Below are positions 1-64,000 of a stretch of 64,000 nucleotides of DNA, piece by piece. Within the stretch, counting starts at the first letter, position 1, and each line of letters begins with the position of its first letter. Below the pieces are notes generated by a model. The model saw only the letters and a list, made by a program, of their open reading frames with translations. It made no database searches and had not been told where the DNA came from. The translations under genes were made by a program, and so were the position numbers. Origin of the DNA: Escherichia phage phita32; the sequence record PQ758395. One strand, given 5' to 3'.

Positions 1-701
1 AGGAAGTTTACCAGAAAGTCTTCGACCATATCTCTGTTCAGGAATATGACGAGGCAATTGGTGAAATCCTTGTCTGGTTGGAACGCAAGAATGAGTTCAC
101 TACACTTGCAGACAACCTGATTATGAAAGATGGTAAGCTCTATTACTACGGTGTAGAGATGCAATCTACCATTGCAAAGAAAATTGAGGAAGATTATGTA
201 GATGGAACACTGGACGACCGATATGTTAAATTCCTTGTCCGTCTGCTACGCAACCCGTCTGCAAAATCTGTGAACATGCTCTACGATTTCATGCAGGCTA
301 ATGACATCCAGGTTGCAGAAGATGGTCGAATCATTTGCTATAAGGGGGTTCAGTTTAACGGAAGCAAGTGGGTGGATTGGCACAGCGGTAAAGTTCCACA
401 ATACCAGGGTGCTTTTGTATCCATGCCTCGTAACTTTGTAGAAGATGATCCGGAAGCTGCGTGTTCTTATGGCCTGCACTGCGCCAGCAAAGAGTATGCA
501 GCGGGCTATGGCACCGTAATGATGGTTATGGTTGACCCTGCGGATGTGGTTAGTGTGCCATACCAACACAACAGTGCTAAGTGCCGTGCATGCCGCTACG
601 AAATCGTAGCAGCACCGGAATCACGCAAAGATGGCGATCCGATTGAATACGTAGTTGATCGTGACGGTAACACTATCGACATTCTTTACGAGGAGGCGTA
701 A
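1..701 (+). CDS. hypothetical protein, 5'-partial (ORF open to window edge)
   Basis: Frame of track ORF 78..701 has no stop codon back to position 3, so the gene starts upstream of the window; stop TAA 699-701 overlaps next ATG. Confidence 0.5.
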   Translation, partial: EVYQKVFDHISVQEYDEAIGEILVWLERKNEFTTLADNLIMKDGKLYYYGVEMQSTIAKKIEEDYVDGTLDDRYVKFLVRLLRNPSAKSVNMLYDFMQANDIQVAEDGRIICYKGVQFNGSKWVDWHSGKVPQYQGAFVSMPRNFVEDDPEAACSYGLHCASKEYAAGYGTVMMVMVDPADVVSVPYQHNSAKCRACRYEIVAAPESRKDGDPIEYVVDRDGNTIDILYEEA

Positions 702-2071
702 TGGAAAAGGGGCAGTATGATGTAGGCACAGATGCTGCCCTCGTTGCAATCATGAGCGGTGAGAATGTCTTCGTTTCAGGACCCGCAGGTTGTGGGAAGA
801 CGTACCTCATCAACATGATCCAGTCAATGTATGGAGACTCTTGCATAACGGTTGCCCCGACAGGGGTAGCCGCTTTAAACGTTAATGGAGCAACAGCACA
901 CCGAACCTTCGATCTTGCAGCAGGTGTGAGCATGGAGTCAGACTGGACCGCAATAAGGGCAAAAACAGCAAAGCCTTTGAAGAGCAAGGCATTTACCATC
1001 TTAATTATCGATGAAATCTCTATGATCCGTGCTGATAAGTTTATAGAGATGGATAGGAAACTCCGCTTCCTTCGAAAAAATGACAAACCTTTCGGAGGCA
1101 TACAGGTCATATTGTTTGGCGATTTTTACCAGGCACCTCCTGTTGTCTCTTCTATGGAGAAGGAAGCCTACTTCAACTTCTACCATACGGACTTGTGTTG
1201 CTATACCGAATCTTGGAAAGAGCTTGACCTCCACAACATAGCCCTAATAGATCAGTTCCGACAGGAGTCTATTCGATTTGCCACAATGCTTAACTGTGTT
1301 CGTGAGGGTCGTCGCATAAAAGAGGTTGTAGCAGAGCTTAATGCTCACTGTTACAAAGGTGGTGTACCAACAGACGCTCTCACAATTTGCGCCACCAACA
1401 AACAAGCAGAGGAAGTGAACAGAAGGTTCTATGATGCCATCAACGCCCCAGAGAAGGTATACACTGGTGAAATGAAGGGTAAGTTTCCCTCCACCCTGCC
1501 AGTTGAGCAGGAGATGAAGTTGAAAATTGGCATGAAAGTTATGATAACCGCCAATGATGTTGACCCGACGCACAAAGTACCTTATTATGTTAACGGAACA
1601 CGTGCCACAATTGTTAAATTTAAGAACAAGGCAGTGGTGGTAGAGCTTGAAGATGGAACACAGGTTGACATAGAGCAGAGGTTGTGGGAGAATAACGAGT
1701 ATAAGCCCTCTCAGAGATACAACATTGCAGAAAGGAAGATGGAGAAGTTTATAGAGAGGGTAGTGATTGGGTCATACAAGCAACTTCCTCTGAAATCTGG
1801 GTATGCCGTAACATCTCATAAAAGTCAAGGACTTACGCTAGATTGTTACAACCTAGACCTTGGAAAGAACGGAGCTTTCTCTCCTGGGATGACGTATGTT
1901 GCTTTGAGTCGAGTTAAGACAATACAAGGAATAAACTTGTTGCGTCCACTAAGAGAAGTTGACATTATTGTTGACCCGCGAGTCGTAGAGTTTTACAATA
2001 CAACATTCCCTGACTTAGACAAAATTGTCAGGAAAGATTTTGAAACCAGAGCAGAAGAGGGGGACGTATGA
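701..2071 (+). CDS. Dda/PIF1/RecD-like SF1 DNA helicase
   Basis: Walker A GPAGCGKT, Walker B LIIDEISM, C-terminal VTSHKSQGLT motif typical of Dda/RecD/Pif1 helicases. Confidence 0.8.
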   Translation: MEKGQYDVGTDAALVAIMSGENVFVSGPAGCGKTYLINMIQSMYGDSCITVAPTGVAALNVNGATAHRTFDLAAGVSMESDWTAIRAKTAKPLKSKAFTILIIDEISMIRADKFIEMDRKLRFLRKNDKPFGGIQVILFGDFYQAPPVVSSMEKEAYFNFYHTDLCCYTESWKELDLHNIALIDQFRQESIRFATMLNCVREGRRIKEVVAELNAHCYKGGVPTDALTICATNKQAEEVNRRFYDAINAPEKVYTGEMKGKFPSTLPVEQEMKLKIGMKVMITANDVDPTHKVPYYVNGTRATIVKFKNKAVVVELEDGTQVDIEQRLWENNEYKPSQRYNIAERKMEKFIERVVIGSYKQLPLKSGYAVTSHKSQGLTLDCYNLDLGKNGAFSPGMTYVALSRVKTIQGINLLRPLREVDIIVDPRVVEFYNTTFPDLDKIVRKDFETRAEEGDV

Positions 2072-2409
2072 GTTTGTGGAGAAATATAGTTAACTACGTG
2101 TGCGGCAATCCAACTCCTGAAGAGAAGGATGTTGTGATTCACGATTTTACTAAAAGATCTCGTGAAAAAGATCTACTGCTAACAAAGGTGACTGATAAAG
2201 ATCCTGCAGTAGGGGACTGGGCAGGTTTTGCGTTCACATCGGACAAATACACCTTTAACAAAGGTGACTATCTTGTTGTGGATTTTAACGAAGACATCGA
2301 GGGTGCTGAACCTTACTATCAGACCCTTATCGTTGCAGGGTGTGTTAATCTCTCCGCAGGTATGCACAGTTTGATTCTTTTTGAGCTTGACTCTGAAGAC
2401 CTCCAGTAG
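2068..2409 (+). CDS. hypothetical protein
   Basis: ORF with ATGA start-stop overlap to upstream gene; no recognisable motif. Confidence 0.45.
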   Translation: MSLWRNIVNYVCGNPTPEEKDVVIHDFTKRSREKDLLLTKVTDKDPAVGDWAGFAFTSDKYTFNKGDYLVVDFNEDIEGAEPYYQTLIVAGCVNLSAGMHSLILFELDSEDLQ

Positions 2410-2466
2410 TAAGATGTGAGTCTAAAGGGGAGGCACCCTCCCCAAAAACTAAGGAAGCACTAAACG

Positions 2467-2769
2467 ATGAAACGTTATAAACCATACACTTTTGAAATCG
2501 ATTTCGAACTTGACGATATGTTTACTGTGGAAGCTCAGGCAGTTGTCCAGTTGCCAGACCCGGAGTGCCGTGATTCTGATGTTGACTATTATGGATTTAG
2601 GCAGATCACTGATGTGCATGTTTACCACAACGGCGAAGAGATTGACTTCCACCAACTGCCAAACGCTGTGCGCCACTCAATTTACAAACGTGCAGCCCGT
2701 GAACTAGAGTCCTATCTGGATGCAGCGACGACAGCAGCTGCATTTGCTGAAGAAGTGGGAGGTTTCTGA
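2467..2769 (+). CDS. hypothetical protein
   Basis: ORF preceded by AAGGAAG Shine-Dalgarno; GGGGAGG-cac-CCTCCCC hairpin at 2427-2443 upstream. Confidence 0.45.
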   Translation: MKRYKPYTFEIDFELDDMFTVEAQAVVQLPDPECRDSDVDYYGFRQITDVHVYHNGEEIDFHQLPNAVRHSIYKRAARELESYLDAATTAAAFAEEVGGF

Positions 2770-3164
2770 TGATTACAGGTGTGAAGATTATCCAATACCA
2801 CCTAACCAAATTGGAAGATGCTGAAAAAGAGCTTGCAGAAGTTCTGAATAGTGGATATACTTTGTTATCATGCGCCTGCTCAGACACCTACGTTGTGTGG
2901 ACACTTACTAAGAAGGAAGAGCCAGCATGGATCTTAGTGCCAAACCCTAAGATTATTAATGAGGTGGATGACTACTCTCATGACGGCCTGTCGGAAGACT
3001 GGGAAGTATGGGAAGGTGGTGAAAACCCTGCACCAGGTAAGTGGGTAAAATACAAACTACGTAGCGGTGCACAGCACGCTGGATACTCTGATAACATGGA
3101 CTGGAGTCATTCTTCACCGGAATCATTGGTAAGTGCATATGATATCATAGCTTTTAAGGAATAA
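2769..3164 (+). CDS. hypothetical protein
   Basis: ORF translationally coupled (TGATGA overlap). Confidence 0.45.
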   Translation: MITGVKIIQYHLTKLEDAEKELAEVLNSGYTLLSCACSDTYVVWTLTKKEEPAWILVPNPKIINEVDDYSHDGLSEDWEVWEGGENPAPGKWVKYKLRSGAQHAGYSDNMDWSHSSPESLVSAYDIIAFKE

Positions 3165-3176
3165 GGAGAAGGCGGT

Positions 3177-3659
3177 ATGTCAGATTTTATGTGGAAAGTA
3201 GGTTATGCCTCTCCTGAAATGTGCGAGGCTTGCTTTGTAAAAATAGGCCGCGAGGATATTGACAAAGTAATCTTTAAGTTTCGTGATGTATCTGTGATCG
3301 GCAACCGAGTGCTTAAGCACTTAAAGAATCTGAAGCTCACCAAAAAGAAGTTCTTCGGACTTTTCGAAGAGAAAGTTGATGCTTGGACCCATTGCATTCA
3401 GGAAGCTAAATCTCACTACAGTGCTATCGTTACCCCAGAACGGGTAGCCAAGATGGAAGGATTAATCAACAGTACAGAGTTTGAGTGCCTAAAGGCTGCT
3501 CTTAATAGTTATCCAAAGTGCCTCAAACACCTTGACAAGTATGTAGAAAAGGATGGGGAAATGTATCTCACCCTGGACGCATATTATGAGATGCAAGAAA
3601 TTTTAAATTTAGATTTGACATTGGTATCCACCGAGTATACAATAGGTATCCGGGTTTAA
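3177..3659 (+). CDS. hypothetical protein
   Basis: ORF with GGAGAAGG SD; followed by intrinsic terminator. Confidence 0.45.
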   Translation: MSDFMWKVGYASPEMCEACFVKIGREDIDKVIFKFRDVSVIGNRVLKHLKNLKLTKKKFFGLFEEKVDAWTHCIQEAKSHYSAIVTPERVAKMEGLINSTEFECLKAALNSYPKCLKHLDKYVEKDGEMYLTLDAYYEMQEILNLDLTLVSTEYTIGIRV

Positions 3660-3665
3660 CACTAG

Positions 3666-3692
3666 GCCCTGCCCGAAAGGGTGGGGCTTTTT
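3666..3692 (+). terminator. rho-independent terminator (GAAA tetraloop hairpin + T5)
   Basis: GCCCTGCCC-GAAA-GGGTGGGGC 9-bp stem with two G-U pairs followed by TTTTT; same 22-nt hairpin recurs at 15391. Confidence 0.7.
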
Positions 3693-3710
3693 GCATTAGG
3701 AGACAGCAAA

Positions 3711-4475
3711 TTGAAATTTATCTACAAAGAACACTACCACAAAGGTGTTGTGTGGAGCCTATTTGACGGGTCTGGTGGTGCAGTCATTGACTGGGCAAAA
3801 GCTGGGTACCTGTGCCTGTGCTTTAATGCAGAAGGTGCTGATCACGGCAGTTATGCAGAGGTGATAACCGATCATCACAACATTCACTATGTGGATTATT
3901 GGATTGATCCATGGTTCCCTCAGGAAACTTTTTGCATGTATCCAGCTCCAGACTTTATTCTTGCATTTCCTCCGTGCACGCATTTAGCGGTATCAGGTGC
4001 TGCACATTTTAAGAAAAAACTGGCTAAGGACCCCATGATCCAAATTAATGCTGTAAAGGATGCTCGGGTTGCGGAAGAGCTGGGAGAGATTTACGATTGC
4101 CCGTGGCATGTAGAGAATCCTGTGGGTGTTATGTCCACACTGTGGCGTAAACCTGATTACCGTTTTCATCCTTCTGACTATGGTGGGTATTTACCGGAGG
4201 ATGATGTAAACCCTTGGTTTCCTGAATTTATAGCTCCACGTGATGCCTATCCAAAAATAACTTGCGGCTGGATAGGTAATGGATTTATAATCCCGCCCAC
4301 AAAACCTGTCCCGCAAATAGTTGACGCGGTTAGCGGGTATTCCATGCAACACGCCAAGCTGGGTGGAAAGAGTGCAAGAACGAAGATGATTCGAAGTCTC
4401 ACACCACGTGGCTGGGCAAAAGCCGTATTCTTAGCAAACGAGCCTGTAGTAAGGAGCAGAATTAATGGGAAGTAA
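3711..4475 (+). CDS. putative DNA cytosine-5 methyltransferase-like protein
   Basis: Track ORF starts GTG 3681 inside the terminator; TTG 3711 has AGGAGA SD 7 nt upstream. Motifs resemble C5-MTase I (LFDGSGG), IV (FPPCTHLAVSG) and VI (HVENPVG); short for the family and PCT rather than PCQ. Confidence 0.35.
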   Translation: MKFIYKEHYHKGVVWSLFDGSGGAVIDWAKAGYLCLCFNAEGADHGSYAEVITDHHNIHYVDYWIDPWFPQETFCMYPAPDFILAFPPCTHLAVSGAAHFKKKLAKDPMIQINAVKDARVAEELGEIYDCPWHVENPVGVMSTLWRKPDYRFHPSDYGGYLPEDDVNPWFPEFIAPRDAYPKITCGWIGNGFIIPPTKPVPQIVDAVSGYSMQHAKLGGKSARTKMIRSLTPRGWAKAVFLANEPVVRSRINGK

Positions 4476-6543
4476 ATTTATGGCATCTGCATACAACCGT
4501 TTCGGTGAGCCAAACCCGAAAGCAACTAAGTATAAAAGTGGGGGAAGTGTGAAACGAGACTATCGTGATGAAAAAGAAGTTGAAACTGTAGAGACTGTTT
4601 TAGAAAATACTAAAATTGTCCCTGTCCCACAACAAAATATCGGTCTGATGGCTGCACAATATTTTGGTGTGCGATCAGCATTGTCCCAAGAAGACGGTGT
4701 GACAGTCACTGCAACATATTTCCCATATTACGACCGCTACGGAAATCTGTCTGGTTTCAAAAAGCGTGACTGGACTATTCCTAAAGAGCAAAGGGGCCAT
4801 TTCTCCGTTGTTGGCATCGTAAAGGCCAACTCCCAGATGTTTGGTCAAAAGCTGTGTGCATCTTCCAACAACCGTAAGCAGATTAACGTTTGTGAGGGAG
4901 AAGGTGATGTTATTGCAGCATGGCAGGCTGCATATCAGATACAAGTAAAAGGGATTCTCACCAACGCTAAAGCCCCGGCAAAGGTGAAGCAGTGGGCTAA
5001 AGAGGTCCAGGACGGGATCGACGCAGTTATCAACGGTGGTGATCTGGCAGGAAAACCATGCCTACCTTTTGTTGGAATTAACTGTGGATGTGCAAACGCA
5101 GTAGATACTTTTGCAAACAATGAGAAGTTTATCCGTAGCTATGGAACAGTTGTGCTGGCAATGGATAATGATGCAGCTAACGAGGTAGAGAAGCAAAAAC
5201 ACGTCATTAAAGGTGTTGAGGCCACGCATAATATCGCAGCATTTTTGATGGCTGATAACGTTTACCACGTAGAATACCCTGGTGAAGTAAATGACCCTGA
5301 CGGTGTAAAAGATATCCGAGACATGCTGAAGGCTAAAAAGCTGGAAGATATTGTCAACATGTTCCGGCACCCTGTTAAATATGTGCCTGATGCTGTGTCG
5401 GATTTAGAAGACTTCTCTATCGAGTCTTTGCGGAAAAAGACTTCCAACGGGGTAGATATCAGCGCAGAGTTCCCAAAACTGCAAAAAATGCTAAAAGGCT
5501 TGCACAAAGGGACACTCGTAATGCTTACAGGCCCGTCAGGTGGCGGTAAAACAACTGTAGCTAAAAAACTGGAACACTGTATTGCAAGATACCTAATGGA
5601 CCCGACATGTCCGAAGGCCGATGACTACGAAGAGGATGATCGTCTATGCATGATCCATCTTGAGGAGGACCCAGAGGAAGCAATTAACTCCTTGTATGCA
5701 AACCAGTTAGGGTTTGATGTTAAAGAGTTTGTTGAAGATCCTAGCCAGTTTTTAACTGATCAAGAACACGCAGAGATTCACCAATCATGGGCAAAAGCTG
5801 GAAAAATCAAAGTGTTCAAACATTTCGGATCTATTCCGGTGGACGAGTTGATTACTAAGCTTAAGCAAATGGTTTGCCTGTACCATTGTCGTTATATTGT
5901 ACTGGATCACCTGTCCATGGTAATTTCAGGGCTTAATGTTAAGGATGAGCGAAAAGAACTGGACATGGCTATGACCCAACTGGCTGCGTTTTGTAAGCAG
6001 TTTAACGTGTTTATCTTGGTGATCGCTCACCTCAAGCGTATAGAGATTGTGCCTCCTAAGGACAAGGATGGTAACCCGTTACCTTTCTGGTATCCTGTGC
6101 GAAAAGAGAATTTGCGAGGATCGGCTGGGCTTGAACAGTTGAGTTGGGTAGTCATAGGTGTCGAGGCCGAAGAAATGGTGGATCGTTCTCGTGGACGTGT
6201 CCGTCTGGTAGGTCTTAAAAACCGTCCAGCAAAAACTTTAGGTATTGCTGACACTTTAGTTATGGACCCTCACACAGGCAAGTTCCATGATGCCAGCAAT
6301 TGGTACTGGGACAAAGAAATGCAGATGTTTACAGACGGAGAAGGTGGGGAGGTTGTTTGGAGACCTCAGGCTATGTTTGAGGATCAGGAGCATACAGTTG
6401 TAGAAACACCTATGGGTAAGGTTGTGGCTGATAAGGTTGTAACTCCTACTGTTAAGCCTGTTGACACGCAGGAAGACCTCCAGTACGATGATCCATCCTC
6501 TGACCCTGTCCCTGGTTTTGAGGACGATGAAACGCCTTTTTAA
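4465..6543 (+). CDS. bifunctional DNA primase/helicase (Toprim + DnaB-like RecA-fold ATPase, T7 gp4-like)
   Basis: Toprim-like VCEGEGDVIAAW and LAMDNDAANE acidic motifs; Walker A LTGPSGGGKTT; Walker B YIVLDHLSM; AAGGAG SD. Confidence 0.8.
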   Translation: MGSKFMASAYNRFGEPNPKATKYKSGGSVKRDYRDEKEVETVETVLENTKIVPVPQQNIGLMAAQYFGVRSALSQEDGVTVTATYFPYYDRYGNLSGFKKRDWTIPKEQRGHFSVVGIVKANSQMFGQKLCASSNNRKQINVCEGEGDVIAAWQAAYQIQVKGILTNAKAPAKVKQWAKEVQDGIDAVINGGDLAGKPCLPFVGINCGCANAVDTFANNEKFIRSYGTVVLAMDNDAANEVEKQKHVIKGVEATHNIAAFLMADNVYHVEYPGEVNDPDGVKDIRDMLKAKKLEDIVNMFRHPVKYVPDAVSDLEDFSIESLRKKTSNGVDISAEFPKLQKMLKGLHKGTLVMLTGPSGGGKTTVAKKLEHCIARYLMDPTCPKADDYEEDDRLCMIHLEEDPEEAINSLYANQLGFDVKEFVEDPSQFLTDQEHAEIHQSWAKAGKIKVFKHFGSIPVDELITKLKQMVCLYHCRYIVLDHLSMVISGLNVKDERKELDMAMTQLAAFCKQFNVFILVIAHLKRIEIVPPKDKDGNPLPFWYPVRKENLRGSAGLEQLSWVVIGVEAEEMVDRSRGRVRLVGLKNRPAKTLGIADTLVMDPHTGKFHDASNWYWDKEMQMFTDGEGGEVVWRPQAMFEDQEHTVVETPMGKVVADKVVTPTVKPVDTQEDLQYDDPSSDPVPGFEDDETPF

Positions 6544-6601
6544 TGTTTAACAAAGAGCGGGAGGGGTAGTACAACCGCCTCCCCTTTAAGGAGAACTGTA
6601 T

Positions 6602-9025
6602 ATGAGTATGTGGTCTTTCGATCTGGAGGCCTCCGGGCTTTTGGAAGATCTAGATCTTTATTATCACTGCGGTCTGTTTAAAGAGCTGAATAAGAACCGT
6701 TTTATGCTGTTCCTTCCTCTAAATGACCGCACACACTACTCCAAGGAGGATATAGAGAAGGCCAAGAACTTTATTCTGGCAAAGAAAACTCTTTATAAAG
6801 ATTTTGAAGTCCGCATAGCAGATTTTTCGGAGTTGGAAGGTTGGCTTACAGGCAATTCCGACTGGTCACCAACAGCTTTGAACTGCCATAACTGCTACAG
6901 TTATGACTTTATGCTGATGGAGAGATTATCCGGTATTCATTTTGATATGTTCCGTGATCCTAAATGCATGGGGACTATCAACGACCACCAGGTTAATCTG
7001 TTTGATACGTTGGCGATGAGCCGAATCTTGTGGCCTGATCGCCCTTTACCAAAAGGTTGTCCGGACTCTGTATTCAACCCGGTTACTAAGAAAATGCAGC
7101 CTGTTGGTCCTCACGGCCTTATGGCATGGGGCTACGCCCTTGGTAACCAGAAAGTTCAAATTGATGACTGGCGCGATCTTCCGTTGTGGAAGTATGTGGA
7201 TCGTGTATTCGAGGACGTTATCATCCAGGAGCTGCTCTGGAAAGAGCTGGTAGCGGAATCAAAAGGTGTATTCTACGGCAAATCTGACATGCAGAACTTT
7301 ATGTATGATCCTGCCAAAGAGAAGCCGAAAGGGTTCAAGAAGATCACCTGGAAGAACGCATTACGTCGAGGCATGCTGCAGCACTTCCTGATGGAGCTGC
7401 AGGCCCGTCAGGGTGTATACTTCGACATAGATGGAGCTATTGCTTTACGTGACCGTTGCGATGCGTGGATGAAAGAAATCGCTGATCGTGTTGAACCACA
7501 ACTACCTTTAAAAGAGCTGTCAATGTCTCAGCGGCCCAAGTTCCCTGAAAAGCCGTTTAACCAAGACGGGACAATCTCTAATAATGGTTGGAAATGGTTA
7601 AAAGATAAGCTTGGCTATCCTGTAGACATGAGCGCTTTAGAGTTCAAAGCCCCGCCTAAGCGAGCATTTACCTCTACAGGGGATGTCAGCAAGATGGGGA
7701 TAAAATGGTGTGAAGAGATGGGCTGCAAAGACCCCGATAAGATGGCTGATTTCTTGAGAGGCTATATTAAGGGTACCTCCACACCACAACCTTTACCTAA
7801 AGAGCTAATGGATCAGGCAATAAGTGATCTGCAGCAGAAGCGAATGCCTGACTGCAAGATACCTATGAAAATCGGCAATCAGGACGACATCAAGCGATAC
7901 CTAATCAGTGCTGGTTGGCTCCCAACAATGTGGAGAACTAAAGATGTAACTAAAGACAGCAAGAAGAAAGCTTTACCTGATGCAGATGTTGATGCACGAG
8001 TATATGCATACATGGACGAGCTTTTAGAGTCAGAGTATTGTGACCTGATTATCAACTTCTGGAACAAAACTGATGCTAAGTTTCAGACAACCGTGCACAA
8101 GTTCCGAAGCTTTCCTAACTCCGAAAGGATTAAAAAGGAAGTGTTCGGGAAAATACGTAGAAAAGCCAGGGCACTTATTACTTCTCCGCAACTGAAAGAT
8201 ACGTTTGGACACCTATGCCCAAATCTTGAAAAATTGAACGGAGAGATGGCTAAAGATATCGTCTTGTGGTTATCATTGCGAAACCGCAGATCGGTCCTTG
8301 ATCCAATCAAGGAGGATAAGGTTGATACTGGTCTTCTTAATCACCCACGTTTGAAGATTGACCATAAGCTTCCTGCTAAAAGCTCTGGATTAACAAACAC
8401 TTCCAGACAGAAACACAGTATTTGTGCAAACATGCCTAAACCATCTCCTAAAGTGGTTATGGGTAAAGAGATGCGTAGTCTGTGGGGTGTTCCTCCAGGA
8501 TACTTTGAGATCGGTATTGACGGGTCCAACTTAGAGCAGCTTATCGGGGCTTGGGGTGCCTTTGAGTTCGACAACGGCTTGTATTATGATGTTGTAAGTA
8601 ACGGAGACGCACACCAAAACAATGCTGAGGCATATACAAAAGTAGCAGGCAGAGAGGTGTCCCGTAACGACGGTAAACCTATCACGTATGGGGTTATGTA
8701 CGGGGCACAAAAAGATAAAGTTGCAGATATGCTGGACATCTCTCCAGAGTTGGGACAAAGGGTAATCGATGCACTCTGGGATGCCAACCCAGGTCTTAAG
8801 GGGCGCAAAGAGGATCTGGAGAAATTCTGGGAAGCAACAGGTAAGAAGTTTATCTACTCTTTTGATGGTCATGCTATCTGGACCAGATCTAAACACTCTT
8901 TACTTAATGCATACCAACAAAATGGCGGTGCATCGTTGTGTGACTTAGTTGGAATACTCATGCACCACCAGATGGTGAAGCGTGGGTGGTACGATGAAGG
9001 TGTTCGTCGTATTATTTATTACCAT
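6602..9025 (+). CDS. DNA polymerase, family A, exon 1 (3'-5' exo + palm motifs A and B)
   Basis: N-terminal FDLEASG Exo I-like motif; motif A YFEIGIDGSNLEQL; motif B RNDGKPITYGVMYGAQ; ORF runs 2 codons into intron before stop at 9031. Confidence 0.8.
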
Positions 9026-9301
9026 AAATAACATTGTGGCTTCATAGAGTAATCTATGTCGAATAACCTCTTTAACTGCGGGAAGCCTAAACCTTATGGC
9101 AAGGTAATCCGCAACGAAGCGCTCAAAAGAGCGAACGCTCAGAGGCCATTCCGAAAGGAAGTAGACCAGCAAGTGCGGTCGAAATGGGAGGATTCCTGTG
9201 GTTGCTTATTATAGGAATATGAGATGGTCCGATCCTACGTGAAAACGTATGGCTATGCACGTAATGGTGCGGGGTAGCTTAACGACCTACCTGAACTATT
9301 G
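9026..9301 (+). ncRNA. group I self-splicing intron (no ORF) in DNA polymerase gene
   Basis: Exon 1 ends in U (..UACCAU) pairing with intron GUGG guide at 9037-9040; intron ends in G 9301; P/Q/R/S-like core elements AACTGCGGGAAGC 9074-9086, TAATCCGCAACG 9105-9116, GCTCAGAGGCC 9137-9147, GAGATGGTCCGATCC 9221-9235; splicing restores motif C YHDEYQLQV. Confidence 0.6.
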
Positions 9302-9655
9302 GATGAGTACCAACTTCAAGTGCCTGACACACCGAAGTATAAGACTGTGTACACCTTCGACACAATTGAAGAACTGGAAGCATTTAAGGCAGAGCAGGAA
9401 GCCAAACTTCATGTGTTCGACGGTCATAAGTACAAAAAGGCACGCAAGGATGAGGACGGAAACGAAGTGGTTGACAGAGACGGAAACACGGTGTACGATC
9501 CTATCCTGAACGATGACGGAAAGCTTGAACTTATCTGGAGCCCTGTGGGTGAAATGGTGGTGCATTGCTTCTGGCAAGCTTCTAAAATGATGGGAGTCCC
9601 GTTCCAGATCACAGGTGAATACTTGTGTGGGGCTAATTGGGGTAGTTGCCATTGA
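9302..9655 (+). CDS. DNA polymerase, family A, exon 2 (motif C and C-terminus)
   Basis: Begins DEYQLQV (completes HDE motif C) and ends GANWGSCH, matching T7 pol / Pol I C-terminal signature; no start codon or SD of its own. Confidence 0.7.
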   Translation, partial: DEYQLQVPDTPKYKTVYTFDTIEELEAFKAEQEAKLHVFDGHKYKKARKDEDGNEVVDRDGNTVYDPILNDDGKLELIWSPVGEMVVHCFWQASKMMGVPFQITGEYLCGANWGSCH

Positions 9656-9666
9656 TCTGATAAGAG

Positions 9667-10323
9667 ATGTTTGCTATGGAAGAATGGAGAAAACTGGTTG
9701 GCAAGGAGGCCAACTATGAAGTTAGCAGCAAAGGAAGGATTAAAAGGCTGTCTTACCTGAGGAAGTACAGTAACCAAACAGGTAAAGTTACTTTCAAAGC
9801 TGTCCCTGACAGGATTTTAAAAGGTAGCGTAGACAGTAGCGGTTACATTCAAGTAAATGTGGATGGAAGATCGGAATTGCTTCACAGGTTAATTGCCGAG
9901 ACCTTTCTAGAGCCTCCTTCAAAAGAGCTTGTAGAGGAATGTAAGGCAGCAGGGCTGGACTATGTACCGATTAATCATAAAGACCATAACCGCCTAAACA
10001 ATGCTGCTGACAACCTTGAATGGGCCTCGCCTTCAAAAAATGCACAAGATGTGGACTACGATTACTGTAAAACAAGAGGTGAAAATTCATACTGTGCAAA
10101 ACTTAAAGAGCGAGATGTTGACGAAATATTAAAGCTTTCCAAAACAGGTATGTCGCAGCAAGCTATAGCAGATCTTTTCGGTGTTAATCAGATAACCATT
10201 TCCAATATCTTGACAGGAAGGAGTTGGGCATGGTACACTGGGATACCTAAAACCGCAAGGTGTAAAAACAAAAGGAAGAGATCCCCAAAAAGCATGTCCG
10301 AGCAAAATTTCTCGGTAAGCTGA
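9667..10323 (+). CDS. HNH homing endonuclease (NUMOD4 + HNH_3 + C-terminal HTH), free-standing
   Basis: EEWRKLVG..YEVSSKGRIKRL NUMOD4-like; INHKDHNRLNNAADNLEW HNH motif; C-terminal LSKTGMSQQAIADLFGVNQITISNIL helix-turn-helix. Confidence 0.8.
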   Translation: MFAMEEWRKLVGKEANYEVSSKGRIKRLSYLRKYSNQTGKVTFKAVPDRILKGSVDSSGYIQVNVDGRSELLHRLIAETFLEPPSKELVEECKAAGLDYVPINHKDHNRLNNAADNLEWASPSKNAQDVDYDYCKTRGENSYCAKLKERDVDEILKLSKTGMSQQAIADLFGVNQITISNILTGRSWAWYTGIPKTARCKNKRKRSPKSMSEQNFSVS

Positions 10324-10382
10324 TTGTCACTAATGTAAACTATCAACACATGGAAGTGTTGTTGAGCAAAGAGGAGACTTTT

Positions 10383-10667
10383 ATGGTAGTAGAACCAACA
10401 AAAACATTTACATCTATGACTATCCCTGTTATTATGCAGGTGGAGTGTGTTCAGGTATCTCAAGTGTGGCCTGGCACCAAAATCCCAACAGGGCCTGATT
10501 TCTTTCAGGTTGGGAAAGTGTACAATGTCTGGAAGGCACCAGATTGTTACCCTTTCATTAAAGATGACCGTGGAATGTTGTGGTATCTTGGAAATGATTT
10601 GACACTGCACCTTGGGAATGCTATTATTGCAGTATTCAGACTTAACAAGAAGGAGACCGATCAATGA
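10383..10667 (+). CDS. hypothetical protein
   Basis: Start moved from track 10350 to ATG 10383 with AAGAGGAG SD. Confidence 0.45.
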   Translation: MVVEPTKTFTSMTIPVIMQVECVQVSQVWPGTKIPTGPDFFQVGKVYNVWKAPDCYPFIKDDRGMLWYLGNDLTLHLGNAIIAVFRLNKKETDQ

Positions 10668-10891
10668 CAACTTTGGTTAAAGCTACTTTTGTAGAAGAAA
10701 AGATGACAGACCTGTCCTTCTTTAAAGAAGGAAAGACCTACGAGGTTTATTACGATAAAAATCGTGCAAACAAGATGATTAAAGACGAGGAAGGGATTGC
10801 CTGGTTTATCTCCCATCTGGCAAACGGTGAGTATCATATCTACGGAACCACCCTGCTTGCCAAGTTCGTAGCTGTTGAAGAGGACCTATGA
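10664..10891 (+). CDS. hypothetical protein
   Basis: ORF with AAGGAG SD, ATGA overlap. Confidence 0.45.
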   Translation: MTTLVKATFVEEKMTDLSFFKEGKTYEVYYDKNRANKMIKDEEGIAWFISHLANGEYHIYGTTLLAKFVAVEEDL

Positions 10892-11082
10892 AAGTAAAGT
10901 ATCTGGCTGAGGGTATGAGTAGGTATTTCACCCTTGGTGAAGAATATTGGCCCTTTACAAGCAACGGCGATGTATACGTGAAAGATAATTTCGGCACGCC
11001 GTGGTTTCTGCACTCTAATGGGCTGGGATACTCCATTTACTGTGGTGCAGTGAACAACACAACCCTTGCAGAGTTCGTTTAA
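10888..11082 (+). CDS. hypothetical protein
   Basis: ORF, ATGA overlap with upstream gene. Confidence 0.4.
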   Translation: MKVKYLAEGMSRYFTLGEEYWPFTSNGDVYVKDNFGTPWFLHSNGLGYSIYCGAVNNTTLAEFV

Positions 11083-11092
11083 AGGAGGTAGG

Positions 11093-11464
11093 ATGTTAGT
11101 AAAAGGTACCCACACAGTCAAACAACGTATTGAAGTTGAGATTGATGATTGTGAGCTGAAGCATATTTTACGGTCATGCTCCAACGTTTTGCTCCTTAGC
11201 ATTCTTCAGGAGCGGGCAGAGAACGAGTTCTTAAATGCACTGGCAGGCCGTCCTGGTGACTTCTGTGTGCGTAAGCGTGGTGACAACAAGTCATGGTTGT
11301 GGGAAATCGATGCCGACTGGGATTACCACAAAAATGAGGGTATAGATGAGCCTATTCGTGAATTGACAGACAAAGAGATTCAGATGTACAATGAAGTTTG
11401 TCATTGGGCAACACGCCAACAAATTTACCTCGACCCTGTGTGGCTGATTGAAAATAGCCATTGA
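11093..11464 (+). CDS. hypothetical protein
   Basis: Start moved from track 11066 (TTG) to ATG 11093 with AAGGAGG SD. Confidence 0.45.
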   Translation: MLVKGTHTVKQRIEVEIDDCELKHILRSCSNVLLLSILQERAENEFLNALAGRPGDFCVRKRGDNKSWLWEIDADWDYHKNEGIDEPIRELTDKEIQMYNEVCHWATRQQIYLDPVWLIENSH

Positions 11465-11489
11465 CAAGAAGTAAGATTAGATATAAGAT
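11461..11489 (+). promoter_or_regulatory. sigma70-like promoter (TTGACA-17-TAAGAT)
   Basis: -35 TTGACA 11461-11466, 17-bp spacer, -10 TAAGAT 11484-11489, upstream of gene 11541. Confidence 0.4.
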
Positions 11490-11540
11490 GCTTCACACAA
11501 ACAGAGCGTTGATTTTTAAATAACTAAGGAGACTGCCAAG

Positions 11541-11792
11541 ATGAAAATTACTTTGAAGCCAGAATGCGTTGCAAATGACCGAGCTTTTAAAGATTGCACA
11601 GTCGGTGCAATTTATGAAGCAGAGTTTTGTGAGAGCCCTCTGGTAAAAGCCCTTCTGGAAGAAGGCTCTTTATCACAAGAAGAGATCGATGAGCTGGAAA
11701 ACTCAGCACAGTGCCTTACCTTTAAAGATGATGAAGGAGACTCTGTCTGGTGCACTGTTAACGAAGTCGTTTTTGTAAAACCTGAACATTAA
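11541..11792 (+). CDS. hypothetical protein (tandem paralog A)
   Basis: ORF with AAGGAGA SD; shares AF(K/R)DCT and DD(E/N)GD..(W/F)CT motifs with the next gene. Confidence 0.5.
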   Translation: MKITLKPECVANDRAFKDCTVGAIYEAEFCESPLVKALLEEGSLSQEEIDELENSAQCLTFKDDEGDSVWCTVNEVVFVKPEH

Positions 11793-11795
11793 TAC

Positions 11796-11824
11796 TTGAC
11801 AACAGTGATGGGGCCTAATATAAT
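11796..11824 (+). promoter_or_regulatory. consensus sigma70 promoter (TTGACA-17-TATAAT)
   Basis: Perfect -35 TTGACA 11796-11801 and -10 TATAAT 11819-11824 with 17-bp spacer. Confidence 0.6.
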
Positions 11825-11855
11825 GGCCCTATCAAAACGAAAGGGGACCACAGCA

Positions 11856-12116
11856 ATGACCAAACAATATCAACGAATTAAAGCCAAGGTTAAGCCAGAC
11901 TATCTGGAGAAAGACTCTGCTTTTCGGGACTGCACAGCCGACAAAGTTTACACAGGGGCTGTCCTATTGAACGATAAACTTGAAGTAGATGTGCTGGGTA
12001 AAGAGGCCGTTATCGAGGATGACAACGGTGACTGTGTTTTCTGCACCACACGGGAGCTAGAAGTCTTAGAATACTTCGGTGAAATCTTCAACTCCTTAGA
12101 CGACGAGGAAGCGTGA
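11856..12116 (+). CDS. hypothetical protein (tandem paralog B)
   Basis: Start moved from track 11796 (which overlaps the promoter) to ATG 11856; paralog of 11541..11792. Confidence 0.5.
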   Translation: MTKQYQRIKAKVKPDYLEKDSAFRDCTADKVYTGAVLLNDKLEVDVLGKEAVIEDDNGDCVFCTTRELEVLEYFGEIFNSLDDEEA

Positions 12117-12505
12117 TGAAAAATATTTGGGATATTGATATCTTTGAAGCCTCTAAGCTTGACGGTGCTGATGGAGTGATTATGGTGTCTGATGGCAAGG
12201 CAACACTAACTTCCGGAGATATCATCTATGCCTTGGACGAGCTGGCGCTTCTGAAATCTATCGGTAACACTTTGGAGGAGCGTCTTCAAGGCTTCGCTTT
12301 CAAAGAAGGTACAAATACCGCCATGATGTGCACCACACGGACAGTCCAGGTAGGTAACGGTGTCTATATGATCATTGCTGTGTGTCCTAAATTCAGCAAC
12401 GTCAACAAAGATGATACTGACGCTGTCAACGATGTGGTTGTTCTCTTCGTGGGTGACGCTATGGCAGATCTGATGAATGCAGGAGAAGCAGCAAATGAAG
12501 ACTGA
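12113..12505 (+). CDS. hypothetical protein
   Basis: ORF with GAGGAAG SD. Confidence 0.45.
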   Translation: MMKNIWDIDIFEASKLDGADGVIMVSDGKATLTSGDIIYALDELALLKSIGNTLEERLQGFAFKEGTNTAMMCTTRTVQVGNGVYMIIAVCPKFSNVNKDDTDAVNDVVVLFVGDAMADLMNAGEAANED

Positions 12506-12797
12506 AAACATCACCCCCGCAAGGTTCTTAAAAGTATACCGTGAACTGCTATATACTACAGAGGACAGTGTTCTAGAGTATCCAGAATATCTTTTGCTGT
12601 ATAAGTATCTGCAGGAGGCTGGTGAAAATCTGCCAGTTAGTGCAGAAGGTGGTCCGAACTGGATATACAGCGCATGGAGAAAGGTTGACATTCTCCCCGA
12701 CCCAGGTAAAGATATGGTAGTTTGGCAGCTTATCAACAACATCGGGATTCCAATCTTTGATGAAGCTGTTAAAATCTATTTTGAACTTGACGATTAA
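12495..12797 (+). CDS. hypothetical protein
   Basis: Start moved from 12477 to ATG 12495 (AGGAGA SD at 12481). Confidence 0.4.
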   Translation: MKTENITPARFLKVYRELLYTTEDSVLEYPEYLLLYKYLQEAGENLPVSAEGGPNWIYSAWRKVDILPDPGKDMVVWQLINNIGIPIFDEAVKIYFELDD

Positions 12798-12814
12798 TAT
12801 CAGGAGACCTTAAG

Positions 12815-13060
12815 ATGACTGAAGTAGTTGCTCGCGCAGGACAGAAAGTACGTTGTGTTGAAGTAGGTTTTGGTGGCAAAGGGTGTCAAAACTTGACTCA
12901 AGGTAAGGAATACGCTGTTATTTCTGGTGGTGGCGACGAAAGTATTGTGTTCGAGGGCCACATCCTGGATGCTGAAAACTTTGAAATCTTTGACGACGAT
13001 GGGGATCCGATCACCTGCCTGCTGGACGGGAATTGGGGAACTTTTGAAGTGATTGGCTAA
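12815..13060 (+). CDS. hypothetical protein
   Basis: ORF with AGGAGA SD. Confidence 0.45.
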   Translation: MTEVVARAGQKVRCVEVGFGGKGCQNLTQGKEYAVISGGGDESIVFEGHILDAENFEIFDDDGDPITCLLDGNWGTFEVIG

Positions 13061-13143
13061 CAAATATCTATTGTAATTTGCAGAAGGGGATGCTAAAATA
13101 GTGTCTCCTTCTATGTTGTTCAAATAAAATCGGAGATTCCATA

Positions 13144-13509
13144 ATGGAACAAATGAACGATCAAGCGTCGGTTGCGATGAACGAGCAAGAACAACCTCAA
13201 GAATTTTTCTTAGGGTTAAGTAAAGATCAAGTGTCTCTTTTGCTAGTGCTTTCTTCTTTCATGGGAAGACTTCAAGAGCTCACACAACAACCGGAGGCTG
13301 AACAATTATTTCAGGCTCTGCGTGAAGAAGAAAAATATCGTCGTTTGGACTATGCCTTAGGTTGGGTAGCTCAACAACGGGATATGCTGATGGCCCTCTC
13401 TGGGACCACAAGTTTTGCAATGGGCCTGTTGGCTCAAGTTCAGGACAAATTAATTCAAGCAGGGTTCGCACACACGGCAAGCACTAACGAAGAACAAGGA
13501 GACAAATAA
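13144..13509 (+). CDS. hypothetical protein
   Basis: ORF with SD; Gln/Glu-rich. Confidence 0.45.
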   Translation: MEQMNDQASVAMNEQEQPQEFFLGLSKDQVSLLLVLSSFMGRLQELTQQPEAEQLFQALREEEKYRRLDYALGWVAQQRDMLMALSGTTSFAMGLLAQVQDKLIQAGFAHTASTNEEQGDK

Positions 13510-14780
13510 TGAGCGTTATTCAACAATTCGCTAACCCAATGAATCCGCGTGAAACTGTTTTACTGGCTCACGGCATGATTAAACGTGTTAGCATCAAGCC
13601 TATCAAAGGTGCTGATCCTACAACAGGTATTAAAACCACTGTGTGGCAAGGTAAGAAAATTGAATCCAGCCACACCATCTCTTTACTGATTTCTGAACTG
13701 GATTCCTCTGATAACCTGCTTCAAGGTGGTGAAGAAGTCTGGATCAGCATGGGTGATAAGCTGCTTAAACCAGGTCATCAAGACTCTGTCTCTGTTAAGA
13801 TTGATGACAAGTGGGAAACCGTAACGCCAGGATGGATCGTAAATATCCCTTTGAAGGCAAACGAGCATAACGGTAAGACCTATTACAAGGGCTCACTGGC
13901 TAAGATGGTTAAGCTGGGTGCAGGAGAGGCTCCAGCAGCGACTCAGCAGCAAAAACAGCAACAAGGTGCACAATCACAAGGCCAGAAGCAGAAACCTCAG
14001 CAGAATGCCAATCAGGACGTTTTACGCATCTATGGTGATGTGACTCAGATTGTTGGCAACGTGGTTACTGTTAATGACCACAAGATTGGCGAAGGTGCTA
14101 TGGTTGTCACTGATGAGCAGCTTAAAGATCTGGTGGTAGGTGGTCGTGTTGCAGCCATTGTTGACAAAGACACCGGAAACATTATCAGTGGTTTCAAAGC
14201 CTATCCTCCTAAGGCAGAGAACGGCACTCAAGGCTCCGGTGGCAAGCGTAAATCCTCTTACGACCCTATCGGTGTGGAAACGGGGCATAGCATCAATGCG
14301 TTGCAGATCATCCTGGATCGCGGGTTTAAGGTAGACGACCCACTGGGCGTGGCTAAAACACTGCACGTAGTCACCATTGAGCTTAAGAAAGAGTATGCTC
14401 AAGCCACCAACCGAACTGAAGATGAAGTAGGTGCCAGTGTCGGTAATGCGGTGTTGAACGCTTGTCGCCGTATTGACAAGAAAACGAAAGTTGATGATTT
14501 TGCAGCGGCAATTACTGCAGAAGCAAAAGATGTCTTGACTAATCTGGCTGAGCCGTTGTACGATTGGATCAAGAACGGTGCTGGGTCAACTGACCATCAA
14601 GAACCTCAGGCTGCCAAACAGGAAGCAGCTCCACAGCAAAACACTGTAGACGCTCCTCCTGTAAATGATGAGGAAGATGACCCAATGGATCAGAATCCGG
14701 CGCAGTATGACTTCTGTGATGACATACCTTTCGCTCCGGTAGGTTTGCAATATGGCAAAAGTAGAATCCACGCATTGTAA
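13509..14780 (+). CDS. hypothetical protein with Gln-rich linker and SSB-like acidic DDIPF tip (possible ssDNA-binding/replication accessory protein)
   Basis: [20 protein letters not shown] low-complexity linker; acidic [22 protein letters not shown] near C-terminus resembling the E. coli SSB tip; ORF reads 18 aa past DDIPF into the next gene. Confidence 0.4.
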
Positions 14781-15375
14781 GAGGTGCATCAAGTGCGGGG
14801 AGGTGAAAGACCTCTCCGAGTTCTACAAACACCAAAAGATGTCTGACGGTCATCTTAATAAGTGCAAAGAGTGTTGCAAGAAGGCCAGTAGGGAGGCTGA
14901 CCAATTTTCCTACGACTCTTCAGAAAAAGGTGTAATACGCGTGCTGTACAAGGCTCAAAAGTGCAACAGCAAGCAAAGAGGTCACCCGCCTCCGACTTAC
15001 ACCAAAAAAGAGTTTAAGGAGTGGCTATACCTAAACGGTTACAAAGAGTTGTATGATCAATGGGTAGCCAGCGGATACGACAAAAGGAAAAAGCCTTCTT
15101 GTGACAGGATAGATGATTTCAAAGGGTACTCTTTTGATAATATCCGTTTAACGACTTGGGGAGAAAATAAAGACAAGCAGACAGAGGATATTCTGTTGCA
15201 TAGAAGCACCAGCGGTAGACGGTGTAAAAATGTAAGGAGGCTGGACATGAATGGCAACGTTCTTAAAGAATGGGTATCCCACAATTCTTGTAGAAGAGAA
15301 ACCGGAATATGTGTTGATTACTACATTCATGAAAAAATTCCAGCCCCGGATGGATACCTCTATGAATACTTTTAG
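14752..15375 (+). CDS. putative zinc-finger / HNH-like homing endonuclease
   Basis: N-terminal [26 protein letters not shown] zinc-finger pattern common in phage homing endonucleases; [22 protein letters not shown] resembles a degenerate HNH_3 motif. Confidence 0.4.
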
Positions 15376-15390
15376 CACCTAACTAACATA

Positions 15391-15419
15391 GCCCTGCCCG
15401 AAAGGGTGGGGCATTTTTG
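15391..15419 (+). terminator. rho-independent terminator (duplicate of 3666 element)
   Basis: Identical GCCCTGCCCGAAAGGGTGGGGC hairpin followed by ATTTTTGT. Confidence 0.7.
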
Positions 15420-15437
15420 TATAAGGAGATCTGAAAA

Positions 15438-15653
15438 ATGACATTAGAAGATATCATTGTTAAACCTGAGAACTATGACCAATACAACCTGTCAACTCAA
15501 TCTGTAGGCCTCGGATGCGCCACAGTCAGTGCATGGCTGGTTAACGGAAAAGAGCTTGACGAGTGCCTGGAAGCACACATGTCGGTGAATAAATTTCTTG
15601 ATGAAAATACCCACTGGCTGGAGGGTGCAGGAGTATATGCTTCATGGTTGTAG
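15438..15653 (+). CDS. hypothetical protein
   Basis: ORF with AAGGAGA SD. Confidence 0.4.
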   Translation: MTLEDIIVKPENYDQYNLSTQSVGLGCATVSAWLVNGKELDECLEAHMSVNKFLDENTHWLEGAGVYASWL

Positions 15654-15656
15654 AGT

Positions 15657-15854
15657 ATGGGATTCGACTACCAATCTGAAGAGGGGTGGTGGAGCTATTT
15701 AGCTATCTGCCCAGAGACGCTGCAATGCTTCATGAAATATTCTGAAGATTTGGAGTACCGGGCGGTGGTTGATAGTGCTATTGCCCGTTATAGCCGTAAA
15801 CCTTTTTCCCACGACATTAAAACTGTGGAAGAGTTTGTTGAAGTTTTCTGTTGA
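15657..15854 (+). CDS. hypothetical protein
   Basis: ORF immediately downstream, weak SD. Confidence 0.35.
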   Translation: MGFDYQSEEGWWSYLAICPETLQCFMKYSEDLEYRAVVDSAIARYSRKPFSHDIKTVEEFVEVFC

Positions 15855-15950
15855 CACAGGTTGAAAGGTGTGCAATTATAACTTCATAGAACGGGAGGAC
15901 GTGATGAACGAAGAAAACTGGGATGTATAACTAACAGGAGGCCACTGCCC

Positions 15951-16148
15951 ATGATTTATCGAATCCGTGTAAGAGAAGATGTACCAGGCTGTTACTTTGA
16001 CTGGCGTGGGTGGTGGTTTCTCCACCCGATGGATGGACTCACAGATAGAATGCTGGATGCTGCCCTTTATACAGATACCGACATAGAATATAATCTCTAC
16101 CTGAAGGACGGTATAGATAACGGTCTATTTGAAGCAATTCCTGTGTAA
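15951..16148 (+). CDS. hypothetical protein
   Basis: ORF with AGGAGG SD; TTGACA at 15851 upstream. Confidence 0.4.
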   Translation: MIYRIRVREDVPGCYFDWRGWWFLHPMDGLTDRMLDAALYTDTDIEYNLYLKDGIDNGLFEAIPV

Positions 16149-16216
16149 GAGACTGTGATAGCCATGTTTTATGATCTTCCTGTAGCACCACCACCTGTTG
16201 AACCCGGAGAACTAAG

Positions 16217-16642
16217 ATGATCTATGAAATGCCAAAACTGATTCGTGACGATGCCCAAAACGCTCACACCATTATTATGGGCAAACGCATGGATATTATT
16301 TGTCATAAAGATTTCTGGGAAGGAAGTTACTTCACAGAGTATTTTGGTAAACTGGACAATGGTCTGCTGATCCAGTTCTACACCGATGCGGAAAACAATA
16401 TCTGCTGGGAGTTCGAAACTGAAGATATCCATAAACTTTTCACCTTCCTCGGTATTAAGGTTGAGGCCAAGTTTGAAGAAGGTGAGTGCGACGATTGTGG
16501 ATTCTACGAGGTAACAGATTTCTACCTCCCGAGCGGTGAGAACCTTTACTATGAAAGCCACTTCGGTAACTCCAATATGCCACAGTGCTGGACTGAGTTT
16601 TTTGAAATTGCGGAAGAGGAGCTGGCATACCGTGATTATTGA
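16217..16642 (+). CDS. hypothetical protein
   Basis: ORF with GGAGA SD; acidic, Cys pair CDDC. Confidence 0.45.
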   Translation: MIYEMPKLIRDDAQNAHTIIMGKRMDIICHKDFWEGSYFTEYFGKLDNGLLIQFYTDAENNICWEFETEDIHKLFTFLGIKVEAKFEEGECDDCGFYEVTDFYLPSGENLYYESHFGNSNMPQCWTEFFEIAEEELAYRDY

Positions 16643-17090
16643 TACTGTAGGGGGAGATCTAATCTCTCTTTTCAAGAAAGGGTCGGGCCACATGATCCAC
16701 GGTTGTAACTGCTTTCACACAATGGGTGCAGGCATAGCGAAAGACATTGCCCGTGAGTTCCCTCAAGCACTGGCAGCCGACAAAGAGACTGCTTATGGTA
16801 ATCTAGACAAGCTGGGTATGTTTTCTTGTTGGGAGCATTTTGCCAAGAACAGGGTCGTATATGGAATCAACCTGTATACCCAGTTCTACCCAGGGCCCAA
16901 TGCTGAATACTTCTCAATCATGAAAGGTTTTGAGCGAGTCAACGAGGTATTCAAAGGTGTGTCATTGCCGTTCTACATTCCTAAAATCGGATGCGGTATT
17001 GGCGGTCTAAAGTGGGAACATGTAGAAGATGTAATTAATCTTGCAACCACAGATATTGATGTGGTTGTAGTAGAGTACAAAAAGTGTTGA
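16632..17090 (+). CDS. macro domain protein (ADP-ribose binding/hydrolase fold)
   Basis: VGGDLISL..GSGHMIHGCNCFHTMGAGIAKDI and FYIPKIGCGIGGL match macrodomain signature motifs; GTG 16632 (GAGGAG SD) preferred over track start 16536, which overlaps the upstream gene. Confidence 0.6.
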   Translation: MIIDTVGGDLISLFKKGSGHMIHGCNCFHTMGAGIAKDIAREFPQALAADKETAYGNLDKLGMFSCWEHFAKNRVVYGINLYTQFYPGPNAEYFSIMKGFERVNEVFKGVSLPFYIPKIGCGIGGLKWEHVEDVINLATTDIDVVVVEYKKC

Positions 17091-17111
17091 CGACCATCTT
17101 CTGAGGTGATA

Positions 17112-17154
17112 TAGTCTCCACAACAACTAAGAGAGGAGAGCACTGTGGAGACTA
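17112..17154. repeat. inverted repeat (11-bp arms TAGTCTCCACA / TGTGGAGACTA, 21-nt spacer)
   Basis: Perfect 11-bp inverted repeat just downstream of the macro gene; no U-tract, so operator or RNA hairpin rather than canonical terminator. Confidence 0.35.
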
Positions 17155-17341
17155 AAATCTTAATTCTTGCTGTGGTAGATACAACCGAAGGAGCTATATT
17201 CGAATCTGCAGGAGGGTATTTCTACCTACCATACGGAAAAAGAACTTCCGAGCCAAGTAAAGATTCAATCCTCAAAGTGTTCCCGTGTGCTTTCTGGCTG
17301 GAGATTTTGGTATAAGATTGCAGAGGATTTGGGAGAGAATT

Positions 17342-17536
17342 ATGAGAAACAAGAAAGAGCTTTACTCTGGTGAGTGGATCAACGATCAACAGGTGGGAGA
17401 GGTAACCTGCTTCCGATGTTTTACCAGGTACAATCTTAAAACTGCACCAAAAAGTGTTCCAAAGACTGATGGTTATTACATAAAAGAACCTCATTGCCCA
17501 AAATGTAAATGCCGATTATACTGGAGTAACCTGTAA
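17342..17536 (+). CDS. small zinc-ribbon protein
   Basis: Start moved from track 17285 to ATG 17342 (GGGAGAGA SD); CFRC..CPKCKC motif. Confidence 0.4.
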   Translation: MRNKKELYSGEWINDQQVGEVTCFRCFTRYNLKTAPKSVPKTDGYYIKEPHCPKCKCRLYWSNL

Positions 17537-17540
17537 AAGA

Positions 17541-17568
17541 TTGACATCTGAAAACTGCAGTGTATAAT
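17541..17568 (+). promoter_or_regulatory. sigma70-like promoter (TTGACA-16-TATAAT)
   Basis: -35 TTGACA 17541-17546, -10 TATAAT 17563-17568. Confidence 0.55.
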
Positions 17569-17599
17569 ATATGCATAAACTAACAGAGAGTGATGTATT

Positions 17600-17791
17600 A
17601 TGGTAATTTTTAACCGGGATGGTATCATAGTTAGACAGCACCCGTTCCTTGAATACTATCAAATTGAGCAATGGTGCTACGGGGATTGCAGTCACTCCTA
17701 TGGGCAAAGTTGGGGATATCGTACAGTTTTTGAATCAACAGACCTTGACAAAGTAAGACAGAAAGTTTTAGAACTTATTAACAACAAGTGA
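17600..17791 (+). CDS. hypothetical protein
   Basis: ORF downstream of promoter. Confidence 0.4.
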   Translation: MVIFNRDGIIVRQHPFLEYYQIEQWCYGDCSHSYGQSWGYRTVFESTDLDKVRQKVLELINNK

Positions 17792-17798
17792 GTATGAT

Positions 17799-18131
17799 AT
17801 GGTAACATTAGAAAGACGTAAAGCTATCGCCGCCACACTGGCAGACATCTTTTGGGATTGTAATTTAAAATCTACCCGAAATTGTGGTGCATCTGTAGAT
17901 GTATTATTCCCACGGCCTACTATTGTTGCAATGGGCAACCTGCTCGATGTGGTATACGGAGCATGGGACAAGGAAGGTGGATTCTATATCTGGCAACCTG
18001 ACTACGGGACTTGGAAAGAGGTTAGTGGTTCTACGGACTTCACTCCTGCAGTGGCTAAAATGGATGGCTGGAAAATCTATGTCGGTAACGACATGGAACT
18101 GAAAGGCGAAATTGTTTACTGGTTACCTTAA
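17799..18131 (+). CDS. hypothetical protein
   Basis: ORF in same array. Confidence 0.45.
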   Translation: MVTLERRKAIAATLADIFWDCNLKSTRNCGASVDVLFPRPTIVAMGNLLDVVYGAWDKEGGFYIWQPDYGTWKEVSGSTDFTPAVAKMDGWKIYVGNDMELKGEIVYWLP

Positions 18132-18152
18132 AAAAGTCCAGGAGATAAAGTT

Positions 18153-18398
18153 ATGAACAAAGGGTGGACATTTGTAGACGGCGTTAAAAACATGCCTCTA
18201 GGAAAGTATATTGTAGCCATGGCAGATGAGAATGGCAAGGTGGATTTCGGAGTTTGCGAGGTTGTTCTTGCAGGATCTGGTGACTATGCTCACAAAACTG
18301 GGATAATTAACGATCATTTCTACTTTGATTACAACCCTGTTGTGGCGTATATGGCTATGCCAGAGTTAGAGCTCCCAAAGGAGGGTGCAGATGTTTAA
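18153..18398 (+). CDS. hypothetical protein
   Basis: ORF with CAGGAGA SD. Confidence 0.45.
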   Translation: MNKGWTFVDGVKNMPLGKYIVAMADENGKVDFGVCEVVLAGSGDYAHKTGIINDHFYFDYNPVVAYMAMPELELPKEGADV

Positions 18399-18588
18399 GC
18401 TTAAATCTGCATGGAACATCGCTGTGGGGGACGAGATCCGCATCCCAGGTGGAAAGACCATTATGAAGATATCACGTATCGAGTATGAAGGTGATCGTGT
18501 ATTTCATATCTTTGCAGAAGATGGCCGAGAAATTTATATACAGGCAGGCTCTCACATCTATATCCGTAAGAAAGGGGACGACAAATGA
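18385..18588 (+). CDS. hypothetical protein
   Basis: ORF with AAGGAGGG SD. Confidence 0.4.
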   Translation: MQMFKLKSAWNIAVGDEIRIPGGKTIMKISRIEYEGDRVFHIFAEDGREIYIQAGSHIYIRKKGDDK

Positions 18589-18917
18589 CAGAGATCATCG
18601 TTTCAACTGCAGGGTATGTATTCCTGACAATCATTGCGCTGGCTATTCTGGTGGCGGTGTATGGATTTGTTATCCTGCCTATTCTTGAGACATTTAGTTT
18701 GTGTCGGTGCTGGAGAAAAGCTTACGGACCACAACCGTGGAAAGACTGGTTCCATTTGGTGCGTATAGCGTTCTCTTATGCCTATGACCACTCTAGCAGT
18801 GCATGCGTAACCGGGTACCATGCCTACAACTGGAACTGGGAAGGGCTGGGGAGATGGACTGTTACAAAAACTATACCCTTACGGTTGTATAAAGGAAAGA
18901 ACACACTGGGAGCCTGA
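18585..18917 (+). CDS. putative membrane protein
   Basis: N-terminal hydrophobic helix IVSTAGYVFLTIIALAILVAVYGFVILPIL; AAAGGGGA SD. Confidence 0.45.
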   Translation: MTEIIVSTAGYVFLTIIALAILVAVYGFVILPILETFSLCRCWRKAYGPQPWKDWFHLVRIAFSYAYDHSSSACVTGYHAYNWNWEGLGRWTVTKTIPLRLYKGKNTLGA

Positions 18918-18929
18918 TATTTTAAGTTA

Positions 18930-19500
18930 TCAGGTTGCCAGAGATCAGGAGGATTTCTAAAATGGATTTCCTCCTTTTGATATTTTACCTACCAGGATAT
19001 TTTAAAATCCTTAGAAAATCAGAAAATGGATCGAAAACTAAAATGGATTTTTCAGAGCAGGCACGACGAGATGAACCACTCATCCTATCGTTTGCACCAT
19101 ATTCCAGACCACCATTACAGATTTCCCGCACATGCTCACATCCTTCTCCTAGAACTTCCCCCACTTACCCTTGACCTTTTATGGTAATGATATAACCACT
19201 ATCTTGAAGTTGCGGTGCAGCTTTCCAAGTACTCGATCTGTTTTTCGTTTCAAAGATTGAATTTTCTGAAAATTTTTCTCGATAAATTTCTCAGTACTCG
19301 ATCTGTTTTTCGTTTTCTGAATCGGATTTTCTGGAAATCGTTCCGGCTCTCGACCTGAAATTTTTGGGGACGAAATCGATTTTTCGTTTTCAGAAATGGA
19401 TTTTTAAAATTTCTATATGGGAATATTTTAGTGGATACTATTTTATAGGAAATTGTTACGGAGGGTAATTAGCGTGCTAATTAAATTTATTAAATGCGAG
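18930..19500. repeat. ORF-poor region with short direct-repeat families
   Basis: AAATGGAT(T/C) four times (about 18961, 19024, 19040, 19405); TACTCGATCTGTTTTTCGTTT twice (19221, 19293); TTTTCGTTTTC variants. Confidence 0.4.
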
Positions 19501-19518
19501 GAGTTCTAATTTAGAATT

Positions 19519-19537
19519 TTGAATGATAATCATTCTC
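19519..19537. promoter_or_regulatory. Fur-box-like site 1
   Basis: ttgAATGATAATCATTcTC matches 15 of 19 positions of the Fur consensus GATAATGATAATCATTATC. Confidence 0.3.
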
Positions 19538-19552
19538 GTTTGCAGAATAACG

Positions 19553-19575
19553 GGCAGGCCCGGTGATTGTCTCCC
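19553..19575 (+). repeat. GC-rich 23-bp element GGCAGGCCCGGTGATTGTCTCCC (left copy)
   Basis: Recurs degenerate at 19696-19712 and as an exact inverted copy at 29118-29140. Confidence 0.45.
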
Positions 19576-19655
19576 GGCCCCTGTTGCCCCGGCTTGTTAT
19601 TATAGTATCACGCAGGACAAAGAAAGCAAGGATTTTTTGCATAAATTTTTAGACG

Positions 19656-19674
19656 ATAATGATAACCGTTCTCA
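19656..19674. promoter_or_regulatory. Fur-box-like site 2
   Basis: GATAATGATAAcCgTTcTC matches 16 of 19 positions of the Fur consensus. Confidence 0.3.
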
Positions 19675-20059
19675 TTCTATCTAGCGCCCATCCCCAGTGA
19701 TTGTCTCCCCCGTCACCAGGGCCTGCCGTCCTTTCGATAGGTATATTGTGCCACCTGGCGGGGCCGCTGTCAACACCTTTCAAAAAAAAAAAATTATAAC
19801 CAGGTGCGCCCACTGCCAGGACCTGGCGGGGCCAACCTGGCAGGTCCGCGCTATAAAGTGAACAGCTACAGAAGAGGTACAAAAATGAAAGGTAATGCTA
19901 CTCACCTGGAAAATAGTAATTGATGATACGGAAGCTATCGCCCTGGTCGAGAAGGCTAAAACTGAAGCACCGGAACATAAAGAAGAGTACGAAAAACGGT
20001 GGTGATCTGGCAGGGCGGCGGCAGGTGGATTCTATCATAAAAATAATTTAAAATAATTG

Positions 20060-20088
20060 TTGACAACCGGGGGAGTCCTGCTATTCTT
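20060..20088 (+). promoter_or_regulatory. sigma70-like promoter (TTGACA-17-TATTCT)
   Basis: -35 TTGACA 20060-20065; weaker -10. Confidence 0.4.
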
Positions 20089-20138
20089 ATCCTACAAGGT
20101 GAACAACACCGCACTAACTAGTAAAGAGGATAAAAATC

Positions 20139-20351
20139 ATGAACGCATACGGAATCAAAGTACGTCGCAACACTCGCCAGGTGGTAACCGATCAAGTGGT
20201 TTGCCTGGTGGATGTAACCATCAACAACGGGCAAGGCCTTTATAAATTTCGTCGCGGTCATAGTTATACCCTGCAACAGCTTAACCGTTGCGCCCTGACA
20301 AAAGGTCAGATCAACCACTGGTTTAATAAAAAAATAAATATTGACATGTAG
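20139..20351 (+). CDS. hypothetical small protein
   Basis: ORF with AAGAGGA SD. Confidence 0.5.
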   Translation: MNAYGIKVRRNTRQVVTDQVVCLVDVTINNGQGLYKFRRGHSYTLQQLNRCALTKGQINHWFNKKINIDM

Positions 20352-20369
20352 TCTGAAACAAAATATACT
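20341..20369 (+). promoter_or_regulatory. sigma70-like promoter (TTGACA-17-TATACT)
   Basis: -35 20341-20346 overlaps the upstream stop; -10 TATACT 20364-20369. Confidence 0.55.
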
Positions 20370-20401
20370 AAAAGCACAAAAGACACTAAGAGGATAAAAT
20401 C

Positions 20402-20800
20402 ATGAAAACCACAACCTTTAATTTTGATAATGCTAACTTCTCTTTTTCTGATGTTAAGAACTGCCGCCGTGATCGCGGATTCTACAAGGCCTATAATCTG
20501 GTTGGCCTTGACGATGATAATAATTTGCACGAAGTGGCGGAGATCCGGTACTATGCCGCCGCCAGTGGTAACACTAACTACTGCGTTTTTTGGATACACG
20601 ACAACAAGAACAATAAGTACGGTTATACTGGCGGCAAGGCGAGCGGTCACGGTTATGATAAAGCCAACGCTGCACTTGAAAGCGCATTAAATGCCATGGG
20701 AATCACTGCTAACGGCTGGATCTATGAAGAAGAATTTTTGGCGGCACTTGCTGCCCACCTGGGCTATAAAAAGCACATTGTAACATGCGCCCACGAATAA
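20402..20800 (+). CDS. hypothetical protein
   Basis: ORF with AAGAGGA SD; Gly/Tyr-rich. Confidence 0.5.
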   Translation: MKTTTFNFDNANFSFSDVKNCRRDRGFYKAYNLVGLDDDNNLHEVAEIRYYAAASGNTNYCVFWIHDNKNNKYGYTGGKASGHGYDKANAALESALNAMGITANGWIYEEEFLAALAAHLGYKKHIVTCAHE

Positions 20801-20811
20801 AAAAAAAATAT

Positions 20812-20839
20812 TTGACACGCCACAAAATTTAAGTAGACT
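20812..20839 (+). promoter_or_regulatory. sigma70-like promoter (TTGACA-16-TAGACT) with leader hairpin
   Basis: -35 20812-20817, -10 20834-20839; GGCGGGAAACATCCCGCC hairpin 20849-20866 then CA-rich leader and SD. Confidence 0.5.
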
Positions 20840-20883
20840 ATATACAAAGGCGGGAAACATCCCGCCAACACAGAGGAAAAGCT

Positions 20884-21279
20884 ATGAATAAGAACGTACG
20901 CCGCATCATGAACGAACTGGCAAACGATGAAAAAATTATTGACATGCATTTGGTCAACATTTGCCGCCGTTGTGTAACATACAACAACCGCGCCGCAAAA
21001 GCGCGTGAGATGAACGCAAAAGGCACCTTAAAGCCCTTTCAGGTGGTTGTAAAATCTATAACTAATGCAGCAGGCCAGGCGCATGATCACAACAACGAGA
21101 GCACTAATATTGATCCGTCTTACGTAATGAAACGGATCCGGACTTGCAAGAATAAAGAGCAGGTGTATAACGTCATAGATTGGCTTGATTCCATGGGCGA
21201 CGTGGTTTACAATAGATTTTCTGCAGCTATTGAAATTCAGTTAGACAGGTTGGACGGGAAAGTACTAAAAACTTACTGA
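20884..21279 (+). CDS. hypothetical protein
   Basis: ORF with GAGGAAAAG SD. Confidence 0.5.
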   Translation: MNKNVRRIMNELANDEKIIDMHLVNICRRCVTYNNRAAKAREMNAKGTLKPFQVVVKSITNAAGQAHDHNNESTNIDPSYVMKRIRTCKNKEQVYNVIDWLDSMGDVVYNRFSAAIEIQLDRLDGKVLKTY

Positions 21280-21290
21280 GTTTATTTTTA

Positions 21291-21327
21291 GATGGCCTTG
21301 ACTCCAGGGCCATCAATAAAGTAAACT
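21291..21327 (+). promoter_or_regulatory. palindrome-embedded promoter (GATGGCC-TTGACT..-GGCCATC, -10 TAAACT), copy 1
   Basis: 7-bp inverted arms flank the -35; near-identical copies at 21912 and 25629. Confidence 0.45.
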
Positions 21328-21359
21328 AATCCCAGTTAAGCGAAAAAGGAGGCTTGAAG

Positions 21360-21479
21360 ATGAGCACTACACGCCAGCACACAAAGGTAACTATTATCGT
21401 TTGCATCATTGGTTATATCCTGGCGCAAATGTTGATGGGTAGCGCCAACGGTGTCGCAAAATTTTTCTTAAACTTTTAA
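21360..21479 (+). CDS. small hydrophobic peptide (39 aa, not in ORF track)
   Basis: ATG 21360 with AAAAAGGAGG SD; MSTTRQHTKVTIIVCIIGYILAQMLMGSANGVAKFFLNF. Confidence 0.4.
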   Translation: MSTTRQHTKVTIIVCIIGYILAQMLMGSANGVAKFFLNF

Positions 21480-21507
21480 TTGACAAGCTAACTTAGATCA
21501 GTATACT
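21480..21507 (+). promoter_or_regulatory. sigma70-like promoter (TTGACA-16-TATACT)
   Basis: -35 21480-21485, -10 21502-21507. Confidence 0.55.
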
Positions 21508-21558
21508 AAACACATAAACGGGAAAACTTCCCAGAACACACAAAAGGAGAAAAACACC

Positions 21559-21900
21559 ATGACTACTATGACCGCCGCAGAAAAAGCTATTCAGGTTGCA
21601 GCACTGAAAAAACAGATCGCAGACCTTGAGAACAAGATCGATAACTTTGAAATCGACGAGGACAAGTACGACGAAAACTATGATGAATGGTTAGACGAGA
21701 TCTACGGCGAAATTATGATCGGAAACATTTCTTTTCTTCCGTCGCGTATCCTCAAGGAGCTAGATCCTATCGCTTACCGCTGCGGATTTAGCGACTACAT
21801 CGACAGCCTGGATATTGAGGACGATGAAGAATACCAGGAATTACAGACAGAGTTGGAAGAAGCAAAAGAAGAGCTTGCAGAACTGGAAGAAAACGAGTAA
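21559..21900 (+). CDS. hypothetical acidic coiled-coil protein
   Basis: ORF with AAGGAGA SD; highly acidic C-terminus. Confidence 0.5.
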   Translation: MTTMTAAEKAIQVAALKKQIADLENKIDNFEIDEDKYDENYDEWLDEIYGEIMIGNISFLPSRILKELDPIAYRCGFSDYIDSLDIEDDEEYQELQTELEEAKEELAELEENE

Positions 21901-21911
21901 ATTTATTTTTA

Positions 21912-21948
21912 GATGGCCTTGACGCCAGGGCCATCGATAAAGTAAACT
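21912..21948 (+). promoter_or_regulatory. palindrome-embedded promoter, copy 2
   Basis: GATGGCC TTGACG CCAG GGCCATC .. TAAACT. Confidence 0.45.
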
Positions 21949-21989
21949 TTATACTGTTAACACTGAACTAATACAGAGGAGTTAAAACC

Positions 21990-22235
21990 ATGGCAGCACT
22001 AATCACCAAATACTATGCACCGACCAACACCAAAAGCGCACGCATCTTGGTAAAAGGATTCGGACGTAAAAAGGTTTACACCTGGGATTATGCCTTAGAC
22101 ATGGAAGACAACTACACCAACGCGATGACAGATTTTATTAATGAACTAAATAAACAGATCTTAACCAATTATAAGGTGACCGACATCGCCTATGTTGGGG
22201 AAGGTGGGATCTGTTTTGTCGGTATTGTCAAATAA
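21990..22235 (+). CDS. hypothetical protein
   Basis: ORF with GAGGAG SD. Confidence 0.5.
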   Translation: MAALITKYYAPTNTKSARILVKGFGRKKVYTWDYALDMEDNYTNAMTDFINELNKQILTNYKVTDIAYVGEGGICFVGIVK

Positions 22236-22247
22236 GCTGTTTTTCGG

Positions 22248-22267
22248 TGGCCCTGGTGGCAGGGCCA
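22248..22267. promoter_or_regulatory. variant palindrome TGGCCCTG-gtgg-CAGGGCCA
   Basis: 8-bp arm hairpin/operator followed by TATAAAG; related to the GATGGCC..GGCCATC family. Confidence 0.3.
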
Positions 22268-22309
22268 TCTATAAAGATAGTTTATTAACACCATGAAAGG
22301 AGAAAGTAC

Positions 22310-22663
22310 ATGATCAGTGGGGCTAGTTTTATTATTGGCGCTATTGCTACGGCTTTAATTGTAAACAAGATCCAGGATAAAAAGGAAAGAGGAAGTACCG
22401 ACCTTGCAGAATATCCATTTTGGACATTCAATGATAACGAAGATTATATTGTAAAGTATAAAAATAAAGAAGGTGACCAAGTAACACCGCGACCGATCCC
22501 GGCTTACAAGATGCAGGAAACACTATACCGCTTGGAGGCGGGAGGCGCAAAAATTGTGGACTTTTGGGGATACGATCACACAGATCAGGAAGTTATAAAG
22601 CGCCGTATCCGGGCTATTCAGGCCAATATTGAAGTTAGCAAGGGGGGAATATATGAAGATTAA
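22310..22663 (+). CDS. putative membrane-anchored protein
   Basis: N-terminal helix ISGASFIIGAIATALIVNKI; AAAGGAGAAAG SD. Confidence 0.5.
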   Translation: MISGASFIIGAIATALIVNKIQDKKERGSTDLAEYPFWTFNDNEDYIVKYKNKEGDQVTPRPIPAYKMQETLYRLEAGGAKIVDFWGYDHTDQEVIKRRIRAIQANIEVSKGGIYED

Positions 22664-22850
22664 TTTTGAGAAGATTGTAAAGCGATCTCATGATTCCGAA
22701 GAGCTGCCGGAACGCCGCCAGCGTAACAATAAACTGAATAAGCCAAAAAGATTTGGGAAGATCTGGCGGAATCATTATGATCGTAAATTGCCGGGCCTCC
22801 TTTTGGAACGTGAACGACAGGCGGAACGATACCGCCACAAAGGCAAATAA
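22653..22850 (+). CDS. hypothetical basic protein
   Basis: Start moved from track 22629 to ATG 22653 (AAGGGGGG SD); Arg/Lys-rich. Confidence 0.4.
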   Translation: MKINFEKIVKRSHDSEELPERRQRNNKLNKPKRFGKIWRNHYDRKLPGLLLERERQAERYRHKGK

Positions 22851-22859
22851 CAACCAACG

Positions 22860-22888
22860 CCCCGCTATTGTGCGGGGCTTTTTATTTC
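22860..22888 (+). terminator. rho-independent terminator
   Basis: GCCCCGC-tattgt-GCGGGGC followed by TTTTTATTT. Confidence 0.7.
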
Positions 22889-23008
22889 TATCCCGCCGAT
22901 AGCGCCCCTGGTTGGCCCCACAACGCCCTAAAGGCCCCCTACCTATGCAATCTCCTTTCTTAACCTGAAAACATCGTCAAAGGCCGTTTTAAAGCGTTAA
23001 AAATATTG

Positions 23009-23036
23009 TTGACATCTAAAATATTCTAGATATACT
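23009..23036 (+). promoter_or_regulatory. sigma70-like promoter (TTGACA-16-TATACT)
   Basis: -35 23009-23014, -10 23031-23036. Confidence 0.55.
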
Positions 23037-23071
23037 AATCACATCAAAGCGAGAAGTAAGGAGTAAACGCC

Positions 23072-23341
23072 ATGCGTAAATTGAAAAATTTTGATAAAGT
23101 CGATGTTGTCCTAAATAATTTTTACTACTGCAATAATAAAGCCGTTTGGTGGCGCGATAATTCCACCGATAAGGTTAAGGCGCGCTTTCTCCAAGGGTAC
23201 TGGCAAGGCCGTCCAGTGATTAAAATCCTGGGGCAATTGGTAGCGTTTAAAAATTGCCGCCGTGTTGACGACGTTGAAGAGATTTTAAACATTTTGCGCC
23301 ACAATAATTTAAAAATAGTGTTGACAAGTAAATATCGATAA
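23072..23341 (+). CDS. hypothetical protein
   Basis: ORF with AAGGAG SD. Confidence 0.5.
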   Translation: MRKLKNFDKVDVVLNNFYYCNNKAVWWRDNSTDKVKARFLQGYWQGRPVIKILGQLVAFKNCRRVDDVEEILNILRHNNLKIVLTSKYR

Positions 23342-23348
23342 GTATACT
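23321..23348 (+). promoter_or_regulatory. sigma70-like promoter (TTGACA-16-TATACT) with leader hairpin
   Basis: -35 23321-23326 inside 3' end of upstream gene; GGCGGGAAAACTTCCCGCC hairpin 23359-23377. Confidence 0.55.
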
Positions 23349-23405
23349 TAAACACACAGGCGGGAAAACTTCCCGCCACTAACAAAGAAAATAGGAGAAA
23401 ATATC

Positions 23406-24029
23406 ATGACCACCGTTAACATTACTACAGGTTACAATTTATCTTTCGACGTGCTGACCGACGAACAAAAAGAAAAAGCCGTTGAAATGGTCCGCGAAAG
23501 AGAAGAACACAGCGGGGATAACTTTTTTGCAGAAAGTGTAATTGAATACTATAAAGAGTATGTTTTTCCAGAGTACGGGCTTGAAGATACAGAGGTACAT
23601 TGGTCCGGCTTTTGGTGCCAGGGTGACGGCGCGTCAATCAGTGCTGAAAACGTGGACTTAGAAAAATTCTTGCGTAAAGTCAAGTCTCTGACTAAATTCC
23701 GCTCAATTCGCCACTTGTTCGGCACAATGCATGACGGGGAATTATCAGCCAGTGTTGAACGTGACACATACAGCCGCTATAGTCACGAAAACACTGTAAA
23801 CGGATACATCGATACTACTTGGCTAGACCTAACCGCCAAACAAGAAAACAAAGTGGAAGATTTGGAAGAGCTGATCACCGAGACGGTACGGGAGTTATCC
23901 CGCAAGGTTTACGTAGACTTGGAAGCGGCCTATTTGGAGCAATTCACATCTGAAAACTTGATCGGCCTTATCGAGGCCAATGATTGGCGGTTTGATGTCG
24001 ATGAATATGGTGAGATGACTTTTTCATAA
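23406..24029 (+). CDS. hypothetical acidic protein (207 aa)
   Basis: ORF with AGGAGAAAA SD; no motif assigned. Confidence 0.5.
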   Translation: MTTVNITTGYNLSFDVLTDEQKEKAVEMVREREEHSGDNFFAESVIEYYKEYVFPEYGLEDTEVHWSGFWCQGDGASISAENVDLEKFLRKVKSLTKFRSIRHLFGTMHDGELSASVERDTYSRYSHENTVNGYIDTTWLDLTAKQENKVEDLEELITETVRELSRKVYVDLEAAYLEQFTSENLIGLIEANDWRFDVDEYGEMTFS

Positions 24030-24037
24030 ATAAAGTG

Positions 24038-24065
24038 TTGCAATAACCTAAAAACCTGTTATATT
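24038..24065 (+). promoter_or_regulatory. sigma70-like promoter (TTGCAA-16-TATATT) with leader hairpin
   Basis: GGGGGCAAGACGTTTGCCCC hairpin 24075-24094. Confidence 0.45.
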
Positions 24066-24118
24066 AAAACTCAAGGGGGCAAGACGTTTGCCCCACACAA
24101 AACAAAGAGGAAAACATC

Positions 24119-24499
24119 ATGAAAAACACTACTAAAGCTATTGACACCGTTATGTTTAACCTGGTTACCTTTCGCGAGGATATGAAAGATCTTCCACGTG
24201 AAACAGTGTGCGACCATATCGAAAACTATCGCAAACTAATCAAAGAGTTGCCTTTAAAACGTGACCAGTATGCGGCTAACGCTATGCTTAACGCTATGAT
24301 CAAAAAGATGATCCAGTGTGATTTAACTCTGGCCTATGATTATGCAGGTGGTCGTTTTGCAGTATACAATCGGCCCGTGCCTGGTATGAGCACCACCGAA
24401 GAATTGCACGCGCTCAATCTAAAACAAGACGTGTGGGATAGTATGCCCCGCGTGGTGGTGTGGGCAGAAAGCGGAAAGATTTACGGCGATAATTTTTAA
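24119..24499 (+). CDS. hypothetical protein
   Basis: ORF with AGAGGAAAA SD. Confidence 0.5.
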   Translation: MKNTTKAIDTVMFNLVTFREDMKDLPRETVCDHIENYRKLIKELPLKRDQYAANAMLNAMIKKMIQCDLTLAYDYAGGRFAVYNRPVPGMSTTEELHALNLKQDVWDSMPRVVVWAESGKIYGDNF

Positions 24500-24509
24500 T
24501 CAGGTAACA

Positions 24510-24538
24510 GGCGGCGGCATATTTGCCGCCTTATTGTT
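24510..24538 (+). terminator. probable rho-independent terminator
   Basis: GGCGGC-atattt-GCCGCC then TTATTGTT. Confidence 0.55.
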
Positions 24539-24566
24539 AAACAGAACTGTAAAAGAGGTACATAGA

Positions 24567-24926
24567 ATGGAATTTATTATTCTGACTGTATTAGTTGCCT
24601 TGTTCAACGCCTGGATCGCTGGCAAGGTAGGCAGATCCGCTTTCTTATGGTTTATTATATCTATTTTCCTGGGAGTGGTTGCAACTATCATATTGGTTAT
24701 CCTTGCAATTGTTGACAAAGGTAATAATAGAAAGGGTAAAGTATTTTCCGACCTGTATGACGCACAAACGTTCGTCAACGCCTATTATGGTGATCTCCCG
24801 GTATCCCTACGCTGCAGCCTGGCACAACAGGTTTTTGATGAAGCTAAAACCAGAGATCAAGCCCATGAGATATGTTTAACTGAGGCGGATCGCCTATTTG
24901 AGAGGAATAGAAAATATGTGGGCTAA
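24567..24926 (+). CDS. putative membrane protein (two TM helices)
   Basis: Start moved from track 24534 to ATG 24567 (AAGAGG SD); helices IILTVLVALFNAWIAG and FLWFIISIFLGVVATIILVILAIV. Confidence 0.5.
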   Translation: MEFIILTVLVALFNAWIAGKVGRSAFLWFIISIFLGVVATIILVILAIVDKGNNRKGKVFSDLYDAQTFVNAYYGDLPVSLRCSLAQQVFDEAKTRDQAHEICLTEADRLFERNRKYVG

Positions 24927-25161
24927 CCGTTTAAATAACTCCGCGCTAATTAATCCCTTTAGTGAAGATTTGAAGCCAGCCGCCTGGCGTGATGGATTCA
25001 ATACCGAAGGATTTATTTTCAGGCCTGATCTTGAGGAATTTTATAACAATGGATCGAACAACGACAGAGATAATTTTTCTTGTGATGTGCGTAGCGATGG
25101 TACTCCTGGGGGCCATTGCAAACCACATCACTACTACCAGGGGGAAAGGGGGAGACGATGA
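24916..25161 (+). CDS. hypothetical protein (uncertain)
   Basis: ORF with GAGAGGAA SD; overlapping alternative-frame ORF 24989..25174 makes the assignment ambiguous. Confidence 0.25.
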   Translation: MWANRLNNSALINPFSEDLKPAAWRDGFNTEGFIFRPDLEEFYNNGSNNDRDNFSCDVRSDGTPGGHCKPHHYYQGERGRR

Positions 25162-25277
25162 CAACCAAGGATAAGCCCCGCACCGATAAGGCGCGCCGGG
25201 TTATGGTATGGCTTGAGATCATCGCCCTTGAAATATTGCTAGGCGTAGGGATGTACTTTATCGCTGTAAGTAACTAA
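25158..25277 (+). CDS. small membrane peptide (39 aa, not in ORF track)
   Basis: ATG 25158 with AGGGGGAAAGGGGGAG SD; MTTKDKPRTDKARRVMVWLEIIALEILLGVGMYFIAVSN; terminator follows. Confidence 0.4.
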   Translation: MTTKDKPRTDKARRVMVWLEIIALEILLGVGMYFIAVSN

Positions 25278-25282
25278 GAACG

Positions 25283-25310
25283 GCCCCCGATCATGGGGGC
25301 TTATCTTTTT
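25283..25310 (+). terminator. rho-independent terminator
   Basis: GCCCCC-gatcat-GGGGGC then TTATCTTTTT. Confidence 0.7.
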
Positions 25311-25332
25311 AAAAAATTTCCCTTCCAGGGTG

Positions 25333-25361
25333 TTGCAATCCGGTCCGCAATATGGATAATA
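25333..25361 (+). promoter_or_regulatory. sigma70-like promoter (TTGCAA .. GATAAT) with leader hairpin
   Basis: GGGGAGCTAATCCCC hairpin downstream; same architecture at 26149. Confidence 0.45.
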
Positions 25362-25416
25362 ACAATCAACGGGGAGCTAATCCCCACCAACACAAAAACC
25401 AGAAAGGAGAAACAAA

Positions 25417-25617
25417 ATGAGCAACAATATCCGCGTTATTAACTTCAAAAAAGAAGAAAAAATTGCCGTGCTGATTGACGGTCAAGAAATCTTCAAGGGC
25501 TATTATGAAGATCATCAAACGGCGATTAGTATCACTCGCGTGATCGGTTACCATAATTTCTACCCCCAAGGCGCTGAGGCAGCGGTTAAACGAATCAAAG
25601 AGATTGTAGGCCTGTAA
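25417..25617 (+). CDS. hypothetical small protein
   Basis: ORF with AAAGGAGAAA SD. Confidence 0.5.
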   Translation: MSNNIRVINFKKEEKIAVLIDGQEIFKGYYEDHQTAISITRVIGYHNFYPQGAEAAVKRIKEIVGL

Positions 25618-25628
25618 ATTTATTTTTA

Positions 25629-25665
25629 GATGGCCTTGACTCCAGGGCCATCAATAAAGTAAATT
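25629..25665 (+). promoter_or_regulatory. palindrome-embedded promoter, copy 3
   Basis: GATGGCC TTGACT CCAG GGCCATC .. TAAATT; near-identical to 21291 copy. Confidence 0.45.
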
Positions 25666-25707
25666 TTAATCGTGATAAAATAATCAGTGCAAAAAGGAGT
25701 AATGATC

Positions 25708-26007
25708 ATGTTCATACCCGCCAATAATCTTTATTTCTTTGATGGTCAAATCGTAGACGGTGTGGAGGTGGAGATCACCGGGTGCCCTGGTGGTCAGGTT
25801 ATGACTTTCCGGAATAATGCCTTTGATGATTCTCATATCGTTATGAGAATGGAAGTTAGTAAGCTAGATGATAAGAAAACATTGATTGACTATTCCGTCA
25901 AAGATCATCCAGACTACCACATGATCTATGGTGATTTGTGCATTGTTGACCGTGACAAGGTGGGCGGCATTGTGATCGCTATTGTGAACGATGTTTTCTC
26001 TGTATAG
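25708..26007 (+). CDS. hypothetical protein
   Basis: Start moved from track 25687 to ATG 25708 (AAGGAG SD 8 nt upstream). Confidence 0.5.
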   Translation: MFIPANNLYFFDGQIVDGVEVEITGCPGGQVMTFRNNAFDDSHIVMRMEVSKLDDKKTLIDYSVKDHPDYHMIYGDLCIVDRDKVGGIVIAIVNDVFSV

Positions 26008-26065
26008 TTCCGGTAAATGATGCAAAATAAGGCCCCTAGCAGGGCCTGCAGCGATATAATCACAT

Positions 26066-26100
26066 AAAGGCCATGCAACCGCATGGCCTTTATTATTTTG
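26066..26100 (+). terminator. rho-independent terminator
   Basis: AAAGGCCATGC-aacc-GCATGGCCTTT then ATTATTTTG. Confidence 0.6.
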
Positions 26101-26148
26101 GCGTTACAGCGGCCCCCAAGGTGCTTAAAAAATTTTTTAAAGAAGTAC

Positions 26149-26177
26149 TTGCATCAAGCCCTACAATATGGATAATA
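26149..26177 (+). promoter_or_regulatory. sigma70-like promoter (TTGCAT .. GATAAT) with leader hairpin
   Basis: GGGGGCGGCCCCC hairpin downstream. Confidence 0.45.
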
Positions 26178-26232
26178 GGACGTGTCGGGGGGCGGCCCCC
26201 AATCATTAACCGGATAGATAGGAGTTAAAATC

Positions 26233-26517
26233 ATGGCTATTGTTACCGTTGGCGATGTAGTAGAAATGGAAGCAAAATACTTAAAAGCGGGTATGCATAT
26301 CCTACGGAATGATCAAGAGTTACTATTAACGATGGTCGACTATAATCCCGGCCAGGATTATCCAAGCATCGACTACTTTTTTGAGTATGTTGATGAAGAG
26401 TTGAAAGAGGATGAGGCCTATTGCGGTGAGTTCTGCAACTTCTTTTGTCCTGATGAGGTTGTAAAGGTTATTTATCAACCTGGCGTAGCTTTCCCGCTGC
26501 ACGCTATCAATAAATAA
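26233..26517 (+). CDS. hypothetical protein
   Basis: ORF with AGGAG SD. Confidence 0.5.
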   Translation: MAIVTVGDVVEMEAKYLKAGMHILRNDQELLLTMVDYNPGQDYPSIDYFFEYVDEELKEDEAYCGEFCNFFCPDEVVKVIYQPGVAFPLHAINK

Positions 26518-26582
26518 ACCTGGCGGGGCCGAAAAGGCCCCTACAGCATAAAATCATAAAAAATAAAGAGAGGCAAATCATC

Positions 26583-26816
26583 ATGATGGAACAAATTAAA
26601 CGCGCCGAGGCTATTAATGGCAATGTGATCTATTTTGTTAGCAATAACGAAAAAGGCGTACCATATGCAGCGGTAATAGTGCAGCCTGACGGCGATTATT
26701 GGTTTACTGTATACGGATCTTATTCTTTCGGGCGTCCGGTGCATGATAGAATTTTAAAAGTAGCTAATCCAACCGGGAAGAATATCACAGCAGAAAAATT
26801 TTTTGAAAATAGTTGA
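26583..26816 (+). CDS. hypothetical protein
   Basis: ORF with AGAGAGG SD; GGGGCCGAAAAGGCCCC hairpin upstream. Confidence 0.5.
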   Translation: MMEQIKRAEAINGNVIYFVSNNEKGVPYAAVIVQPDGDYWFTVYGSYSFGRPVHDRILKVANPTGKNITAEKFFENS

Positions 26817-26840
26817 CATGACCGTATAAGACTGTAGTAT
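26813..26840 (+). promoter_or_regulatory. sigma70-like promoter (TTGACA-16-TAGTAT) with leader hairpin
   Basis: -35 overlaps stop of upstream gene; GGGGGCAAGCCCC hairpin 26851-26863. Confidence 0.55.
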
Positions 26841-26889
26841 ATAAATCAAAGGGGGCAAGCCCCACCAACCACAAAGAGGATAAAAAATC

Positions 26890-27069
26890 ATGGCTATTAT
26901 TGCAAAGACCGAGATTTTAGGTTTAGATTCTATTCTCCTGGCATACGAGGAAGCTATAGAAATGTATGTGGTTTCCTATGGTGAGTATATCCGTGAATAT
27001 GAATCTATTGATCTAGCTTTTGAATGTTATATTCACCAGGTAAATAAGGCATATGATGATTATCGTTAA
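26890..27069 (+). CDS. hypothetical small protein (59 aa, not in ORF track)
   Basis: ATG 26890 with AAGAGGATAAAAAA SD. Confidence 0.4.
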   Translation: MAIIAKTEILGLDSILLAYEEAIEMYVVSYGEYIREYESIDLAFECYIHQVNKAYDDYR

Positions 27070-27151
27070 AATAGTTTGACAACAGTCAACAATCTGGTAA
27101 AGTGTACTACATAGCGCGGGAATACTTCCCGCCATTAATGAGGGTAATTTA

Positions 27152-27298
27152 ATGAAAACTTTCAACGCAACGGCCTCGACAATTGGTTATATTATTACAG
27201 TACAAGCCGTGGATCTGGTAGCAGCAGCAAACAAGATTAAAAAGATGATTCCGCCAGGCAGTGAATTTTCCGTTTGGGAAGTAAAAAATAAATCTTGA
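27152..27298 (+). CDS. hypothetical small protein (48 aa, not in ORF track)
   Basis: ATG 27152 downstream of GCGCGGGAATACTTCCCGCC leader hairpin and GAGGGTAA SD. Confidence 0.35.
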   Translation: MKTFNATASTIGYIITVQAVDLVAAANKIKKMIPPGSEFSVWEVKNKS

Positions 27299-27322
27299 CG
27301 ATAATTTGTTATCTGATAGAAT
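27295..27322 (+). promoter_or_regulatory. sigma70-like promoter (TTGACG-16-TAGAAT) with leader hairpin
   Basis: GGGCG..CGCCC hairpin 27335-27358. Confidence 0.5.
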
Positions 27323-27382
27323 GTATTTCGTAGGGCGGGGAAATAAGGCAACGCCCCACATCAACCGGAAGAGGAAAACAAG

Positions 27383-27619
27383 ATGAGTATTGCGACAATA
27401 TTAACCGCTGTTAAAACCGCTGAACGTTCCGGCCTGCAAGTTGAGATTATAGATCAACCAGGTGGCGATCTCCTTGTCCAAGTTTACCCGCCGAAAGTAG
27501 GGGATGATTATTATTGGTGTTATTCTGATACGTTCGAACAAGTAGACACGAAAGCAATAACCGCCTTTATTTTAAAAGCCGTTGAAGAAAATAACTTGCA
27601 CAATAACGTCAATCAATAA
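27383..27619 (+). CDS. hypothetical protein
   Basis: ORF with AAGAGGAAAA SD. Confidence 0.5.
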   Translation: MSIATILTAVKTAERSGLQVEIIDQPGGDLLVQVYPPKVGDDYYWCYSDTFEQVDTKAITAFILKAVEENNLHNNVNQ

Positions 27620-27673
27620 ACCATAAGCGAAGTGGTAACGCCCCATTAAACGCAATAGAAAGAGGATAACTAC

Positions 27674-27778
27674 ATGAAACAGAAATTAATTGATGCGGTG
27701 ATCCTGGTTATTGCCCTAGGTATTGGCCTGATTGCAACCATGGCTAATATGATCTTGTCTTCCAACGGTATCGGATAA
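27674..27778 (+). CDS. small membrane peptide (34 aa, not in ORF track)
   Basis: ATG 27674 with AAGAGGATAA SD; MKQKLIDAVILVIALGIGLIATMANMILSSNGIG. Confidence 0.35.
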   Translation: MKQKLIDAVILVIALGIGLIATMANMILSSNGIG

Positions 27779-27787
27779 GGTGGGCAA

Positions 27788-28003
27788 ATGATCACCAACA
27801 AAACAGGCAAAACAGAATTTTTACGCAACTTGCAGATCGGCAAGCCTGAGATCTGGTATTGCACTAAAACACCACGTGACGAAATGAAAGACTTCACCGC
27901 CACGCTGCAACGGGTGAAGATATCTATCACACAGAAAAAGGCCTTACTAGTGGTGGAAGGTGAGATCCCCCAAACCGTTGTTATAGTTGAGCGTACAGCA
28001 TAG
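27788..28003 (+). CDS. hypothetical protein
   Basis: ORF with AAGGTGGG SD. Confidence 0.45.
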   Translation: MITNKTGKTEFLRNLQIGKPEIWYCTKTPRDEMKDFTATLQRVKISITQKKALLVVEGEIPQTVVIVERTA

Positions 28004-28094
28004 TTTAATTTATACAGATACCTGAAAATTAACCAACAAAGCATAAACAGGCGGTTACCGCCGCCTTAAACGTAGCAGAAAGAGGATAGACACA

Positions 28095-28379
28095 ATGAAA
28101 AAGATGATCGCAGTGGTTTCCCTGGTTGTTGGACTTAATGCGCCTGTAATGGCTAAAGAGCTGGCAAAAGAGGTTGATCTAACGGATATCCATGCCGTCA
28201 ATCAAATCGGGGTTACTTATCGCTTATGCCTTGCCGCTAAAACTTTTAATGACGGCACAACAGAGTACTACGGATTCGAGGGTATCCGGTGCGGTGAGCT
28301 TGCTCGCGACCTTAAGGAAGATCCAGACCTGGAAGATCTGCCCATCACCGTAAACGGTAAAGCTTACGTAGACCGTTAA
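28095..28379 (+). CDS. putative secreted/periplasmic protein
   Basis: N-terminal signal-peptide-like MKKMIAVVSLVVGLNAPVMA; AAGAGGATAG SD. Confidence 0.5.
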   Translation: MKKMIAVVSLVVGLNAPVMAKELAKEVDLTDIHAVNQIGVTYRLCLAAKTFNDGTTEYYGFEGIRCGELARDLKEDPDLEDLPITVNGKAYVDR

Positions 28380-28381
28380 CC

Positions 28382-28522
28382 ATGAGAAAGATAATCATCA
28401 CCTTGGGGATTGTGGTAGCAATATTGGCGCTCTTTCCCCTTATGGTTAGATATGTGCTGATACGTGCTGTTCTAGTGGTCAGCGATCTGGTGTTATATAT
28501 ATATATTAACTTACTGTTTTAG
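28382..28522 (+). CDS. small hydrophobic peptide (46 aa, not in ORF track)
   Basis: ATG 28382 directly after upstream stop; MRKIIITLGIVVAILALFPLMVRYVLIRAVLVVSDLVLYIYINLLF. Confidence 0.3.
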   Translation: MRKIIITLGIVVAILALFPLMVRYVLIRAVLVVSDLVLYIYINLLF

Positions 28523-28718
28523 GTGCGATAATGACCACTGATGAAGCTGTAAAAGTGTTGGCGGTATTGAGATAACATAATCAGACAAAAGTTATAAACG
28601 ATCCTGATTATGTTGACTCAAAGCGTGAAGATGAGACATTGACCGCAATAGGGATTATTCAAGAATTGCTAAAGCGCATGACAGAGAAAAACCGACCTGA
28701 CTACATAGGGGGTAAAAT

Positions 28719-29030
28719 ATGATCGCTATTACGCCAACCGTTTTAGATTGGTATCGGCAACGCATAGCGCTTCCGCTGGCTATCTTCAAAGATGCGGAAG
28801 CAAAACAACGCCGGATCTCAATACATGAGATCATCAACCTTAACGCTGGAGGCACACCATACCGTCCAGGACCTGGCCGTGAGATGGACAATACGTTAGC
28901 GATCCTGAAGATACGCCGTAAACGGTCCTCCCTTACGCTGGACTCATTACACACAATGCAGTCTCCGTTCCAGGTGACCGGGAAACGGATCGCCAGGTCC
29001 TGGACAAAGGCCAATGATCGGACCGTATAA
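28719..29030 (+). CDS. hypothetical protein (uncertain; lies in GC-rich repeat-containing segment)
   Basis: ORF with AGGGGGTAAAAT SD on the array strand; region carries CCAGGACCTGG / CCAGGTCCTGG inverted motifs and could be non-coding. Confidence 0.3.
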   Translation: MIAITPTVLDWYRQRIALPLAIFKDAEAKQRRISIHEIINLNAGGTPYRPGPGREMDNTLAILKIRRKRSSLTLDSLHTMQSPFQVTGKRIARSWTKANDRTV

Positions 29031-29117
29031 ATAAAAAGTGTTTTGGTACTGATTTTGGGGTTGACTTGTTCGGCCCCTTTTGCTATTCTTATTAAACGGG
29101 CGGCACTTGGGAACAGG

Positions 29118-29140
29118 GGGAGACAATCACCGGGCCTGCC
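29118..29140 (-). repeat. GC-rich 23-bp element (inverted right copy)
   Basis: Plus strand GGGAGACAATCACCGGGCCTGCC is the reverse complement of 19553-19575. Confidence 0.45.
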
Positions 29141-29165
29141 TGTCATATAAGAACTATAAAAACCT

Positions 29166-29194
29166 TTGACATCTGCCATGGGGTGAGGTAACAT
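29166..29194 (+). promoter_or_regulatory. sigma70-like promoter (TTGACA-17-TAACAT) with leader hairpin
   Basis: GGGGGCAAAAGTGCCC hairpin downstream. Confidence 0.5.
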
Positions 29195-29249
29195 TTATCT
29201 TGAAGGGGGCAAAAGTGCCCACACAACAACCAGGAGAGAGGAAAACACT

Positions 29250-29522
29250 ATGTCAAGCTGGATTAATCAAGAAGTCGAATCACGTTTTAATGCTATTTGG
29301 GATCTCATCGAAAAAGAGGACGGAACATCAAGCCCCTACCTCAACAATTTGGAATTCCATTTTGTGGAAGCGATGAACGCAGAACATGATCACGAAGGTG
29401 GCGCGGATGAGTTCGCTAAAGGTTATGGCTTTAACAATGCCAACGAAATGATCGAGGCGGTAGTACTCCAGGCTGAGGAAGATTATCAATTAAAAACTCT
29501 TGAATTCTGCCGCCGCAAGTAA
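29250..29522 (+). CDS. hypothetical protein
   Basis: ORF with AGGAGAGAGGAAAA SD. Confidence 0.5.
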   Translation: MSSWINQEVESRFNAIWDLIEKEDGTSSPYLNNLEFHFVEAMNAEHDHEGGADEFAKGYGFNNANEMIEAVVLQAEEDYQLKTLEFCRRK

Positions 29523-29582
29523 TAAGATAATGACACGGGCCGAAAGGCCCACTAATCAAGATCACATAGAGAGGAAAACATC

Positions 29583-29846
29583 ATGAAACGCATCGATCAG
29601 CTTAAAGTAGTTCAACATATGGCTTACCGTATCCTTGAAGTTCAAAAAGGCAGCAAAAAAGAAGTTTGTGAAAAAGCCTATAAAATTTTCACCCGCAAAA
29701 AGGACGACTGGATGTTACGCCAGACTAAAAAGGACGATATCTTGGGATACTTGGAAGAAGAGATCCGCCTTGCCGAGCAAGAAGAGATCCGCCGTGATGA
29801 AGCAGAATATCAGGCAAGTTGGGAATACTGGATGAATAACAAGTAA
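29583..29846 (+). CDS. hypothetical protein
   Basis: ORF with AGAGAGGAAAA SD; GGGCC-GAAA-GGCCC hairpin upstream. Confidence 0.5.
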   Translation: MKRIDQLKVVQHMAYRILEVQKGSKKEVCEKAYKIFTRKKDDWMLRQTKKDDILGYLEEEIRLAEQEEIRRDEAEYQASWEYWMNNK

Positions 29847-29907
29847 TACAGCAAGCCATGCAACCAGGGCGAAAGCCCCTTGATTCTGAAAAATAATGCT
29901 ATCCTTA

Positions 29908-29936
29908 TTGACAAGGATCGGCAGTTTTGCTATATT
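29908..29936 (+). promoter_or_regulatory. sigma70-like promoter (TTGACA-17-TATATT)
   Basis: -35 29908-29913, -10 29931-29936. Confidence 0.55.
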
Positions 29937-29983
29937 CTTTTTCAGAAGGAAGTTGTAAGAAAATTATCTAAGAGGTAAACACC

Positions 29984-30403
29984 ATGAATATTAAATCTAA
30001 CAATCCCGCATACAGCTTTGATAACGCTTTTTGTCACGGCCCAGCCGCAAAAGGTTTTGAAATTGATGGTAAACTGGTTATTGTGAATGTTGACGGGGAA
30101 GAGGTTGCAGTATATCCGGTGGCAGACGTTAAAAGCCGTTTACAATGCCGCATTGATGTTACCGCATATCAGCTTGATCCGGTCCGCGTAGTTGCCCTGG
30201 TCCTGGAGGAAGAAATCAAAGCGATGCACCATAGTAACAGGTTTATTGGTGACGCGCAGGATAATATGAAGGTGTGCCGTTATAAAGTTAATGAAGTGCT
30301 TAAAGAATATGGATTTAAGGATCTGATGATCAAACGTGATGAAAAATTTCGTTATCGTAACGACCTGGCAAATCGAATCTATGAAATATACGAATCATTA
30401 TAA
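29984..30403 (+). CDS. hypothetical protein
   Basis: ORF with AAGAGGTAAA SD; last gene of the rightward array. Confidence 0.5.
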   Translation: MNIKSNNPAYSFDNAFCHGPAAKGFEIDGKLVIVNVDGEEVAVYPVADVKSRLQCRIDVTAYQLDPVRVVALVLEEEIKAMHHSNRFIGDAQDNMKVCRYKVNEVLKEYGFKDLMIKRDEKFRYRNDLANRIYEIYESL

Positions 30404-30421
30404 TTTTTTAACTGAATTATC

Positions 30422-30448
30422 AAGGGGCTTAAAGCCCCTTTCTTTTTG
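30422..30448 (+). terminator. rho-independent terminator
   Basis: AAGGGGCTT-t-AAGCCCCTT hairpin then TCTTTTTG. Confidence 0.7.
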
Positions 30449-30449
30449 T

Positions 30450-33020
30450 CTCCTCTTTTCCTACCACAAACGGCCAAGCCTGGCAAGTGGAATAATTGAC
30501 TAGCCAGCAATTACCAACACTGTACAAACATACATGTAAAATAGCTATTGCATAATATTTCATTGTGTGGTAGCAGGGCCATTTTTACCCGCTTTTCCTT
30601 CCAAAACTGCATGTAATTCCACTATTGCACAAAATTTAACCTGATGCACAATATCTCTTTCTTGTCAACAACTAAAAATCTTTATAAGTCATACACTTAC
30701 ATAACCACAAAAGCGTGTTCTACGTGAAAAATCGGGTATAACTATAGCCACTAAATTCCAGAATTCACGTAGCGTCACCATTCTATAGCCCGCTAAGTAT
30801 TTATTCCGACCATAGAATAACGGAATAGTCAATACCTGCATAAAATAATTATTCGTGTAAACTGCATAACATAAATCAGCTAGGGTGTCAACATTTTTCG
30901 TAAACAGCTTGAAATTATCACGGTGAGTTATCATAAGCAGATAAATCTTTAGTCGTCTAATGTTTACTGTACGTTACTATACTAACTGAAATCATTAGAT
31001 GACTAAGAGAAAGATAAGAAATCATTAACAATGCAATTGTTTTATTCGTAACAATAAGGCAACTATGCAAACGAATGGCATGGCGCGACGGAGTCGCGAC
31101 ATAATATAAAAGCAGTAACCATCACCCCCGTGATAGTTTGTCTGCAAACTATTAATCAGATCATAGTTGCCTTGTATTTAGTTAATCATGACATAAACTC
31201 AGGCATAGCCTTCGTCTCGAGGATGTTAACAAGCAAGGCAACTATAGATCTGCTAATAGTTGCCCTGCTTTTATATTATGTCATAGAAACACCCGAAGGG
31301 GTGACCAAAGGTCACCTGGCATAGCCAGTGAAAGATTATTAACTTGCTAATTGTCAACTTGTTGGCTGTTAGCTTGTCAATTGTAAACTAGTTAATTGTT
31401 ATCATGCAAACGAATGGCATGGCTTATCATCTATGCGTGAACTATCCAGGCGTAAACAGTCTATGTGGGAACAATCTATACGTGAACAGTGAAACATGAA
31501 ATAATAACAGTCGTTATTGTGGCGTATTGTGCTGCAGTATGTCATATTGTGTCAGACAAGTTTTTCTCCTCTTTGTCAAGTGCTGCATGAAAAATTTACA
31601 ATCTTGTATGGTAGCATTTTGCGGCCCTGTTTACATTCAGGAATGTATGTATAATCCTTGTTGTGTGGGCGTTTAGACGTCTGGACGGTCAGAAGTCTGC
31701 AGGTTAATATCTAATCTATTGGCTGCTAACTATATCCCCCACAAATAATAAGAAATATAATTGTTATATGTGTAAACCGTAACTCATGTTATCAATCCCT
31801 GTATGTATCGCCAGTGGTGCGCATAATGGGTATTATGTTAAATTGCCCGTAATGATAACTATTCTCACAATGATAGGTATTCTCATTCACCCCACAAGAT
31901 AGGTTGCAAATGTTGTGCCACTGTGTGAACGGCCTCACCTATTAATTTGCCTCACTGCCTCGATATTTGAGAATTATTATAAGAATGAAAAGTATTCCCA
32001 TTTCGTCCGCCTGGCAGCACTCCAGTCGCTACCGGCTCCTGACAGGGAAGCACTCCTGTAGGACAAGCACAAAATCGTGGTATAACTGGACCTGTTCAGA
32101 TATTTCTGGCTGGCTCTTCAGGTCTGTGTGGGAAAAGTCAACCTCTCTGGCGGGGCAGGGGATCATGACGGGAAAATTGCAGGTCAATTAAAAAATTTAC
32201 GTGGTGTATGAAGCGCTCTTCAGGTAAGGCATGTATTATGGGATGAAACCCTCTTCAGGCAATGATATTTGTGGGTGTGATATTTGCTGGAAAGCCAGAT
32301 ATGACGGGACTCCCGTCGGGGCAGGGGTAGTACAGACAGGGAAAATATGGGGATGTAGTTGGGGAAATTGATCAGACAGGTAGAGTATGGAATATGTTAC
32401 AAGTATGTTAACTATGGAGGGTGAATATCTGTAGGATTTGTGTGTAAAATCAAAGACTTAAGTGGTGTTGTGGTATTTTCTATAAATAATTCAAGTTTAA
32501 TAGGTAATATTTGTCTCTATCCGCTTTGTGTGGTAAACAGATTCAGATGAGATTGGTTTACAAGTGTATACATAATATACAAATTAAAGATACAAGAAAC
32601 CCCCCTCCCCCTTCAGCTACCATTCACCTTTTCCTCTGACTGGTACTTAAACACTTATTCAGACTCTTCAGGTTATCACCCATATATCATATGGCAGTGA
32701 CTGGTGTCCTCCGGCCCCTCTTTCGTCACCCGTCCGCTTCGCCATGCTAATGCCATAGCCAAATGTTCGGTTGTTCACCCTGTTCACTCAGGTGTATCTC
32801 CATACCCCTTCAAACCGAAGAGAACAGAAAACCCGAATTACTCGGTAAAAGAAAAGAGAAGAACTTAATTTTATCAGGATAGGCAAGAATGTCAAGGCAT
32901 GACTGCTCACTAAACAAGCAAACAGTCATGTGTGGTAGGTAAGTGATTGTGGTGGTAGGAAATTTAGTTGAAAGATGTGTTATAGGTGCTTCCAGCACTT
33001 TAGCCGGGCAACTAATTGTG
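30450..33020. other. 2.6-kb ORF-free, repeat-dense region between convergent gene blocks (candidate origin/regulatory or ncRNA locus)
   Basis: No ORF of 60 aa or more except one weak hit; repeat families GGCAACTAT/ATAGTTGCC (x4, 31050-31280), CTATRYGTGRAAC direct repeats (31431-31490), CAAACGAATGGCATGGC (x2), CTCTTCAGG (x4-5), GGGGCAGGGG (x2). Confidence 0.5.
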
Positions 33021-33022
33021 TG

Positions 33023-33238
33023 TCAGTCCAGTGGTTCATCACCTACTTCACTGAAATCGATGTTCATGGTCTCCTCCCAACCATCAATCTCAGCACCAGA
33101 GTAGAGATCTTTAGGACTCACTCCCAAAGCCTCAGCAACAGAATCCATGTTTAACACTTCTGGCAGGTACGATTCATCGAATTCGAGGTAAATCAGGCCA
33201 CGAGTGTTGTCAGCTCCACCAAATATTTCTATCTTCAT
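33023..33238 (-). CDS. hypothetical acidic protein
   Basis: ORF with AGGAGA SD; first/most distal gene of leftward block. Confidence 0.45.
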   Translation of the reverse strand: MKIEIFGGADNTRGLIYLEFDESYLPEVLNMDSVAEALGVSPKDLYSGAEIDGWEETMNIDFSEVGDEPLD

Positions 33239-33359
33239 GAAATCTCCTCTAGAAATGAGAGTGTGAACAGGGTTTTATACGTTCCAATGCACAGGAATTA
33301 TGCACGTTTGCCTCTTCAGGCCATGCTTTAGCATGAGGAACCTGTGTGGGCTCGGTGCT

Positions 33360-33572
33360 TCATAGTCTACCACCCCTGAACTCTTCGTGCTCAGGCATAA
33401 TAGAGAACCAGATATCTACGATGTCCTCCCACGTCAGGTCATCAGCCTCAGGATCCACCTGGAGCAAAGATGGAGAGTCTTCAGAATCGAAGTTTTCCTC
33501 TTTAACTGGCTCAGCCAAGGGACATATGGTCACTCCTTTGGATGTTTCTTCAGATGCATGTGTGTTGATCAT
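33360..33572 (-). CDS. hypothetical acidic protein
   Basis: ORF; ATGA overlap with upstream small peptide gene. Confidence 0.45.
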   Translation of the reverse strand: MINTHASEETSKGVTICPLAEPVKEENFDSEDSPSLLQVDPEADDLTWEDIVDIWFSIMPEHEEFRGGRL

Positions 33573-33670
33573 GTTCCACCCGTGAGTATTCCGGCAACAG
33601 CCGCTATGGACGTAATGATCATCAGGATCACCACTAAAACCTCGGATAATGTTCTCATTGTGTATCCCAT
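33569..33670 (-). CDS. small membrane peptide (33 aa, not in ORF track)
   Basis: ATG at 33670 downstream of minus-strand promoter; MGYTMRTLSEVLVVILMIITSIAAVAGILTGGT. Confidence 0.35.
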   Translation of the reverse strand: MGYTMRTLSEVLVVILMIITSIAAVAGILTGGT

Positions 33671-33690
33671 ATTCTACAAATTATGTGTGG

Positions 33691-33719
33691 ATACTATCAC
33701 TGGAGCGGTAATGTGTCAA
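33691..33719 (-). promoter_or_regulatory. sigma70-like promoter, minus strand (TTGACA-17-TAGTAT)
   Basis: Minus-strand -35 is the complement of 33714-33719, -10 the complement of 33691-33696. Confidence 0.55.
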
Positions 33720-33879
33720 CAGAAACGCCGCGAGGGTTTGGTTAAAATCCGAGCGTATGGTGATTTGGGTCAAAACGGACGTGCGTTCTCGCTACGCTCG
33801 AAAGAGGGATTTGTTTGTAGACCGTCCTTAAACGCTCTGTAACGAGACTATCTGTCCAAGGTATGCAATCGTGCACCAG

Positions 33880-33908
33880 ATAAAGAAAAGGACGCCACAG
33901 AGCGTCCT
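33880..33908 (-). terminator. probable rho-independent terminator, minus strand
   Basis: Minus-strand AGGACGC-tctgtg-GCGTCCT then TTTCTTTAT. Confidence 0.55.
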
Positions 33909-33932
33909 AGGTGTCTTAAATTTGATATTTTG

Positions 33933-34235
33933 CTATACCCATGAGGGTTTATCAAGGTTGGAGTAGCTAAAAGGTGTCAAAAGGTGATTGTCAAAATCTC
34001 TCAAACTATCCAGATCTTTTTCCTCGTCCTGACACCATCTGTGTCTACATTTATTGTTGTAGTGCATAGAATGCATAGCGTTCTGCAACTTAACAGGCAC
34101 AAGTGATTCAAGTATTGTTGGGTATGCCAGAACCACCTCAAACAGTGGAAACACATCGAAACTAAAGTCTACCTCTGCAAAGGTTGATGGCATGTAGGAG
34201 TATTTAGCCGCCTTTGTAGACATAATCCACCTCAC
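33933..34235 (-). CDS. hypothetical protein
   Basis: ORF in leftward operon. Confidence 0.45.
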   Translation of the reverse strand: MRWIMSTKAAKYSYMPSTFAEVDFSFDVFPLFEVVLAYPTILESLVPVKLQNAMHSMHYNNKCRHRWCQDEEKDLDSLRDFDNHLLTPFSYSNLDKPSWV

Positions 34236-34564
34236 ACAGGTTTGATAATACCTTTACCGAATAACTCTTCGTATCTAATCCTATCCGGATCCCACCCCTG
34301 GATAATTTCGAAGACAATATCCAACCCTGGGATGATCACTTCTCCAGTGTCAAGCTTAGCAAGAACAAAACCGGAAGGTTGAATGGTTTCCCAGTTACAG
34401 CGATCAGAGTAAAGTACTTCGAAAATATTACCAACCTCAATCCGTTTCTGTTGCTCAAGATGCTCCAGGTTCTCTTTCATGCGGATGCAGCGGATTTTTC
34501 GTGCAGGCCATAGACCGCCTGCATCACGTTCATTTAGCTCTTTTACAGTAATCGGTATACCCAT
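34232..34564 (-). CDS. hypothetical protein
   Basis: ORF, ATGA overlap. Confidence 0.45.
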   Translation of the reverse strand: MGIPITVKELNERDAGGLWPARKIRCIRMKENLEHLEQQKRIEVGNIFEVLYSDRCNWETIQPSGFVLAKLDTGEVIIPGLDIVFEIIQGWDPDRIRYEELFGKGIIKPV

Positions 34565-34620
34565 CTCAAATCTCCTTCATAGATAGTAAAAAAGAGGGGC
34601 CCAAGCTCCCCTCTTTGTCA

Positions 34621-34926
34621 TTATTCTACAGAGCGTTTGAACAGAATGTCTGCCTCAGACATGTGCTCAACCTCTTCTTCGATTTTAGCTCGACGTTTTT
34701 CAGCCTCATAGCGAATATCGAACTCAGTAGCCACCAGAGATTTGATGAATTTAGGAGAATACAGATGATCCTGCTTCTCAACGAGAATGATATCCTTAAT
34801 GGCATCTTTCAGATCTTTAATCTGAAGTTGGAGTTCCACCAGTTCTTCGATTGTTTTGCGAAGGCGATCACGCTCTGCAGTGTCAGAAGGAAGAGAGGTG
34901 AACAGTTCAACTTTAGATTTAGCCAT
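34621..34926 (-). CDS. hypothetical coiled-coil protein
   Basis: ORF with SD. Confidence 0.45.
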   Translation of the reverse strand: MAKSKVELFTSLPSDTAERDRLRKTIEELVELQLQIKDLKDAIKDIILVEKQDHLYSPKFIKSLVATEFDIRYEAEKRRAKIEEEVEHMSEADILFKRSVE

Positions 34927-34954
34927 AGTAAGAGTCTCCTTATGTTGTTTTAAA

Positions 34955-35206
34955 TTAACGTTCTACAAAAATACCGTTCAGTTCAATAACCAGGAATTTC
35001 TGGTCTTCACTATCGTCTCGTGCCAGCACCTCACAGACGTATCGGTCATCCCCATCATCATCGCAGTCAAATACAAGACTGAGGACTTTATCATGATAAA
35101 CCTTCGCCACTACCGCCTCGTAAGTATTGCCGATTGTGAATCCAAGATAATCTCCAATGCATTTGACAACAACATGATCACCAGCATTCAAGTCAATCTT
35201 CGTCAT
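34955..35206 (-). CDS. hypothetical protein
   Basis: Start moved from track 35272 to ATG 35206 with AAGGAG SD. Confidence 0.45.
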   Translation of the reverse strand: MTKIDLNAGDHVVVKCIGDYLGFTIGNTYEAVVAKVYHDKVLSLVFDCDDDGDDRYVCEVLARDDSEDQKFLVIELNGIFVER

Positions 35207-35361
35207 TACTGCGCTCCTTGGGTAATAATACTGTATGTAAAACTTTAACCAGAGATGTGAACAACGCCCCAAAACACACCGATAGCGCTAAAACAGACAA
35301 GGCCATCATTAAAGCTTCAGTAAAATCAGTCATTCCTCACCTCTTGTTAGTCACTATACTA

Positions 35362-35625
35362 TCATTTATCCTTGCCGTCAAGAACTTTTTTAAATCTTTC
35401 AGGTATATCACCCGTTCTTAGATAGCTCATGACCTCACAAGGTTCCCACTTGAATTTCTTACAGAGCAGGGCGGCTGAGATTGTTTCATTGCGAAAAGAA
35501 AGGATATTAATATCCCACTCTGAGAACCCCAATTTACGAAGAGTAGCTACAGAAATCCTCACCGCAACCCAGCAGCAAAAACATGCAACAAACGCCACTG
35601 CTACAACCCACATCAGGATGTTCAT
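35362..35625 (-). CDS. putative membrane protein
   Basis: N-terminal helix NILMWVVAVAFVACFCCWVAV. Confidence 0.45.
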   Translation of the reverse strand: MNILMWVVAVAFVACFCCWVAVRISVATLRKLGFSEWDINILSFRNETISAALLCKKFKWEPCEVMSYLRTGDIPERFKKVLDGKDK

Positions 35626-35714
35626 ATAAGCACCTTACTGAAATACAAGACACAGGGTTAAGGTTACTGACCAGCAAATAATTAACAGTGCCGTTGCAAC
35701 CTTGGCAAGATTTA

Positions 35715-36002
35715 TCATAGTGCCTCTAAGATTTCATACCCTTCGGGTCGGAATACAAGCCACTCCGTGGCTCCGTTTGGTCGATATGCTTTATACAAAA
35801 CAACCTGATCTCGGCACATACACATGGCTACATAGTTTTCATCCACACCTGCAGCCTGCATTGCATCTTCTTCTCCGGCAACTGCTTTGCTTACAACTTC
35901 CTTGGTAGGCAGGTGTGCGATCAGCTCGTCACCATCATTAATTCCAAAATGGCTGAGTTCTCCATTGGTATCTTTAATCTTAATCTTAACCAGATCTTTC
36001 AT
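35715..36002 (-). CDS. hypothetical protein
   Basis: ORF in operon. Confidence 0.45.
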   Translation of the reverse strand: MKDLVKIKIKDTNGELSHFGINDGDELIAHLPTKEVVSKAVAGEEDAMQAAGVDENYVAMCMCRDQVVLYKAYRPNGATEWLVFRPEGYEILEAL

Positions 36003-36331
36003 TGGTCTTTCTCCAGGTTCAAAGGCCCTAAGATTTCATATGCCAGATTAGAAGTTACCAGAGGGTCTTCTACATCTTTAGTATTATACCACCCGTGAAT
36101 AACCAGAGTCCCACTCTGTTTCATATCTAACTGGAACTGTTCTGCAGTTTCTTCATCCATCTCTAAGATCTCCATAAGGTATTTGATGTTAGGAAGGTAT
36201 GCAGCTGTTACAGTTCCCTCCACCAAACCTTCTGGCCAACCTACATCTGGATGACAAGTAGGAACCAGGTTGGTCAGCTTAATGGTGTACGCTTTTTCTG
36301 CACGAGCCTTCAGTAGCTGGTCAATCTTCAT
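35999..36331 (-). CDS. hypothetical protein
   Basis: ORF, overlapping stop/start. Confidence 0.45.
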   Translation of the reverse strand: MKIDQLLKARAEKAYTIKLTNLVPTCHPDVGWPEGLVEGTVTAAYLPNIKYLMEILEMDEETAEQFQLDMKQSGTLVIHGWYNTKDVEDPLVTSNLAYEILGPLNLEKDQ

Positions 36332-36681
36332 TATTCGTCCTCCTCTTCGGTGCCTGCTTCCAGTAATAAGTTAAGAATATCTTCTGCACAAGGCTCATAG
36401 AACTCTTGGCCTTCATTATCGATGATTTTGTAGTCATCTCCGCGAATAATCAGAGGATCACTCTCAAAATTATCGAGACCTTTAACAACGACAACACGAT
36501 CGATTGCCATCATTGTAAGAACTTTATCGACATCTTCCTCTGCTACACCATACTGCAGCAGAATGTCTTTGGTAGGAGGGACAGCATCCACCACAACACC
36601 GTTACCAAAACCTTCCGGCAAGTTAGCTAAAATATCTTCCGGAACCACATTCACATCAAAACCGGTAATTTCTACTTTCAT
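36331..36681 (-). CDS. hypothetical acidic protein (MK-V/I family)
   Basis: Starts MKVEITG, acidic tail EEEDE. Confidence 0.45.
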   Translation of the reverse strand: MKVEITGFDVNVVPEDILANLPEGFGNGVVVDAVPPTKDILLQYGVAEEDVDKVLTMMAIDRVVVVKGLDNFESDPLIIRGDDYKIIDNEGQEFYEPCAEDILNLLLEAGTEEEDE

Positions 36682-36942
36682 TTACAGCACCTCTTCGTCA
36701 ACTACTTCATAAAAATGGCCTGGGATTGCAATAGCGTTCTCACCTTCACCTACAAACACAGTTCCGTCAAGAATCAACATCATAAGAATTTCTGGAATAT
36801 CCTCTTCCGGAACGTTGCCAAAACCTTTAATCAGTGTGTAGGTTGGAAGATTTACCTCTAAGATGTCACCATCTTTAGAGCGGAAATCAACACCATCCTG
36901 AATCTCTGCCATTTCAAGGTTTTTCAGTTTAATCTTCATCAA
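36682..36942 (-). CDS. hypothetical acidic protein (MK-V/I family)
   Basis: Starts MMKIKLKN, ends EVVDEEVL. Confidence 0.45.
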   Translation of the reverse strand: MMKIKLKNLEMAEIQDGVDFRSKDGDILEVNLPTYTLIKGFGNVPEEDIPEILMMLILDGTVFVGEGENAIAIPGHFYEVVDEEVL

Positions 36943-37018
36943 TCAGTCTCCCGTCTTGTTAAGATGAAGGTATTATTTCACACAGAGTTGGTGTTGTCAA
37001 CACCTGTGTGCAAGAAAA

Positions 37019-37414
37019 TTACTGAAACAGTGCAGATAAATTACCTTCTGGTGGGAACTTATCTGCCAAAAACGGTGTTAGCACAGTAGCCTTCTGAAGA
37101 TCTGGGGTCCACTCGTTGTTCAGAACATCCCAGTAGTACGCAATGTTGCTGTGTGGGTGCCGCATTACGAACTTTTTCCCTTCGTAGTCATCTGAAACCT
37201 CTACAGAAGAAATAACAACAGAATCTTCAAGGGTTTCTTCATAGAAAGATCCGCCTTCAAATTTCCAACGAGATGCAAGAGCCCCTGCCTTGAACGCTGC
37301 AGATAACGGACTGTCGGCAAGAACATACATTTCTTGCACTCTGTCGCTGCGATCTTTGCTTCTTACGTTGTACACAGTATCTGAGCTATACTCAACACGG
37401 TATAGGCTTACCAT
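37019..37414 (-). CDS. hypothetical protein (paralog of 39222..39620)
   Basis: Shares HP(H/D)S..(Y/H)YW...WTP motif with 39222..39620. Confidence 0.45.
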   Translation of the reverse strand: MVSLYRVEYSSDTVYNVRSKDRSDRVQEMYVLADSPLSAAFKAGALASRWKFEGGSFYEETLEDSVVISSVEVSDDYEGKKFVMRHPHSNIAYYWDVLNNEWTPDLQKATVLTPFLADKFPPEGNLSALFQ

Positions 37415-37746
37415 TACCGCACCTCCTCAATAACTTCCACATCTGAACCCACCACAAATGCAAAAGGACAGGTTTCATGAAAGACATCCGGATCGCCGCC
37501 AAGCTTGCTAACAATTTCTCCACCACTAATAAACACAAGCTCACCGATATTAATCAGATTGCTGAAATAGTATCCATAATGATTAAAGAATGCAGCAGGG
37601 TCAGGTAGACTAGTGGCCTCAAGTTCTACATCGGTTGAGATTACTTTCTTATCATAACCTCTCGCCTTCTGAGATGCAAGATCTGCAGAATCTTCAGGCG
37701 ACCGGAGATGCACAGGAATTGTTTCACCAATAAAGCGTACTTTCAT
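37414..37746 (-). CDS. hypothetical protein (MKV family)
   Basis: Start moved from track 37773 (TTG) to ATG 37746 (MKVRFIGE); ends VEVIEEVR. Confidence 0.45.
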   Translation of the reverse strand: MKVRFIGETIPVHLRSPEDSADLASQKARGYDKKVISTDVELEATSLPDPAAFFNHYGYYFSNLINIGELVFISGGEIVSKLGGDPDVFHETCPFAFVVGSDVEVIEEVR

Positions 37747-37750
37747 ATTA

Positions 37751-38015
37751 TCACCCAACAACCATAGCTTCAAAAGGGGTCATGAACGAATAAACGGCAT
37801 CATCATCTGCTTCAGGGAATGCTCCCAAAGACTTCATGTCTGAGCCCTTGACAAATACAAGGTTTTGATCAAAAGCTTCTTGGGGGGTCAATCCGATACA
37901 TATTTCGTAGAATATCACCTACCTCTTCATCAAGAGGTGAGTATGCTGTGCACGTTTTTCCGATCAAGCTTTGAGAATCAGGGTATCCACCTGAAGTTTT
38001 AAAATAAACAATCAT
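37751..38015 (-). pseudogene. frameshifted member of the MKV small-protein family
   Basis: ATG 38015 with GAGGTGA SD opens a 46-codon ORF that stops; a second frame continues ..LVFVKGSDMKSLGAFPEADDDAVY resembling NVVFILGSDLITAGAPE of 39633..39887. Confidence 0.4.
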
Positions 38016-38106
38016 ATAGTATCACCTCTGGTAAGAGATTGGGATTCCTTTCCCACAAATAATTACAAATCTTCCTTATCGAGGAAGTATGCTAATCCAA
38101 GCAGGA

Positions 38107-38376
38107 TTATTCCTCTACAATCTCATACACATCAGGAGTTACAATCAACTCTTCTCCGTTACCCGGTGCAACAAACACCACCAAACCTTCAGGTGTGTGC
38201 TTTTTAGCCATTTCGATAACATCTTCTCGCAGAGCTGGCTCCATCAGATCAAAACCTTCACCCAGGGCATCACGAACCACCTTCATATAGTCAACTGGTT
38301 GTGCTTCGACAATCATGCCTTCAACCAGTCCACAGTTTTTGTCTGCCAGCTCAGTTTTGAATAATTTAATTTTCAT
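38107..38376 (-). CDS. hypothetical acidic protein (MK-V/I family)
   Basis: Starts MKIKLFK, ends VYEIVEE. Confidence 0.45.
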   Translation of the reverse strand: MKIKLFKTELADKNCGLVEGMIVEAQPVDYMKVVRDALGEGFDLMEPALREDVIEMAKKHTPEGLVVFVAPGNGEELIVTPDVYEIVEE

Positions 38377-38402
38377 TTAGAGGTCTCCTCAATTATTTGA
38401 TA

Positions 38403-38504
38403 TTAATAGCCGTAACCTAACACATTAACTACAACTGCGATTGCAAACATAATTTCAAAGCATGCAATCTCTACATTTGGGACTAATTTCTTAATCACGC
38501 CCAT
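38403..38504 (-). CDS. small hydrophobic peptide (33 aa, not in ORF track)
   Basis: ATG 38504 with GAGGTG SD 10 nt after the HPF stop; MGVIKKLVPNVEIACFEIMFAIAVVVNVLGYGY. Confidence 0.3.
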   Translation of the reverse strand: MGVIKKLVPNVEIACFEIMFAIAVVVNVLGYGY

Positions 38505-38513
38505 TGTAGCACC

Positions 38514-38831
38514 TCATTCTCCAAAGTCAATCTTTACTTTGCCTTTCCCCTTACCTTTCTTTCCACCGCATTTAGCCAGCTGACGTGCTGCAACATCTAC
38601 CATACGGTCAGTTGCCTCGTAAGCATCACTACCTTTAGCCTTGGCAATAACTTCTTTTCCAGAATTGTCAAAAATGAGCGCCATAACTCCCTGGTGATCA
38701 TTTTCAACTTTTACACTCACACGTGCATAGTTGGCAGAGGGGTGCAAACGCTCCAGCTTAGACATTTTGTGGGAAATGAAAGACACCATACCTTCAGTGA
38801 TTTCTACGTTGCCAGTGATTTCAATTTGCAT
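38514..38831 (-). CDS. ribosome hibernation promoting factor / RaiA (YfiA) family protein
   Basis: MQIEITGNVEITEGM..KLERL..VSVKVEN..AKGSDAYEATDRMVDVAARQLAK aligns along its length with E. coli HPF/RaiA (MQLNITGNNVEITEAL..KLEQY..VVLKVEK..AEGQDMYAAIDGLIDKLARQLTK). Confidence 0.75.
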   Translation of the reverse strand: MQIEITGNVEITEGMVSFISHKMSKLERLHPSANYARVSVKVENDHQGVMALIFDNSGKEVIAKAKGSDAYEATDRMVDVAARQLAKCGGKKGKGKGKVKIDFGE

Positions 38832-38878
38832 AACGTGTTCCTTTTAAAGAAGAGGGAACCAAACCCTCTTTGAAAACA

Positions 38879-38907
38879 ATGATACTAAATCTGAAGCGTT
38901 GTGTCAA
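38879..38907 (-). promoter_or_regulatory. sigma70-like promoter, minus strand (TTGACA-17-TATCAT) for the HPF gene
   Basis: Minus-strand -35 is the complement of 38902-38907, -10 of 38879-38884; AGAGGG..CCCTCT leader hairpin 38850-38869. Confidence 0.55.
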
Positions 38908-38913
38908 CAGTTT

Positions 38914-39204
38914 TTACAGCTTGTTGTCGATAGTTTTTAAAATATCCACAGCGAGATCTGCCATTTTTCGAACATACTCTGCAAACTCAACAGGATCCTT
39001 GATCAAAGAATTCACAGGGTCGTACCCTAGAGCGTTTAAAATGGCTGCAGCATCTACAACCTTCTCATCATTTGCGAAGATCTCTCCGTCAAACTTGTAG
39101 GTCCATTTTGAGTCAACCTTAGCAGAGCAGGGTTTGTCCATGCTTGTTACACCATCGTCTTTAAACTCTCCTGCGTTATCAATATTTAGAATTAAATCCA
39201 TCAT
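38914..39204 (-). CDS. hypothetical protein
   Basis: ORF in operon. Confidence 0.45.
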   Translation of the reverse strand: MMDLILNIDNAGEFKDDGVTSMDKPCSAKVDSKWTYKFDGEIFANDEKVVDAAAILNALGYDPVNSLIKDPVEFAEYVRKMADLAVDILKTIDNKL

Positions 39205-39221
39205 GGTGACACCTCACTGTT

Positions 39222-39620
39222 TCAGTTTAGCTTTTCTTCAACAACCCCATAACTTGGGGCAGAGTCAAGAGCTTTCTGGTTTAAAAGTGGCGTAGCAGAA
39301 TCTGCAAACGGTGTCCAAGTTTTTGTTCTGGCATTCCAGTAATGCTTCACTCTGGAATCTGGATGCACTATAACAAAAACTTTTTCACTTGTCAACACAT
39401 TAATTTCTTCTACACCCTTGCTGATAATTTCTCCGTCATAGCCCCCAGTCTGGTATCCTTCGTACCAGGTTCTTGCATAGGCATAGCCAGCCTGCCAGCA
39501 TGCAGCCTCCTCCGAGGTGGAGACTACGTAGAAGTCTTTCTCAAATTCTGGAATACGCCCTTGCTTTACGCTCCAAGCCCCGCGAATTTTCATTGTAACT
39601 TTAAACAGTTTATTTTTCAC
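39222..39620 (-). CDS. hypothetical protein (paralog of 37019..37414)
   Basis: Shared HPDS..HYW..WTP motif. Confidence 0.45.
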   Translation of the reverse strand: MKNKLFKVTMKIRGAWSVKQGRIPEFEKDFYVVSTSEEAACWQAGYAYARTWYEGYQTGGYDGEIISKGVEEINVLTSEKVFVIVHPDSRVKHYWNARTKTWTPFADSATPLLNQKALDSAPSYGVVEEKLN

Positions 39621-39632
39621 AACGGTTACCCA

Positions 39633-39887
39633 TCACAGCTCTACAATATCTGCATCTGACCCTACCCCAAAGGCATAGTAGGACTCTTCCCCGAAATAAT
39701 ATTCAGGTGCACCAGCGGTGATCAGGTCTGATCCCAAGATAAACACCACGTTGTGGCCTACATAACTGTGATGTTGCCGCACAGGATCATCCCACGGCAA
39801 CCCTTCAAAGTATACCGCAGGAGCGACCTTTCCCTTCAGGAAGGATTGTCCCAAGTAGACGTTAGAATCAAGAATTTTAACCTTCAT
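39633..39887 (-). CDS. hypothetical protein (MKVK family)
   Basis: MKVKILDSNVYLGQ..GKV..DLITAGA shared with 39877 and 43531 genes. Confidence 0.45.
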   Translation of the reverse strand: MKVKILDSNVYLGQSFLKGKVAPAVYFEGLPWDDPVRQHHSYVGHNVVFILGSDLITAGAPEYYFGEESYYAFGVGSDADIVEL

Positions 39888-40104
39888 GATCGTCCTCCAC
39901 TACCTCTACATCCTCGCCTAGGGCAAAGTTGTAGGTCCACTGACTGTCAAAGCAGTCCTGAGATGCACCAGCGGCAATAAGATCTGCTCCTTTTATTTTT
40001 AAAAGGTCAGGGTAATCTTCGTTAGGGACAGCAGTAAACACTTTTCCTACTAAAGGCTCCTGACCAATATAGAAGCTTGAATCTAAAACTTTAACTTTCA
40101 TCAA
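39877..40104 (-). CDS. hypothetical protein (MKVK family)
   Basis: MMKVKVLDSSFYIGQ..GKV..DLIAAGA, acidic tail VEVVEDD. Confidence 0.45.
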   Translation of the reverse strand: MMKVKVLDSSFYIGQEPLVGKVFTAVPNEDYPDLLKIKGADLIAAGASQDCFDSQWTYNFALGEDVEVVEDDHEG

Positions 40105-40388
40105 CGGTCTCCATCAGGTGGTTGTGGGACGTAAACACTGTTACGAATATCGTCCGCAGTATAGTAATAAGTGTCTCCAACCCTATCTCTGGCTGCAATG
40201 TACTCTGCTATACCAATAAGTGCCATTGATTTGGTGGCGTATCTTCCCAACTCGTTAGCTCCCCAGTAGAATTTAGACCAATAGGGAATAAGACCGAACA
40301 AATATACCTTTTGACGAACTTCCCAGTAAGTGCCTTTCCCGACAAGTTTAAACTCAACTTCACCACTGTTAATCTTTTTCATTATCAA
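40101..40388 (-). CDS. hypothetical protein
   Basis: ORF, overlapping stop/start. Confidence 0.45.
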   Translation of the reverse strand: MIMKKINSGEVEFKLVGKGTYWEVRQKVYLFGLIPYWSKFYWGANELGRYATKSMALIGIAEYIAARDRVGDTYYYTADDIRNSVYVPQPPDGDR

Positions 40389-40681
40389 TCTCCCTCCACC
40401 GTGGTTGGATTGTCAGTAAGAAATTGAGCATTAGCTGGAGGCACGCCTGACATTTTCCACACAACCATAAGTTTGTAACCAGGCACTCTATTAAGTGCAG
40501 ATCGAGTAGAGTTTGTGCACGTATATTTTCGCTTTCCAAACCCGTTCTCAAGCATGATCCAGTATCCCGTGTCTTTATCACCTGGAATTGGTAATCCCTC
40601 ATCGTCCACCCATTGAATGGACCATGGCACGATGGCTACAGCTTTATATTTAAACTTTTTAAACCACTCAAAAAGTTTCAT
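40385..40681 (-). CDS. hypothetical protein
   Basis: ORF, overlapping stop/start. Confidence 0.4.
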   Translation of the reverse strand: MKLFEWFKKFKYKAVAIVPWSIQWVDDEGLPIPGDKDTGYWIMLENGFGKRKYTCTNSTRSALNRVPGYKLMVVWKMSGVPPANAQFLTDNPTTVEGD

Positions 40682-40776
40682 AATTCAGCCTCGCATAGAC
40701 ATAATCACTATAAACAGGCAAACAATGAATCCGAATGCCACGCCACTCATAAACGTTAATATTGATGCAATCATAG

Positions 40777-40962
40777 TCAATCAGCCTCGCTTGGCAACTC
40801 TTCCACCTTAACATGCCGAAAAGTGTTACCGTAATGGTTGATCCATGACATCAGCTCACTTTCTTGCTCTTCCTCTGAGATGGACTCTCGAATGCTGACA
40901 AGTTTTAAGAAAACCCAATCACAATCTGAACCCATTCTACCAGACAGACAATAGTGCTTCAT
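40777..40962 (-). CDS. hypothetical protein
   Basis: short ORF. Confidence 0.35.
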   Translation of the reverse strand: MKHYCLSGRMGSDCDWVFLKLVSIRESISEEEQESELMSWINHYGNTFRHVKVEELPSEAD

Positions 40963-40981
40963 AAAAACCCTCCACCCTGGT

Positions 40982-41182
40982 TTAGAATACTGCCTCTTTT
41001 AATGATCCAAGGAGCAGCAGGTGTGAAATCTGATCCACATTCATGGTAGATTCAATCTCCTCTCTTTTGAAAGGTTCTCGGCAAAACAGTACTACATTCG
41101 GGTTTTCGCTACGCACTATATAATACAGATCGTTCAAATCATTCTCATAGTAGGTATTAAATTTAAGAATTTTGTCACTCAT
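40982..41182 (-). CDS. hypothetical protein
   Basis: short ORF. Confidence 0.4.
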   Translation of the reverse strand: MSDKILKFNTYYENDLNDLYYIVRSENPNVVLFCREPFKREEIESTMNVDQISHLLLLGSLKEAVF

Positions 41183-41241
41183 TTTCTAATCCTCTTCTTA
41201 GATTTTTGGGGAGAAACGCTTTCTGCAATACGGGACAAACG

Positions 41242-41466
41242 TTATTCTGAAGCCTTGCCTATTCCAGGTTTTTTGAGTGGATTATCTTTATGACCACAAT
41301 CCAATTGGATATTGGATACCTCTCCAACCTTGTAAGTCAATTCTAGCAAAAGGTTGTCGTCCTTGTCAAATGTTCTTACGATAAATTTTTTATCGTTCTC
41401 CTGAACTTCATATCTGGTACCTGCAGTATACAGCATGGTGCCATCAGCATAAGATATCCAGATCAT
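41242..41466 (-). CDS. hypothetical protein
   Basis: short ORF. Confidence 0.4.
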   Translation of the reverse strand: MIWISYADGTMLYTAGTRYEVQENDKKFIVRTFDKDDNLLLELTYKVGEVSNIQLDCGHKDNPLKKPGIGKASE

Positions 41467-41810
41467 TGAGCCTCCTTCTGCTGCAACAGCATTAACTCTT
41501 TGTTAGAGATCTTTACTGCTGTTTTTATTGTTCCATCTTTACGGAACCACGACCAGAACTCTACAGTGTCCCCACTATCAAGCAAAGCATGCCCATGGTA
41601 GAAGTCTTTGTCCTTGGACAGTTTCTCATCTATGTCTGCATCGACACATTCGTGATCCATAGCATTTTGCCTGAATGCATCGGTTATGCCAATGCACGCC
41701 TTGCTCTCAAGACTGGCATATCCGATATCTTTTAATTCAGTTTCCCAAACCCATGACCCTATAAAAGCCACAACAGCTACCCACATTAATATCGATTTAA
41801 TCTTTGACAT
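41463..41810 (-). CDS. putative secreted/membrane-anchored protein
   Basis: N-terminal hydrophobic MSKIKSILMWVAVVAFIGSWVW. Confidence 0.45.
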   Translation of the reverse strand: MSKIKSILMWVAVVAFIGSWVWETELKDIGYASLESKACIGITDAFRQNAMDHECVDADIDEKLSKDKDFYHGHALLDSGDTVEFWSWFRKDGTIKTAVKISNKELMLLQQKEAQ

Positions 41811-41870
41811 TCTCTCTACCTCTTTCTTAGTTTATTTAGTTATGGCACATCCTTTGTGCCTTATTGCACG

Positions 41871-42332
41871 CTACTTAAACAACAGTTCAAGATAGTGCAA
41901 AATTAACAGAAGTTGAATTACGCCTAGCACAACGGCAAGTATGTTAATCTTAGAATCAAAAAACTTCTTAACTTTTACCCTAAAAGGCTCCTTGATGTCC
42001 TTTACGATCCTATTTATAGATGATTTCATATCCCTGATTACCATCCTAAACATTAGGGACGGATCTTCCTTCTCTGTAACAGAATCGAAAACATACTCTC
42101 TTCGGTCATAAGGACCTCCAGATCTGCGTATTAACCTCTCCACAGAGACCTCGTACGACACACCTGTAACGTAATCATCTATGATAAGTAGTGACGGGTC
42201 TTTATCGTCCAAGGGTATCAAAGTTATCTTTCCAGATTTTGTTAAAATTTCTCCTTTTTCAAGCAAGGTGTACCAATGCTCTCTACCAAGATTGTTGAGG
42301 CACGTTTTTACATATTTAACAAACATCGTCAC
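41871..42332 (-). CDS. hypothetical protein with C-terminal membrane anchor
   Basis: C-terminal ILAVVLGVIQLLLILHYLELLF helix. Confidence 0.45.
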   Translation of the reverse strand: MTMFVKYVKTCLNNLGREHWYTLLEKGEILTKSGKITLIPLDDKDPSLLIIDDYVTGVSYEVSVERLIRRSGGPYDRREYVFDSVTEKEDPSLMFRMVIRDMKSSINRIVKDIKEPFRVKVKKFFDSKINILAVVLGVIQLLLILHYLELLFK

Positions 42333-42532
42333 CCCTCATCGCACGTCTGATATAACCACTCTATAAAATCTTGATACCATTCGCCCTCTGAGCGCTCCGT
42401 AGGCCAATAATCTTCACCCTCTCGTGCATTAAAATCTGAGTATTCAACTTTCCACTCCTTTACCAGCTCGTGGAGAAGGTTTTCAGCCTGCTCTAAAGAT
42501 TTATTTTTTGCCATTGCTGTCTCCTTTTTCAA
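42329..42532 (-). CDS. hypothetical protein
   Basis: short ORF. Confidence 0.4.
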   Translation of the reverse strand: MKKETAMAKNKSLEQAENLLHELVKEWKVEYSDFNAREGEDYWPTERSEGEWYQDFIEWLYQTCDEG

Positions 42533-42733
42533 GATAGTTATACATCAGAACTGCACCACCTAAGATGGCTACCAGTAACAATACCCCAGATAGCATCTCA
42601 ATAAACATGGCTTGAAACACTGGAAGGTCTCCCTAAATTAACGCACCATTTTAAATACATGCTCTTTTCCCATAAAGGTGCTTGGCTAAGATCTGCGTAG
42701 AACGCAATCTCTTTAAGAACAGTATAAACAGTT

Positions 42734-42970
42734 TTAGGTGCGGTATCCATCCCTACTCTCCTTTTTCTCCTTACGGATATTCTTGTAGTAATCAACTAGG
42801 CACATTATTACGATGAAGATAACAATAGGCCAAAAAGGTGCAGCAGTGATGATGGTGATAAAATCATCAAACTTCACCTTTCGTCTAGCCACGATGCATA
42901 CACCTGTCAAGAATACCGCTGTTATAACGGCTATCACCAGGTAACCTATTAGCACAACATTTATACTCAT
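42734..42970 (-). CDS. putative small membrane protein (two TM helices)
   Basis: VVLIGYLVIAVITAVFLTGVCIV and AAPFWPIVIFIVIMCLV helices. Confidence 0.4.
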   Translation of the reverse strand: MSINVVLIGYLVIAVITAVFLTGVCIVARRKVKFDDFITIITAAPFWPIVIFIVIMCLVDYYKNIRKEKKESRDGYRT

Positions 42971-43000
42971 TAGTCCTCACTTTGTAGGTTAAATTGTATA

Positions 43001-43534
43001 CTACAGATGGTTGCTGATGGTGTCAAGAAAATTATCCCGTTCTTTCTCAGAGTTTTCACGGGTGTATCTGAAAAACATATCGAGAATAACCTTATTGATA
43101 TATTCCAGCTCCTCTGTGTTCAGGTACTTAGCAGGATCTACAATGACATCCCAAATATCATACAGACCACACTCATGATATCCATAACGCCACTCAATTG
43201 TCAAGCTGAGCGGCAAATCTTTACCGTCACAAACAACCTTCCATCTACATATGTTGGTATCTGGGCGTATCTGTGCACGGTATACCTGTACAAAATCCAA
43301 TTTGAATTTGAGGTATTCGTCATGCAATTTAAGCACAAAGCTCTCGATTTGTGGAGACACTTTTGCAGCAAACTGTGCGTATTTGTATTTGCACTGGATG
43401 ATCTTTCTGCGTTTTGCAGTTAAATTTTTTGCCGCCAGTTGTTCTTCAGTGTATCTCCACCTACGATCAACAAACGCAACAGGGTCTTTGTCCCCATAGA
43501 GGTCTTCCCAGTTAATCAGAAGCATACCTGTCAC
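43001..43534 (-). CDS. hypothetical protein
   Basis: 177-aa ORF. Confidence 0.45.
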   Translation of the reverse strand: MTGMLLINWEDLYGDKDPVAFVDRRWRYTEEQLAAKNLTAKRRKIIQCKYKYAQFAAKVSPQIESFVLKLHDEYLKFKLDFVQVYRAQIRPDTNICRWKVVCDGKDLPLSLTIEWRYGYHECGLYDIWDVIVDPAKYLNTEELEYINKVILDMFFRYTRENSEKERDNFLDTISNHL

Positions 43535-43764
43535 TCCTCCACAACTTCAAGTCCTTTACCGCCTCGCTCTGGCAGATTACTTAAAGATAGGTAATACATA
43601 TAATCAGGAGAGATCCTGCCAGACTCTGCACCTGCAGATAGTAAATCTTTTCCCTTAACCATGACAACATTATCGTTTGCAGATAGCCGTTTTGCTTCCA
43701 CAATTTTACCAACGCAGTCAACCAAGGAAGGGTACCCTAAATCTGTAAGAAATTTAACTTTCAT
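43531..43764 (-). CDS. hypothetical protein (MKVK family)
   Basis: MKVKFLTDLGY..GKIVEA..DLLSAGA, ends LEVVEE. Confidence 0.45.
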   Translation of the reverse strand: MKVKFLTDLGYPSLVDCVGKIVEAKRLSANDNVVMVKGKDLLSAGAESGRISPDYMYYLSLSNLPERGGKGLEVVEE

Positions 43765-43803
43765 GCTACCTCCTACTTCTACCGTCCCTGGTAAGATGAA
43801 TTA

Positions 43804-44202
43804 TTACTGAACAGAGCGCGGGGCTGGGAAGGATAACTCTTCTAAAGAGAAGATTTCATTTCCCACAATCCATGTTGCCGGATCATCTGGGTTGACCGGA
43901 TAGATAATCATCACCTCGTCAGTGTTACATACCCGCTTTTTACCTGTGGAGTCATCAGCAACCAGCATGCGCGGTTCTTCAGAAATGCACAGGTAGCCTC
44001 CTCGGCCCACTGTTCCTTCCACAGGGTCTTGTCCTTTGATCACGATGATTATCTTCTCTCCTGAGGCGATATTACCTTGCACACTCACCGTTTGACCAAC
44101 CTTGGATGTGCCAATCTTAGTGACTTCGAACATTACATCCCGAATTACTGTTGCATAATCGCCAGACACTTTCTTACCTTCTTTAGTGATCTCAATCTTC
44201 AT
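43804..44202 (-). CDS. hypothetical protein
   Basis: Starts MKIEITKEG. Confidence 0.45.
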   Translation of the reverse strand: MKIEITKEGKKVSGDYATVIRDVMFEVTKIGTSKVGQTVSVQGNIASGEKIIIVIKGQDPVEGTVGRGGYLCISEEPRMLVADDSTGKKRVCNTDEVMIIYPVNPDDPATWIVGNEIFSLEELSFPAPRSVQ

Positions 44203-44471
44203 ACACTGGGCCTCTTAAATGAATCTATGTAATCAATTAAATCCCAAGCATCCCTATGACCTGTCAGAGGGTATACTTCTCCAAGAGGGATCATAGCAAT
44301 AAGTCTATCAAAAACCCAATCTGGACGCAACATTTTATGGTGATACTCCCACTCACCTTCTACAGACTTTTTCTGAGTGATCAGGATCTCTGTGTAGTGT
44401 TTCGCCTGTCTTGAGTAGATTGAGAATGACTTGTACATAAATGGCTCCCTCTTGTTGAAAACAAAATACAC
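44199..44471 (-). CDS. hypothetical protein
   Basis: ORF, overlapping stop/start. Confidence 0.4.
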   Translation of the reverse strand: MYFVFNKREPFMYKSFSIYSRQAKHYTEILITQKKSVEGEWEYHHKMLRPDWVFDRLIAMIPLGEVYPLTGHRDAWDLIDYIDSFKRPSV

Positions 44472-44473
44472 TA

Positions 44474-44758
44474 CTACCAGGTCACTGTCAAGTAGGCAAC
44501 TGTGTTATTTTTCTCCGGAGAGATGCCAACAACATCCACCTGCAGACCTCCTTCCCTCAAATCCCCAACAATGTGTGGGAAGTAGTCTGAGAGGTGTGAT
44601 GGGAGATTTATCGAAAATCCACATCCCAGAAAGCCTGCTAACGCTTTATTTTGTATCTCCCCTACAATCGCATCATAAATAGAGTTAAGCTCGTCAGGAA
44701 GCGTTACAGGGCGTTTTAGCGCTAACTGGTGCAACTTGTCCTTAGCACTCATTTTCAT
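44474..44758 (-). CDS. hypothetical protein
   Basis: Start moved from track 44827 to internal ATG 44758 to remove overlap with the MTase gene. Confidence 0.4.
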   Translation of the reverse strand: MKMSAKDKLHQLALKRPVTLPDELNSIYDAIVGEIQNKALAGFLGCGFSINLPSHLSDYFPHIVGDLREGGLQVDVVGISPEKNNTVAYLTVTW

Positions 44759-45288
44759 TTCAAGTCTGCCTCTGGAGGTGCCAACCACATAAATGGCGGC
44801 AGGTCTAAACGGTTCTTCTTGTCCCACACAAAATATGCATATGCTTGCCCGTCAGTTCTGCCATTCGATTGGAATGATGGACGCTTAGATATTGTGATCA
44901 CAGTGGTAGGTGCATTATCAAGCCACCATTCAAATCTGGCTTTGCTTTCCAGAAAATTAAGACGCAAAAGCATAATAACTACGTCAGCATCTTTCAACGC
45001 CTTGTCTACAAACTCACGAGCCAAGCTGTACGGTGGGTTGGTGATAATACAGTCAACATGGTTGTATTCTGTATTCAGATAGTCAACACCTTCTTGGATT
45101 TCTCCCCATGCAGATCCTAACGGCATACGGGAGTAGAACACGCCTGAGGCGCTATTTCTGCAAGGCTCCAAATAGGTCCAATCTTCTGGGAACGGAATGA
45201 GGTCATACAGCCCTTCTGCACACCACTCCGGTGTCACATACTCATCGTAGGCGTTACGTTGTTCATCAGGTTTTCTAGCACAAGTCAT
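44755..45288 (-). CDS. small DNA methyltransferase (N6-adenine / N4-cytosine type)
   Basis: Motif IV DCIITNPPYS (NPPY). Confidence 0.6.
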   Translation of the reverse strand: MTCARKPDEQRNAYDEYVTPEWCAEGLYDLIPFPEDWTYLEPCRNSASGVFYSRMPLGSAWGEIQEGVDYLNTEYNHVDCIITNPPYSLAREFVDKALKDADVVIMLLRLNFLESKARFEWWLDNAPTTVITISKRPSFQSNGRTDGQAYAYFVWDKKNRLDLPPFMWLAPPEADLK

Positions 45289-45339
45289 GCAAATCTCCAG
45301 ATCATAAAAGCCCTCCGAAGAGGGCTTTAGAATTAATGT

Positions 45340-46389
45340 TTAAGCTTCTTCGACAATTCCTGCGCCCAGGATTTTTTCATTGAGCTCTTTTGCTGTTTTA
45401 ATAATATTGTCCACCAGACGCTTACGGGTCTTATCTTTCACCTGAACTTCTTCGCCGCCGTTCAGGGTGGTTTTCAATTGGGACAAAATGTCCTGAAGCT
45501 CTACCACAGAGAATCGCTGCAGATCTTCCGAGGTAATCTCACCCAGTGCAATCTTAACGGTCTCACCACTCTCCATCTGCAGATTCAGGAACACAGTGTG
45601 AACATCACCTTTCGAACCACCCGCTTTTGCAGATTCAACAGCATGAACTAACTCATCTAAAGATGTGCACTGGTGAATCTCCGGAAGACCTGCTTCACCT
45701 AACACGCCTTCTTCATCACCTTTTGCCAGAAGCTTTTTCGGTTTTTGTCCGTTCTGGATGCGTTGTATGTTGCCTTCATCCAGAATAATAGCTCCAGTGC
45801 GTGCTGCCAGCTCTTCTCCGTCCAACCACACTTCGCCACCAGCTGTGATGGATGCGATCTCATCTTCTGTCAGCACCCCACCGTAGTATTTTTCGATCAG
45901 GCGTTCAAAACGTTTTTTCCAGTAGCTGACCTGAGTATTCATGTTCACACCGTTACCATAAGTGCCACCTTGATAGTAGTGGAACATAAATTCTGTGTCC
46001 GGAGCCACAGTACGTTCTTTACAACCAAGCCATAAGATTGTTCCAGCAGAGCAGCACATCCCTTCAGCATGTGCAACAACGCTTGCCTGAGACTCGCGGA
46101 ATGCCTGCAGATAAGCCATTGCAATGTGCACGCAACCCCCAGGGCTATTGATGATCACCCGAATGCTTTCTTCCGGCTGAGCCATACGGATCGTCTGCAG
46201 ACGAGACATATGATCTTGTAAGTCTTCCAAATCGTCGATATAAAGAACGTGGTCAACAACAGGTGTTGGGTAGCTGTATGTTTCCATAATACCACCCGGC
46301 ATACCAAACATTTTATTACTCATAGGTTCGAAACCGTTCTGTTTTTCTTTCATGCCGTGTACTATGGTGCTGCGAGGTGTTAAATTCAT
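45340..46389 (-). CDS. ClpP-like (S14 fold) serine protease domain protein with C-terminal extension
   Basis: RVIINSPGGCVHIAMAY and AHAEGMCCSAGTIL resemble ClpP INSPGG and catalytic Ser region; about 150-aa charged C-terminal extension. Confidence 0.6.
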   Translation of the reverse strand: MNLTPRSTIVHGMKEKQNGFEPMSNKMFGMPGGIMETYSYPTPVVDHVLYIDDLEDLQDHMSRLQTIRMAQPEESIRVIINSPGGCVHIAMAYLQAFRESQASVVAHAEGMCCSAGTILWLGCKERTVAPDTEFMFHYYQGGTYGNGVNMNTQVSYWKKRFERLIEKYYGGVLTEDEIASITAGGEVWLDGEELAARTGAIILDEGNIQRIQNGQKPKKLLAKGDEEGVLGEAGLPEIHQCTSLDELVHAVESAKAGGSKGDVHTVFLNLQMESGETVKIALGEITSEDLQRFSVVELQDILSQLKTTLNGGEEVQVKDKTRKRLVDNIIKTAKELNEKILGAGIVEEA

Positions 46390-46449
46390 GAGAAATCCTT
46401 AATATTGGAAGTTGAAAGCTATTTATTTAAACCTGATTCACATTTACCT

Positions 46450-46761
46450 TTATTTAGCAATCACTAAGGAATACTTACGATTGTCAGAAGCATCACAGCT
46501 CAATGATTGCCAGTCTACCACATACCACGTATCATTGTCAACAATTACTTTATCGCCTGTTCTGTAGCAGGTGCTGCTTTCAATAATCCGAGACTCGATA
46601 AAGAATCTGTGTCGGCACTCACGTAGCAACGCTAAGTTGATTATATTACCACCACTGTCCTTGATCCACACATTCTTGTATCCTTTATTTGCCAAAATTG
46701 TCTCGCCTTTATAGACAAACAGGCAGTATATTTTATTCAGTCTCTCTTGTATTGTAGCCAT
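46450..46761 (-). CDS. hypothetical protein
   Basis: ORF with AGGAGA SD downstream of its own promoter. Confidence 0.45.
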   Translation of the reverse strand: MATIQERLNKIYCLFVYKGETILANKGYKNVWIKDSGGNIINLALLRECRHRFFIESRIIESSTCYRTGDKVIVDNDTWYVVDWQSLSCDASDNRKYSLVIAK

Positions 46762-46791
46762 ACTATCTCCTTCTACTTGTCTTGTCCGATA

Positions 46792-46820
46792 ATAATATCT
46801 AAAGCTTACCTGTTTGTCAA
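46792..46820 (-). promoter_or_regulatory. sigma70-like promoter, minus strand (TTGACA-17-TATTAT)
   Basis: Minus-strand -35 is the complement of 46815-46820, -10 of 46792-46797. Confidence 0.55.
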
Positions 46821-46864
46821 CAACTGTTTTAGATATTTAAGGGTGGAATAACCACCCTTCTGTA

Positions 46865-47653
46865 TTACTCGGAAACAGGGGTCCAAATATGATTTGCACG
46901 ATCCTCTATAAGATTGAGAGCAATCTGACGACCCAACCCGGAACGAACGACATCGTCTGGACTATCAAAGCTGATCATTCCAACCTCGGGATCTGGATGA
47001 CGAGTAAAGAAATCCGTCACCCATGCAAGGCCAGATTTACCAGGGATGTCACGTTGACTATTATCGCCCATAATTACAAGGGTGGCCTGATCAGAGATCC
47101 TTGTAATAATTGACAACATTTCTTCAGGGTTAGTTTGCTGTGCCTCGTCAATCAGGACAAAGCATCGCTCATCGAAACTACGACCACGAATGCTTTCAAC
47201 TTCACAAATCTCGATACGGCTGTTCTGACCATCTCCCAGCATTGCGGCAAAAGCACCTTTGCCAACACGACGACAAATCGTGTCCATCATGCTTCGAAGA
47301 TAGGGCCACAGTTTTTGCATTGCATTCCCTGGTTTAAATCCTGAAGTCTTTCCTGTCTGAACGTAAGGACGTGCAACAATGATCTTATCAATCTCGTTCT
47401 TACGCAGAAGATCACCTGCATATGCAGATGCCATGAATGTCTTACCGGATCCAAACACACCGTTTACAATAATAATCTTACGTGACCCTAGATAATCAAG
47501 ATACTTTTGCTGCTTCTTATTCATTGGTCGGAGAGCTGGAGCAGTGTGCTCTCTTTCGTCAGCAAATTTCTCAGCAGCCTTACGCAGGCGATCAGATTTG
47601 CGAGCCTCTCTAGCTTCATCACGCATGCGTTTTGTTTCTTTAGCTCGACCCAT
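46865..47653 (-). CDS. phoH: PhoH-like ATPase
   Basis: Walker A GVFGSGKTF, Walker B FVLIDEAQ and overall PhoH-family pattern. Confidence 0.8.
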   Translation of the reverse strand: MGRAKETKRMRDEAREARKSDRLRKAAEKFADEREHTAPALRPMNKKQQKYLDYLGSRKIIIVNGVFGSGKTFMASAYAGDLLRKNEIDKIIVARPYVQTGKTSGFKPGNAMQKLWPYLRSMMDTICRRVGKGAFAAMLGDGQNSRIEICEVESIRGRSFDERCFVLIDEAQQTNPEEMLSIITRISDQATLVIMGDNSQRDIPGKSGLAWVTDFFTRHPDPEVGMISFDSPDDVVRSGLGRQIALNLIEDRANHIWTPVSE

Positions 47654-47691
47654 GTTGGGACTCCTTTCAGATTGAGATGTGCCAAGTACTT

Positions 47692-48042
47692 TTACTGCAA
47701 CAGTTTTTCAATAGCCGCTTCCATGCTGCTTGCAACAGCCTGAACTCGGATATTCATCTCTTCTTGGTGGATCAGCTCCTTAAGCTCTTTAACGGTAAAT
47801 TCTTTAGAGAAACCTTCCACCATGATCTTGTGCAAGGCTTCTTGCGTGTCCACTTGCAAGAACTTTTCCAGTTTGTTGGCAGAGGCTTCTAAATCAGCCC
47901 GAATACGAGGGTCATCTGTGCGATTCAGCATTAGGCGTAAGCCATCAAGATTAGTAGAAATAGCGTCTGCATGTTGAGTAACTAACCGTGGCAAAATGAG
48001 ATCTACAAACTTATTAGCCAAATCGATACGTTCTTGTGTCAC
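47692..48042 (-). CDS. hypothetical protein
   Basis: ORF (GTG start). Confidence 0.45.
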   Translation of the reverse strand: MTQERIDLANKFVDLILPRLVTQHADAISTNLDGLRLMLNRTDDPRIRADLEASANKLEKFLQVDTQEALHKIMVEGFSKEFTVKELKELIHQEEMNIRVQAVASSMEAAIEKLLQ

Positions 48043-48152
48043 TGTTGCACCCCCTCTTCATCCTCATGATATTTCTTTTCACGCTTGTGTTTTTTCTTAA
48101 GCTCAAGCGCAATCTCTTTTTTGTACGCCTTCTTCAAGGCTTTTTTAGCCAT
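48039..48152 (-). CDS. small basic protein (37 aa, not in ORF track)
   Basis: ATG 48152 with AGGAGG SD; MAKKALKKAYKKEIALELKKKHKREKKYHEDEEGVQQ. Confidence 0.3.
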   Translation of the reverse strand: MAKKALKKAYKKEIALELKKKHKREKKYHEDEEGVQQ

Positions 48153-48214
48153 TTGGCACCTCCTCTGCTCTCATTACGCTAATTATAACCAACTTAACAA
48201 AGCTTTGTCAACGA

Positions 48215-48688
48215 TTAGTCAACCTGAACCCAACCATCTGCTACCTTTTTAAACATTCTTTGGTTATCACTACCTCTGAATGGTTTTTTGGTGGGGTTAT
48301 CTTTTTCGTACTTACCATCCATAATGTAATCGACACTATCTTTAATGTAATCTGGGACTTCTTCAAACAAATACCCTGTGTACACCCAGATAGTTTTTGT
48401 GTTGCCGAAGCGTTCACGGATAGCGAGAATGATCGAGTACATACCATCGATATTGTAAGGCGCTAAAGGTTCGCCACCACACAATGTAACTCCGGTAATA
48501 TGTTTCGGCTCTATAGAGTGGAGTATACTCTCAATTGTGTCATTTGTTAACGGTTCCCCTTTAGCGGGTGACCAAACACTTTTGTTTTGGCAACCAACGC
48601 AGTGATGTGGACAACCAGAACAGAACACCGTTGTCCTAATGCCTGGGCCGTCAACCATGCTACACTCTAGAATATTAACAACATTCAT
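48215..48688 (-). CDS. nrdG: anaerobic ribonucleotide reductase activating protein (radical SAM)
   Basis: N-terminal CPHHCVGC (CxxxCxxC) radical-SAM cluster motif, NrdG size, adjacent to nrdD. Confidence 0.8.
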   Translation of the reverse strand: MNVVNILECSMVDGPGIRTTVFCSGCPHHCVGCQNKSVWSPAKGEPLTNDTIESILHSIEPKHITGVTLCGGEPLAPYNIDGMYSIILAIRERFGNTKTIWVYTGYLFEEVPDYIKDSVDYIMDGKYEKDNPTKKPFRGSDNQRMFKKVADGWVQVD

Positions 48689-48921
48689 TCCTTATCCTCT
48701 TTGAGGTAGGGAGATTCAGGCCCACAATAAGCCCTATCTAAGAAAACAGCTTCTTCCCCTCTGGAATCAGTAGATTTATAATACCCATCACCCTGGTAAC
48801 TAACGAACCAGTAGCACCCATCATCGCTTTCTACTGTTGTGGCTCTGTCCGAATGAAAGATAATTTCATAATCCTTATCGAATGTAAACCATCTGTTGGC
48901 TTTTATGCAGGCACCTATCAT
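48685..48921 (-). CDS. hypothetical protein
   Basis: ORF, overlapping stop/start with nrdG. Confidence 0.4.
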   Translation of the reverse strand: MIGACIKANRWFTFDKDYEIIFHSDRATTVESDDGCYWFVSYQGDGYYKSTDSRGEEAVFLDRAYCGPESPYLKEDKE

Positions 48922-49072
48922 AAGGGACCTCTCTTCTGTGGTGTGCTTCTATTCAAGATAGACCTATAAAAGTCCATTTGATGAATCCGTATACCTTTCT
49001 ATACTTACACTTCAGTGCTAACAATTTTATCTTGATTTTCTTGATAAATTTCTGCATTTCAACCCCTTATGC

Positions 49073-49189
49073 TTATAAGTACTCCGCATCGCATTCAGGG
49101 CAATGCCAAATAAAATCATCAAGTGCCTTGCACCAACGAAGATTGCAACGACAACCACACTTGCAAATTTTATAAATACCTTTAGACAT
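49073..49189 (-). CDS. small Cys-rich zinc-ribbon peptide (38 aa, not in ORF track)
   Basis: ATG 49189 with AGGAGG SD; MSKGIYKICKCGCRCNLRWCKALDDFIWHCPECDAEYL. Confidence 0.3.
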   Translation of the reverse strand: MSKGIYKICKCGCRCNLRWCKALDDFIWHCPECDAEYL

Positions 49190-49250
49190 ACTGTACCTCC
49201 TAGTTCACTGTGCCAACAATATGCCACATCCTTGTGGCTTTTGTCAAGTA

Positions 49251-50222
49251 TCAGCAACCACAACTTCCGTAGTGCTTAACCCGTTCTATAACTTCCGCTT
49301 GCTTACCCTTATTGTAAGGACGGGAGTTAGGACTGGAAAGGTATCCAGACACACGTCGAATTACGCTGATCGTTCCCTCTTCATGGTTTCCACACTCTGG
49401 GCATACAAAGCCTTTAGCTGTTGCACTGAACTCACCAGAGAAACCACACTTGAGACATTTATCCACAGGCTGGTTGATACCAAAATACATAATGTGTTTA
49501 TATCCGAAATCAACAAGAGCTTCCAAAGCATCTAAGTTGTTTTTCAGATTTGGTGTCTCTACGTATCCGATGTTGCCACCAGAGGAGATCATAGCAAAAC
49601 CTTCCTCATACTCCCACTTATCAAAAGGAGAGCTATTGATCCATACTGGCTGATGGAAACTGTTGGTGAGATATTCATGCTCGTGCTTCAACACTTCAGG
49701 ATATTCACGATCCAGACAGGTTGCAGCTTTATAGCATAGACTCTCAGAAGGGGTGCCGTACAAGCTAAACGCTAGTCTACTTTCCTTCTTGTATCGCTCA
49801 CAAGCATCTCTCATGTGCTGAAGTATTCCAAGAGCTAAAGCCTTGTCACCCTCCCTGCCCAAAATCTGACAGGTTTCATACACACCAATATACCCAATAC
49901 TGATGGAAGCGTACCCGTCATAGAAGAGTTTATCAATACTCTCTTCAGGATCCAGGCGAGCAAGAGCGCCTTCACACCACATGATAGGGTTCTGCCCTGC
50001 CTTTGTTCCTTTTAGACGGTTAACCCTTACAAGGTGAGCCTCGTATGCAAGATCCAGGTATTCGTCAAGAACTGCAAAGAAATCAACACCTTCCGTTTTA
50101 GCTTTTGCCGCAATCATTGGCAGGTTAAGGCTAACAACGCCTAAGTTAAATCTGCCAAGGTATTTCTCCTCGCCTGTTACAGGGTCGCTATATTTCGATA
50201 AGAAACTTCTACACATTATGTT
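49251..50222 (-). CDS. nrdD: anaerobic ribonucleoside-triphosphate reductase NrdD, exon 3
   Basis: CRSFL..NLGVVSLNLP .. glycyl-radical RVSGYL and C-terminal Cys cluster, colinear with E. coli NrdD residues about 390-712. Confidence 0.8.
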   Translation of the reverse strand, partial: NIMCRSFLSKYSDPVTGEEKYLGRFNLGVVSLNLPMIAAKAKTEGVDFFAVLDEYLDLAYEAHLVRVNRLKGTKAGQNPIMWCEGALARLDPEESIDKLFYDGYASISIGYIGVYETCQILGREGDKALALGILQHMRDACERYKKESRLAFSLYGTPSESLCYKAATCLDREYPEVLKHEHEYLTNSFHQPVWINSSPFDKWEYEEGFAMISSGGNIGYVETPNLKNNLDALEALVDFGYKHIMYFGINQPVDKCLKCGFSGEFSATAKGFVCPECGNHEEGTISVIRRVSGYLSSPNSRPYNKGKQAEVIERVKHYGSCGC

Positions 50223-50993
50223 CAGGGTGGTTCGCAAGTCCACCCCCGCACCTTTACGTGCTGCTGCATGTTCCCATGCAGATCAGACTATATCTTCACA
50301 CTTAGTGTGTCTACCATTTCGAGTGTCATCGGCTTACACCCTACACCGCTACATTCATCACGGTTAGTCGTTAGGCATTTCGTAACAGAACTCGTAATCA
50401 TAGTTATTAGGCGCACCACGTTTCAGGATAGCAGATATTCTTTTTCTATCTACTCCTAAAACATCAGCACAACATCTCAGACTTTTAAAGTGGAAAACCT
50501 CACCAGTTAATTTGTTGGTGGCTTTCACACCGTGGCATCTTGTGTAAAAAGCATAACAGTTGTTGTTGTATCCTTCTTGCGTATTGTCTGGGCAAGCTCC
50601 CCACTCAAGGTTGTATACACTGTTATCTTTCCTGTTGTCCCCTTTGTGCTTAACATAGGGTAAATTGTCTGGATTTGGTAAGAACGCTTCAGCAACAAGT
50701 CTGTGAACCCTTAGGCAAACAGTCTTTTTGTTCTTGCGTATCCTAACAAGACGGTAACCTGTGTTTATCTCTTCCCACGAATGAATAATTCTTTCATTTT
50801 CGTAGCGGGTGCAATAAACATTGCCCATCTCGTCAATTTCATAACCTTCAAAATCACGAATTTGTTTTCTCATTTCAGGACTCCTCTTGGTCAGGAGTTC
50901 TGTTACGTTTAGCACGGGATTGTCCGTTCTGGAGTTTCCCCGTTTAGATAGATTTTACATGAGCAGTTATAGTTTACCCATGCTCGTTACTTT
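50223..50993 (-). mobile_element. group I intron 2 in nrdD carrying an HNH homing endonuclease gene
   Basis: NrdD frame breaks after KVTGSTDG and resumes at NIMCRSF with no start codon; upstream exon ends in U, intron ends in G (complement of 50223); junction uncertain by about 3 nt. Confidence 0.55.
50364..50915 (-). CDS. HNH homing endonuclease (intron-encoded)
   Basis: HNH_3 motif VKHKGDNRKDNSVYNLEW; C-terminal HTH SLRCCADVLGVDRKRISAIL. Confidence 0.8.
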   Translation of the reverse strand: MLNVTELLTKRSPEMRKQIRDFEGYEIDEMGNVYCTRYENERIIHSWEEINTGYRLVRIRKNKKTVCLRVHRLVAEAFLPNPDNLPYVKHKGDNRKDNSVYNLEWGACPDNTQEGYNNNCYAFYTRCHGVKATNKLTGEVFHFKSLRCCADVLGVDRKRISAILKRGAPNNYDYEFCYEMPND

Positions 50994-51275
50994 ACCATCT
51001 GTCGAGCCTGTCACTTTACGATTTAGTGGAACAGAAACAAAGTCAGGATAAATCCGCTCTGCAGAGCATTCCAGAGCTAATCGTTTCAAATCATAGTTAG
51101 GATCTCCAGGGTTCATGTTGACACCCTCTTCTAGGAAGAACAGCACTTTAGGGAACACAGGTGTGATACGTTCTTCACCAAGACCCATTTTGTGGACTTT
51201 CAAGTAATTTTTGGTAATCATTCTACCAAAGACCGAGGTATCCAGTCCTAAACTTAATGTGATGAATGGAGTCTG
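50994..51275 (-). CDS. nrdD: anaerobic ribonucleotide reductase NrdD, exon 2
   Basis: QTPFITLSLGLDTS..ITPVFPKVLFF..GDPNYDLKRLALECS colinear with E. coli NrdD residues about 296-390; no start codon. Confidence 0.7.
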
Positions 51276-52072
51276 CTGTCTCCTCCCTGTGTTTCCACAG
51301 GGCCAGACTATCTCTTACTCTACTTCAATAAGATAATAACCCTTTATTGTGAGATGCTTACCTTCGGCATTTCCTTCGATAGCCCTGTGAACGTTACCTA
51401 CGTTCAAATTTAAGGCTTTTGCACAGGCGTAGAGTGAAGGATATTCACCCACCAAGATTTTCCCTTTGTATGCCTGCACTTTCCTATAGCACTTACCTGG
51501 ACAAAGTCCTGTTCGGAAAGCATGTCTCTTATTATCTTCCGGCAAAACCCACTCTAGGTTAGACGGATGATCATTCAATGTATTGCCATCTTTATGATTC
51601 ACTTCCCAATTTTCAGGGTCTTCTGGGACATCTGGCAAACAATACAAGGCAACAACCCTTGAGGTTTGGATTCGAATCTTTTTACCTTTGTGGTTGAAAG
51701 AGTACATATAACGGCGTTTAACATGCTTATTACCTTTTCCATAACCTCCCCACAATATTGGGTGTAGCATTCCACGTTTTCCGTATACGTTTCCAACTTC
51801 ATCAATCACATAGTTTGATTCTTCACCATTAAGAATGATCTTTTTCATAGAGCCTCTCCATTTCGAAGTTAGTATTTCAACTAACCCCTACACTACTTGG
51901 TTCAGAAATGTTTGTCAAGCATCTCTGCCTTTCGTTAGTCGTTACAACCGTTCCAACTCCTGTAAGAACTAGTCACGGGATTGGCATAGCTTTCGCCTTA
52001 GCGTTCCCCGTTAGCCGGATTTACCGACCCCTCTTATGAGGTTAGGAGAGTTTTACAACGGCCAGTTTGTTA
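51276..52072 (-). mobile_element. group I intron 1 in nrdD carrying an HNH homing endonuclease gene
   Basis: Exon 1 ends ..AACGGU; intron starts UAAACAAACUGGCCGUUG, whose GCCGUU can pair with the exon end including the U-G wobble (P1); intron ends in G (complement of 51276); exon 2 resumes QTPF. Confidence 0.65.
51315..51848 (-). CDS. HNH homing endonuclease (intron-encoded)
   Basis: HNH_3 motif VNHKDGNTLNDHPSNLEW; C-terminal HTH; in same frame as exon 2, separated by a stop. Confidence 0.8.
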   Translation of the reverse strand: MKKIILNGEESNYVIDEVGNVYGKRGMLHPILWGGYGKGNKHVKRRYMYSFNHKGKKIRIQTSRVVALYCLPDVPEDPENWEVNHKDGNTLNDHPSNLEWVLPEDNKRHAFRTGLCPGKCYRKVQAYKGKILVGEYPSLYACAKALNLNVGNVHRAIEGNAEGKHLTIKGYYLIEVE

Positions 52073-52933
52073 ACCGTTGACAGAAGTTAACGTATTGATT
52101 TGATAGAGCAAAGTCTGCATGCTGTCAAATACGTCTTTATCTGTCATTTGCATTGCAACAGTCTCAGCATCTGGCAACCAATGTTCCTGGCAAAATTTAA
52201 GGTTCTTCTCATAGGTCGCTTCAGCATACTGTGCCAGATAATGATCAATATGGCTCATAGTCTGACCCCCATATTGAGCACTAGCTACTGCACTAGAGAT
52301 TTGGCTAAGGATTGTTGTTGCAACCCCTATTGACTTCGGCTTACTGACATGTGCGTTACCAATGTTGAATCCGTTTTCCAACATATCTGGATAATTTACC
52401 AAACAACAGTTTGTTAACGGACTGATCAAGTAGTCAAGATCATGCACATGGATGAAGCCTTTATTGTGCTCTTCTGAGACACGGTCTGGCAGGATCTGTG
52501 TTGATGCAAGGTGTTTGCTAAGGATGCCTGCAAGCAGGTCACGATGAGTGTGTACATGATTGGTAGGCTTATTTGCGTTTTCTTTTGTAAATTCATCACA
52601 AGTTCGATCCAAGAAGCCACTAATATCTGCAAGCAGTTTTCCACCTGCCTCTCTGTTATTATCTCTTGTCTGTCTATACTGGATGTATTCTCTGGCTGCA
52701 CATTTTAAACCCATATCCATAAGAGCATCTTCAACAAGGATATGGATATTTTTTACAGAGATCGTGTACTGGTCGGTTGGCAGATTGTTAGCAACAACTT
52801 CATTAACCGCACAAGCGATCCGGTAAGCTTCTTCTTCAGTATGTCCAGACTCAAGTAAGGCGGACTCTGCCGCCTTGATCACCTTAATTCCGTTATAGAA
52901 CTCTTCTCTACCGTCCCGTTTTACAACTTTCAC
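52073..52933 (-). CDS. nrdD: anaerobic ribonucleotide reductase NrdD, exon 1 (ATP-cone N-terminus)
   Basis: MKVVKRDGREEF ATP-cone start; ENANKPT..HRDLLAGI..HVHDLDY..NAHVSKPKSIG..YQINTLTSVNG colinear with E. coli NrdD residues 1-295. Confidence 0.8.
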
Positions 52934-53205
52934 TTTTTCTCTCCAAAACCATTCTTAACAAAAGAGATGAAATCGTCGGCACCGCCTATATGGATACTGT
53001 CAAGATCGCTTTCTAAGAAGATCTGCGGCAACGTTCGGGGGACGATTGGACTACACTTCTCAATAAGCTCTTCTTTTGTGTATCCCTCGCCAAGTGTCTT
53101 ATATACAAAAGGCAGACCTTTGCTGATTGCAAATTCTTTTGCTCTGACACAATGTGGGCAGTTATCCTTACCGTAAATGATGAAAAAAGATTTTTCGCAG
53201 CTCAT
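52930..53205 (-). CDS. glutaredoxin-like redoxin
   Basis: CPHC active-site dithiol near N-terminus, TLPQIF and GGADDF motifs typical of the glutaredoxin fold. Confidence 0.65.
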   Translation of the reverse strand: MSCEKSFFIIYGKDNCPHCVRAKEFAISKGLPFVYKTLGEGYTKEELIEKCSPIVPRTLPQIFLESDLDSIHIGGADDFISFVKNGFGEKK

Positions 53206-53208
53206 ATA

Positions 53209-54297
53209 TTAAAACTCCCAAATTTCTTCTTCAGCGTCGTTAACAGTTGTGTTGACGCGGTAGTCAGTGTTCGACATTTCTTGGTTCGCCGTCTGTTGCA
53301 ATGAAGGTTTCATCCACACCTGCATAAACGGTAGCGGGTCCTTTGTTGGCGGCACAAAGTCTTTGTCGATGTCGTAGTAATCATAAATCGGTGAACAGTT
53401 ATAGTCAACCCATTCTTTAAGCAACGGTGAGTTAAGACCTATAATCGCTCTTCCTTCGCTGAAAATATAGTCACTCCAACCGTACTCTTTGGTTCGTACT
53501 TCATCAAGAATCTCTTTTAACTCCCCTTTTATCTCCAGGAAGCTTTTCTCCCATGCGGGATCGTTAAGCAAGATATCAATGATGGCAAAATCACCTTTCG
53601 AATGTAGCATTTCGTCAAGCATGATTTTTTGAACAAGCTGCGCCACCTGAACAAAAATACCCTGTTCAGCTACTGCGAAAGTGCATGCAAAACTTGCAAT
53701 AAACTCAATACTTTCTAGAGCTAAAAGTGCAAAAAGCGCTCTAAGAATGCATTTCCGCACAATATCTTCTTCAACACTAGAAGGATCCAGGCGGTATTTT
53801 GCACCAATAACCTCAAGCTCTTGCATGTATTTGACAATAACGCCGGATCTGCTCAGAACGTTTTGGTTTTCCTGAATCTCTTCTATAATCTCACGGGCAT
53901 TGGGGAGGCATTGTCTAACAATCTCTGAGTAAGTTAGTGCGTGAAGAACTTCAATCTCTGACTGTTTCATCAATAGAGTGAAAAGCTCACTATTAGTGAT
54001 GAATGGTGAAAAGAGGCAGATGATCGATCTTGCCGCAACGCTATCAGCCTCCCATTGCCACATCAAGGTCTGCACCATCACGTCATAAGTTGACTTTGAG
54101 CATGTTACAAAATCTGAAATAGATTGCGACAAATCCACTTCATCCTCTGCCCAATCTTGCTCTTTTTGTTTTTTGTATAGTTCAAACAGTTGTGGATATT
54201 TTTTGTTGATAGAGTCGTACATACCCATTTGCTGTCCCAGAAACAGCGGATAGTCACCAGTTTTATGAGCGGTGTTCTCAGCATTAAATACAGCCAT
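53209..54297 (-). CDS. nrdB: ribonucleotide reductase class Ia beta subunit
   Basis: Colinear with E. coli NrdB (PLFLGQ..; EF..SFACSFA-like ESIEFIASFACTFA); start moved from track 54357 to ATG 54297 (AGAGGTAG SD). Confidence 0.8.
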   Translation of the reverse strand: MAVFNAENTAHKTGDYPLFLGQQMGMYDSINKKYPQLFELYKKQKEQDWAEDEVDLSQSISDFVTCSKSTYDVMVQTLMWQWEADSVAARSIICLFSPFITNSELFTLLMKQSEIEVLHALTYSEIVRQCLPNAREIIEEIQENQNVLSRSGVIVKYMQELEVIGAKYRLDPSSVEEDIVRKCILRALFALLALESIEFIASFACTFAVAEQGIFVQVAQLVQKIMLDEMLHSKGDFAIIDILLNDPAWEKSFLEIKGELKEILDEVRTKEYGWSDYIFSEGRAIIGLNSPLLKEWVDYNCSPIYDYYDIDKDFVPPTKDPLPFMQVWMKPSLQQTANQEMSNTDYRVNTTVNDAEEEIWEF

Positions 54298-54335
54298 TAT
54301 TCTACCTCTAAAATGGGGCCGAAGCCCCTTTAAAA

Positions 54336-56651
54336 TTATAGTGCACAGCTTTCGCAATACGGATCTTCAACTGAACTATCTGCAATCAAAGGATAGTTCT
54401 TTCTGGTTTCATCTTCAGCCTGTTTCTTGGCATGAAGTTCCTCTGCCAAGGAGTCACCAGCACCAACCCTAGAGTTTAAATAATACCATGTCTTCATCCC
54501 GAATTTAGTGGCACGGATAAGGTACCCTAACTGCTCCTTCATTGAAATTTTACCATCTTTCAACTTGGTGTAGTCTATGTATAAATCCGCGCTGATTGCC
54601 TGACCTGTGAATTTTTGAATCACAGCATACATATCGATCATGTCGTTAGTATCAACGTCCCAAGCCGAGGTGTAATACTCTTTCAACTCATCATAGTCAG
54701 GAACGATAAACAGCACCTGCCCTTGTGGCGATTTTTTAAAGATAATGTGCTCACGGACAGGATAAACCCCATTAGTGGTGTTTGTTGCCAGCGAAGAGCT
54801 TTCATTAGGCATATATGCTTCAAGAACGCTATTACGTAGCCCACCATTTTCAATGATTTCTTTACGTAACCCTTCCCAATCCTGTTTAAGAGAAGGATCT
54901 TTCACCACGCTATCGACCTCTTTGTTATAGGTGTCGATTGGTAACCAACCTTCTGGATATTTTGTTTTATGCATCCACTCGCAGACACCCCGCTCTTTTG
55001 CCAACCGTAAACTTGCCTTATGCAAGCTGTAGCTGTGAAGTTCTGCAAGATCGTGAACAAGCTGTTTACTTTCAGGAGATCCGTAAGTAACCTTGTGGCT
55101 GGCAATAAAATGTGCAACATTGGTAAGGCCAACCCCGATGGATCTGCGTTTTTTAACAGTACTCTCCATATTTTCATACGGATATGTCATGATTTCCATA
55201 ACATTGTCAATCATAAGCACCGTGTAGTATGCAACATCCTCATACTCCTCTGGGGTAACCCTTCCAGCTACAAGAGATGACAGGAAGCACAATGCAACCT
55301 CACCATCATCAACATCGTACTTGAAGATATTACGCATATCTGAATAGCCTTTTGTCGGGAGGGCTATTTCTGCACACAGGTTACTTGAATAGATCACATC
55401 TTTAAAAGGTGTATGTCTATTCATCTCATCTGTCCAGTATACGTACAGCCTTCCCACCTCAGTACGCTGCGTGATCAGCTCAACAGCAAGATCTCTAGCC
55501 CGGATCCATGTCTTAGGAATACTGTCATCTTTAGCAATACGCTCAACCTCTGCATCGAACTCCTCCATAGACATGGTGAAGATACCCTCATGCAGTTGAG
55601 GAGCGTGCTTATAAGAAACAAGCATCCAATCTAAATTCTTAGCCACACGGTTGATAAACGACCTATTAATACCGATGGAGTAGTCCATGGTGTTGATTCT
55701 TTTTGAAGCAACAGTCATAGGGTTTCTCAAACGGATTAGCTCATCAATCTGCGGGTCCAGTGCAAGGAATGATACTGTTGCAGAACCGCCACGTGATTGT
55801 TGTCTGTTCTCCTTAACACCAGCATCAATACCTCGATAATATGGAATCTTACCCATGTGTTTAATAGTGTTACCGCGAACACCATCACCTGCAGATCTTG
55901 ATGATAAATAGTAGCCGATACCTGCTTGGTTAACCGTCATTGTGTACGCAACTTCACGTGCCACACCAATAGATTTTGCTGTATCGTCAGCTTTTATTAC
56001 ACAACAAGATGCATACCCTGTCTTACCTGTGCGCAGCCCGTTTAAGTACGGTGTCGGGGCATTGATCTTTAAGTCGGACAGATAAGTGTATAATTTTACA
56101 ACATCGTTGATACGACGTTCTTTCGGCATATTCTTCATGACAGCCATTGCTATCCCCATAAACATCATCTGGGGAGATTCAAACAAGGTGTCTTTAAGAG
56201 TATCCTTGATCCCGTATTTGTCGCGAAACTGTTTAAGGACTGCATAGCCATAACCGAGATCTTTACTGTGGTCAATAACAGCGTCTAAAGTGTTTAGCTC
56301 GGTAAAGCTATATCCCATATCCTCCCAATACCCTTTCTCAACCATGTCGTTGTAAAATGATGGTAAGGAAGGGATCTTTGTAAACCCTCCAAAAGCCTCT
56401 TTATAAATCTGACCAATAAGAACACGACCAGCCATACGGGAATGTGCTTCGTCTTTACGGCTAACACAGGAGTCTATGATAGCTTGGTTAACTTCTTTGG
56501 TTGTACATCCATCATACAGTCGTTTGTATGCATCCAGTGCAATATGTGACCAATTGCCGTTACCGTCGTCACCGAAAATAGCTGCCTTATTTAAACGTTC
56601 TGGATCGAATGCCACTCCACATCCGTTGCTTTTAATTACCTTGGTGATCAA
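54336..56651 (-). CDS. nrdA: ribonucleotide reductase class Ia alpha subunit
   Basis: 771 aa; ATP-cone VIKSNGCGVAFDPERL; large RNR catalytic body; adjacent to nrdB. Confidence 0.85.
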   Translation of the reverse strand: MITKVIKSNGCGVAFDPERLNKAAIFGDDGNGNWSHIALDAYKRLYDGCTTKEVNQAIIDSCVSRKDEAHSRMAGRVLIGQIYKEAFGGFTKIPSLPSFYNDMVEKGYWEDMGYSFTELNTLDAVIDHSKDLGYGYAVLKQFRDKYGIKDTLKDTLFESPQMMFMGIAMAVMKNMPKERRINDVVKLYTYLSDLKINAPTPYLNGLRTGKTGYASCCVIKADDTAKSIGVAREVAYTMTVNQAGIGYYLSSRSAGDGVRGNTIKHMGKIPYYRGIDAGVKENRQQSRGGSATVSFLALDPQIDELIRLRNPMTVASKRINTMDYSIGINRSFINRVAKNLDWMLVSYKHAPQLHEGIFTMSMEEFDAEVERIAKDDSIPKTWIRARDLAVELITQRTEVGRLYVYWTDEMNRHTPFKDVIYSSNLCAEIALPTKGYSDMRNIFKYDVDDGEVALCFLSSLVAGRVTPEEYEDVAYYTVLMIDNVMEIMTYPYENMESTVKKRRSIGVGLTNVAHFIASHKVTYGSPESKQLVHDLAELHSYSLHKASLRLAKERGVCEWMHKTKYPEGWLPIDTYNKEVDSVVKDPSLKQDWEGLRKEIIENGGLRNSVLEAYMPNESSSLATNTTNGVYPVREHIIFKKSPQGQVLFIVPDYDELKEYYTSAWDVDTNDMIDMYAVIQKFTGQAISADLYIDYTKLKDGKISMKEQLGYLIRATKFGMKTWYYLNSRVGAGDSLAEELHAKKQAEDETRKNYPLIADSSVEDPYCESCAL

Positions 56652-56899
56652 TTTGCTTCCTCCACTTCATCAACGTATTTATCAAGGCAGGTATCAGTAT
56701 CTTGCTGGATAAAGTTATCCTCTTCTACAGAGATATTTATAATTTTACCTGTATACTCGTCATAATAAACATCATCATACATTTTAATATCGTTTGTCAG
56801 GCCGTTGAACCAAAGCCAACCAACATATTCTGCCCGACTTGCAAAACCAAGATCCTTCCACTTGGAGTTATGACTCATCTTCACCACCTTAGCTTTCAA
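56648..56899 (-). CDS. hypothetical protein
   Basis: ORF, overlapping stop/start. Confidence 0.4.
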   Translation of the reverse strand: MKAKVVKMSHNSKWKDLGFASRAEYVGWLWFNGLTNDIKMYDDVYYDEYTGKIINISVEEDNFIQQDTDTCLDKYVDEVEEAN

Positions 56900-57389
56900 T
56901 ACCGAATAATTTTTCTAGGCGATGCAGATCTTCAAAATTGAAAGGTTCATCAACAATATGAATATCTTCAGCCTTTTCAGATTGTTTTGTATACTTTCTT
57001 ACATTAACACGATCCTCTACAGGGATATCATACGGAAGATCTTGAACAAGCATTGCCTCACCGGGTGCTTTATCTACATCTAAAATATCTACACCGTTAT
57101 ACATTTGCGGGTATCTAAAGTCTGCACGCATGACACCAGCAAATACATCTGCCTTTCGATAATGTGTTGGCTTATTTTTGCATCGAACGTTTTTTCCACG
57201 AAGAACATCAATACTTTTTAAATCAAACCCTACGGCAAAGAGTGCAGCTCGGAGACCGTTTCGTGTGCGAACGTTAAACCCTGGAACGGTAGATAGGAAA
57301 TCCAAAGTAACTGAAATAAATGTCTTTTTAGGAATCATAACATTACTCATATCTGTCTCCATTTCTGGCTCACCAACAAAGTGAGCCAT
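56889..57389 (-). CDS. hypothetical protein
   Basis: 166-aa ORF in nucleotide-metabolism operon; no motif assigned. Confidence 0.4.
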   Translation of the reverse strand: MAHFVGEPEMETDMSNVMIPKKTFISVTLDFLSTVPGFNVRTRNGLRAALFAVGFDLKSIDVLRGKNVRCKNKPTHYRKADVFAGVMRADFRYPQMYNGVDILDVDKAPGEAMLVQDLPYDIPVEDRVNVRKYTKQSEKAEDIHIVDEPFNFEDLHRLEKLFGIES

Positions 57390-57448
57390 TATTATAGATT
57401 ATCTGATAATATTAGTCAACACAGAAGTTACCTATCGCTGTGATAGGA

Positions 57449-58432
57449 TTAACCTTTCACGAAGTGGTTATTAAGCAGTTGTCTGTGCTGAACCCACCCA
57501 CAAAAGTTGGCAGACCAGAATTTACCATCACGGTCTTGATGGGTTACACCTTCCTGCCAAACACAGCTGTCTTGTGTGATTTCACATGAAGATAGATAGT
57601 AGTTTAAACGTTCCATTGCGTTATCGTGATCCATAGGTGTTGCCTGGTGCTCGTAAGGGCTTGCATGAATACGATCCCCACCAATCAATTTTTTAGCCAC
57701 ACTGTCTGCCTTTTCAAAAGTGCTGTCAATATTTCGATAAGATACTTGTGCACAGCAACTAGCACTAATAGACAGAGCTTCTCCAGTATCGAGAATGCAA
57801 AGCTTTCCTTCTGTGTCACGTACAGCATAGTTAAACTCGCCGTCCAAATAAACGTGCTCTACATATGGTGTGTGCCATTGACCAGGTTTAAGGATTTCAG
57901 GAGTGCTATTCATAAGAGCCTCCCACATGCAATTAGCCAACATCTGAATAGTAGGGTCAGCATCGTGCCAGCAACGGAGATGGAAGAAATTATTCCACTC
58001 TGTGCTTGTTACAACTGTTTTCATGCGCTGAAACGGCTCCACTAAACGGTTACATACTTGCTTATGGTAACCAGCAAGGGCGAACTTCTCTGCATGCCAA
58101 GCGGCGTTTTTTGCAGCTTCTTTCCAAAACTCTTCAGGAGTTAACTCCATGTCAGTGTACTCTACACGGATCTTTTGATCGTGTTCCCCACCATCTTCCA
58201 TCCCCCGCTTATTTACACCGAAGCGAACTGGCATTGCCGGATTCTCCACAATCTGTTGTAGCATCTTGCCGACAGGCACTGCACGGGAAGACATGGCGTT
58301 TCGGCTGAACACTCGATGTGTCATAAGCTCTGAGTGAATAATTCGAGGATACTCTAGCTCAAAAGTGGTGATACGCTTACCTTTCTCGGAAATACTGTCA
58401 GCAATGATCTTTGCAGTGCACAGTTTTAGCAT
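57449..58432 (-). CDS. thyX: flavin-dependent thymidylate synthase
   Basis: ThyX signature HSELMTHRVFSRNAMSSRA (RHR-x7-S variant) and downstream R..DADPTIQ region, comparable to Thermotoga ThyX. Confidence 0.65.
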   Translation of the reverse strand: MLKLCTAKIIADSISEKGKRITTFELEYPRIIHSELMTHRVFSRNAMSSRAVPVGKMLQQIVENPAMPVRFGVNKRGMEDGGEHDQKIRVEYTDMELTPEEFWKEAAKNAAWHAEKFALAGYHKQVCNRLVEPFQRMKTVVTSTEWNNFFHLRCWHDADPTIQMLANCMWEALMNSTPEILKPGQWHTPYVEHVYLDGEFNYAVRDTEGKLCILDTGEALSISASCCAQVSYRNIDSTFEKADSVAKKLIGGDRIHASPYEHQATPMDHDNAMERLNYYLSSCEITQDSCVWQEGVTHQDRDGKFWSANFCGWVQHRQLLNNHFVKG

Positions 58433-58632
58433 TATTTAGCTCTCCTTGTTTTAATTTTGGAAATTTCGTCTGGGTTTATGTTAGCCTTAAATGCAAGATA
58501 TCTGTTAAACATATCAGAGCACATGTCTTGGGTGATCCTGGAGGCATACACTAGCTTACCACCCAGATCATATACCTCCAGCCAGTCACCGTATCTGACT
58601 ACAGGATCGCCACCTTTAGAACATCTGCCCAT
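58432..58632 (-). CDS. hypothetical protein
   Basis: short ORF, overlapping stop/start. Confidence 0.4.
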   Translation of the reverse strand: MGRCSKGGDPVVRYGDWLEVYDLGGKLVYASRITQDMCSDMFNRYLAFKANINPDEISKIKTRRAK

Positions 58633-58633
58633 T

Positions 58634-59227
58634 TCAAATACCTTCTAAAAACTTTCCTATTTTATACCAGCTATTAGTGGTATAGTCAACACTGACCTTT
58701 AACTCCTCGAATTGCTCATAAGGTGTGTCTTTTAGGATTTTAATAACTTCAGGTCGTGAAGCGAATTGGTTCAGGTATTCATGCCTGTCGTCAATTATAA
58801 CATCTACAGCCACATTACCTTTGAAATGTGTGGCGTAGAAGCCGTGACCCTGGGTGTGATCATCCAGATCCATAAAATCACTGGTCCAACGCTTTAAGAA
58901 CCTTGATTTAGATGCAAGGTGACCTTTCTTGCATACCGAGATAAATGCGAGCTTGTGACCGCGAGCCACCAAATCTTTCATAACCTCAATAGCCCCCTCT
59001 TCAGGCTTAAGAAAGTCGTAGAGGAACGGATCACTCCAGAAATCAAAAGGTCCTATGATGTTTTCTTTGGGGCGATCAGGCCAATACTTTGACAGATCGT
59101 AATACATCAGCCCATTAGAAGGTTTAACGACTGTCTTACTGGCTGGACCATACAAACGCTCCAACCACTCCCACCATGCTGTTCCTGAATCTACCAGTGT
59201 CAAATCTACATCAATTCCGATTAACAT
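58634..59227 (-). CDS. HAD-superfamily phosphatase, 5'(3')-deoxyribonucleotidase-like
   Basis: N-terminal IGIDVDLTLVDSG resembles HAD motif I (DxDxT). Confidence 0.45.
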   Translation of the reverse strand: MLIGIDVDLTLVDSGTAWWEWLERLYGPASKTVVKPSNGLMYYDLSKYWPDRPKENIIGPFDFWSDPFLYDFLKPEEGAIEVMKDLVARGHKLAFISVCKKGHLASKSRFLKRWTSDFMDLDDHTQGHGFYATHFKGNVAVDVIIDDRHEYLNQFASRPEVIKILKDTPYEQFEELKVSVDYTTNSWYKIGKFLEGI

Positions 59228-59838
59228 TCTTCTTGTGCCTCTTTAGCATCAATATACTTGCACACAATCTCCGATGCACATTCCCAAGGTGCACCTTCAG
59301 GATTTACAACATCGAACTCAATCCCTTTTATTCCGTTCTTTTCCAGACTTAGATAGGTTCTGGAATCATTTCCCCAGTCATATCCGACACGGTGAATACG
59401 GAACAACAACAGATCTCCACCTGTGCTGTATGCGTACTCGCTAAGGCATGCCAGCTCCTCTTTGAAGCCACCATCGGAGTAAACAACAACCCCTTTACCT
59501 TTAGGGAAATCTTTCTTCAAAGATTCGACTGCGGCTTTACCGAAAGCATCTTCACCAAAAATAGGTTTAATCAGATTTTCACTACAATGGATCATCCATT
59601 CTCGCGGAGAAACATGCTTGCCGTCTATCATTAAGAAAGGGCAAGGCTCTTCTTTGTAGTGGCGGTCATAAAGTGCATTCCAGAGCTGAGGAGTTACACC
59701 AGCTGCCTTAATTGCCACACTGAATAGCATCTCCTTAACCTCACGGTGGTGTGAGTTAGGAATAGCTTCCAACAAGAGATCTGCAATGTGATCCTTACCA
59801 CTGCTAGGTGGGGCGTTAAGAACAATAATATCCATCAA
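59221..59838 (-). CDS. deoxynucleoside monophosphate kinase-like P-loop kinase
   Basis: N-terminal IIVLNAPPSSGKDHIADLL resembles T4 gp1 dNMP kinase LIFLSGVKRSGKDTTADFI. Confidence 0.55.
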   Translation of the reverse strand: MMDIIVLNAPPSSGKDHIADLLLEAIPNSHHREVKEMLFSVAIKAAGVTPQLWNALYDRHYKEEPCPFLMIDGKHVSPREWMIHCSENLIKPIFGEDAFGKAAVESLKKDFPKGKGVVVYSDGGFKEELACLSEYAYSTGGDLLLFRIHRVGYDWGNDSRTYLSLEKNGIKGIEFDVVNPEGAPWECASEIVCKYIDAKEAQEEC

Positions 59839-60038
59839 AAACCTCCGTGGTATTCTTCAACTGCATCAATAATACTTTTACACTTATCTACCAGCTCGTT
59901 AGCCACTACAGCATCGTCTTCCCAAACAGCTTCCTCGATCTGATCAAGCAATGATCGCATCTTACCCATCATTTCTGGGATAAAGTTTTCTGAAAAGCTG
60001 TCTGGAATTGTTAACTTTAGTGTCATTGCGGTCCCCAA
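59835..60038 (-). CDS. hypothetical protein
   Basis: short ORF, overlapping stop/start. Confidence 0.4.
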   Translation of the reverse strand: MGTAMTLKLTIPDSFSENFIPEMMGKMRSLLDQIEEAVWEDDAVVANELVDKCKSIIDAVEEYHGGF

Positions 60039-60053
60039 TCATACTATACGTTA

Positions 60054-60512
60054 TTAGAAGTTTGTTTTTACACGTCCCTTTTCATCGACCTCGTTATTAG
60101 CTAAAAGCGTTACAAAGTCTGTGAAACGGACATGAAGAACTCTTTTCTTATCAAGGTATCCTAAAGCCACCCCTGAGAAATTTAGCATCAAAGGGGCTAA
60201 AGAAGCTCTGGCACTGAAATGCTGTTGTTCTACCCTTCCAACACCCTTAGTGTAGGATGGGTTAAGATTGTAAGTTCTGAATCCTAGTTTTGTTGGAGCT
60301 TTAGAATTAAAAACAACTTTATAGCGTTTCTTACTCAACTTATGCTCCAGGATAAGCATTCCCTTATCACCCTTGATAAGTTGAAAATCTGTAAAGTGCT
60401 CTTTTAAGACGAAAGGTAGTGCCAGCCCCATCGCCTGCCCCCTTTGTACCGCTGTCTCACCAAAAGCTTTTGCATCAGTAAGTTCTTTGGTCAAGTCTAT
60501 GCTTTTGATCAT
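60054..60512 (-). CDS. hypothetical protein
   Basis: ORF; overlaps 3' end of the MTase ORF by 38 nt, so one boundary is uncertain. Confidence 0.4.
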   Translation of the reverse strand: MIKSIDLTKELTDAKAFGETAVQRGQAMGLALPFVLKEHFTDFQLIKGDKGMLILEHKLSKKRYKVVFNSKAPTKLGFRTYNLNPSYTKGVGRVEQQHFSARASLAPLMLNFSGVALGYLDKKRVLHVRFTDFVTLLANNEVDEKGRVKTNF

Positions 60513-61323
60513 ACCTAGTCTCCAAAATGTATTGTAGTTCTTTCTTACCTATACTCTTCATTCCGGCAGTCTTACCTGCTTCTTCTTGAAAAGAAGAATA
60601 GCATTCAGCAAACACTCTGTCAACACCGTCAACTAAAGATTTTATGAAATATGTTGATTCTTCAGATTTTGGGTCATCATCCCCCAATACTTTTCCAGCA
60701 TTATACCCAACACGTCTTACACAGAAGTCGTAGTCATCTGGTGTGCTAAAAGAAAATAACTTATTCTCTCCAATCTTTACAGGATCCCTATTGCACTCCT
60801 TTTTCTCCCAAATTTGGAAAACACATGGCACGTCATAAGGTTTGCCATTAAGTAAAAACGAGTTCTTAGGGCACCTTTCGCTGTAGACAAGGTGCATCGA
60901 CATGTCCAGTTTGTTTGCAAAAAATATTTTTTCAAATGTCCGTGGCAAGATGAAGGCTATAGCCCCTCCAGGCTCTAGCAATGATGCACAATGGTTAAAG
61001 AATTTGCAAGCTAAAGATGAATTCTTGCCAAAGGGTGGGTTACCTATGAAGACATCTGCCTTGGGATGCACCTCCAAGAAGTTTGCCTGAATGCACGGTG
61101 TTGGTCCTTCAAATTCAGGATCTGGTACTAAATCGTACGACAGTATCTCTGAAAATAGTTTTGAAAAAGAACCCCTTCCAGCAGAAGGCTCAACGTATGC
61201 ACAATTCCCATACTTATCTTTTACTTTACCAACAAGGTATTCTGCATACTCAGGGTTTGTGTAATATTTGTCGTTGGACTCTTTCTTACTCAAAGTGCCT
61301 CCAAAAGGAAAAGGGAGGCGCAA
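60475..61323 (-). CDS. DNA N6-adenine methyltransferase
   Basis: Motif I-like YVEPSAGRGSF and motif IV FIGNPPFG (NPPF). Confidence 0.7.
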   Translation of the reverse strand: MRLPFPFGGTLSKKESNDKYYTNPEYAEYLVGKVKDKYGNCAYVEPSAGRGSFSKLFSEILSYDLVPDPEFEGPTPCIQANFLEVHPKADVFIGNPPFGKNSSLACKFFNHCASLLEPGGAIAFILPRTFEKIFFANKLDMSMHLVYSERCPKNSFLLNGKPYDVPCVFQIWEKKECNRDPVKIGENKLFSFSTPDDYDFCVRRVGYNAGKVLGDDDPKSEESTYFIKSLVDGVDRVFAECYSSFQEEAGKTAGMKSIGKKELQYILETRYDQKHRLDQRTY

Positions 61324-61338
61324 GCCTCCCTATACTTG

Positions 61339-62322
61339 TTAGATTATCTGAATCAGGGTGTTTTTCATTTCTTCTCTGGTACGGATGTTGTTACGGTCAC
61401 GAACAACAGATCCACAACCTTCGCAGCGGTATGTTTTAAATGCACTCAGCTGAGTATACGCCAAAGCTTCTTCCTCGTGAAGGTGTTCTCCACCACAGCG
61501 TGGGCAACGAACTTTTGGCTCCTCATCCTGGTAGTACAATGACATGTTGGGGTGCTGCTTAGCAAACGGGCGCGCCAGCAAATACAGGCCTTCCAGAGAT
61601 AGGATATCACCAACATTGTACTCCCGCATCTGTTTAAACGCCTCAAGATCACCGTGAACACACTTGATCCACATTTCAAATGTGTGGTCAATCAGTTTCT
61701 GTCGGGCAAGTTGGAAGTATTTGCATGCATACTCCAAAGTGTTTGCATTCAAACGGAATGCCTTCTTGATCATTTTAAGGGTGTCAACCTCTTTGTATGG
61801 GCTTGTTGGCGGAAACCCGTGAAATGCAAATCGTTGGTTGGCCCACCCACAGTCAAAACCTGAATTGTGGGCTACTGCGACATCACATTTATCCAGATAA
61901 TACCACAAGTCCTGAATCAATTCGAGATCATTGTGAATATCCTCATCCCACATTTTGTAATCAGGAAGAGCGCAGTCAACCACACTAGGACTGTCTAACC
62001 ACTTACCTGCGAAAGTTAGCATATAGGGCATAATTTCAATACCGCAGGTTTGAATGTTGGTCTTATAGTGCCCAAAGAACCAGCCGTTTGTTGGGGATGT
62101 CTCTGTATCATACACCCAAACTTTAGCGCCTTTGTGTTCTTCAAGGAAGCGCTCCGTTGCCTCTCCTACAATCTCTGACATATTCTCTTGTGCACGTTTA
62201 AGCTGTAGTCGGATCCAGCTCTCACGTGACTCACGGCCTAAAAATTCACGGGCAATTTGTCTATTAGTGTATCCCTGTTGCTTTAGTGTTAAAATTTGCT
62301 CAAGAGTTAACTTTGTCATCAT
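61339..62322 (-). CDS. DEDD-type 3'-5' exonuclease with N-terminal HTH and C-terminal zinc ribbon
   Basis: Exo I VWVYDTET, Exo II VAVAHNSGFD; N-terminal LKQQGYTNRQIAREF HTH-like; C-terminal CPRCGG..CEGCG. Confidence 0.55.
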   Translation of the reverse strand: MMTKLTLEQILTLKQQGYTNRQIAREFLGRESRESWIRLQLKRAQENMSEIVGEATERFLEEHKGAKVWVYDTETSPTNGWFFGHYKTNIQTCGIEIMPYMLTFAGKWLDSPSVVDCALPDYKMWDEDIHNDLELIQDLWYYLDKCDVAVAHNSGFDCGWANQRFAFHGFPPTSPYKEVDTLKMIKKAFRLNANTLEYACKYFQLARQKLIDHTFEMWIKCVHGDLEAFKQMREYNVGDILSLEGLYLLARPFAKQHPNMSLYYQDEEPKVRCPRCGGEHLHEEEALAYTQLSAFKTYRCEGCGSVVRDRNNIRTREEMKNTLIQII

Positions 62323-62334
62323 CGTTAAGATTCC

Positions 62335-62556
62335 TTAGTAAAACTGAAGAATGTCTTTTAAAGCGAAGTCACGATATTCGCCCTTGTCTACATCAAAGGC
62401 ACGCATCAACCACTGCTCTTCTTTATGATACTCTGTAGAGCCAAACCATAAATTAGGCTCAGTAACGCAGCGATCTGCAACAACACCTTTCCAGTTACGG
62501 TATTTCATCCTGATCAGGACTGAGTCGCAAGGATTGAATACCTTTTTCATCCCCAT
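62335..62556 (-). CDS. hypothetical protein
   Basis: short ORF. Confidence 0.4.
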   Translation of the reverse strand: MGMKKVFNPCDSVLIRMKYRNWKGVVADRCVTEPNLWFGSTEYHKEEQWLMRAFDVDKGEYRDFALKDILQFY

Positions 62557-63100
62557 AGAAATCTCTCTCCTCAGTTTTCTTTATAAACTCCTGCATGTAG
62601 GACTCAATAGCCTCATGCTTGGTGCACTCTGGATTAATGACAAGATTGAGATCTGATTCTGCTCGTGCAATAATCGTAGCTTTAGAGCATCTCCTCAAGA
62701 ACTTTGTCATATCATCTCTGTAGTTTTTGTGGAGCGGGAAGTCGCTGTAGTCTTTCTCCAGATAGTCAGCCATCCGGCGCAACGCCTCTGATAAACTGCA
62801 ATCTGTATACTCGTTACAGTATTTCATCCAGTATTTAAGCACATACCCCTCAAAGGTATTAGTGCACTGAGACAAAACACCCCTGCAACGACCAGTCAGA
62901 TGATCATGATCTAAACAAGGCTTACGAAGTGGCTCGCACAAGATCGGATCAAGACCATCCTGCTCCTCTGACAATTCTTTTCGAAAGTTGGCTATGTCCT
63001 TAGAATCTTTTAGCCACCCGCTATGAACGGGGGCTTTGACAGCTTTCTTTCTTATTTTACGCTTTGCGATAACCCCTCCAGATGCGCCCTGCCTATCCAA
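62495..63100 (-). CDS. endonuclease VII-like (HNH-type) junction-resolving nuclease
   Basis: PCLDHDHLTGRCRGVLSQCTN matches the T4 endonuclease VII signature HLDHDH..G.VRGLLC..CN. Confidence 0.65.
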   Translation of the reverse strand: MDRQGASGGVIAKRKIRKKAVKAPVHSGWLKDSKDIANFRKELSEEQDGLDPILCEPLRKPCLDHDHLTGRCRGVLSQCTNTFEGYVLKYWMKYCNEYTDCSLSEALRRMADYLEKDYSDFPLHKNYRDDMTKFLRRCSKATIIARAESDLNLVINPECTKHEAIESYMQEFIKKTEERDFYGDEKGIQSLRLSPDQDEIP

Positions 63101-63681
63101 TAAGCATCTGCGAGATCGGCCTTACCTTGTACCAAATTGATCCCATCTAGGAACCCTGGTTCAGATACTTCGCAGGCCTTAACCATCAACTTTTTATCCA
63201 TCGTAACAGGTTTCTTCACAGTATGCTCTTTACCTGTCTTTTTGTCAAGCTTTTTCTTCTCCTCAAAAGCAAGTTCTTCAGGAAGATGACTACGAGCAAA
63301 CTTTTTGGCAGTTGTTGGTGTCACTGTGTGAACCTTAAACAGGCCGTCATTTTCACAATCAGCTAAAGCATCCCAAAGCATAACTTCGAGACCGTAAAAC
63401 AACCCAGCCAGTTCACGTGTGGCATCCCCGCGAGATCCGAAGGAAAGTCCTTCCATAACCACGGTGTCAACTCCGTGCGTGTGGATATAATATCTGACCT
63501 GTTTGCAGATCCAGTCAATACGCTCAGCAGCTGTTGCAAAAGAAACCGTCCCTGGTTTCTTCTCTTTTGCAGATGAGCTTTGAGTTCGTAACACAACCTT
63601 ATGAACAGGCTTTCCATCGTCCCATACAACGCAAGCTGTGTGTGTCAACGACTGGTCTATGGATAATAGACGCTCTCTCAT
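63052..63681 (-). CDS. hypothetical protein, possibly RuvC/RNase H-fold nuclease
   Basis: Weak resemblance only: LSIDQSLTHTACVVW and DTVVMEGLSFGS loosely recall RuvC-like resolvase motifs. Confidence 0.3.
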   Translation of the reverse strand: MRERLLSIDQSLTHTACVVWDDGKPVHKVVLRTQSSSAKEKKPGTVSFATAAERIDWICKQVRYYIHTHGVDTVVMEGLSFGSRGDATRELAGLFYGLEVMLWDALADCENDGLFKVHTVTPTTAKKFARSHLPEELAFEEKKKLDKKTGKEHTVKKPVTMDKKLMVKACEVSEPGFLDGINLVQGKADLADAYWIGRAHLEGLSQSVK

Positions 63682-63980
63682 ACTTCCTCATCCTCCTCTC
63701 CTTCATCAGGAGCATAAGCCTTATCTTTGAACAAGACGAGAGAGCAAAGCTTAACATCTGTTTCCACACTGGTGAACATGCATAACCGCTCGCCCTCAAT
63801 CAGTTCACAATCCTCTTTTAAAACAGCAGACCATACACGGTCATCTGCGTAATCATCAGTGTACAGGATGTATGAAATGGTGTCATCTTCATACAACCGC
63901 CACATACCTGTGGCAACAACGAATGTATTTTTTGTTTTAAGTGTCCCTGTTGTATGATCATCCTCAAAAACAGCTTCCAT
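63678..63980 (-). CDS. hypothetical protein
   Basis: ORF, overlapping stop/start; start codon 63978-63980 lies inside the window. Confidence 0.4.
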   Translation of the reverse strand: MEAVFEDDHTTGTLKTKNTFVVATGMWRLYEDDTISYILYTDDYADDRVWSAVLKEDCELIEGERLCMFTSVETDVKLCSLVLFKDKAYAPDEGEEDEEV

Positions 63981-64000
63981 AATTGCACTATCTACAGAAT

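Follow-up and report, generated by a model that had tools for sequence, protein, structure and literature searches.

Ten short open reading frames (ORFs) of the Escherichia phage phita32 (PQ758395) are very probably genuine, separately translated small protein genes of the Vequintavirus genome, judging from the way their frames are conserved, and they have already been annotated as hypothetical proteins. The 64,000-nt stretch of DNA analysed here (the window) belongs to an rV5-like E. coli myophage of this genus and exhibits a nucleotide identity of 92-97% to rV5, LL12 and others. All ten ORFs, which are named below by their first coordinate, are present where a preliminary description had placed them, each with an ATG start and an in-frame stop (33-59 aa; Table 1). 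Its statements on composition were likewise correct: six peptides are hydrophobic, with a mean Kyte-Doolittle value of at least 2.08 over a 19-residue segment (21360, 25158, 27674, 28382, 33569 and 38403), 48039 is Lys-rich and 49073 is Cys-rich.

Table 1. Small ORFs of the window, their counterparts in related phages (bas50, DrSchubert) and the outcome of the selection tests (Syn/Non, synonymous/non-synonymous substitutions)
Position	Strand	Product	Counterparts	PHROG	Relatives	Syn/Non	p	pN/pS
21360..21479	+	39-aa single-TM peptide	rV5 gp188 (ORF193), LL12_185, bas50_0106	16391	same length in 8/9	12/6	2e-5	0.23
25158..25277	+	39-aa peptide, basic N-terminus, C-terminal TM helix with two Glu	rV5 gp176 (ORF181), LL12_175, bas50_0116	13629			0.0024	0.24
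26890..27069	+	59-aa acidic, helical soluble protein	rV5 gp169 (ORF174), LL12_169, bas50_0122	9374	intact in 10/10	20/5	4.5e-10	0.06
27152..27298	+	48-aa soluble protein, accessory gene in only some genomes	bas50_0123, nimi_76	29854	present in 4 examined		0.011 (few substitutions)	0.28
27674..27778	+	34-aa single-TM peptide	LL12_167, Murica gp121, rV5 gp168 (annotated longer)	14631			7e-4	0.40
28382..28522	+	46-aa very hydrophobic peptide, probable TM hairpin	rV5 gp165 (ORF170), bas50_0127	16005				0.42
33569..33670	-	33-aa single-TM peptide (29 aa if Met5 start)	bas50_0136, Murica gp132, JES2013 gp152	34195	intact in 8/9		0.0025	0.20
38403..38504	-	33-aa peptide, C-terminal TM helix	rV5 gp140 (ORF145), bas50_0152	15151	intact in 8/8	5/6	0.07 (few substitutions, weak test)	0.37
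48039..48152	-	37-aa Lys-rich protein (12 Lys, 1 Arg)	rV5 gp113 (ORF118), bas50_0180	7670		12/5	1.4e-6	0.07
49073..49189	-	38-aa 7-Cys peptide	bas50_0184, 10C2_107, CM1_00109	20137 (label "ribonucleotide reductase")		12/7	1.2e-5	0.11
48953..49057	-	34-aa basic peptide	rV5 gp110		in only 2 examined			omega 0.37 (few substitutions)
42501..42608	-	35-aa TM peptide	rV5 gp126		intact in 8/8	19/4	1.3e-9
35635..35718	-	candidate 27-aa TM peptide			intact in 7/7	3/0	0.015 (very few substitutions)

Annotation status and genomic setting

None of the ten ORFs is new. CDS features exist at the matching sites in LL12, rV5, DrSchubert, 10C2, MiataMamis, nimi, CM1 and Murica, where all of them are hypothetical proteins of unknown function; each ORF matches a PHROG family over its full length or nearly so, and six of the ten exact peptides are contained in public deposits. 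The 2013 paper on rV5 reported “88 mainly small ORFs” in the corresponding region, and the proteomics of this phage dealt with virions. The small-ORF finding is sound but ordinary. The ORFs are indeed missing from the ORF track, as had been pointed out, but only because this track stops at 60 aa. The small hypothetical genes of Vequintavirus and their equivalents in the window share their positions, with a nucleotide identity of 82-100% and allelic differences only. The rV5 reference deviates in a longer start for gp168 and in another frame or length at gp109 and gp157. These two calls represent a wrong or over-extended frame: the long gp157 frame is interrupted by stops at differing places in Murica, CM1 and IMGVR_2051 and its start is not conserved, and the gp109 frame has a pN/pS of 0.81 versus 0.11 in the frame of 49073 at the same site.

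The ten ORFs are housed in two converging arms of small genes, where all of them occupy gaps between longer ORFs of the sense strand, and in at least three cases (25158, 33569, 48039) the stop and start codons of adjacent cistrons overlap by 4 nt. They are flanked by sigma-70 promoters and terminators, and promoters such as P118 and P144 are marked at the corresponding sites in rV5 records. The claim of canonical Shine-Dalgarno (SD) sequences at proper spacing holds for eight ORFs and fails for 28382 and 33569; strong versions precede 21360 (AAGGAGG), 38403 (GAGGTG), 48039 and 49073 (both AGGAGGT), and four-base cores are found for 25158, 26890, 27152 and 27674. The count of ATG-initiated ORFs of 30-59 aa preceded by a core of at least four bases is 15 for the sense strand, four for the antisense strand and 7.5 for shuffled sequence. 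An SD is by itself weak evidence for a gene, and it is gap-filling together with conservation that separates the ten ORFs from chance.

The ten small ORFs are under purifying selection

Each of the ten ORFs is under purifying selection, like its neighbours. The comparison of reading frames with related phages, which had been proposed as a check, documents their preservation in 4-10 relatives, including across in-frame indels. The non-synonymous over synonymous rate (omega, counting method) amounts to about 0.07-0.36 for nine ORFs, and pN/pS ranges from 0.06 to 0.42 across the proposed frames with 28382 at the upper end; the relatives are close (82-100% identity), and no more than 10-47 substitutions were available per test. 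The synonymous excess has p values of 4.5e-10 to 0.011 for eight ORFs and 0.07 for 38403, with 28382 outside this test. Only the proposed frame, and neither of the alternative ones, shows a concentration of substitutions at synonymous positions. The neighbouring genes of at least 60 aa have an omega of 0.02-0.33 in their own frame, compared with 0.66-8.7 out of frame, and small ORFs from the same gaps that served as negative controls are broken in relatives or have values of 0.9-1.9. Kept frames, synonymous excess and failing controls corroborate the proposal that a length-filtered track has overlooked genuine small genes.

It is highly improbable that the ORFs, or a subset of them, are chance frames in regulatory spacers, conserved through promoter, terminator or RNA constraint: shuffling the sequence also yields about 7.5 such ORFs with an SD-like core, promoter-like and terminator-like sites are dense in the gaps, two ORFs lack an SD in the window, and 38403 lies in a region that is 98-100% identical among most relatives, which weakens its test, but the concentration at synonymous sites is restricted to the proposed frame, indels maintain this frame, control ORFs from the very same gaps fail the selection test, and Rfam and tRNA matches are absent. 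The weakest of the ten genes are 28382 and 38403. Premature stops occur in viable phages (49073 in nimi, an allele of 27674 in DrSchubert), thus indicating that at least these two genes are dispensable in the laboratory.

Predicted membrane peptides and soluble proteins

Searches of Pfam, NCBIfam, PDB and defence libraries with the peptides returned no significant family or structure match, and we infer functions from composition and gene context. The host RNA polymerase probably transcribes the arms early and as short units, because consensus-like sigma-70 promoters and terminators punctuate them. The gene products are probably not enzymes but accessory or host-takeover factors that would bind host components. 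The six hydrophobic peptides probably insert into the inner membrane with one or two helices.

The SD of 21360 lies 7 nt upstream of the start and a TTGACA-16-TATACT promoter immediately 3' of the ORF, whose frame is kept in a divergent IMG/VR relative with the start one codon off. The last cistron of a three-gene operon is 25158, preceded by 24534..24926, which encodes a 2-TM protein, and 24898..25161; its ATG overlaps with the stop of the preceding gene (ATGA), an invariant GGGGGAG lies upstream, divergent relatives have an in-frame 3-nt indel, and a strong terminator follows at 25282..25301. The SD of 27674 is AGAGGA, its two alleles have the C-terminal motif ATMANMILSS in common, and a homologue outside the genus is present in TH18 (E=5e-5, small local database). 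For 28382, an SD was found neither in the window nor in the relatives; 2 nt separate its ATG from the stop of 28095..28379, the gene of a 94-aa signal-peptide protein, and this junction is conserved. Its frame withstands 6-nt indels, and the ORF is replaced in Murica and LL12.

In the window, 33569 follows directly behind TGTAGAAT without an SD; in most relatives a GGAG is present at a distance of only 3 nt from the ATG, and Met5 has been chosen as the start in some annotations. It is an upstream cistron whose TGA overlaps the ATG of an acidic 70-aa ORF (33360..33572; ATGA), and promoter-like sites are located at 33719..33691 and 33700..33671. The ORF 38403 lies 9 nt downstream of a RaiA/HPF-like gene (38514..38831), its SD is 5 nt upstream, and the protein is kept even where the 162-nt region of ORF plus flanks is only 88% identical.

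Small phage membrane proteins such as Imm, Sp and RI of T4 have roles in exclusion or lysis control. A corresponding function of the window's membrane peptides in superinfection exclusion or lysis timing (holin, antiholin, RI-like) is unlikely. The six hydrophobic helices would fit, as would the position of 25158 as coupled last gene of an operon whose first product, the 2-TM protein, is a “putative holin” according to the DrSchubert annotators, and the coupling of 28382 to a signal-peptide protein suggests a pair that acts in the envelope. However, the likeness to T4-type proteins (Imm, Sp, RI, RIII) and small holins is confined to size class and predicted membrane location: similarity to the holin, Imm, Sp and RI families was detected neither in sequence nor in profile searches, and the best holin match, TIGR01598 (holin_phiLC3) to 33569, reaches 12.9 bits with a cut-off of 39.7 bits. 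The “putative holin” is an annotation label only; none of the ten ORFs adjoins ORF129, the holin candidate of the rV5 authors (42734..42970 in the window), or any annotated lysis gene in the block of about 30 kb examined, which contains no endolysin annotation, and the genes are surrounded by sigma-70 promoters of the type usual for early expression.

Small soluble proteins are predicted for 26890 and 27152. TTGACA promoters are found on both sides of 26890 (26813..26840 and 27076..27103), and its AF2 model is a single long helix of low confidence. The second of these promoters is the own promoter of 27152, with a further one just after it; the ORF 27152 is absent from rV5, LL12, Murica, 10C2 and CM1.

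Basic and cysteine-rich products and additional small ORFs

The Lys-rich 48039 would be a basic helical protein working with a coupled partner, in a module conserved across Vequintavirinae. It is preceded by a TTGACA-18-TATAAT promoter (48211..48182; 12/12 sigma-70 match), which corresponds to P118 of rV5, and followed by the coupled gene of a 116-aa helical protein (47692..48042; phrog_7650) and by PhoH. Homologues in conserved position are found in TH18, Klebsiella phage KpS8 (kps8_140) and Enterobacter phage FENT2 (annotated phrog 7670), and the two coupled genes are conserved in four Vequintavirinae lineages.

The Cys-rich 49073 is probably a metal-binding (Zn or Fe) mini-domain whose expression would be linked to that of the genes for the anaerobic ribonucleotide reductase. 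All seven Cys residues are invariant (C9, 11, 13, 15, 20, 30, 33), the SD is located 5 nt upstream, and the stretch from the nrdD stop to this SD contains a promoter-like site (TTGACA-18-CATATT) as well as a hairpin. The gene is present in 121 phage records, all of Vequintavirus type. Its AF2 model (pLDDT 70.9) has four short strands, a layout that resembles zinc-ribbon, rubredoxin-type and cross-brace (RING/PHD/FYVE) modules, as do the CPEC knuckle and the invariant Cys. These zinc modules are the nearest structural analogues, none of them significant (sequence E at least 0.7; Foldseek E >2), and they differ from 49073, which has only one CxxC pair and an unusual N-terminal CxCxCxC run.

A more specific role as accessory subunit of the class III ribonucleotide reductase, for example as metal-binding partner or electron relay for NrdG or NrdD, seems doubtful. 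It would accord with the strong selection, the seven invariant Cys and the constant location between nrdD and nrdG, whose start is overlapped by the 49073 stop in 10C2, MiataMamis and CM1; a phage with a premature stop was still isolated and propagated, as expected for a function needed only anaerobically. Several annotators use the label “ribonucleotide reductase”, but this looks like propagated annotation, and Pfam matches are missing. The C-terminal Zn-ribbon of NrdD has the neighbourhood and the CPEC motif in common with 49073, and alignment of the two revealed no similarity beyond these four residues. NrdD retains its own CLKCG...CPECG ribbon and the RRVSGYL glycyl-radical site, which shows that 49073 is not a split-off NrdD tail. 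Moreover, nrdD abuts nrdG without a comparable ORF in TH18, the nearest relative outside the genus with both genes, homologues outside Vequintavirus are absent among 1.84 billion representatives, and two unrelated genes separate 49073 from nrdG in rV5, DrSchubert and the window. In the rV5 clade these are 48953..49057 and 48685..48921.

Comparable small ORFs of the minus strand that the preliminary description did not list are 48953..49057, 42501..42608, 42598..42750, 40685..40774, 35193..35333 and 35635..35718. The last of these is a candidate gene only: it has the SD GAGG and a start overlapping the upstream stop, and lies in an 89-nt gap left unfilled in all eight annotated relatives; its exact peptide was not found in the public protein collection. 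The peptide of 42501..42608 has already been deposited, and its gene follows a short distance downstream of the holin candidate named by the rV5 authors, with 42598..42750 (rV5 gp125) in between.

Ten small genes and their conservation

When 21000-30000 and 33000-50000 are compared with annotated phage records by megablast, the window proves to be a Vequintavirus, i.e. an rV5-like E. coli myophage, with a nucleotide identity of 92-97% to rV5, LL12, DrSchubert, 10C2_SA_NWU and many others. About 20 "Campylobacter phage" records (e.g. MG065647 and MG065635; named Campylobacter jejuni phages) are at least 92% identical to this E. coli Vequintavirus, and the host labels of these unannotated records are probably wrong or the result of contamination. 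Plus-strand genes extend to about 30.4 kb and minus-strand genes begin at about 33 kb; the two arms converge on a stretch of about 2.5 kb without ORFs.

The ten short ORFs of the preliminary description (Table; each is named here by its lower coordinate) exist as claimed; all of them start with ATG and are 33-59 aa long. Their composition was also described correctly: a strongly hydrophobic, helix-length segment is present in six, 12 of the 37 residues of 48039 are Lys and 7 of the 38 of 49073 are Cys. No paralogue of any peptide was found within the window. The ORFs are indeed absent from the ORF track, solely because the track stops at 60 aa. The canonical Shine-Dalgarno sequence (SD) ascribed to all of them is found in eight and is lacking in 28382 and 33569. 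In 28382 it is absent from every genome compared, and the start lies 2 nt past the stop of the preceding gene. ORF 33569 has TGTAGAAT directly upstream in the window, a place where most relatives carry GGAG, just 3 nt before the ATG; some annotators take its Met5 as the start. By itself, an SD says little about the presence of a gene: in the two arms, sense-strand ATG ORFs of 30-59 aa whose SD core has at least 4 bases number 15, those on the antisense strand 4 and those in shuffles 7.5. What distinguishes the ten is gap occupancy on the coding strand rather than the SD: each is the best or sole occupant of a gap between coding-strand ORFs of at least 60 aa.

The syntenic block of about 30 kb was taken from eight annotated relatives and from IMG/VR contigs, and each ORF was aligned. 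Conservation of the reading frames in relatives, which the preliminary description named as a check, holds throughout this alignment; the frame is kept across an in-frame 3-nt indel in 25158 and 6-nt indels in 28382, and the start of 21360 has moved by one codon. Pairwise pN/pS ranges from 0.06 to 0.42 in the proposed frame (based on protein-guided codon alignments for 27152 and 28382) and is generally far higher in the other two. The excess of synonymous changes is significant for eight ORFs in a counting test (p from 4.5e-10 to 0.011). For 38403 the test is weak (p=0.07) because the region is nearly invariant, and for the length-variable 28382, whose frame is kept with a pN/pS of 0.42, it was not computable. 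In neighbouring genes of at least 60 aa, omega (non-synonymous over synonymous rate, by counting) is 0.02-0.33 in frame, as against 0.66-8.7 out of frame. Control ORFs (SD-less ones in the same gaps, SD-bearing ones inside larger genes) are disrupted in all relatives or else show an omega of 0.9-1.9. Purifying selection is clearly evident for the eight ORFs and not for the controls. The preliminary observation is largely correct, and it is highly probable that the ten small genes are real. A premature stop is found in 49073 of nimi and in the DrSchubert allele of 27674, 27152 was found in no more than four relatives, and Murica and LL12 carry a replacement in the place of 28382; small ORFs with such exceptions are accessory genes of a mosaic region.

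Literature searches retrieved no transcriptome, Ribo-seq, infected-cell proteome or functional screen covering these Vequintavirus genes. Consensus-like sigma-70 promoters and terminators are present throughout both arms and are commoner than in shuffles. ORF 48039 lies downstream of a perfect 12/12 promoter that corresponds to rV5 P118, TTGACA promoters are located on both sides of 26890 and of 27152, and 25158, coupled to the gene before it, closes an operon of three genes that has a strong terminator at its end. ORF 38403 follows a RaiA/HPF-like gene at a distance of 9 nt, and 28382 is preceded by the gene of a signal-peptide protein. This promoter and terminator layout would fit early transcription of the arms by the host RNA polymerase.

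The meeting point of the small-gene arms (GC 0.38, no credible ORF) is the counterpart of the "non-coding" box of rV5, and searches for tRNAs and Rfam families found none in it. The motif ATAGTTGCC(T/C)TG is repeated there in direct and inverted orientation, accompanied by a perfect inverted repeat of 18 nt and an exact direct repeat of 20 nt. The repeats are iteron-like, and the stretch may accordingly be an origin of replication, a regulatory region or an ncRNA region.

Table. Coordinates of the small ORFs and associated features (window positions unless a locus is named)
Feature	Coordinates	Strand	Remark
ORF 21360	21360..21479	plus	hydrophobic
ORF 25158	25158..25277	plus	hydrophobic
ORF 26890	26890..27069	plus	acidic 59-mer
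ORF 27152	27152..27298	plus	
ORF 27674	27674..27778	plus	hydrophobic
ORF 28382	28382..28522	plus	hydrophobic
ORF 33569	33569..33670	minus	hydrophobic
ORF 38403	38403..38504	minus	hydrophobic
ORF 48039	48039..48152	minus	Lys-rich
ORF 49073	49073..49189	minus	Cys-rich
Further small ORF	48953..49057		
Further small ORF	42501..42608		
Further small ORF	42598..42750		
Further small ORF	40685..40774		
Further small ORF	35193..35333		
Candidate small ORF	35635..35718	minus	27 aa, hydrophobic
rV5 gp109 site	49027-49263	minus	rejected frame
rV5 gp157 site	33360-33670	minus	rejected frame
70-aa gene	33360..33572		
rV5 gp142 homologue	37751-38015	minus	frameshift near 37880
Stretch without ORFs	30450-33000		
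Repeated motif	31049-31282		direct and inverted
Inverted repeat	31098-31115 / 31265-31282		18 nt
Direct repeat	31065 / 31404		20 nt
Lys-rich module	47692-48152	minus	phrog_7670 + phrog_7650
Lys-rich module, locus L019	18692-19268		
Lys-rich module, locus L020	18896-19416		
Lys-rich module, locus L021	18865-19415		
nrdD	49251-52933	minus	interrupted
HNH/AP2-type endonuclease ORF	50364..50915		within nrdD
HNH/AP2-type endonuclease ORF	51315..51848		within nrdD

Prior annotation and the rV5 reference

The ten were known before as hypothetical genes, annotated in a phage genus that is well sampled. For every one of them the record of at least one relative has a coinciding CDS, and all match PHROG v4 families (PHROG 16391, 13629, 9374, 29854, 14631, 16005, 34195, 15151, 7670 and 20137) with E from 5e-20 to 1e-37; the profile is covered as a whole for eight, at positions 1-40 of 44 for phrog_16005 and at positions 1-37 of 46 for phrog_7670. 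The exact peptides of 6/10 have been deposited as hypothetical proteins, and the region was described as rich in small ORFs in 2013. The original list is sound for its ten members and incomplete, as further ORFs of the same kind are present (Table). One more candidate, a hydrophobic ORF (MINLAKVATALLIICWSVTLTLCLVFQ) that is preceded by GAGG and whose start overlaps the preceding stop, is located in an 89-nt gap that all eight annotated relatives leave empty. Its peptide was not found in the public protein collection; the ORF is intact in 7/7 relatives, with just three substitutions available, all of them synonymous. In this 30-kb stretch the real genes concealed by a cut-off of 60 aa number at least ten to sixteen, and the practical value of recovering them lies in annotation; they encode proteins of unknown function, a kind carried by phages in large numbers.

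Judged from the alignments, two CDS calls of the rV5 reference (NC_011041) are wrong or over-extended, gp109 being placed in the wrong frame and gp157 stretched upstream. At the site of the Cys-rich ORF, rV5 gp109 (228 nt) is annotated in another frame, which we reject as a real gene since it is open in only 2/8 genomes with one synonymous versus eight non-synonymous changes; the rival 117-nt frame of 49073 has a strong SD and a pN/pS of 0.11. The gp157 frame (306 nt) extends a 70-aa gene upstream across 33569 and is likewise rejected, as the extension has no conserved start and is interrupted by stop codons at differing places in other genomes. The 33-aa frame of 33569 is conserved, and its TGA overlaps the following ATG. 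Later records (BASEL phages, MiataMamis and 10C2) annotate the conserved small ORFs instead. The homologue of rV5 gp142 (87 aa) contains a frameshift caused by one added C in a C-run, which reads CCCCCC in the window and CCCCC in rV5, and is thereby split in two, a 48-aa ORF and a piece downstream of it; this is either a homopolymer sequencing error or a true pseudogene.

Membrane peptides and the Lys-rich module

Searches of Pfam, NCBIfam and PDB sequences returned no significant match for any peptide, and neither did Rfam and tRNA searches. The small membrane peptides had been proposed to act as superinfection-exclusion or lysis-timing factors. This is possible but unsupported, the sole hint being the annotator label "putative holin" of the gene that opens the 25158 operon. 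The family comparisons speak against it: the best holin match is TIGR01598 with 12.9 bits, compared with a cut-off of 39.7 bits, Pfam yielded no holin match, and families of the T4 Imm/Sp type were not found in Pfam or NCBIfam at E<=1, where only unrelated sub-threshold matches appeared. None of the peptides matches a holin family or combines one or more TM domains and a charged C-terminus with linkage to an endolysin. The block examined contains no annotated endolysin, and ORF129, the holin candidate of the rV5 authors, is not adjoined by any of the ten. The small membrane peptides and the conserved Lys-rich module are reasonable candidates for functions in host takeover or counter-defence. 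The AF2 model of the acidic 26890 is one low-confidence helix. For the 34-aa TM peptide 27674, a homologue is present in TH18, a phage outside the genus, and the ATMAN motif is common to both.

ORF 48039 and a coupled helical partner of 116 aa form a module upstream of PhoH, and the module is conserved in this neighbourhood in TH18, Klebsiella phage KpS8 and Enterobacter phage FENT2. The homologues of 48039 were detected by local tblastn of the fetched out-of-genus loci with the low-complexity filter switched off. The two-gene module is common to Vequintavirus, Seunavirus, Mydovirus and the TH18 lineage, with a partner of about 116-141 aa. Downstream of it in the three out-of-genus phages lie the endolysin and PhoH, and their version of the small protein carries a longer C-terminal tail. 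Given its conservation in TH18, KpS8 and FENT2, the module is old within Vequintavirinae. IMG/VR scans with two neighbouring proteins retrieved close relatives at only three loci, and the local out-of-genus search found no credible homologues at the remaining, distant ones.

The Cys-rich peptide between nrdD and nrdG

The Cys-rich microprotein 49073 provides the sole lead worth an experiment, a modest one, namely its link to the genes of the anaerobic ribonucleotide reductase. The ORF is always located between nrdD and nrdG, overlaps the start of nrdG in several genomes and is restricted to Vequintavirus. The only matches of an exhaustive HMMER search were close short relatives and long Cys-rich proteins; the latter aligned in multiple stretches, which looks like an effect of composition. 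Its cysteines are arranged in one CxxC (CPEC) and a CxCxCxC run; two CxxC-type knuckles on beta-hairpins would mark a zinc ribbon or rubredoxin-like fold. The single-sequence AF2 model (pLDDT 70.9) shows four short strands. Its nearest structural analogues are zinc modules, all non-significant (best Foldseek E 2.2), and phmmer matches are equally non-significant (E at least 0.7). The label "ribonucleotide reductase" on phrog_20137 looks like propagated annotation, because 49073 shares CPEC alone with NrdD, which keeps its own Zn-ribbon.

That label might be right by accident if 49073 were an unrecognised, Vequintavirus-specific metal-binding microprotein that serves the anaerobic ribonucleotide reductase of the phage, e.g. 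by docking on or reducing NrdG. Synteny and translational coupling speak for such a role, which we nevertheless regard as improbable given the absence of the peptide from other nrdDG-bearing phages, such as TH18, where nrdD and nrdG are not separated by an ORF of this kind, and the lack of any homology. A detached Zn-ribbon of NrdD is rejected: BLASTP aligned CPEC alone (E=0.086 in a single pairwise comparison), the peptide showed no Pfam match, no NRDD catalytic or glycyl-radical domain and no Zn-ribbon homology, and the nrdD gene itself holds the full NrdD C-terminus.

The nrdD gene of the window is interrupted by two ORFs for HNH/AP2-type endonucleases. The rV5 equivalent is a single uninterrupted gene of 2124 nt, whereas nrdD is annotated in pieces in CM1, 10C2 and TH18. 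The interruptions are likely to be mobile introns or free-standing homing endonucleases.

Follow-up and report, generated by a model that had tools for sequence, protein, structure and literature searches.

What function resides in the 2.57-kb gene-free region at positions 30450-33020 of Escherichia phage phita32 (record PQ758395; the 64,000-nt stretch that was analyzed is referred to here as the window)? The phage is a Vequintavirus, an rV5-like myovirus with a genome size of 136 kb, and the region corresponds to the box that Figure 2 of the rV5 paper (2013) labels 'non-coding'. It matched 121 phage records at 84-95%, all of them Vequintavirus-like. The gene blocks on both flanks run toward the region. 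A preliminary description of the window had bounded this region by a terminator and a leftward gene, and both edges were found as claimed. The rightward block is closed by an intrinsic terminator (30422-30448, + strand; stem AAGGGGCT/AGCCCCTT at 30422-30440, then a T-run), and the last leftward gene (33023-33238, − strand), which has a coding signature, ends at 33023. The shift in GC skew within the region falls where transcription changes direction, a coincidence already remarked on by the rV5 authors.

The claim that the region is free of genes also survived comparison with 16 relatives. Its longest open reading frames encode 81, 74, 64 and 62 aa, and none was both intact in relatives and biased toward changes at third codon positions in a 17-genome alignment. 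The ORF at 30689-30934 (−) was interrupted by stops in 16/16 relatives, with changes distributed over the three codon positions as 144/136/172, compared to 24/14/236 and 38/29/236 in the flanking coding genes 29984-30403 and 33023-33238, respectively. Searches of seven internal ORFs against PHROGs and Pfam returned nothing except one chance-level match. The preliminary description had allowed for genes that are degenerate only in this phage; the relatives carried no ordinary genes here. The two flanking genes matched only PHROG families of unknown function and had no Pfam match. Roughly half of the relatives lack gene 29984-30403, and the 71-aa protein of a flanking gene is genus-restricted and of no use as a cross-genus anchor.

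Records of relatives placed the ends of the virion chromosome inside this region. In the Gotham record, one and the same 459-bp sequence opens and closes the genome, and it maps to 31555-32011. The records of Aya, ECP2303, YN3 and Pr121LW start or end at 31555, and those of bov11CS3 and bov25_3 open at 32011. By this proxy, fixed ends were seen in close relatives at the base equivalent to 31555 (five records) and at 32011 (two records), and gene-to-end distances in EdH4 and HdK5 were consistent with the same end. The accessible parts of published reports describe a 459-bp terminal repeat with doubled read coverage in Gotham, a 458-bp terminal repeat in EdH4 and HdK5, and a 514-bp repeat in the Mydovirus Klebsiella phage KPP-1, identified by coverage and PhageTerm and classed as T7 type. 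The KPP-1 repeat also sits between convergent gene blocks, and its edges align with those of window positions 31555-32011, which are 93-97% identical to the terminal repeats of Vequintavirus relatives. The terminal repeats of Gotham, EdH4, HdK5 and KPP-1 are the same element as this stretch of the window. Close relatives were thereby shown to have linear virion DNA with fixed ends, the left at window position 31555 and the right at 32011. The ends of phita32 were placed by homology to these relatives, and it is very probable that the terminal repeat and genome ends of this phage lie in the region.

The direct terminal repeat (DTR; 457 bp, 31555-32011) is present as a single copy because the window is in junction, or circularized, form. 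It is gene-free, with no conserved ORF, and conservation shifted abruptly at both of its edges. The DTR showed 0.046 substitutions per site and no gaps, compared to 0.233 with 27% gaps in the adjoining left flank (31331-31554) and 0.123 with 16% gaps in the right (32012-32199). A block in the middle of the DTR (31802-31853; ATTTAACATAATAC..TTATGCGCAC on the − strand) is kept across genera, being near-invariant in 9 genomes and matching KPP-1 at an E value of 1e-4. A putative sigma-70-like promoter, TTGTCA-N18-TACAAT (31573-31602, +), lies 18 nt inside the left edge and points into the repeat; both hexamers and their spacing were kept in five genera, and the spacer sequence varied. Units of the form AATGATAAC..ATTCTCA were enriched (21 matches versus 6.3 expected). 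A Fur-box reading of those in the DTR was rejected, as the matching hairpin of other genera covaries and the box is not kept, and the resemblance was treated as coincidence.

The two DTR edges carry one motif on opposite strands: it reads TGTCA|GAC at the left edge (+ strand) and TGCCA|GGC at the right (− strand). On the left, TGTCA|GACAAG was invariant in 17/17 Vequintavirus genomes. Its counterpart on the right, TGCCA|GGCGGAC (32005-32016, −), is preceded by GGAGYGC and was present in 16/17, with rV5 having TGCCT. Across five genera, TGYYA|GRCGGAC was found in 9/9 genomes. One edge in 8 genomes of four other genera reads TGCTA or TGTTA and then GACGGAC, and the other edge of those genomes reads TGCTA or TGTTA and then AA(C/A)AC. 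Published coordinates were used unchanged for the KPP-1 edges; a scan of IMG/VR with an edge 26-mer yielded a single contig, and GenBank phage records were used instead. The 8-nt motif TGYCAGRC occurs 11 times in 64 kb, which is about the chance level, and therefore is not the sole determinant of cutting. Judged from the sequence, the geometry of the edge motifs fits a scheme in which staggered nicks are made and the repeat is then copied by strand displacement. The edge motifs, those of PVP-SE1 included, support fixed ends across the subfamily, in contrast to the circular permutation that has been published.

The preliminary description had also called the region dense in repeats, and families far above chance were indeed present on both sides of the DTR. 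Farthest to the left, arm A (30450-31048) is AT-rich (33-37% GC; 33-38% for the region's arms together), non-coding and moderately constrained, with no conserved ORF, no indels and a negative GC skew on the + strand. It showed 0.122 substitutions per site, compared to 0.11-0.34 at third codon positions of the neighboring genes. Beyond it, GGCAACTAT occurs 4 times in 64 kb versus 0.42 expected, with all copies at 31058-31264 in alternating orientation, and ATGCAAACGAATGGCATGGC, reported earlier as occurring twice, is a perfect 20-nt direct repeat (100% identity, +; 31065-31084 and 31404-31423) that brackets a palindrome. A promoter reading of the TTGACA copies near the palindrome was rejected on their spacing, which is unsuited to sigma-70. 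A module of three hairpins follows (31283-31334; CACCC-GAAG-GGGTG, GGTGACC-AAA-GGTCACC and TGGC-ATA-GCCA) and is terminator-like on the − strand. Tandem arrays with a 15-nt period (31335-31401 and 31429-31490, +) show the lowest conservation in the region, and relatives differ in the number of copies, with indels and, across 31331-31554, 27% gaps. Three copies of a direct repeat had been described here, and three were found, at 31431, 31461 and 31476 within a 15-nt-period array of 4 units. The consensus given for them, CTATRYGTGRAAC, was one letter too long and had 0 matches even when 1 mismatch was allowed; the real unit is CTATRYGKGAAC. Closest to the DTR, an array of (T)RTGTCA / ATTGTG units spaced by about 8-13 nt (31510-31554, +) ends in the TGTCA of the cut site. 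The last 5 nt were invariant in 17 genomes, and the upstream copies varied in number and spacing. Several inverted repeats of 11-14 nt connecting the region's outer edges (2.7 kb) were estimated to be at about chance level, and a duplicate of TCTCCTCTTT was set aside as about what chance gives in 2.7 kb.

The palindrome is the largest feature of the region and was missed by the preliminary description. It is branched and spans 185 nt (31098-31282), with perfect 18-nt outer arms (31098-31115 and 31265-31282) that enclose a side hairpin (31117-31138), a long inner stem with GGCAACTAT/ATAGTTGCC sites and a variable apex. Fold z-scores were −11 as DNA, and −10 and −7.8 as RNA on the two strands. 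Since the palindrome is nearly invariant within Vequintavirus (0.009 substitutions per site over 16 relatives), covariation could not be assessed there, and other genera were used. In other genera, 8 genomes have counterparts with perfect 18-21-nt arms, whose 18 inner arm positions differ at 6-13 sites without any loss of complementarity. The palindrome measured 150-260 nt in ten genomes of six genera, and its outer arms were perfect complements in every genome, with no wobble pairs. The − strand of the window folds 12 kcal/mol better than the + strand. The same bias was observed in 10/10 genomes, and the better-folding strand has more G-U pairs.

On the right, the DTR is followed by a variable zone (32012-32199) in which three types of alternative sequence module were found among relatives. 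Repeats of CCTGAAGAG, the CTCTTCAGG of the preliminary description, lie on the − strand at 32114, 32216, 32251 and 32664, and at 33312 in the next intergenic gap; two copies lie near TGTGGG. CTCTTCAGG occurs 9 times in 64 kb versus 0.46 expected, with 5 copies at 32114-33320. Mydovirus and Seunavirus genomes have the CCTGAAGAG motif outside this same edge and in the same orientation, and there it often forms the loop of a hairpin with varying stems; some CCTGAAG copies of other genera form the loops of true terminator-like hairpins. The pair GGGGCAGGGG..GGGAAAAT, said to occur twice, was confirmed at about 32145 and 32319 within G-rich duplicates (32143-32176 and 32317-32352). Right arm B (32200-33022) is non-coding, has no coding signature and no indels among relatives, and is the most conserved of the flanks: 32200-32599 showed 0.048 substitutions per site, similar to the DTR, and 32600-33022 showed 0.020, the level of first and second codon positions, both without gaps. 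A structured-RNA reading of the ultra-conserved part was rejected (z = −1.4 for 32590-32862, −). A strong sigma-70-like putative promoter, TTGACA-N16-(TG)TAAAAT (32868-32895, −), matches at 11/12 positions with an extended −10, lies in a stretch that is 99-100% conserved, and points toward the DTR and the genome end. The boundary motifs, the palindrome and the CCTGAAG repeats recur in other Vequintavirinae genera.

A blended estimate over all of its parts makes it probable that this stretch represents the Vequintavirus chromosome's terminal region, or concatemer junction. A packaging or terminus site, one of the readings offered earlier, is well supported: the genome ends and the DTR lie inside the region, and repeat families abut both cut sites. 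We propose, on sequence grounds, that replication would join genomes via the DTR. A site-specific nuclease, presumably terminase, would then nick the + strand after TGTCA at 31554, and the same nuclease would nick the − strand after TGCCA at 32012. Each nick would leave a 3'-OH outside the DTR and a 5' end at its first base. Strand-displacement synthesis from the two 3' ends would duplicate the DTR, and therefore both daughter ends would be complete. By analogy with T7, packaging proteins may assemble on the flanking arrays, namely the TGTCA units and 15-nt repeats to the left of the DTR and the CCTGAAGAG repeats with the highly conserved arm to its right. The palindrome, 273-457 bp outside the left edge, may likewise form a single-strand hairpin that serves to process the ends or to prime DNA synthesis. 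The promoter-like element at the left edge is directed into the DTR and that of the right arm toward it, and the window encodes a T7-like replisome set (a gp4-like helicase and a family-A polymerase). Several points weigh against this proposal. The rV5, PVP-SE1 and phiTE papers call the genomes circularly permuted, and one 2026 paper gives a PhageTerm headful call for a Vequintavirus. No protein is tied to any repeat family. A 523-bp tandem duplication in CM1, which starts 64 nt left of the proposed left edge and, by its length, is also present in I29, does not follow from that edge. The chances of the nick and strand-displacement mechanism, together with a packaging role of the flanks, are about even.

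The features that abut the genome ends could also serve a replication origin, instead of or alongside packaging. The 15-nt units would be iterons, the palindrome or the three-hairpin module would provide single-strand priming, and promoters would prime the T7-like replisome. The arrays at 31335-31490 are iteron-like and lie beside the AT-rich arms, one strand of the palindrome folds better in all ten genomes, and no phage RNA polymerase was seen in the window alongside the replisome genes. The three-hairpin module recurs in the non-coding gap of a small plasmid with a perfect DnaA box. In T7, the promoters phiOL and phiOR beside the ends serve as secondary origins, and their positions are shown on the T7 record. 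However, no initiator gene could be identified beside the region when the flanking genes were searched against PHROG and Pfam, the skew change is the one that accompanies the transcription switch, and the supposed iterons are where conservation is lowest. An origin is a possibility that we consider less probable than a terminus.

The folding of the palindrome and the promoter-like site in the invariant right arm raised the further possibility of one or more non-coding RNAs, either a branched − strand RNA of about 200 nt across the palindrome or a transcript from the 32895->32868 promoter. The palindrome folds far better than shuffled sequences, with compensatory changes across genera and a consistently better strand that is richer in G-U pairs. 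The − strand has terminator-like hairpins at 31303-31290 and 31138-31117, and the distant relative phiTE encodes a functional repeat RNA. Searches of the region, however, gave nothing in Rfam 15 at the gathering score, no match even at E ≤ 5 beyond two at chance level to eukaryotic or viral models, and no tRNA or tmRNA. In a sliding RNA-fold scan of both strands, only 31140-31319, the palindrome, fell below z = −3; the rest ranged from −2.6 to +1.8, with values near 0 on both strands that included the most conserved arm. The wobble-free outer arms fit RNA no better than DNA, no convincing − strand promoter was found upstream of the palindrome, and the tandem period of 15 nt differs from the 36 nt of ToxI-type repeats. 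The large structured RNA suggested by the preliminary description was not borne out, with conservation at the level of primary sequence, and a non-coding RNA is unlikely.

It is more doubtful still that the region is a buffer or terminator zone between converging transcription units, in which hairpins stop read-through and no role in DNA metabolism is served. Both flanking blocks are transcribed toward it, terminator-like hairpins exceed expectation (8 versus 3.3), and some of the CCTGAAG copies found in other genera form the loops of such hairpins, yet a good terminator ends the rightward block 650 nt before the palindrome, terminators do not require 0.8 kb conserved at 98%, and the conserved edges are physical genome ends, for which terminators have no need. 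Decayed protein-coding genes or a T5-like injection stop signal are highly improbable: small ORFs are annotated here in APCEc02, PMBT16 and HMD-6 and T5 has a repeat-rich non-coding stop region, but no ORF was kept across relatives, substitutions were even over codon positions, constraint stronger than that on third codon positions is the opposite of decay, and a gene-free DTR of 457 bp means that a two-step transfer would bring in no genes, unlike the first-step-transfer DNA of T5, so that the injection-control reading found no support.

The terminal-region reading would explain the long-standing 'non-coding' box of rV5-type genomes. The genome ends had already been reported, and the fine anatomy of the terminal region is apparently new. 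In their accessible parts, the published reports of Vequintavirinae repeats give the length only, with no link to the rV5 box and no cut-site motif, flanking arrays or palindrome, and a literature search found no paper describing the palindrome, the cut-site motif, the flanking arrays or a Vequintavirus satellite. The terminal-region reading also indicates where these genomes should be opened, with virion DNA having one extra repeat. Vequintaviruses are common candidates for therapy and biocontrol, and rebooting or engineering their genomes depends on knowing the correct ends and packaging signals. Correct ends further inform the risk of transduction, as fixed-end packagers transduce little. 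The map of cis elements yields sites that can be mutated, namely the mirrored nick sites, the TGTCA and CCTGAAGAG arrays and the branched palindrome.

Of the whole region, only the three-hairpin module matched anything strongly beyond phages, namely 13.6-kb E. coli plasmids (90% identity over 52 nt). The plasmid copy has one compensatory pair change in hairpin 2. These capsid-gene plasmids copy the three-hairpin module, an edge-like TGCCA|GGC site and CTCTTCAGG modules. The plasmid family, of which NZ_CP035869.1 (13.7 kb) is an example, may be a new phage satellite; if so, capsid-encoding E. coli plasmids of about 13.5 kb would be packaged by these phages. More speculatively, the palindrome may be a hitherto undescribed DNA element of Vequintavirinae termini that acts in single-stranded form. 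Its hairpin would prime regeneration of the DTR or start replication, and together with the mirrored nick motif TGYYA|RRC the element would constitute a distinct route to short terminal repeats in large myoviruses. We hold this combination of element, roles, motif and satellites only tentatively.

Among known systems, phiTE offers a likeness within the related phages, as its pseudo-ToxI RNA is also a non-coding tandem-repeat locus of variable copy number. Its 36-nt repeat, however, lies between two genes, whereas the period here is 15 nt (or 30 nt) and the arrays abut the genome end; tests for ToxI or pseudo-ToxI found no units of about 36 nt and no Rfam match for the arrays. The T5 injection-stop region is similarly a non-coding stretch near the genome end that is dense in repeats and palindromes, but it lies inside a 10-kb repeat that carries the pre-early genes, in contrast to 457 bp without genes here, and nothing suggests a two-step DNA transfer like that of T5. 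Terminal repeats of T5-like phages are reported at about 10-11 kb.

In shape, the palindrome resembles parvovirus ITRs and the ssi signals of the G4/phiX174 type, in that smaller hairpins sit within a long outer stem, the arms stay perfect complements and one strand is the better folder. It is internal, 273-457 bp from the end, whereas parvovirus ITRs are terminal, and we know of no Rep-like nickase for the palindrome system. The inner part of the palindrome appears inverted relative to the DTR between Vequintavirus and the other genera, which recalls flip/flop forms; no such heterogeneity was found among 16 Vequintavirus genomes.

The arrangement also resembles the concatemer junction of T7, and no sequence similarity to the region was seen. 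The T7 junction comprises a terminal repeat with the SRL/SRR short-repeat arrays, an inverted repeat able to form a hairpin, and the promoters phiOR, phiOL and A0-A3. Both phages have a short direct terminal repeat in a gene-free junction (1.16 kb in T7), short periodic arrays that abut the repeat on both sides, an inverted repeat lying a few hundred nt beyond one of its edges, and a replisome of the gp4/gp5 type. The T7 record shows a 160-bp repeat with CCTAAAG arrays of 13-nt period at both edges and an inverted repeat that lies about 170 nt beyond the right copy, and a DNA hairpin intermediate has been reported for T7. The leftward E. coli promoter A0 near the left end of T7 is the analogue of the promoter-like site at 32868-32895. 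The cut-site motif shared on opposite strands is described for the present phages. Unlike T7, phita32 is a myovirus of 136 kb, and no phage RNA polymerase was seen in the window. Its DTR is three times longer than the T7 repeat, its palindrome is far larger than the T7 inverted repeat and is branched, and both neighboring gene blocks are transcribed toward the ends, whereas the early genes of T7 run inward from the left end.

The gene-free, repeat-dense region at 30450-33020 found matches of 84-95% identity in 121 phage records, every one of them from an rV5-like E. coli myovirus (genus Vequintavirus). Nineteen of these records are labelled Campylobacter phages (GenBank MG0656xx); they were 87-93% identical with the same flanking gene, and are probably mislabelled or contaminant genomes. 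The rV5 counterpart (104016-106565) lies between ORF163 and ORF164 and carries no annotated feature. The 2013 rV5 genome paper showed this stretch as a grey "non-coding" box, with nothing further said, and the sole change in its skew analysis was tied to transcription direction.

Several GenBank records start or stop within the region. In Gotham a 459-bp repeat is annotated at each end, and the two identical copies map to 31555-32011. Position 31555 is where the Aya, ECP2303, YN3 and Pr121LW records start or finish, those of bov11CS3 and bov25_3 open at 32011, and the ends of EdH4 and HdK5 match the same end by their distance to the neighbouring gene. Vequintavirus terminal repeats of 458-459 bp are reported in two short papers, in one case from doubled coverage. 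For Klebsiella Mydovirus KPP-1, of the same subfamily, a 514-bp repeat has been found by coverage and PhageTerm and classed as T7 type; it likewise sits between convergent gene blocks. Because the relatives' records and reports place the ends here, the window is in joined form with one 457-bp copy of the direct terminal repeat (DTR). Sequence comparison thus accounts for the region as a known kind of element: it is where a phage genome with short, fixed terminal repeats begins and ends, and the ends of this phage are placed via its relatives. Genome ends have already been reported for those relatives; our literature searches found no link of the repeat to the "non-coding" box, nor any mirrored cut motif, flanking arrays or subfamily-wide branched palindrome.

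The left edge reads TGTCA^GACAAG (^, edge) on the + strand in 17/17 Vequintavirus genomes; 16 of the 17 have TGCCA^GGCGGAC at the right edge on the - strand, the exception being rV5 with TGCCT. Eight genomes from four further genera showed the same pattern: TGCTA or TGTTA is followed by GACGGAC at one edge and by AA(C/A)AC at the second; the KPP-1 edges were taken unchanged from published coordinates. Nicking each strand just 3' of the A would place the 3'-OH outside the repeat and make the first repeat base the 5' end. Staggered nicks followed by strand displacement would duplicate the terminal repeat, and the nick geometry read from the sequence would suit that requirement. Since the 8-mer cut motif alone is not rare within the window, other cut determinants must exist. 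Candidates in the immediate neighbourhood are (T)RTGTCA units in a variable array that reaches the left edge, an invariant 12-15 nt outside the right edge, and the CCTGAAGAG repeats that fill the right arm. The papers on rV5, PVP-SE1 and phiTE described circularly permuted genomes, contrary to fixed ends, whereas read-based notes give fixed repeats of 458-514 bp. The edge motifs are conserved in PVP-SE1 too, which suggests that the older descriptions need revisiting. Shigella phage CM1 carries an exact 523-bp tandem duplication (locus L017, 2415-3460) comprising 64 nt of left flank and the 459-bp repeat, at odds with the TGTCA^GAC edge. The same duplication is indicated by length in phage I29. 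The duplication may be an artefact of rotation or assembly; alternatively, the terminal repeat may be longer in those strains.

DNA homologous to the KPP-1 non-coding region at 70-76% identity occurs in Mydovirus, Seunavirus (including PVP-SE1, 4MG and GAP31) and Henunavirus, each homologue lying within a large gene-poor gap (2.24 kb in PVP-SE1). Aligning five genera, including the window, showed that both edges have invariant blocks and that a promoter-like TTGTCA-N18-TACAA(T/A) lies just within one edge; AAATATC and a mid-repeat segment form further blocks. With the sole exception of the Erwinia phage, the compared genomes have CCTGAAG beyond the same edge and equally oriented, often as a hairpin loop with a variable stem. 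A branched palindrome lies 270-330 nt beyond that edge in every genome; its perfect outer arms, each 18-21 nt long, are separated by 116-217 nt. Of the inner 18 arm positions, 6-13 differ from genus to genus with complementarity still complete, and compensatory pairs occurred in the inner hairpins as well. That the same strand relative to the repeat folds 7-13 kcal/mol better in 10/10 genomes points to the palindrome acting as a single strand, DNA or RNA. It is nearly invariant within Vequintavirus; of 16 genomes, this phage and rV5 alone have a 33-nt apical insertion (31195-31227). Within the palindrome (31098-31282 in the window), a side hairpin, ATCAC-N-GTGAT, is repeat-distal in Vequintavirus but repeat-proximal in the other genera (L021, L024-L030), and the inner part seems to have undergone inversion between the perfect arms. 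Fur-box-like units (TGATAAC-T-ATTCTCA) occur in the repeat at 31851-31885 and 31984-32000, and form a hairpin inside the palindrome in other genera (L021, 4741-4960); hairpin covariation suggests that the likeness to an E. coli Fur box is coincidental.

When all complete E. coli genomes were searched with the region, matches came only from a family of non-mobilizable 13.2-13.7-kb plasmids (one 39.6-kb record is about three units) encoding a capsid protein, a baseplate protein and an HTH protein. Plasmid non-coding DNA, searched against the phage collection, matched only Vequintavirus, in short patches at 3001-3052, 4749-4802, 5205-5245 and 5878-5994 of NZ_CP035869.1 (L031). Plasmid and phage have in common a three-hairpin module (31283-31334; 90% identity, with a single compensatory change), two CTCTTCAGG..TGTGGG modules, and a site resembling the edge, TGCCA^GGC, with the AAATATC block after it. 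Judged from 6.5 kb of one plasmid, the plasmids may be capsid-encoding satellites that copy the helper phage's terminal cis-elements; if so, the shared pieces would be discrete functional elements.

The repeat families of the preliminary description are real and enriched over expected counts: GGCAACTAT has four copies, all at 31058-31264 (0.42 expected), and CTCTTCAGG five at 32114-33320 and nine in total (0.46 expected). A 20-nt repeat recurs perfectly at 31065 and 31404, and 31429-31490 holds an array with a 15-nt period; one of the consensus sequences in that description was mistyped, the true unit being CTATRYGKGAAC. The nine exact copies of CCTGAAGAG (2116, 32114-33320, 49941, 58130 and 58997) are all on the locally transcribed strand, with an ATAAT-like hexamer 9-11 nt downstream in three of the five non-coding copies. 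Instead of signalling packaging, this motif could serve phage promoters as an activator box. The region may also house a replication origin, given the iteron-like arrays, the one-strand hairpin element and a T7-like replisome encoded in the window. Besides a PIF1 and a gp4-like helicase, the replication module includes a family-A polymerase (ORF 6602-9031), directly followed by a group I intron (9016-9251; Rfam RF00028, 63 bits); the polymerase gene is probably split. The large structured RNA also proposed is not supported, as the region has no Rfam match and the folding signal is confined to the palindrome.

Third codon positions of neighbouring genes, the baseline for conservation, differed from the window by 0.11-0.34 per site. 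Substitutions per site were 0.122 in the left arm (30450-31048; no gaps), 0.009 in the palindrome (31098-31282; 22% gaps, from the apical insertion), 0.233 in the tandem-repeat zone (31331-31554; 27% gaps), 0.046 in the DTR (31555-32011; no gaps), 0.123 in the right-proximal zone (32012-32199; 16% gaps), and 0.048 and 0.020 in the gap-free right arm (32200-32599 and 32600-33022). The jumps coincide exactly with 31555 and 32011, which supports both DTR edges. A simple terminator buffer between gene blocks does not explain this conservation or the coincidence with physical ends. The region is bounded as first described, by the terminator at 30422-30448 and the last leftward gene at 33023-33238. 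The last rightward gene (29984-30403; 139 aa, function-unknown family phrog_12277) is missing in about half of the 16 relatives and is an accessory gene bordering the non-coding region. In an alignment of the window with the 16 relatives, every ORF of at least 25 aa was tested and changes were tallied by codon position. Flanking genes showed a coding signature (24/14/236 and 38/29/236), whereas none of the internal ORFs, the longest of which have 81, 74, 64 and 62 aa, was both intact in relatives and codon-position biased, bearing out the ORF-free claim. The 81-aa ORF is interrupted by stops in 16/16 relatives, and PHROGs and Pfam searches of the internal ORFs returned nothing. The region is constrained non-coding DNA; on the ORF test and the substitution rates, both decayed genes and a T5-like injection stop are rejected.

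The terminal region is the same in kind as that of T7 in layout. The T7 record has a 160-bp repeat with 13-nt-period CCTAAAG arrays at both repeat edges, an inverted repeat some 170 nt beyond the right repeat copy, the leftward host promoter A0, and 1.16 kb of gene-free DNA across the junction; a hairpin DNA intermediate has been reported for T7. The region described here is longer and shows no sequence similarity, and it differs in having the gene blocks on either side both directed toward the ends.

What the first reader, a model, noticed from the sequence alone, without database searches (positions are those of the whole stretch)
38514..38907. Phage-encoded ribosome hibernation factor (HPF/RaiA) with its own promoter
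The 105-aa product aligns along its length with E. coli HPF/RaiA and carries a Lys/Gly-rich tail. It has a dedicated TTGACA-17-TATCAT promoter and leader hairpin inside a block of otherwise unassigned genes. A phage HPF could silence host ribosomes or protect them during infection.
Basis: partly seen in the sequence, partly recalled or inferred. Interest (0 to 1): 0.6.

Follow-up and report, generated by a model that had tools for sequence, protein, structure and literature searches.

The report
Known rV5 phage HPF homologue
The gene is a genuine phage copy of the bacterial ribosome-hibernation protein HPF, but it and its promoter are already annotated in coliphage rV5, and the one published ribosome-binding test (2019) was negative, so this rediscovers a known oddity of unknown function.

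Summary
Window 38514..38831 (-) encodes a 105-aa protein that passes the curated cut-offs of Pfam PF02482 (Ribosomal_S30AE) and TIGR00741 (HPF/YfiA). It aligns end to end with E. coli HPF (about 40% identity) and is predicted to adopt the beta-alpha-beta-beta-beta-alpha HPF fold, followed by a disordered Lys/Gly tail. A TTGACA-17-TATCAT promoter and a 7-bp stem-loop lie upstream.

The window is an rV5-like coliphage (Vequintavirus). The rV5 GenBank record already annotates this ORF ("sigma 54 modulation factor", ORF 144) and this promoter (P144). Mizuno et al. 2019 described rV5 HPF and expressed it in E. coli. They did not find it in high-salt-purified 70S or 100S ribosomes and saw no effect on 100S formation.

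New details from this work:
- The core and the basic tail are under strong purifying selection (core dN/dS about 0.03-0.1).
- A sister lineage of uncultured phages carries a 63%-identical copy behind the same -35 box.
- The leader hairpin is one instance of a promoter plus stem-loop pattern that recurs in this genome, not an HPF-specific element.

Family membership is secure. The role in infection is untested. My best guess is that it parks and shields vacant host ribosomes. Novelty: already known. Interest: low.

The parts
38514..38831 (-). CDS for a 105-aa HPF/YfiA-family protein (homologue of rV5 ORF 144, ABI79209); stop codon at 38514..38516
   Evidence: ORF list. PF02482 E 2.7e-12, above the gathering score. 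TIGR00741 above its cut-off. 98% identical to the rV5 protein.
38565..38831 (-). Residues 1-89: S30AE core domain, beta-alpha-beta-beta-beta-alpha
   Evidence: AF2 model: pLDDT 86-93 over the core, with elements E2-7 H13-29 E33-43 E46-55 E60-67 H70-89. Foldseek top hits are V. cholerae HPF 4hei and E. coli HPF 6h4n/2rql, rmsd 0.9-1.6 A. The near-invariant family residues K22, G58, D69, Y71, D75 and Q84 are all present. dN/dS is 0.03-0.1.
38517..38564 (-). Residues 90-105: Lys/Gly-rich basic tail (GKKGKGKGKVKIDFGE), predicted disordered
   Evidence: pLDDT about 42. Tail net charge is +5. The amino-acid sequence is kept across rV5-like phages despite many synonymous changes. It is frameshifted or truncated in the Murica and APCEc02 records. 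The sister lineage has a different but still basic tail.
38879..38907 (-). Sigma-70-type promoter TTGACA-17-TATCAT (= rV5 P144)
   Evidence: Annotated as 'Sigma70-type promoter; P144' in DQ832317. The -35 box is invariant and the -10 is TATCAT or TATTAT in 10 relatives. The promoter class is enriched 19 against 1.55 expected.
38850..38870 (-). Stem-loop close to the 5' end of the predicted transcript: AAGAGGG-(7 nt)-CCCTCTT
   Evidence: Fold gives -9.9 kcal/mol, z = 0.11 against shuffles. It is retained in most rV5-like phages with loop changes and one 5-nt insertion, weakened in nomo and A142, and absent from the sister lineage. Similar promoter plus stem-loop pairs occur elsewhere in the window.
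38839..38843 (-). Shine-Dalgarno AAGGA, 7 nt before the ATG
   Evidence: Read directly from the sequence. A ribosome-binding site is annotated at the same place in phage Murica.
38403..38504 (-). 33-aa hydrophobic ORF (homologue of rV5 ORF 145), starting 9 nt after the HPF stop; probably co-transcribed from P144
   Evidence: phrog_15151, E 3.7e-26, function unknown. Annotated in rV5, FV3, V18 and JES2013. Absent from the sister lineage.
38107..38376 (-). 89-aa ORF (homologue of rV5 ORF 146), next gene downstream, function unknown; followed by a terminator-like hairpin at 38087..38071
   Evidence: No Pfam hit. phrog_11868, function unknown.

Best explanation
This is the rV5-group (Vequintavirus) phage homologue of the short gammaproteobacterial ribosome hibernation-promoting factor HPF. 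It was acquired long ago and has been kept under purifying selection. It is transcribed by unmodified host sigma-70 RNA polymerase from the near-consensus internal promoter P144, together with two small downstream ORFs, so it is presumably made from the start of infection. Mechanism (inferred, not shown): the conserved core binds vacant host 30S/70S ribosomes in the channel between the 30S head and body, where A- and P-site tRNA and mRNA sit, as E. coli HPF and RaiA do. The flexible poly-Lys/Gly tail adds rRNA affinity and may reach toward the mRNA channel, as the RaiA extension does. The likely consequence is reversible parking of idle ribosomes, and protection of their 16S rRNA from nucleases, while host mRNA disappears or when the infected cell is starved. 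Shown: family membership, fold, promoter, selection. Inferred: ribosome binding, timing, benefit to the phage. I put family membership at about 0.95 and this particular mechanism at about 0.4. The 0.5 below is a compromise for the whole statement.
For: Curated HMM cut-offs are passed. The full-length alignment to E. coli HPF gives E about 5e-12. The predicted fold matches solved ribosome-bound HPF structures at about 1 A. All near-invariant family positions are retained, including the helix-1 lysines and the RQL motif of helix 2. Core dN/dS is 0.03-0.1 at dS up to 0.8 within rV5-like phages, and synonymous sites are saturated against the sister lineage while 63% of residues are kept. The tail is conserved at the amino-acid level through synonymous changes. 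The promoter is conserved in all relatives and already annotated. Hibernation factors of this family protect 16S rRNA from YbeY and RNase R (PMC7913689).
Against: When rV5 HPF was expressed from pBAD in growing E. coli, it was detected in extract but not in high-salt-purified 70S or 100S ribosomes, and 100S levels did not change (PMC6375957). The authors note that growth phase or the stringent salt wash could explain this. The protein scores far below the E. coli HPF equivalog cut-off (55.4 against 125) and is at most 45% identical to any cellular homologue, so its function may have drifted. There are no expression-timing or knockout data. Two deposited genomes carry truncated tails, so the tail is either not essential or those records contain sequencing errors.
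Confidence: 0.5

Rival explanations
1. Anti-hibernation competitor. The phage protein occupies the HPF/RaiA site, and its 10-residue-longer basic tail blocks RMF binding, as the RaiA extension is thought to do. This prevents or reverses 100S dimer formation, so ribosomes of starved or dormancy-induced hosts stay as readily reusable 70S for phage translation.
For: At 105 aa the protein is longer than E. coli HPF (95 aa) and shorter than RaiA (113 aa, sequence recalled from memory), and its tail starts at the same point after helix 2. RaiA's 18-residue C-terminal extension is thought to protrude toward the mRNA channel into the RMF site (PMC7913689). Mizuno et al. proposed competition with cellular homologues. 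RMF is induced during an abortive or dormancy phage defence, DRT2 (PMC11100668). No RMF homologue is encoded in the window.
Against: Expression of the protein did not visibly change 100S levels. The tail is basic and Gly-rich, unlike the acidic end of RaiA. The core is much closer to HPF than to RaiA. No binding has been demonstrated.
Confidence: 0.2
2. Canonical hibernation promoter used for host shut-off. With host RMF, it drives ribosomes into inactive 100S dimers or otherwise silences host translation early in infection.
For: The closest solved relatives are short HPFs that act in this way. It has a sigma-70 promoter of the early type.
Against: The phage needs the same ribosomes for its own translation. 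There was no effect on 100S and no incorporation into 100S when the protein was expressed. RMF is scarce in growing cells (established knowledge). The equivalog cut-off is not met.
Confidence: 0.15
3. Repurposed fold. The protein keeps the S30AE fold but no longer binds the ribosome stably, and instead acts on another RNA or protein target, for example a phage or host mRNA.
For: The published ribosome-association test was negative. The protein is at most 45% identical to any cellular HPF. It has a lineage-specific basic tail.
Against: All near-invariant family positions are retained. Strong purifying selection acts across the whole core. Hibernation factors are generally lost in high-salt washes (my recollection of the E. 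coli literature, not checked here).
Confidence: 0.15

Closest known systems
Escherichia phage rV5 ORF 144 / gp144 (ABI79209), 'sigma 54 modulation factor' or HPF; rV5 genome paper Kropinski et al. 2013, HPF analysis Mizuno et al. 2019
   Same: The protein is 98% identical and has the same length, same genomic position, same promoter (P144) and same neighbours. It is effectively the same gene in a sibling phage isolate.
   Different: There are two amino-acid substitutions (E48G, F52L) relative to rV5.
E. coli short HPF (YhbH), PDB 2rql/4v8h/6h4n
   Same: The two proteins align over residues 1-89 at about 40% identity. They share the beta-alpha-beta-beta-beta-alpha fold (rmsd 1.1-1.6 A to the model) and the conserved helix-1 lysines, the D-x-Y motif and the RQL motif.
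   Different: The phage protein is 10 residues longer, with a Gly/Lys-rich tail, and has pI 9.0 against 6.5. It scores below the HPF equivalog cut-off. It is expressed from a phage sigma-70 promoter rather than the rpoN operon. No 100S-promoting activity was seen.
E. coli RaiA (YfiA, protein Y)
   Same: It has the same domain, and it has a C-terminal extension beyond helix 2 (PMC7913689).
   Different: Identity is only about 20% and the RaiA model scores 19.5 bits against a cut-off of 158. The RaiA tail ends acidic, whereas the phage tail is basic.
HPF-like proteins of jumbo coliphages (Cronobacter phage GAP32, Escherichia phage PBECO4; phrog_8990)
   Same: They share the S30AE fold in large myoviruses of enterobacteria (PMC6375957).
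   Different: Sequence identity is only 24-25%. They belong to a different PHROG (phrog_12469 against phrog_8990), and Mizuno et al. place them separately in the HPF tree. I read this as an independent acquisition, which is an inference.

Membership tests
Ribosomal_S30AE / HPF-YfiA family (PF02482, TIGR00741) | Sequence score above the curated family threshold | tested here: met
   PF02482 scores 47.7 bits against 23.7. TIGR00741 scores 45.4 against 40.9.
Ribosomal_S30AE / HPF-YfiA family (PF02482, TIGR00741) | Beta-alpha-beta-beta-beta-alpha fold | tested here: met
   The AF2 model has mean pLDDT 81 and core pLDDT 86-93. The top 37 PDB matches are all HPF, RaiA, pY or RafH chains, and the best has rmsd 0.9 A. 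This is a prediction, not an experimental structure.
Ribosomal_S30AE / HPF-YfiA family (PF02482, TIGR00741) | Conserved family positions (helix-1 Lys, Gly58, Asp69-x-Tyr71, Asp75, Arg-Gln of helix 2) | tested here: met
   All are present in the window protein in alignments A1 and A2.
Ribosomal_S30AE / HPF-YfiA family (PF02482, TIGR00741) | Binds the 30S subunit at the decoding centre | not testable with these tools
   The only published test was negative: rV5 HPF was absent from high-salt-purified 70S/100S (PMC6375957). Its authors regard this as inconclusive.
Short HPF, E. coli-type equivalog (NF007780) | Score above the equivalog cut-off | tested here: not met
   55.4 bits against a cut-off of 125. 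It is still the best-scoring model.
Short HPF, E. coli-type equivalog (NF007780) | Promotes RMF-dependent conversion to 100S dimers | not testable with these tools
   The published result shows no discernible effect on 100S.
RaiA / YfiA equivalog (NF007654) | Score above the equivalog cut-off | tested here: not met
   19.5 bits against a cut-off of 158. Identity to RaiA is about 20%.
RaiA / YfiA equivalog (NF007654) | C-terminal extension that reaches the RMF site | tested here: inconclusive
   A 16-residue disordered extension exists, but it is basic and Gly-rich and unrelated in sequence to the RaiA tail. Where it would lie on the ribosome is unknown.
Long HPF (with C-terminal dimerisation domain) | Second, C-terminal domain of about 60 residues | tested here: not met
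   The protein is 105 aa with a single Pfam domain. The tail is disordered.

The most novel reading that the evidence does not exclude
The phage protein is not a hibernation promoter. It is an early-made ribosome guard whose conserved poly-Lys/Gly tail lies in the mRNA channel or RMF site. It would keep host ribosomes as intact, quickly reusable 70S, either by blocking RMF-driven dimerisation or by shielding the 16S 3' end from host nucleases or dormancy-type defences. That would make it a counter-measure to ribosome-directed host responses.
Probability: 0.2. Interest if true: 0.55.

Novelty: already known. Interest (0 to 1): 0.15.

Why it matters
A virus carrying a ribosome-hibernation factor is biologically interesting, because it implies direct manipulation of the host's idle ribosome pool. 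This case has been public for years, however. The gene and its promoter are annotated in the rV5 GenBank record DQ832317, whose genome was described in 2013. The protein was analysed and expressed in 2019, and the gene is labelled in many of the roughly 120 matching Vequintavirus records. What stays open is the function: the only experiment was negative under conditions that may strip such factors from ribosomes. The evidence here for strong purifying selection on both core and tail, and for persistence in a sister phage lineage, argues that the protein is used. That justifies a proper test under low salt, in infected cells and in stationary-phase hosts, but it does not make the finding new.

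Tried and rejected
1. Leader hairpin as an HPF-specific regulator: rejected.
   - Its energy is no better than shuffles (z = 0.11).
   - It shows no compensatory double changes, only loop changes, an insertion and weakened variants.
   - It is absent from the sister lineage.
   - Similar stem-loops follow several other promoters in the window.
2. A second HPF gene next door: rejected. Some GenBank records label the ORF 146 homologue 'sigma 54 modulation factor', but it has no Pfam hit and falls in an unrelated PHROG. This is an off-by-one annotation error.
3. A phage RMF partner: tblastn with E. coli RMF (sequence recalled from memory) finds nothing in the window. The rest of the phage genome was not searched.
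4. Recent transfer from the host: not supported.
   - The protein is about 40% identical to E. coli HPF and at most 45% to any cellular representative.
   - Gene GC is 0.434 against 0.429 for the window.
   - Synonymous sites are saturated between the two phage lineages.
5. Searches that yielded little:
   - The word-indexed protein search returned only 5 proteins.
   - IMG/VR gave only 2 loci.
   - Literature searches for any functional study of a phage HPF later than 2019-2020 found none in the held library.
6. My first dN/dS comparison with the sister lineage used a wrongly placed gap (first line). It was redone.

Full report
**What is in the sequence**

On the minus strand, 38514..38831 is an ATG-initiated ORF of 105 codons. 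An AAGGA Shine-Dalgarno sequence lies 7 nt upstream of the ATG. Further upstream is a 7-bp stem-loop (38870..38850; -9.9 kcal/mol). Beyond that is TTGACA-17 nt-TATCAT (38907..38879), an 11/12 match to the sigma-70 consensus. The gene upstream ends at 38914. A 33-aa hydrophobic ORF starts 9 nt after the stop codon, and an 89-aa ORF follows before the first terminator-like hairpin at 38087..38071. The promoter is therefore an internal promoter of a long same-strand gene block, not a private one.

**Is it more than chance?**

- The protein matches Pfam PF02482 (Ribosomal_S30AE) at 47.7 bits, against a gathering score of 23.7 (E 2.7e-12).
- It matches TIGR00741 (HPF/YfiA family) at 45.4 bits, against 40.9.
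- Residues 1-89 align with residues 1-89 of E. coli HPF chains in the PDB at E about 5e-12, with 40% identity.
- Near-consensus promoters (at least 11/12) number 19 in the window, against 1.55 +/- 1.16 in dinucleotide shuffles.
- The hairpin alone is not distinguishable from shuffles by energy (z = 0.11).

**Whose genome is this?**

The 2.5 kb around the gene is 98-99% identical to rV5-like coliphages of the genus Vequintavirus, including FFH2, rV5 and CM1. About 118 phage records encode the protein at 92-99% identity.

The rV5 record DQ832317 annotates the same ORF as 'sigma 54 modulation factor' (ORF 144, ABI79209). It also annotates the same upstream site as 'Sigma70-type promoter; P144'. 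Other records call the gene 'ribosome hibernation promoting factor' or 'RaiA'.

Three papers in the held library are relevant:
- Kropinski et al. [quoted passage not shown]
- Mizuno et al. 2019 (PMC6375957) listed rV5 HPF among virus-encoded ribosome-associated proteins and expressed it in E. coli. They detected it in cell extract but not in high-salt-purified 70S or 100S particles, and saw no effect on 100S. They noted that growth phase, salt stripping or genuine loss of binding could each explain this.
- Mathieu et al. 2020 (PMC6969025) mention the hpf gene of rV5-like phages 'as already described'.

Both the observation and the interpretation are therefore already public.

**Anatomy of the protein**

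An AlphaFold2 model built on a 17-sequence alignment has mean pLDDT 81, with the core at 86-93. Its elements run E2-7, H13-29, E33-43, E46-55, E60-67, H70-89, and residues 90-105 are disordered. Foldseek against the PDB returns only HPF, RaiA, pY or RafH chains in the first 37 places. The best are V. cholerae HPF (rmsd 0.9 A) and E. coli HPF from the 100S ribosome (rmsd 1.1 A).

Positions that are nearly invariant across the family are all present: the helix-1 lysine, G58, D69, Y71, D75 and the R-Q of helix 2.

The protein is HPF-like rather than RaiA-like. The HPF equivalog model scores 55.4 bits and the RaiA model 19.5, and both are below their strict equivalog cut-offs. It has no long-HPF dimerisation domain.

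The tail KCGGKKGKGKGKVKIDFGE gives the protein a pI of 9.0, against 6.5 for E. coli HPF.

**Evolution**

An exhaustive phmmer scan of 1.84 billion representatives found only 22 proteins at E <= 1e-3. The nearest protein outside the phage clade is 45% identical, so this was not a recent capture from the host. Gene GC (0.434) matches the window (0.429).

A sister lineage of uncultured phages, on contigs up to 125 kb among the places read and 137 kb on record, carries a 63%-identical, 103-aa copy in a syntenic block of small ORFs. Its -35 box is an identical TTGACA. It has no leader hairpin, and its tail is different but still basic (net +4).

Within rV5-like phages the core has dN/dS of 0.03-0.1 at dS up to 0.8. 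Against the sister lineage, synonymous sites are saturated while dN is 0.26.

The tail is also conserved at the amino-acid level through many synonymous changes: six synonymous against one or two non-synonymous differences in 19 codons between the window and L007. Two deposited genomes, Murica and APCEc02, have frameshifted tails in the A/G-rich run. These may be sequencing errors or tolerated truncations. The protein is clearly in use.

**The promoter and hairpin in context**

The -35 box is invariant, and the -10 is TATCAT or TATTAT, in ten relatives. The stem-loop is kept in most of them with differing loops and one 5-nt insertion. It is weakened in nomo and A142.

The same arrangement, a consensus promoter followed within a few nucleotides by a GC-rich stem-loop, recurs elsewhere in the window. 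The clearest cases are on the plus strand at 20812, 21480, 23321, 26813, 27076 and 29166. The hairpin is best read as a generic feature of this phage's sigma-70 transcripts, plausibly a stabilising 5' structure. That role is an inference. It is not an HPF-specific control element.

**How it most likely works**

Shown here:
- family membership;
- the fold, as a prediction;
- a conserved host-type promoter;
- purifying selection on both core and tail.

Inferred:
- the core binds vacant 30S/70S ribosomes in the decoding channel, as E. coli HPF and RaiA do;
- the basic tail adds rRNA affinity or extends toward the mRNA channel, as the RaiA extension is thought to do (PMC7913689);
- the result is that idle ribosomes are parked and their 16S rRNA is shielded from nucleases. 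That protective role has been demonstrated for the E. coli factors (PMC7913689).

Rival explanations are an RMF-blocking anti-hibernation role (proposed by Mizuno et al.), a canonical 100S-promoting shut-off role, and a repurposed fold that no longer binds ribosomes. The published negative association result weighs against all ribosome-binding models. It was obtained with high-salt-purified ribosomes from cells not infected by the phage, so it is not decisive.

**Verdict**

This is a correct reading of a real gene, and the gene is already known. It belongs to the HPF/YfiA family and is not an equivalog of either E. coli HPF or RaiA. Its function in infection remains untested. Interest is low. 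The residual value lies in the unanswered question of function and in the conserved basic tail.

Noticed in passing
window + strand 20812, 21480, 23321, 26813, 27076, 29166; - strand 38907, 41369: Near-consensus TTGACA-16/17-TAnnnT promoters are repeatedly followed, within a few nucleotides of the -10 box, by a GC-rich stem-loop (for example GGCGGGAAAACTTCCCGCC, -14.6 kcal/mol). This promoter plus 5' stem-loop cassette recalls the promoter-early-stem-loop elements of T4-type phages (from memory). The whole window holds 19 promoters with at least 11/12 matches, against 1.55 expected.
   Followed up: partly
L002-L005 (Logan/ENA metagenome contigs up to 125 kb), gene at 4001-4312: A sister lineage of uncultured rV5-like phages carries a 63%-identical, 103-aa HPF homologue in a syntenic block of small ORFs. 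It has the same -35 box but no leader hairpin, and it lacks the 33-aa ORF 145.
   Followed up: partly
window 38107..38376 (-), and GenBank records APCEc02_082, nomo_102, navn, SophiaRose: The unrelated 89-aa ORF two genes downstream is labelled 'sigma 54 modulation factor' in several records. It has no S30AE signal. Separately, a few records label the true HPF gene 'ATP-dependent protease La Type I'. Both are annotation-propagation errors.
   Followed up: yes
GenBank MG0656xx records (e.g. MG065659 'Campylobacter phage C5', MG065662 A142): Eighteen unannotated 'Campylobacter phage' records (A142, the one opened, is marked UNVERIFIED in its description) are 98-99% identical to rV5-like coliphages over this region and are classified under Vequintavirus. 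The host label is probably wrong or reflects contamination.
   Followed up: no
L014 (phage Murica) and L015 (APCEc02), tail codons 95-101 of the HPF gene: Single-base length differences in the A/G-rich GKGKGK-coding run give frameshifted, shorter tails (99 and 101 aa). These are either homopolymer sequencing errors or evidence that the extreme C-terminus is dispensable.
   Followed up: no
window 39222..39620 (-) and 37019..37414 (-); 39633..39887 (-) and 39877..40104 (-): The small-ORF block contains paralogue pairs. Two proteins of about 131 aa belong to phrog_7379 (28% identity, E 8e-10). Two adjacent ORFs of 84 and 75 aa both begin MKVK(I/V)LDS (40% identity, E 9e-16). Their function is unknown.
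   Followed up: partly
window 38403..38504 (-): A conserved 33-aa hydrophobic ORF (phrog_15151) sits 9 nt downstream of the HPF stop and is probably co-transcribed. It looks like a single-pass membrane peptide and its function is unknown.
   Followed up: no
window 1..64000: ARAGORN finds no tRNA genes in this 64-kb window, although rV5 is reported to encode several tRNAs. They must lie in the part of the genome outside the window.
   Followed up: no
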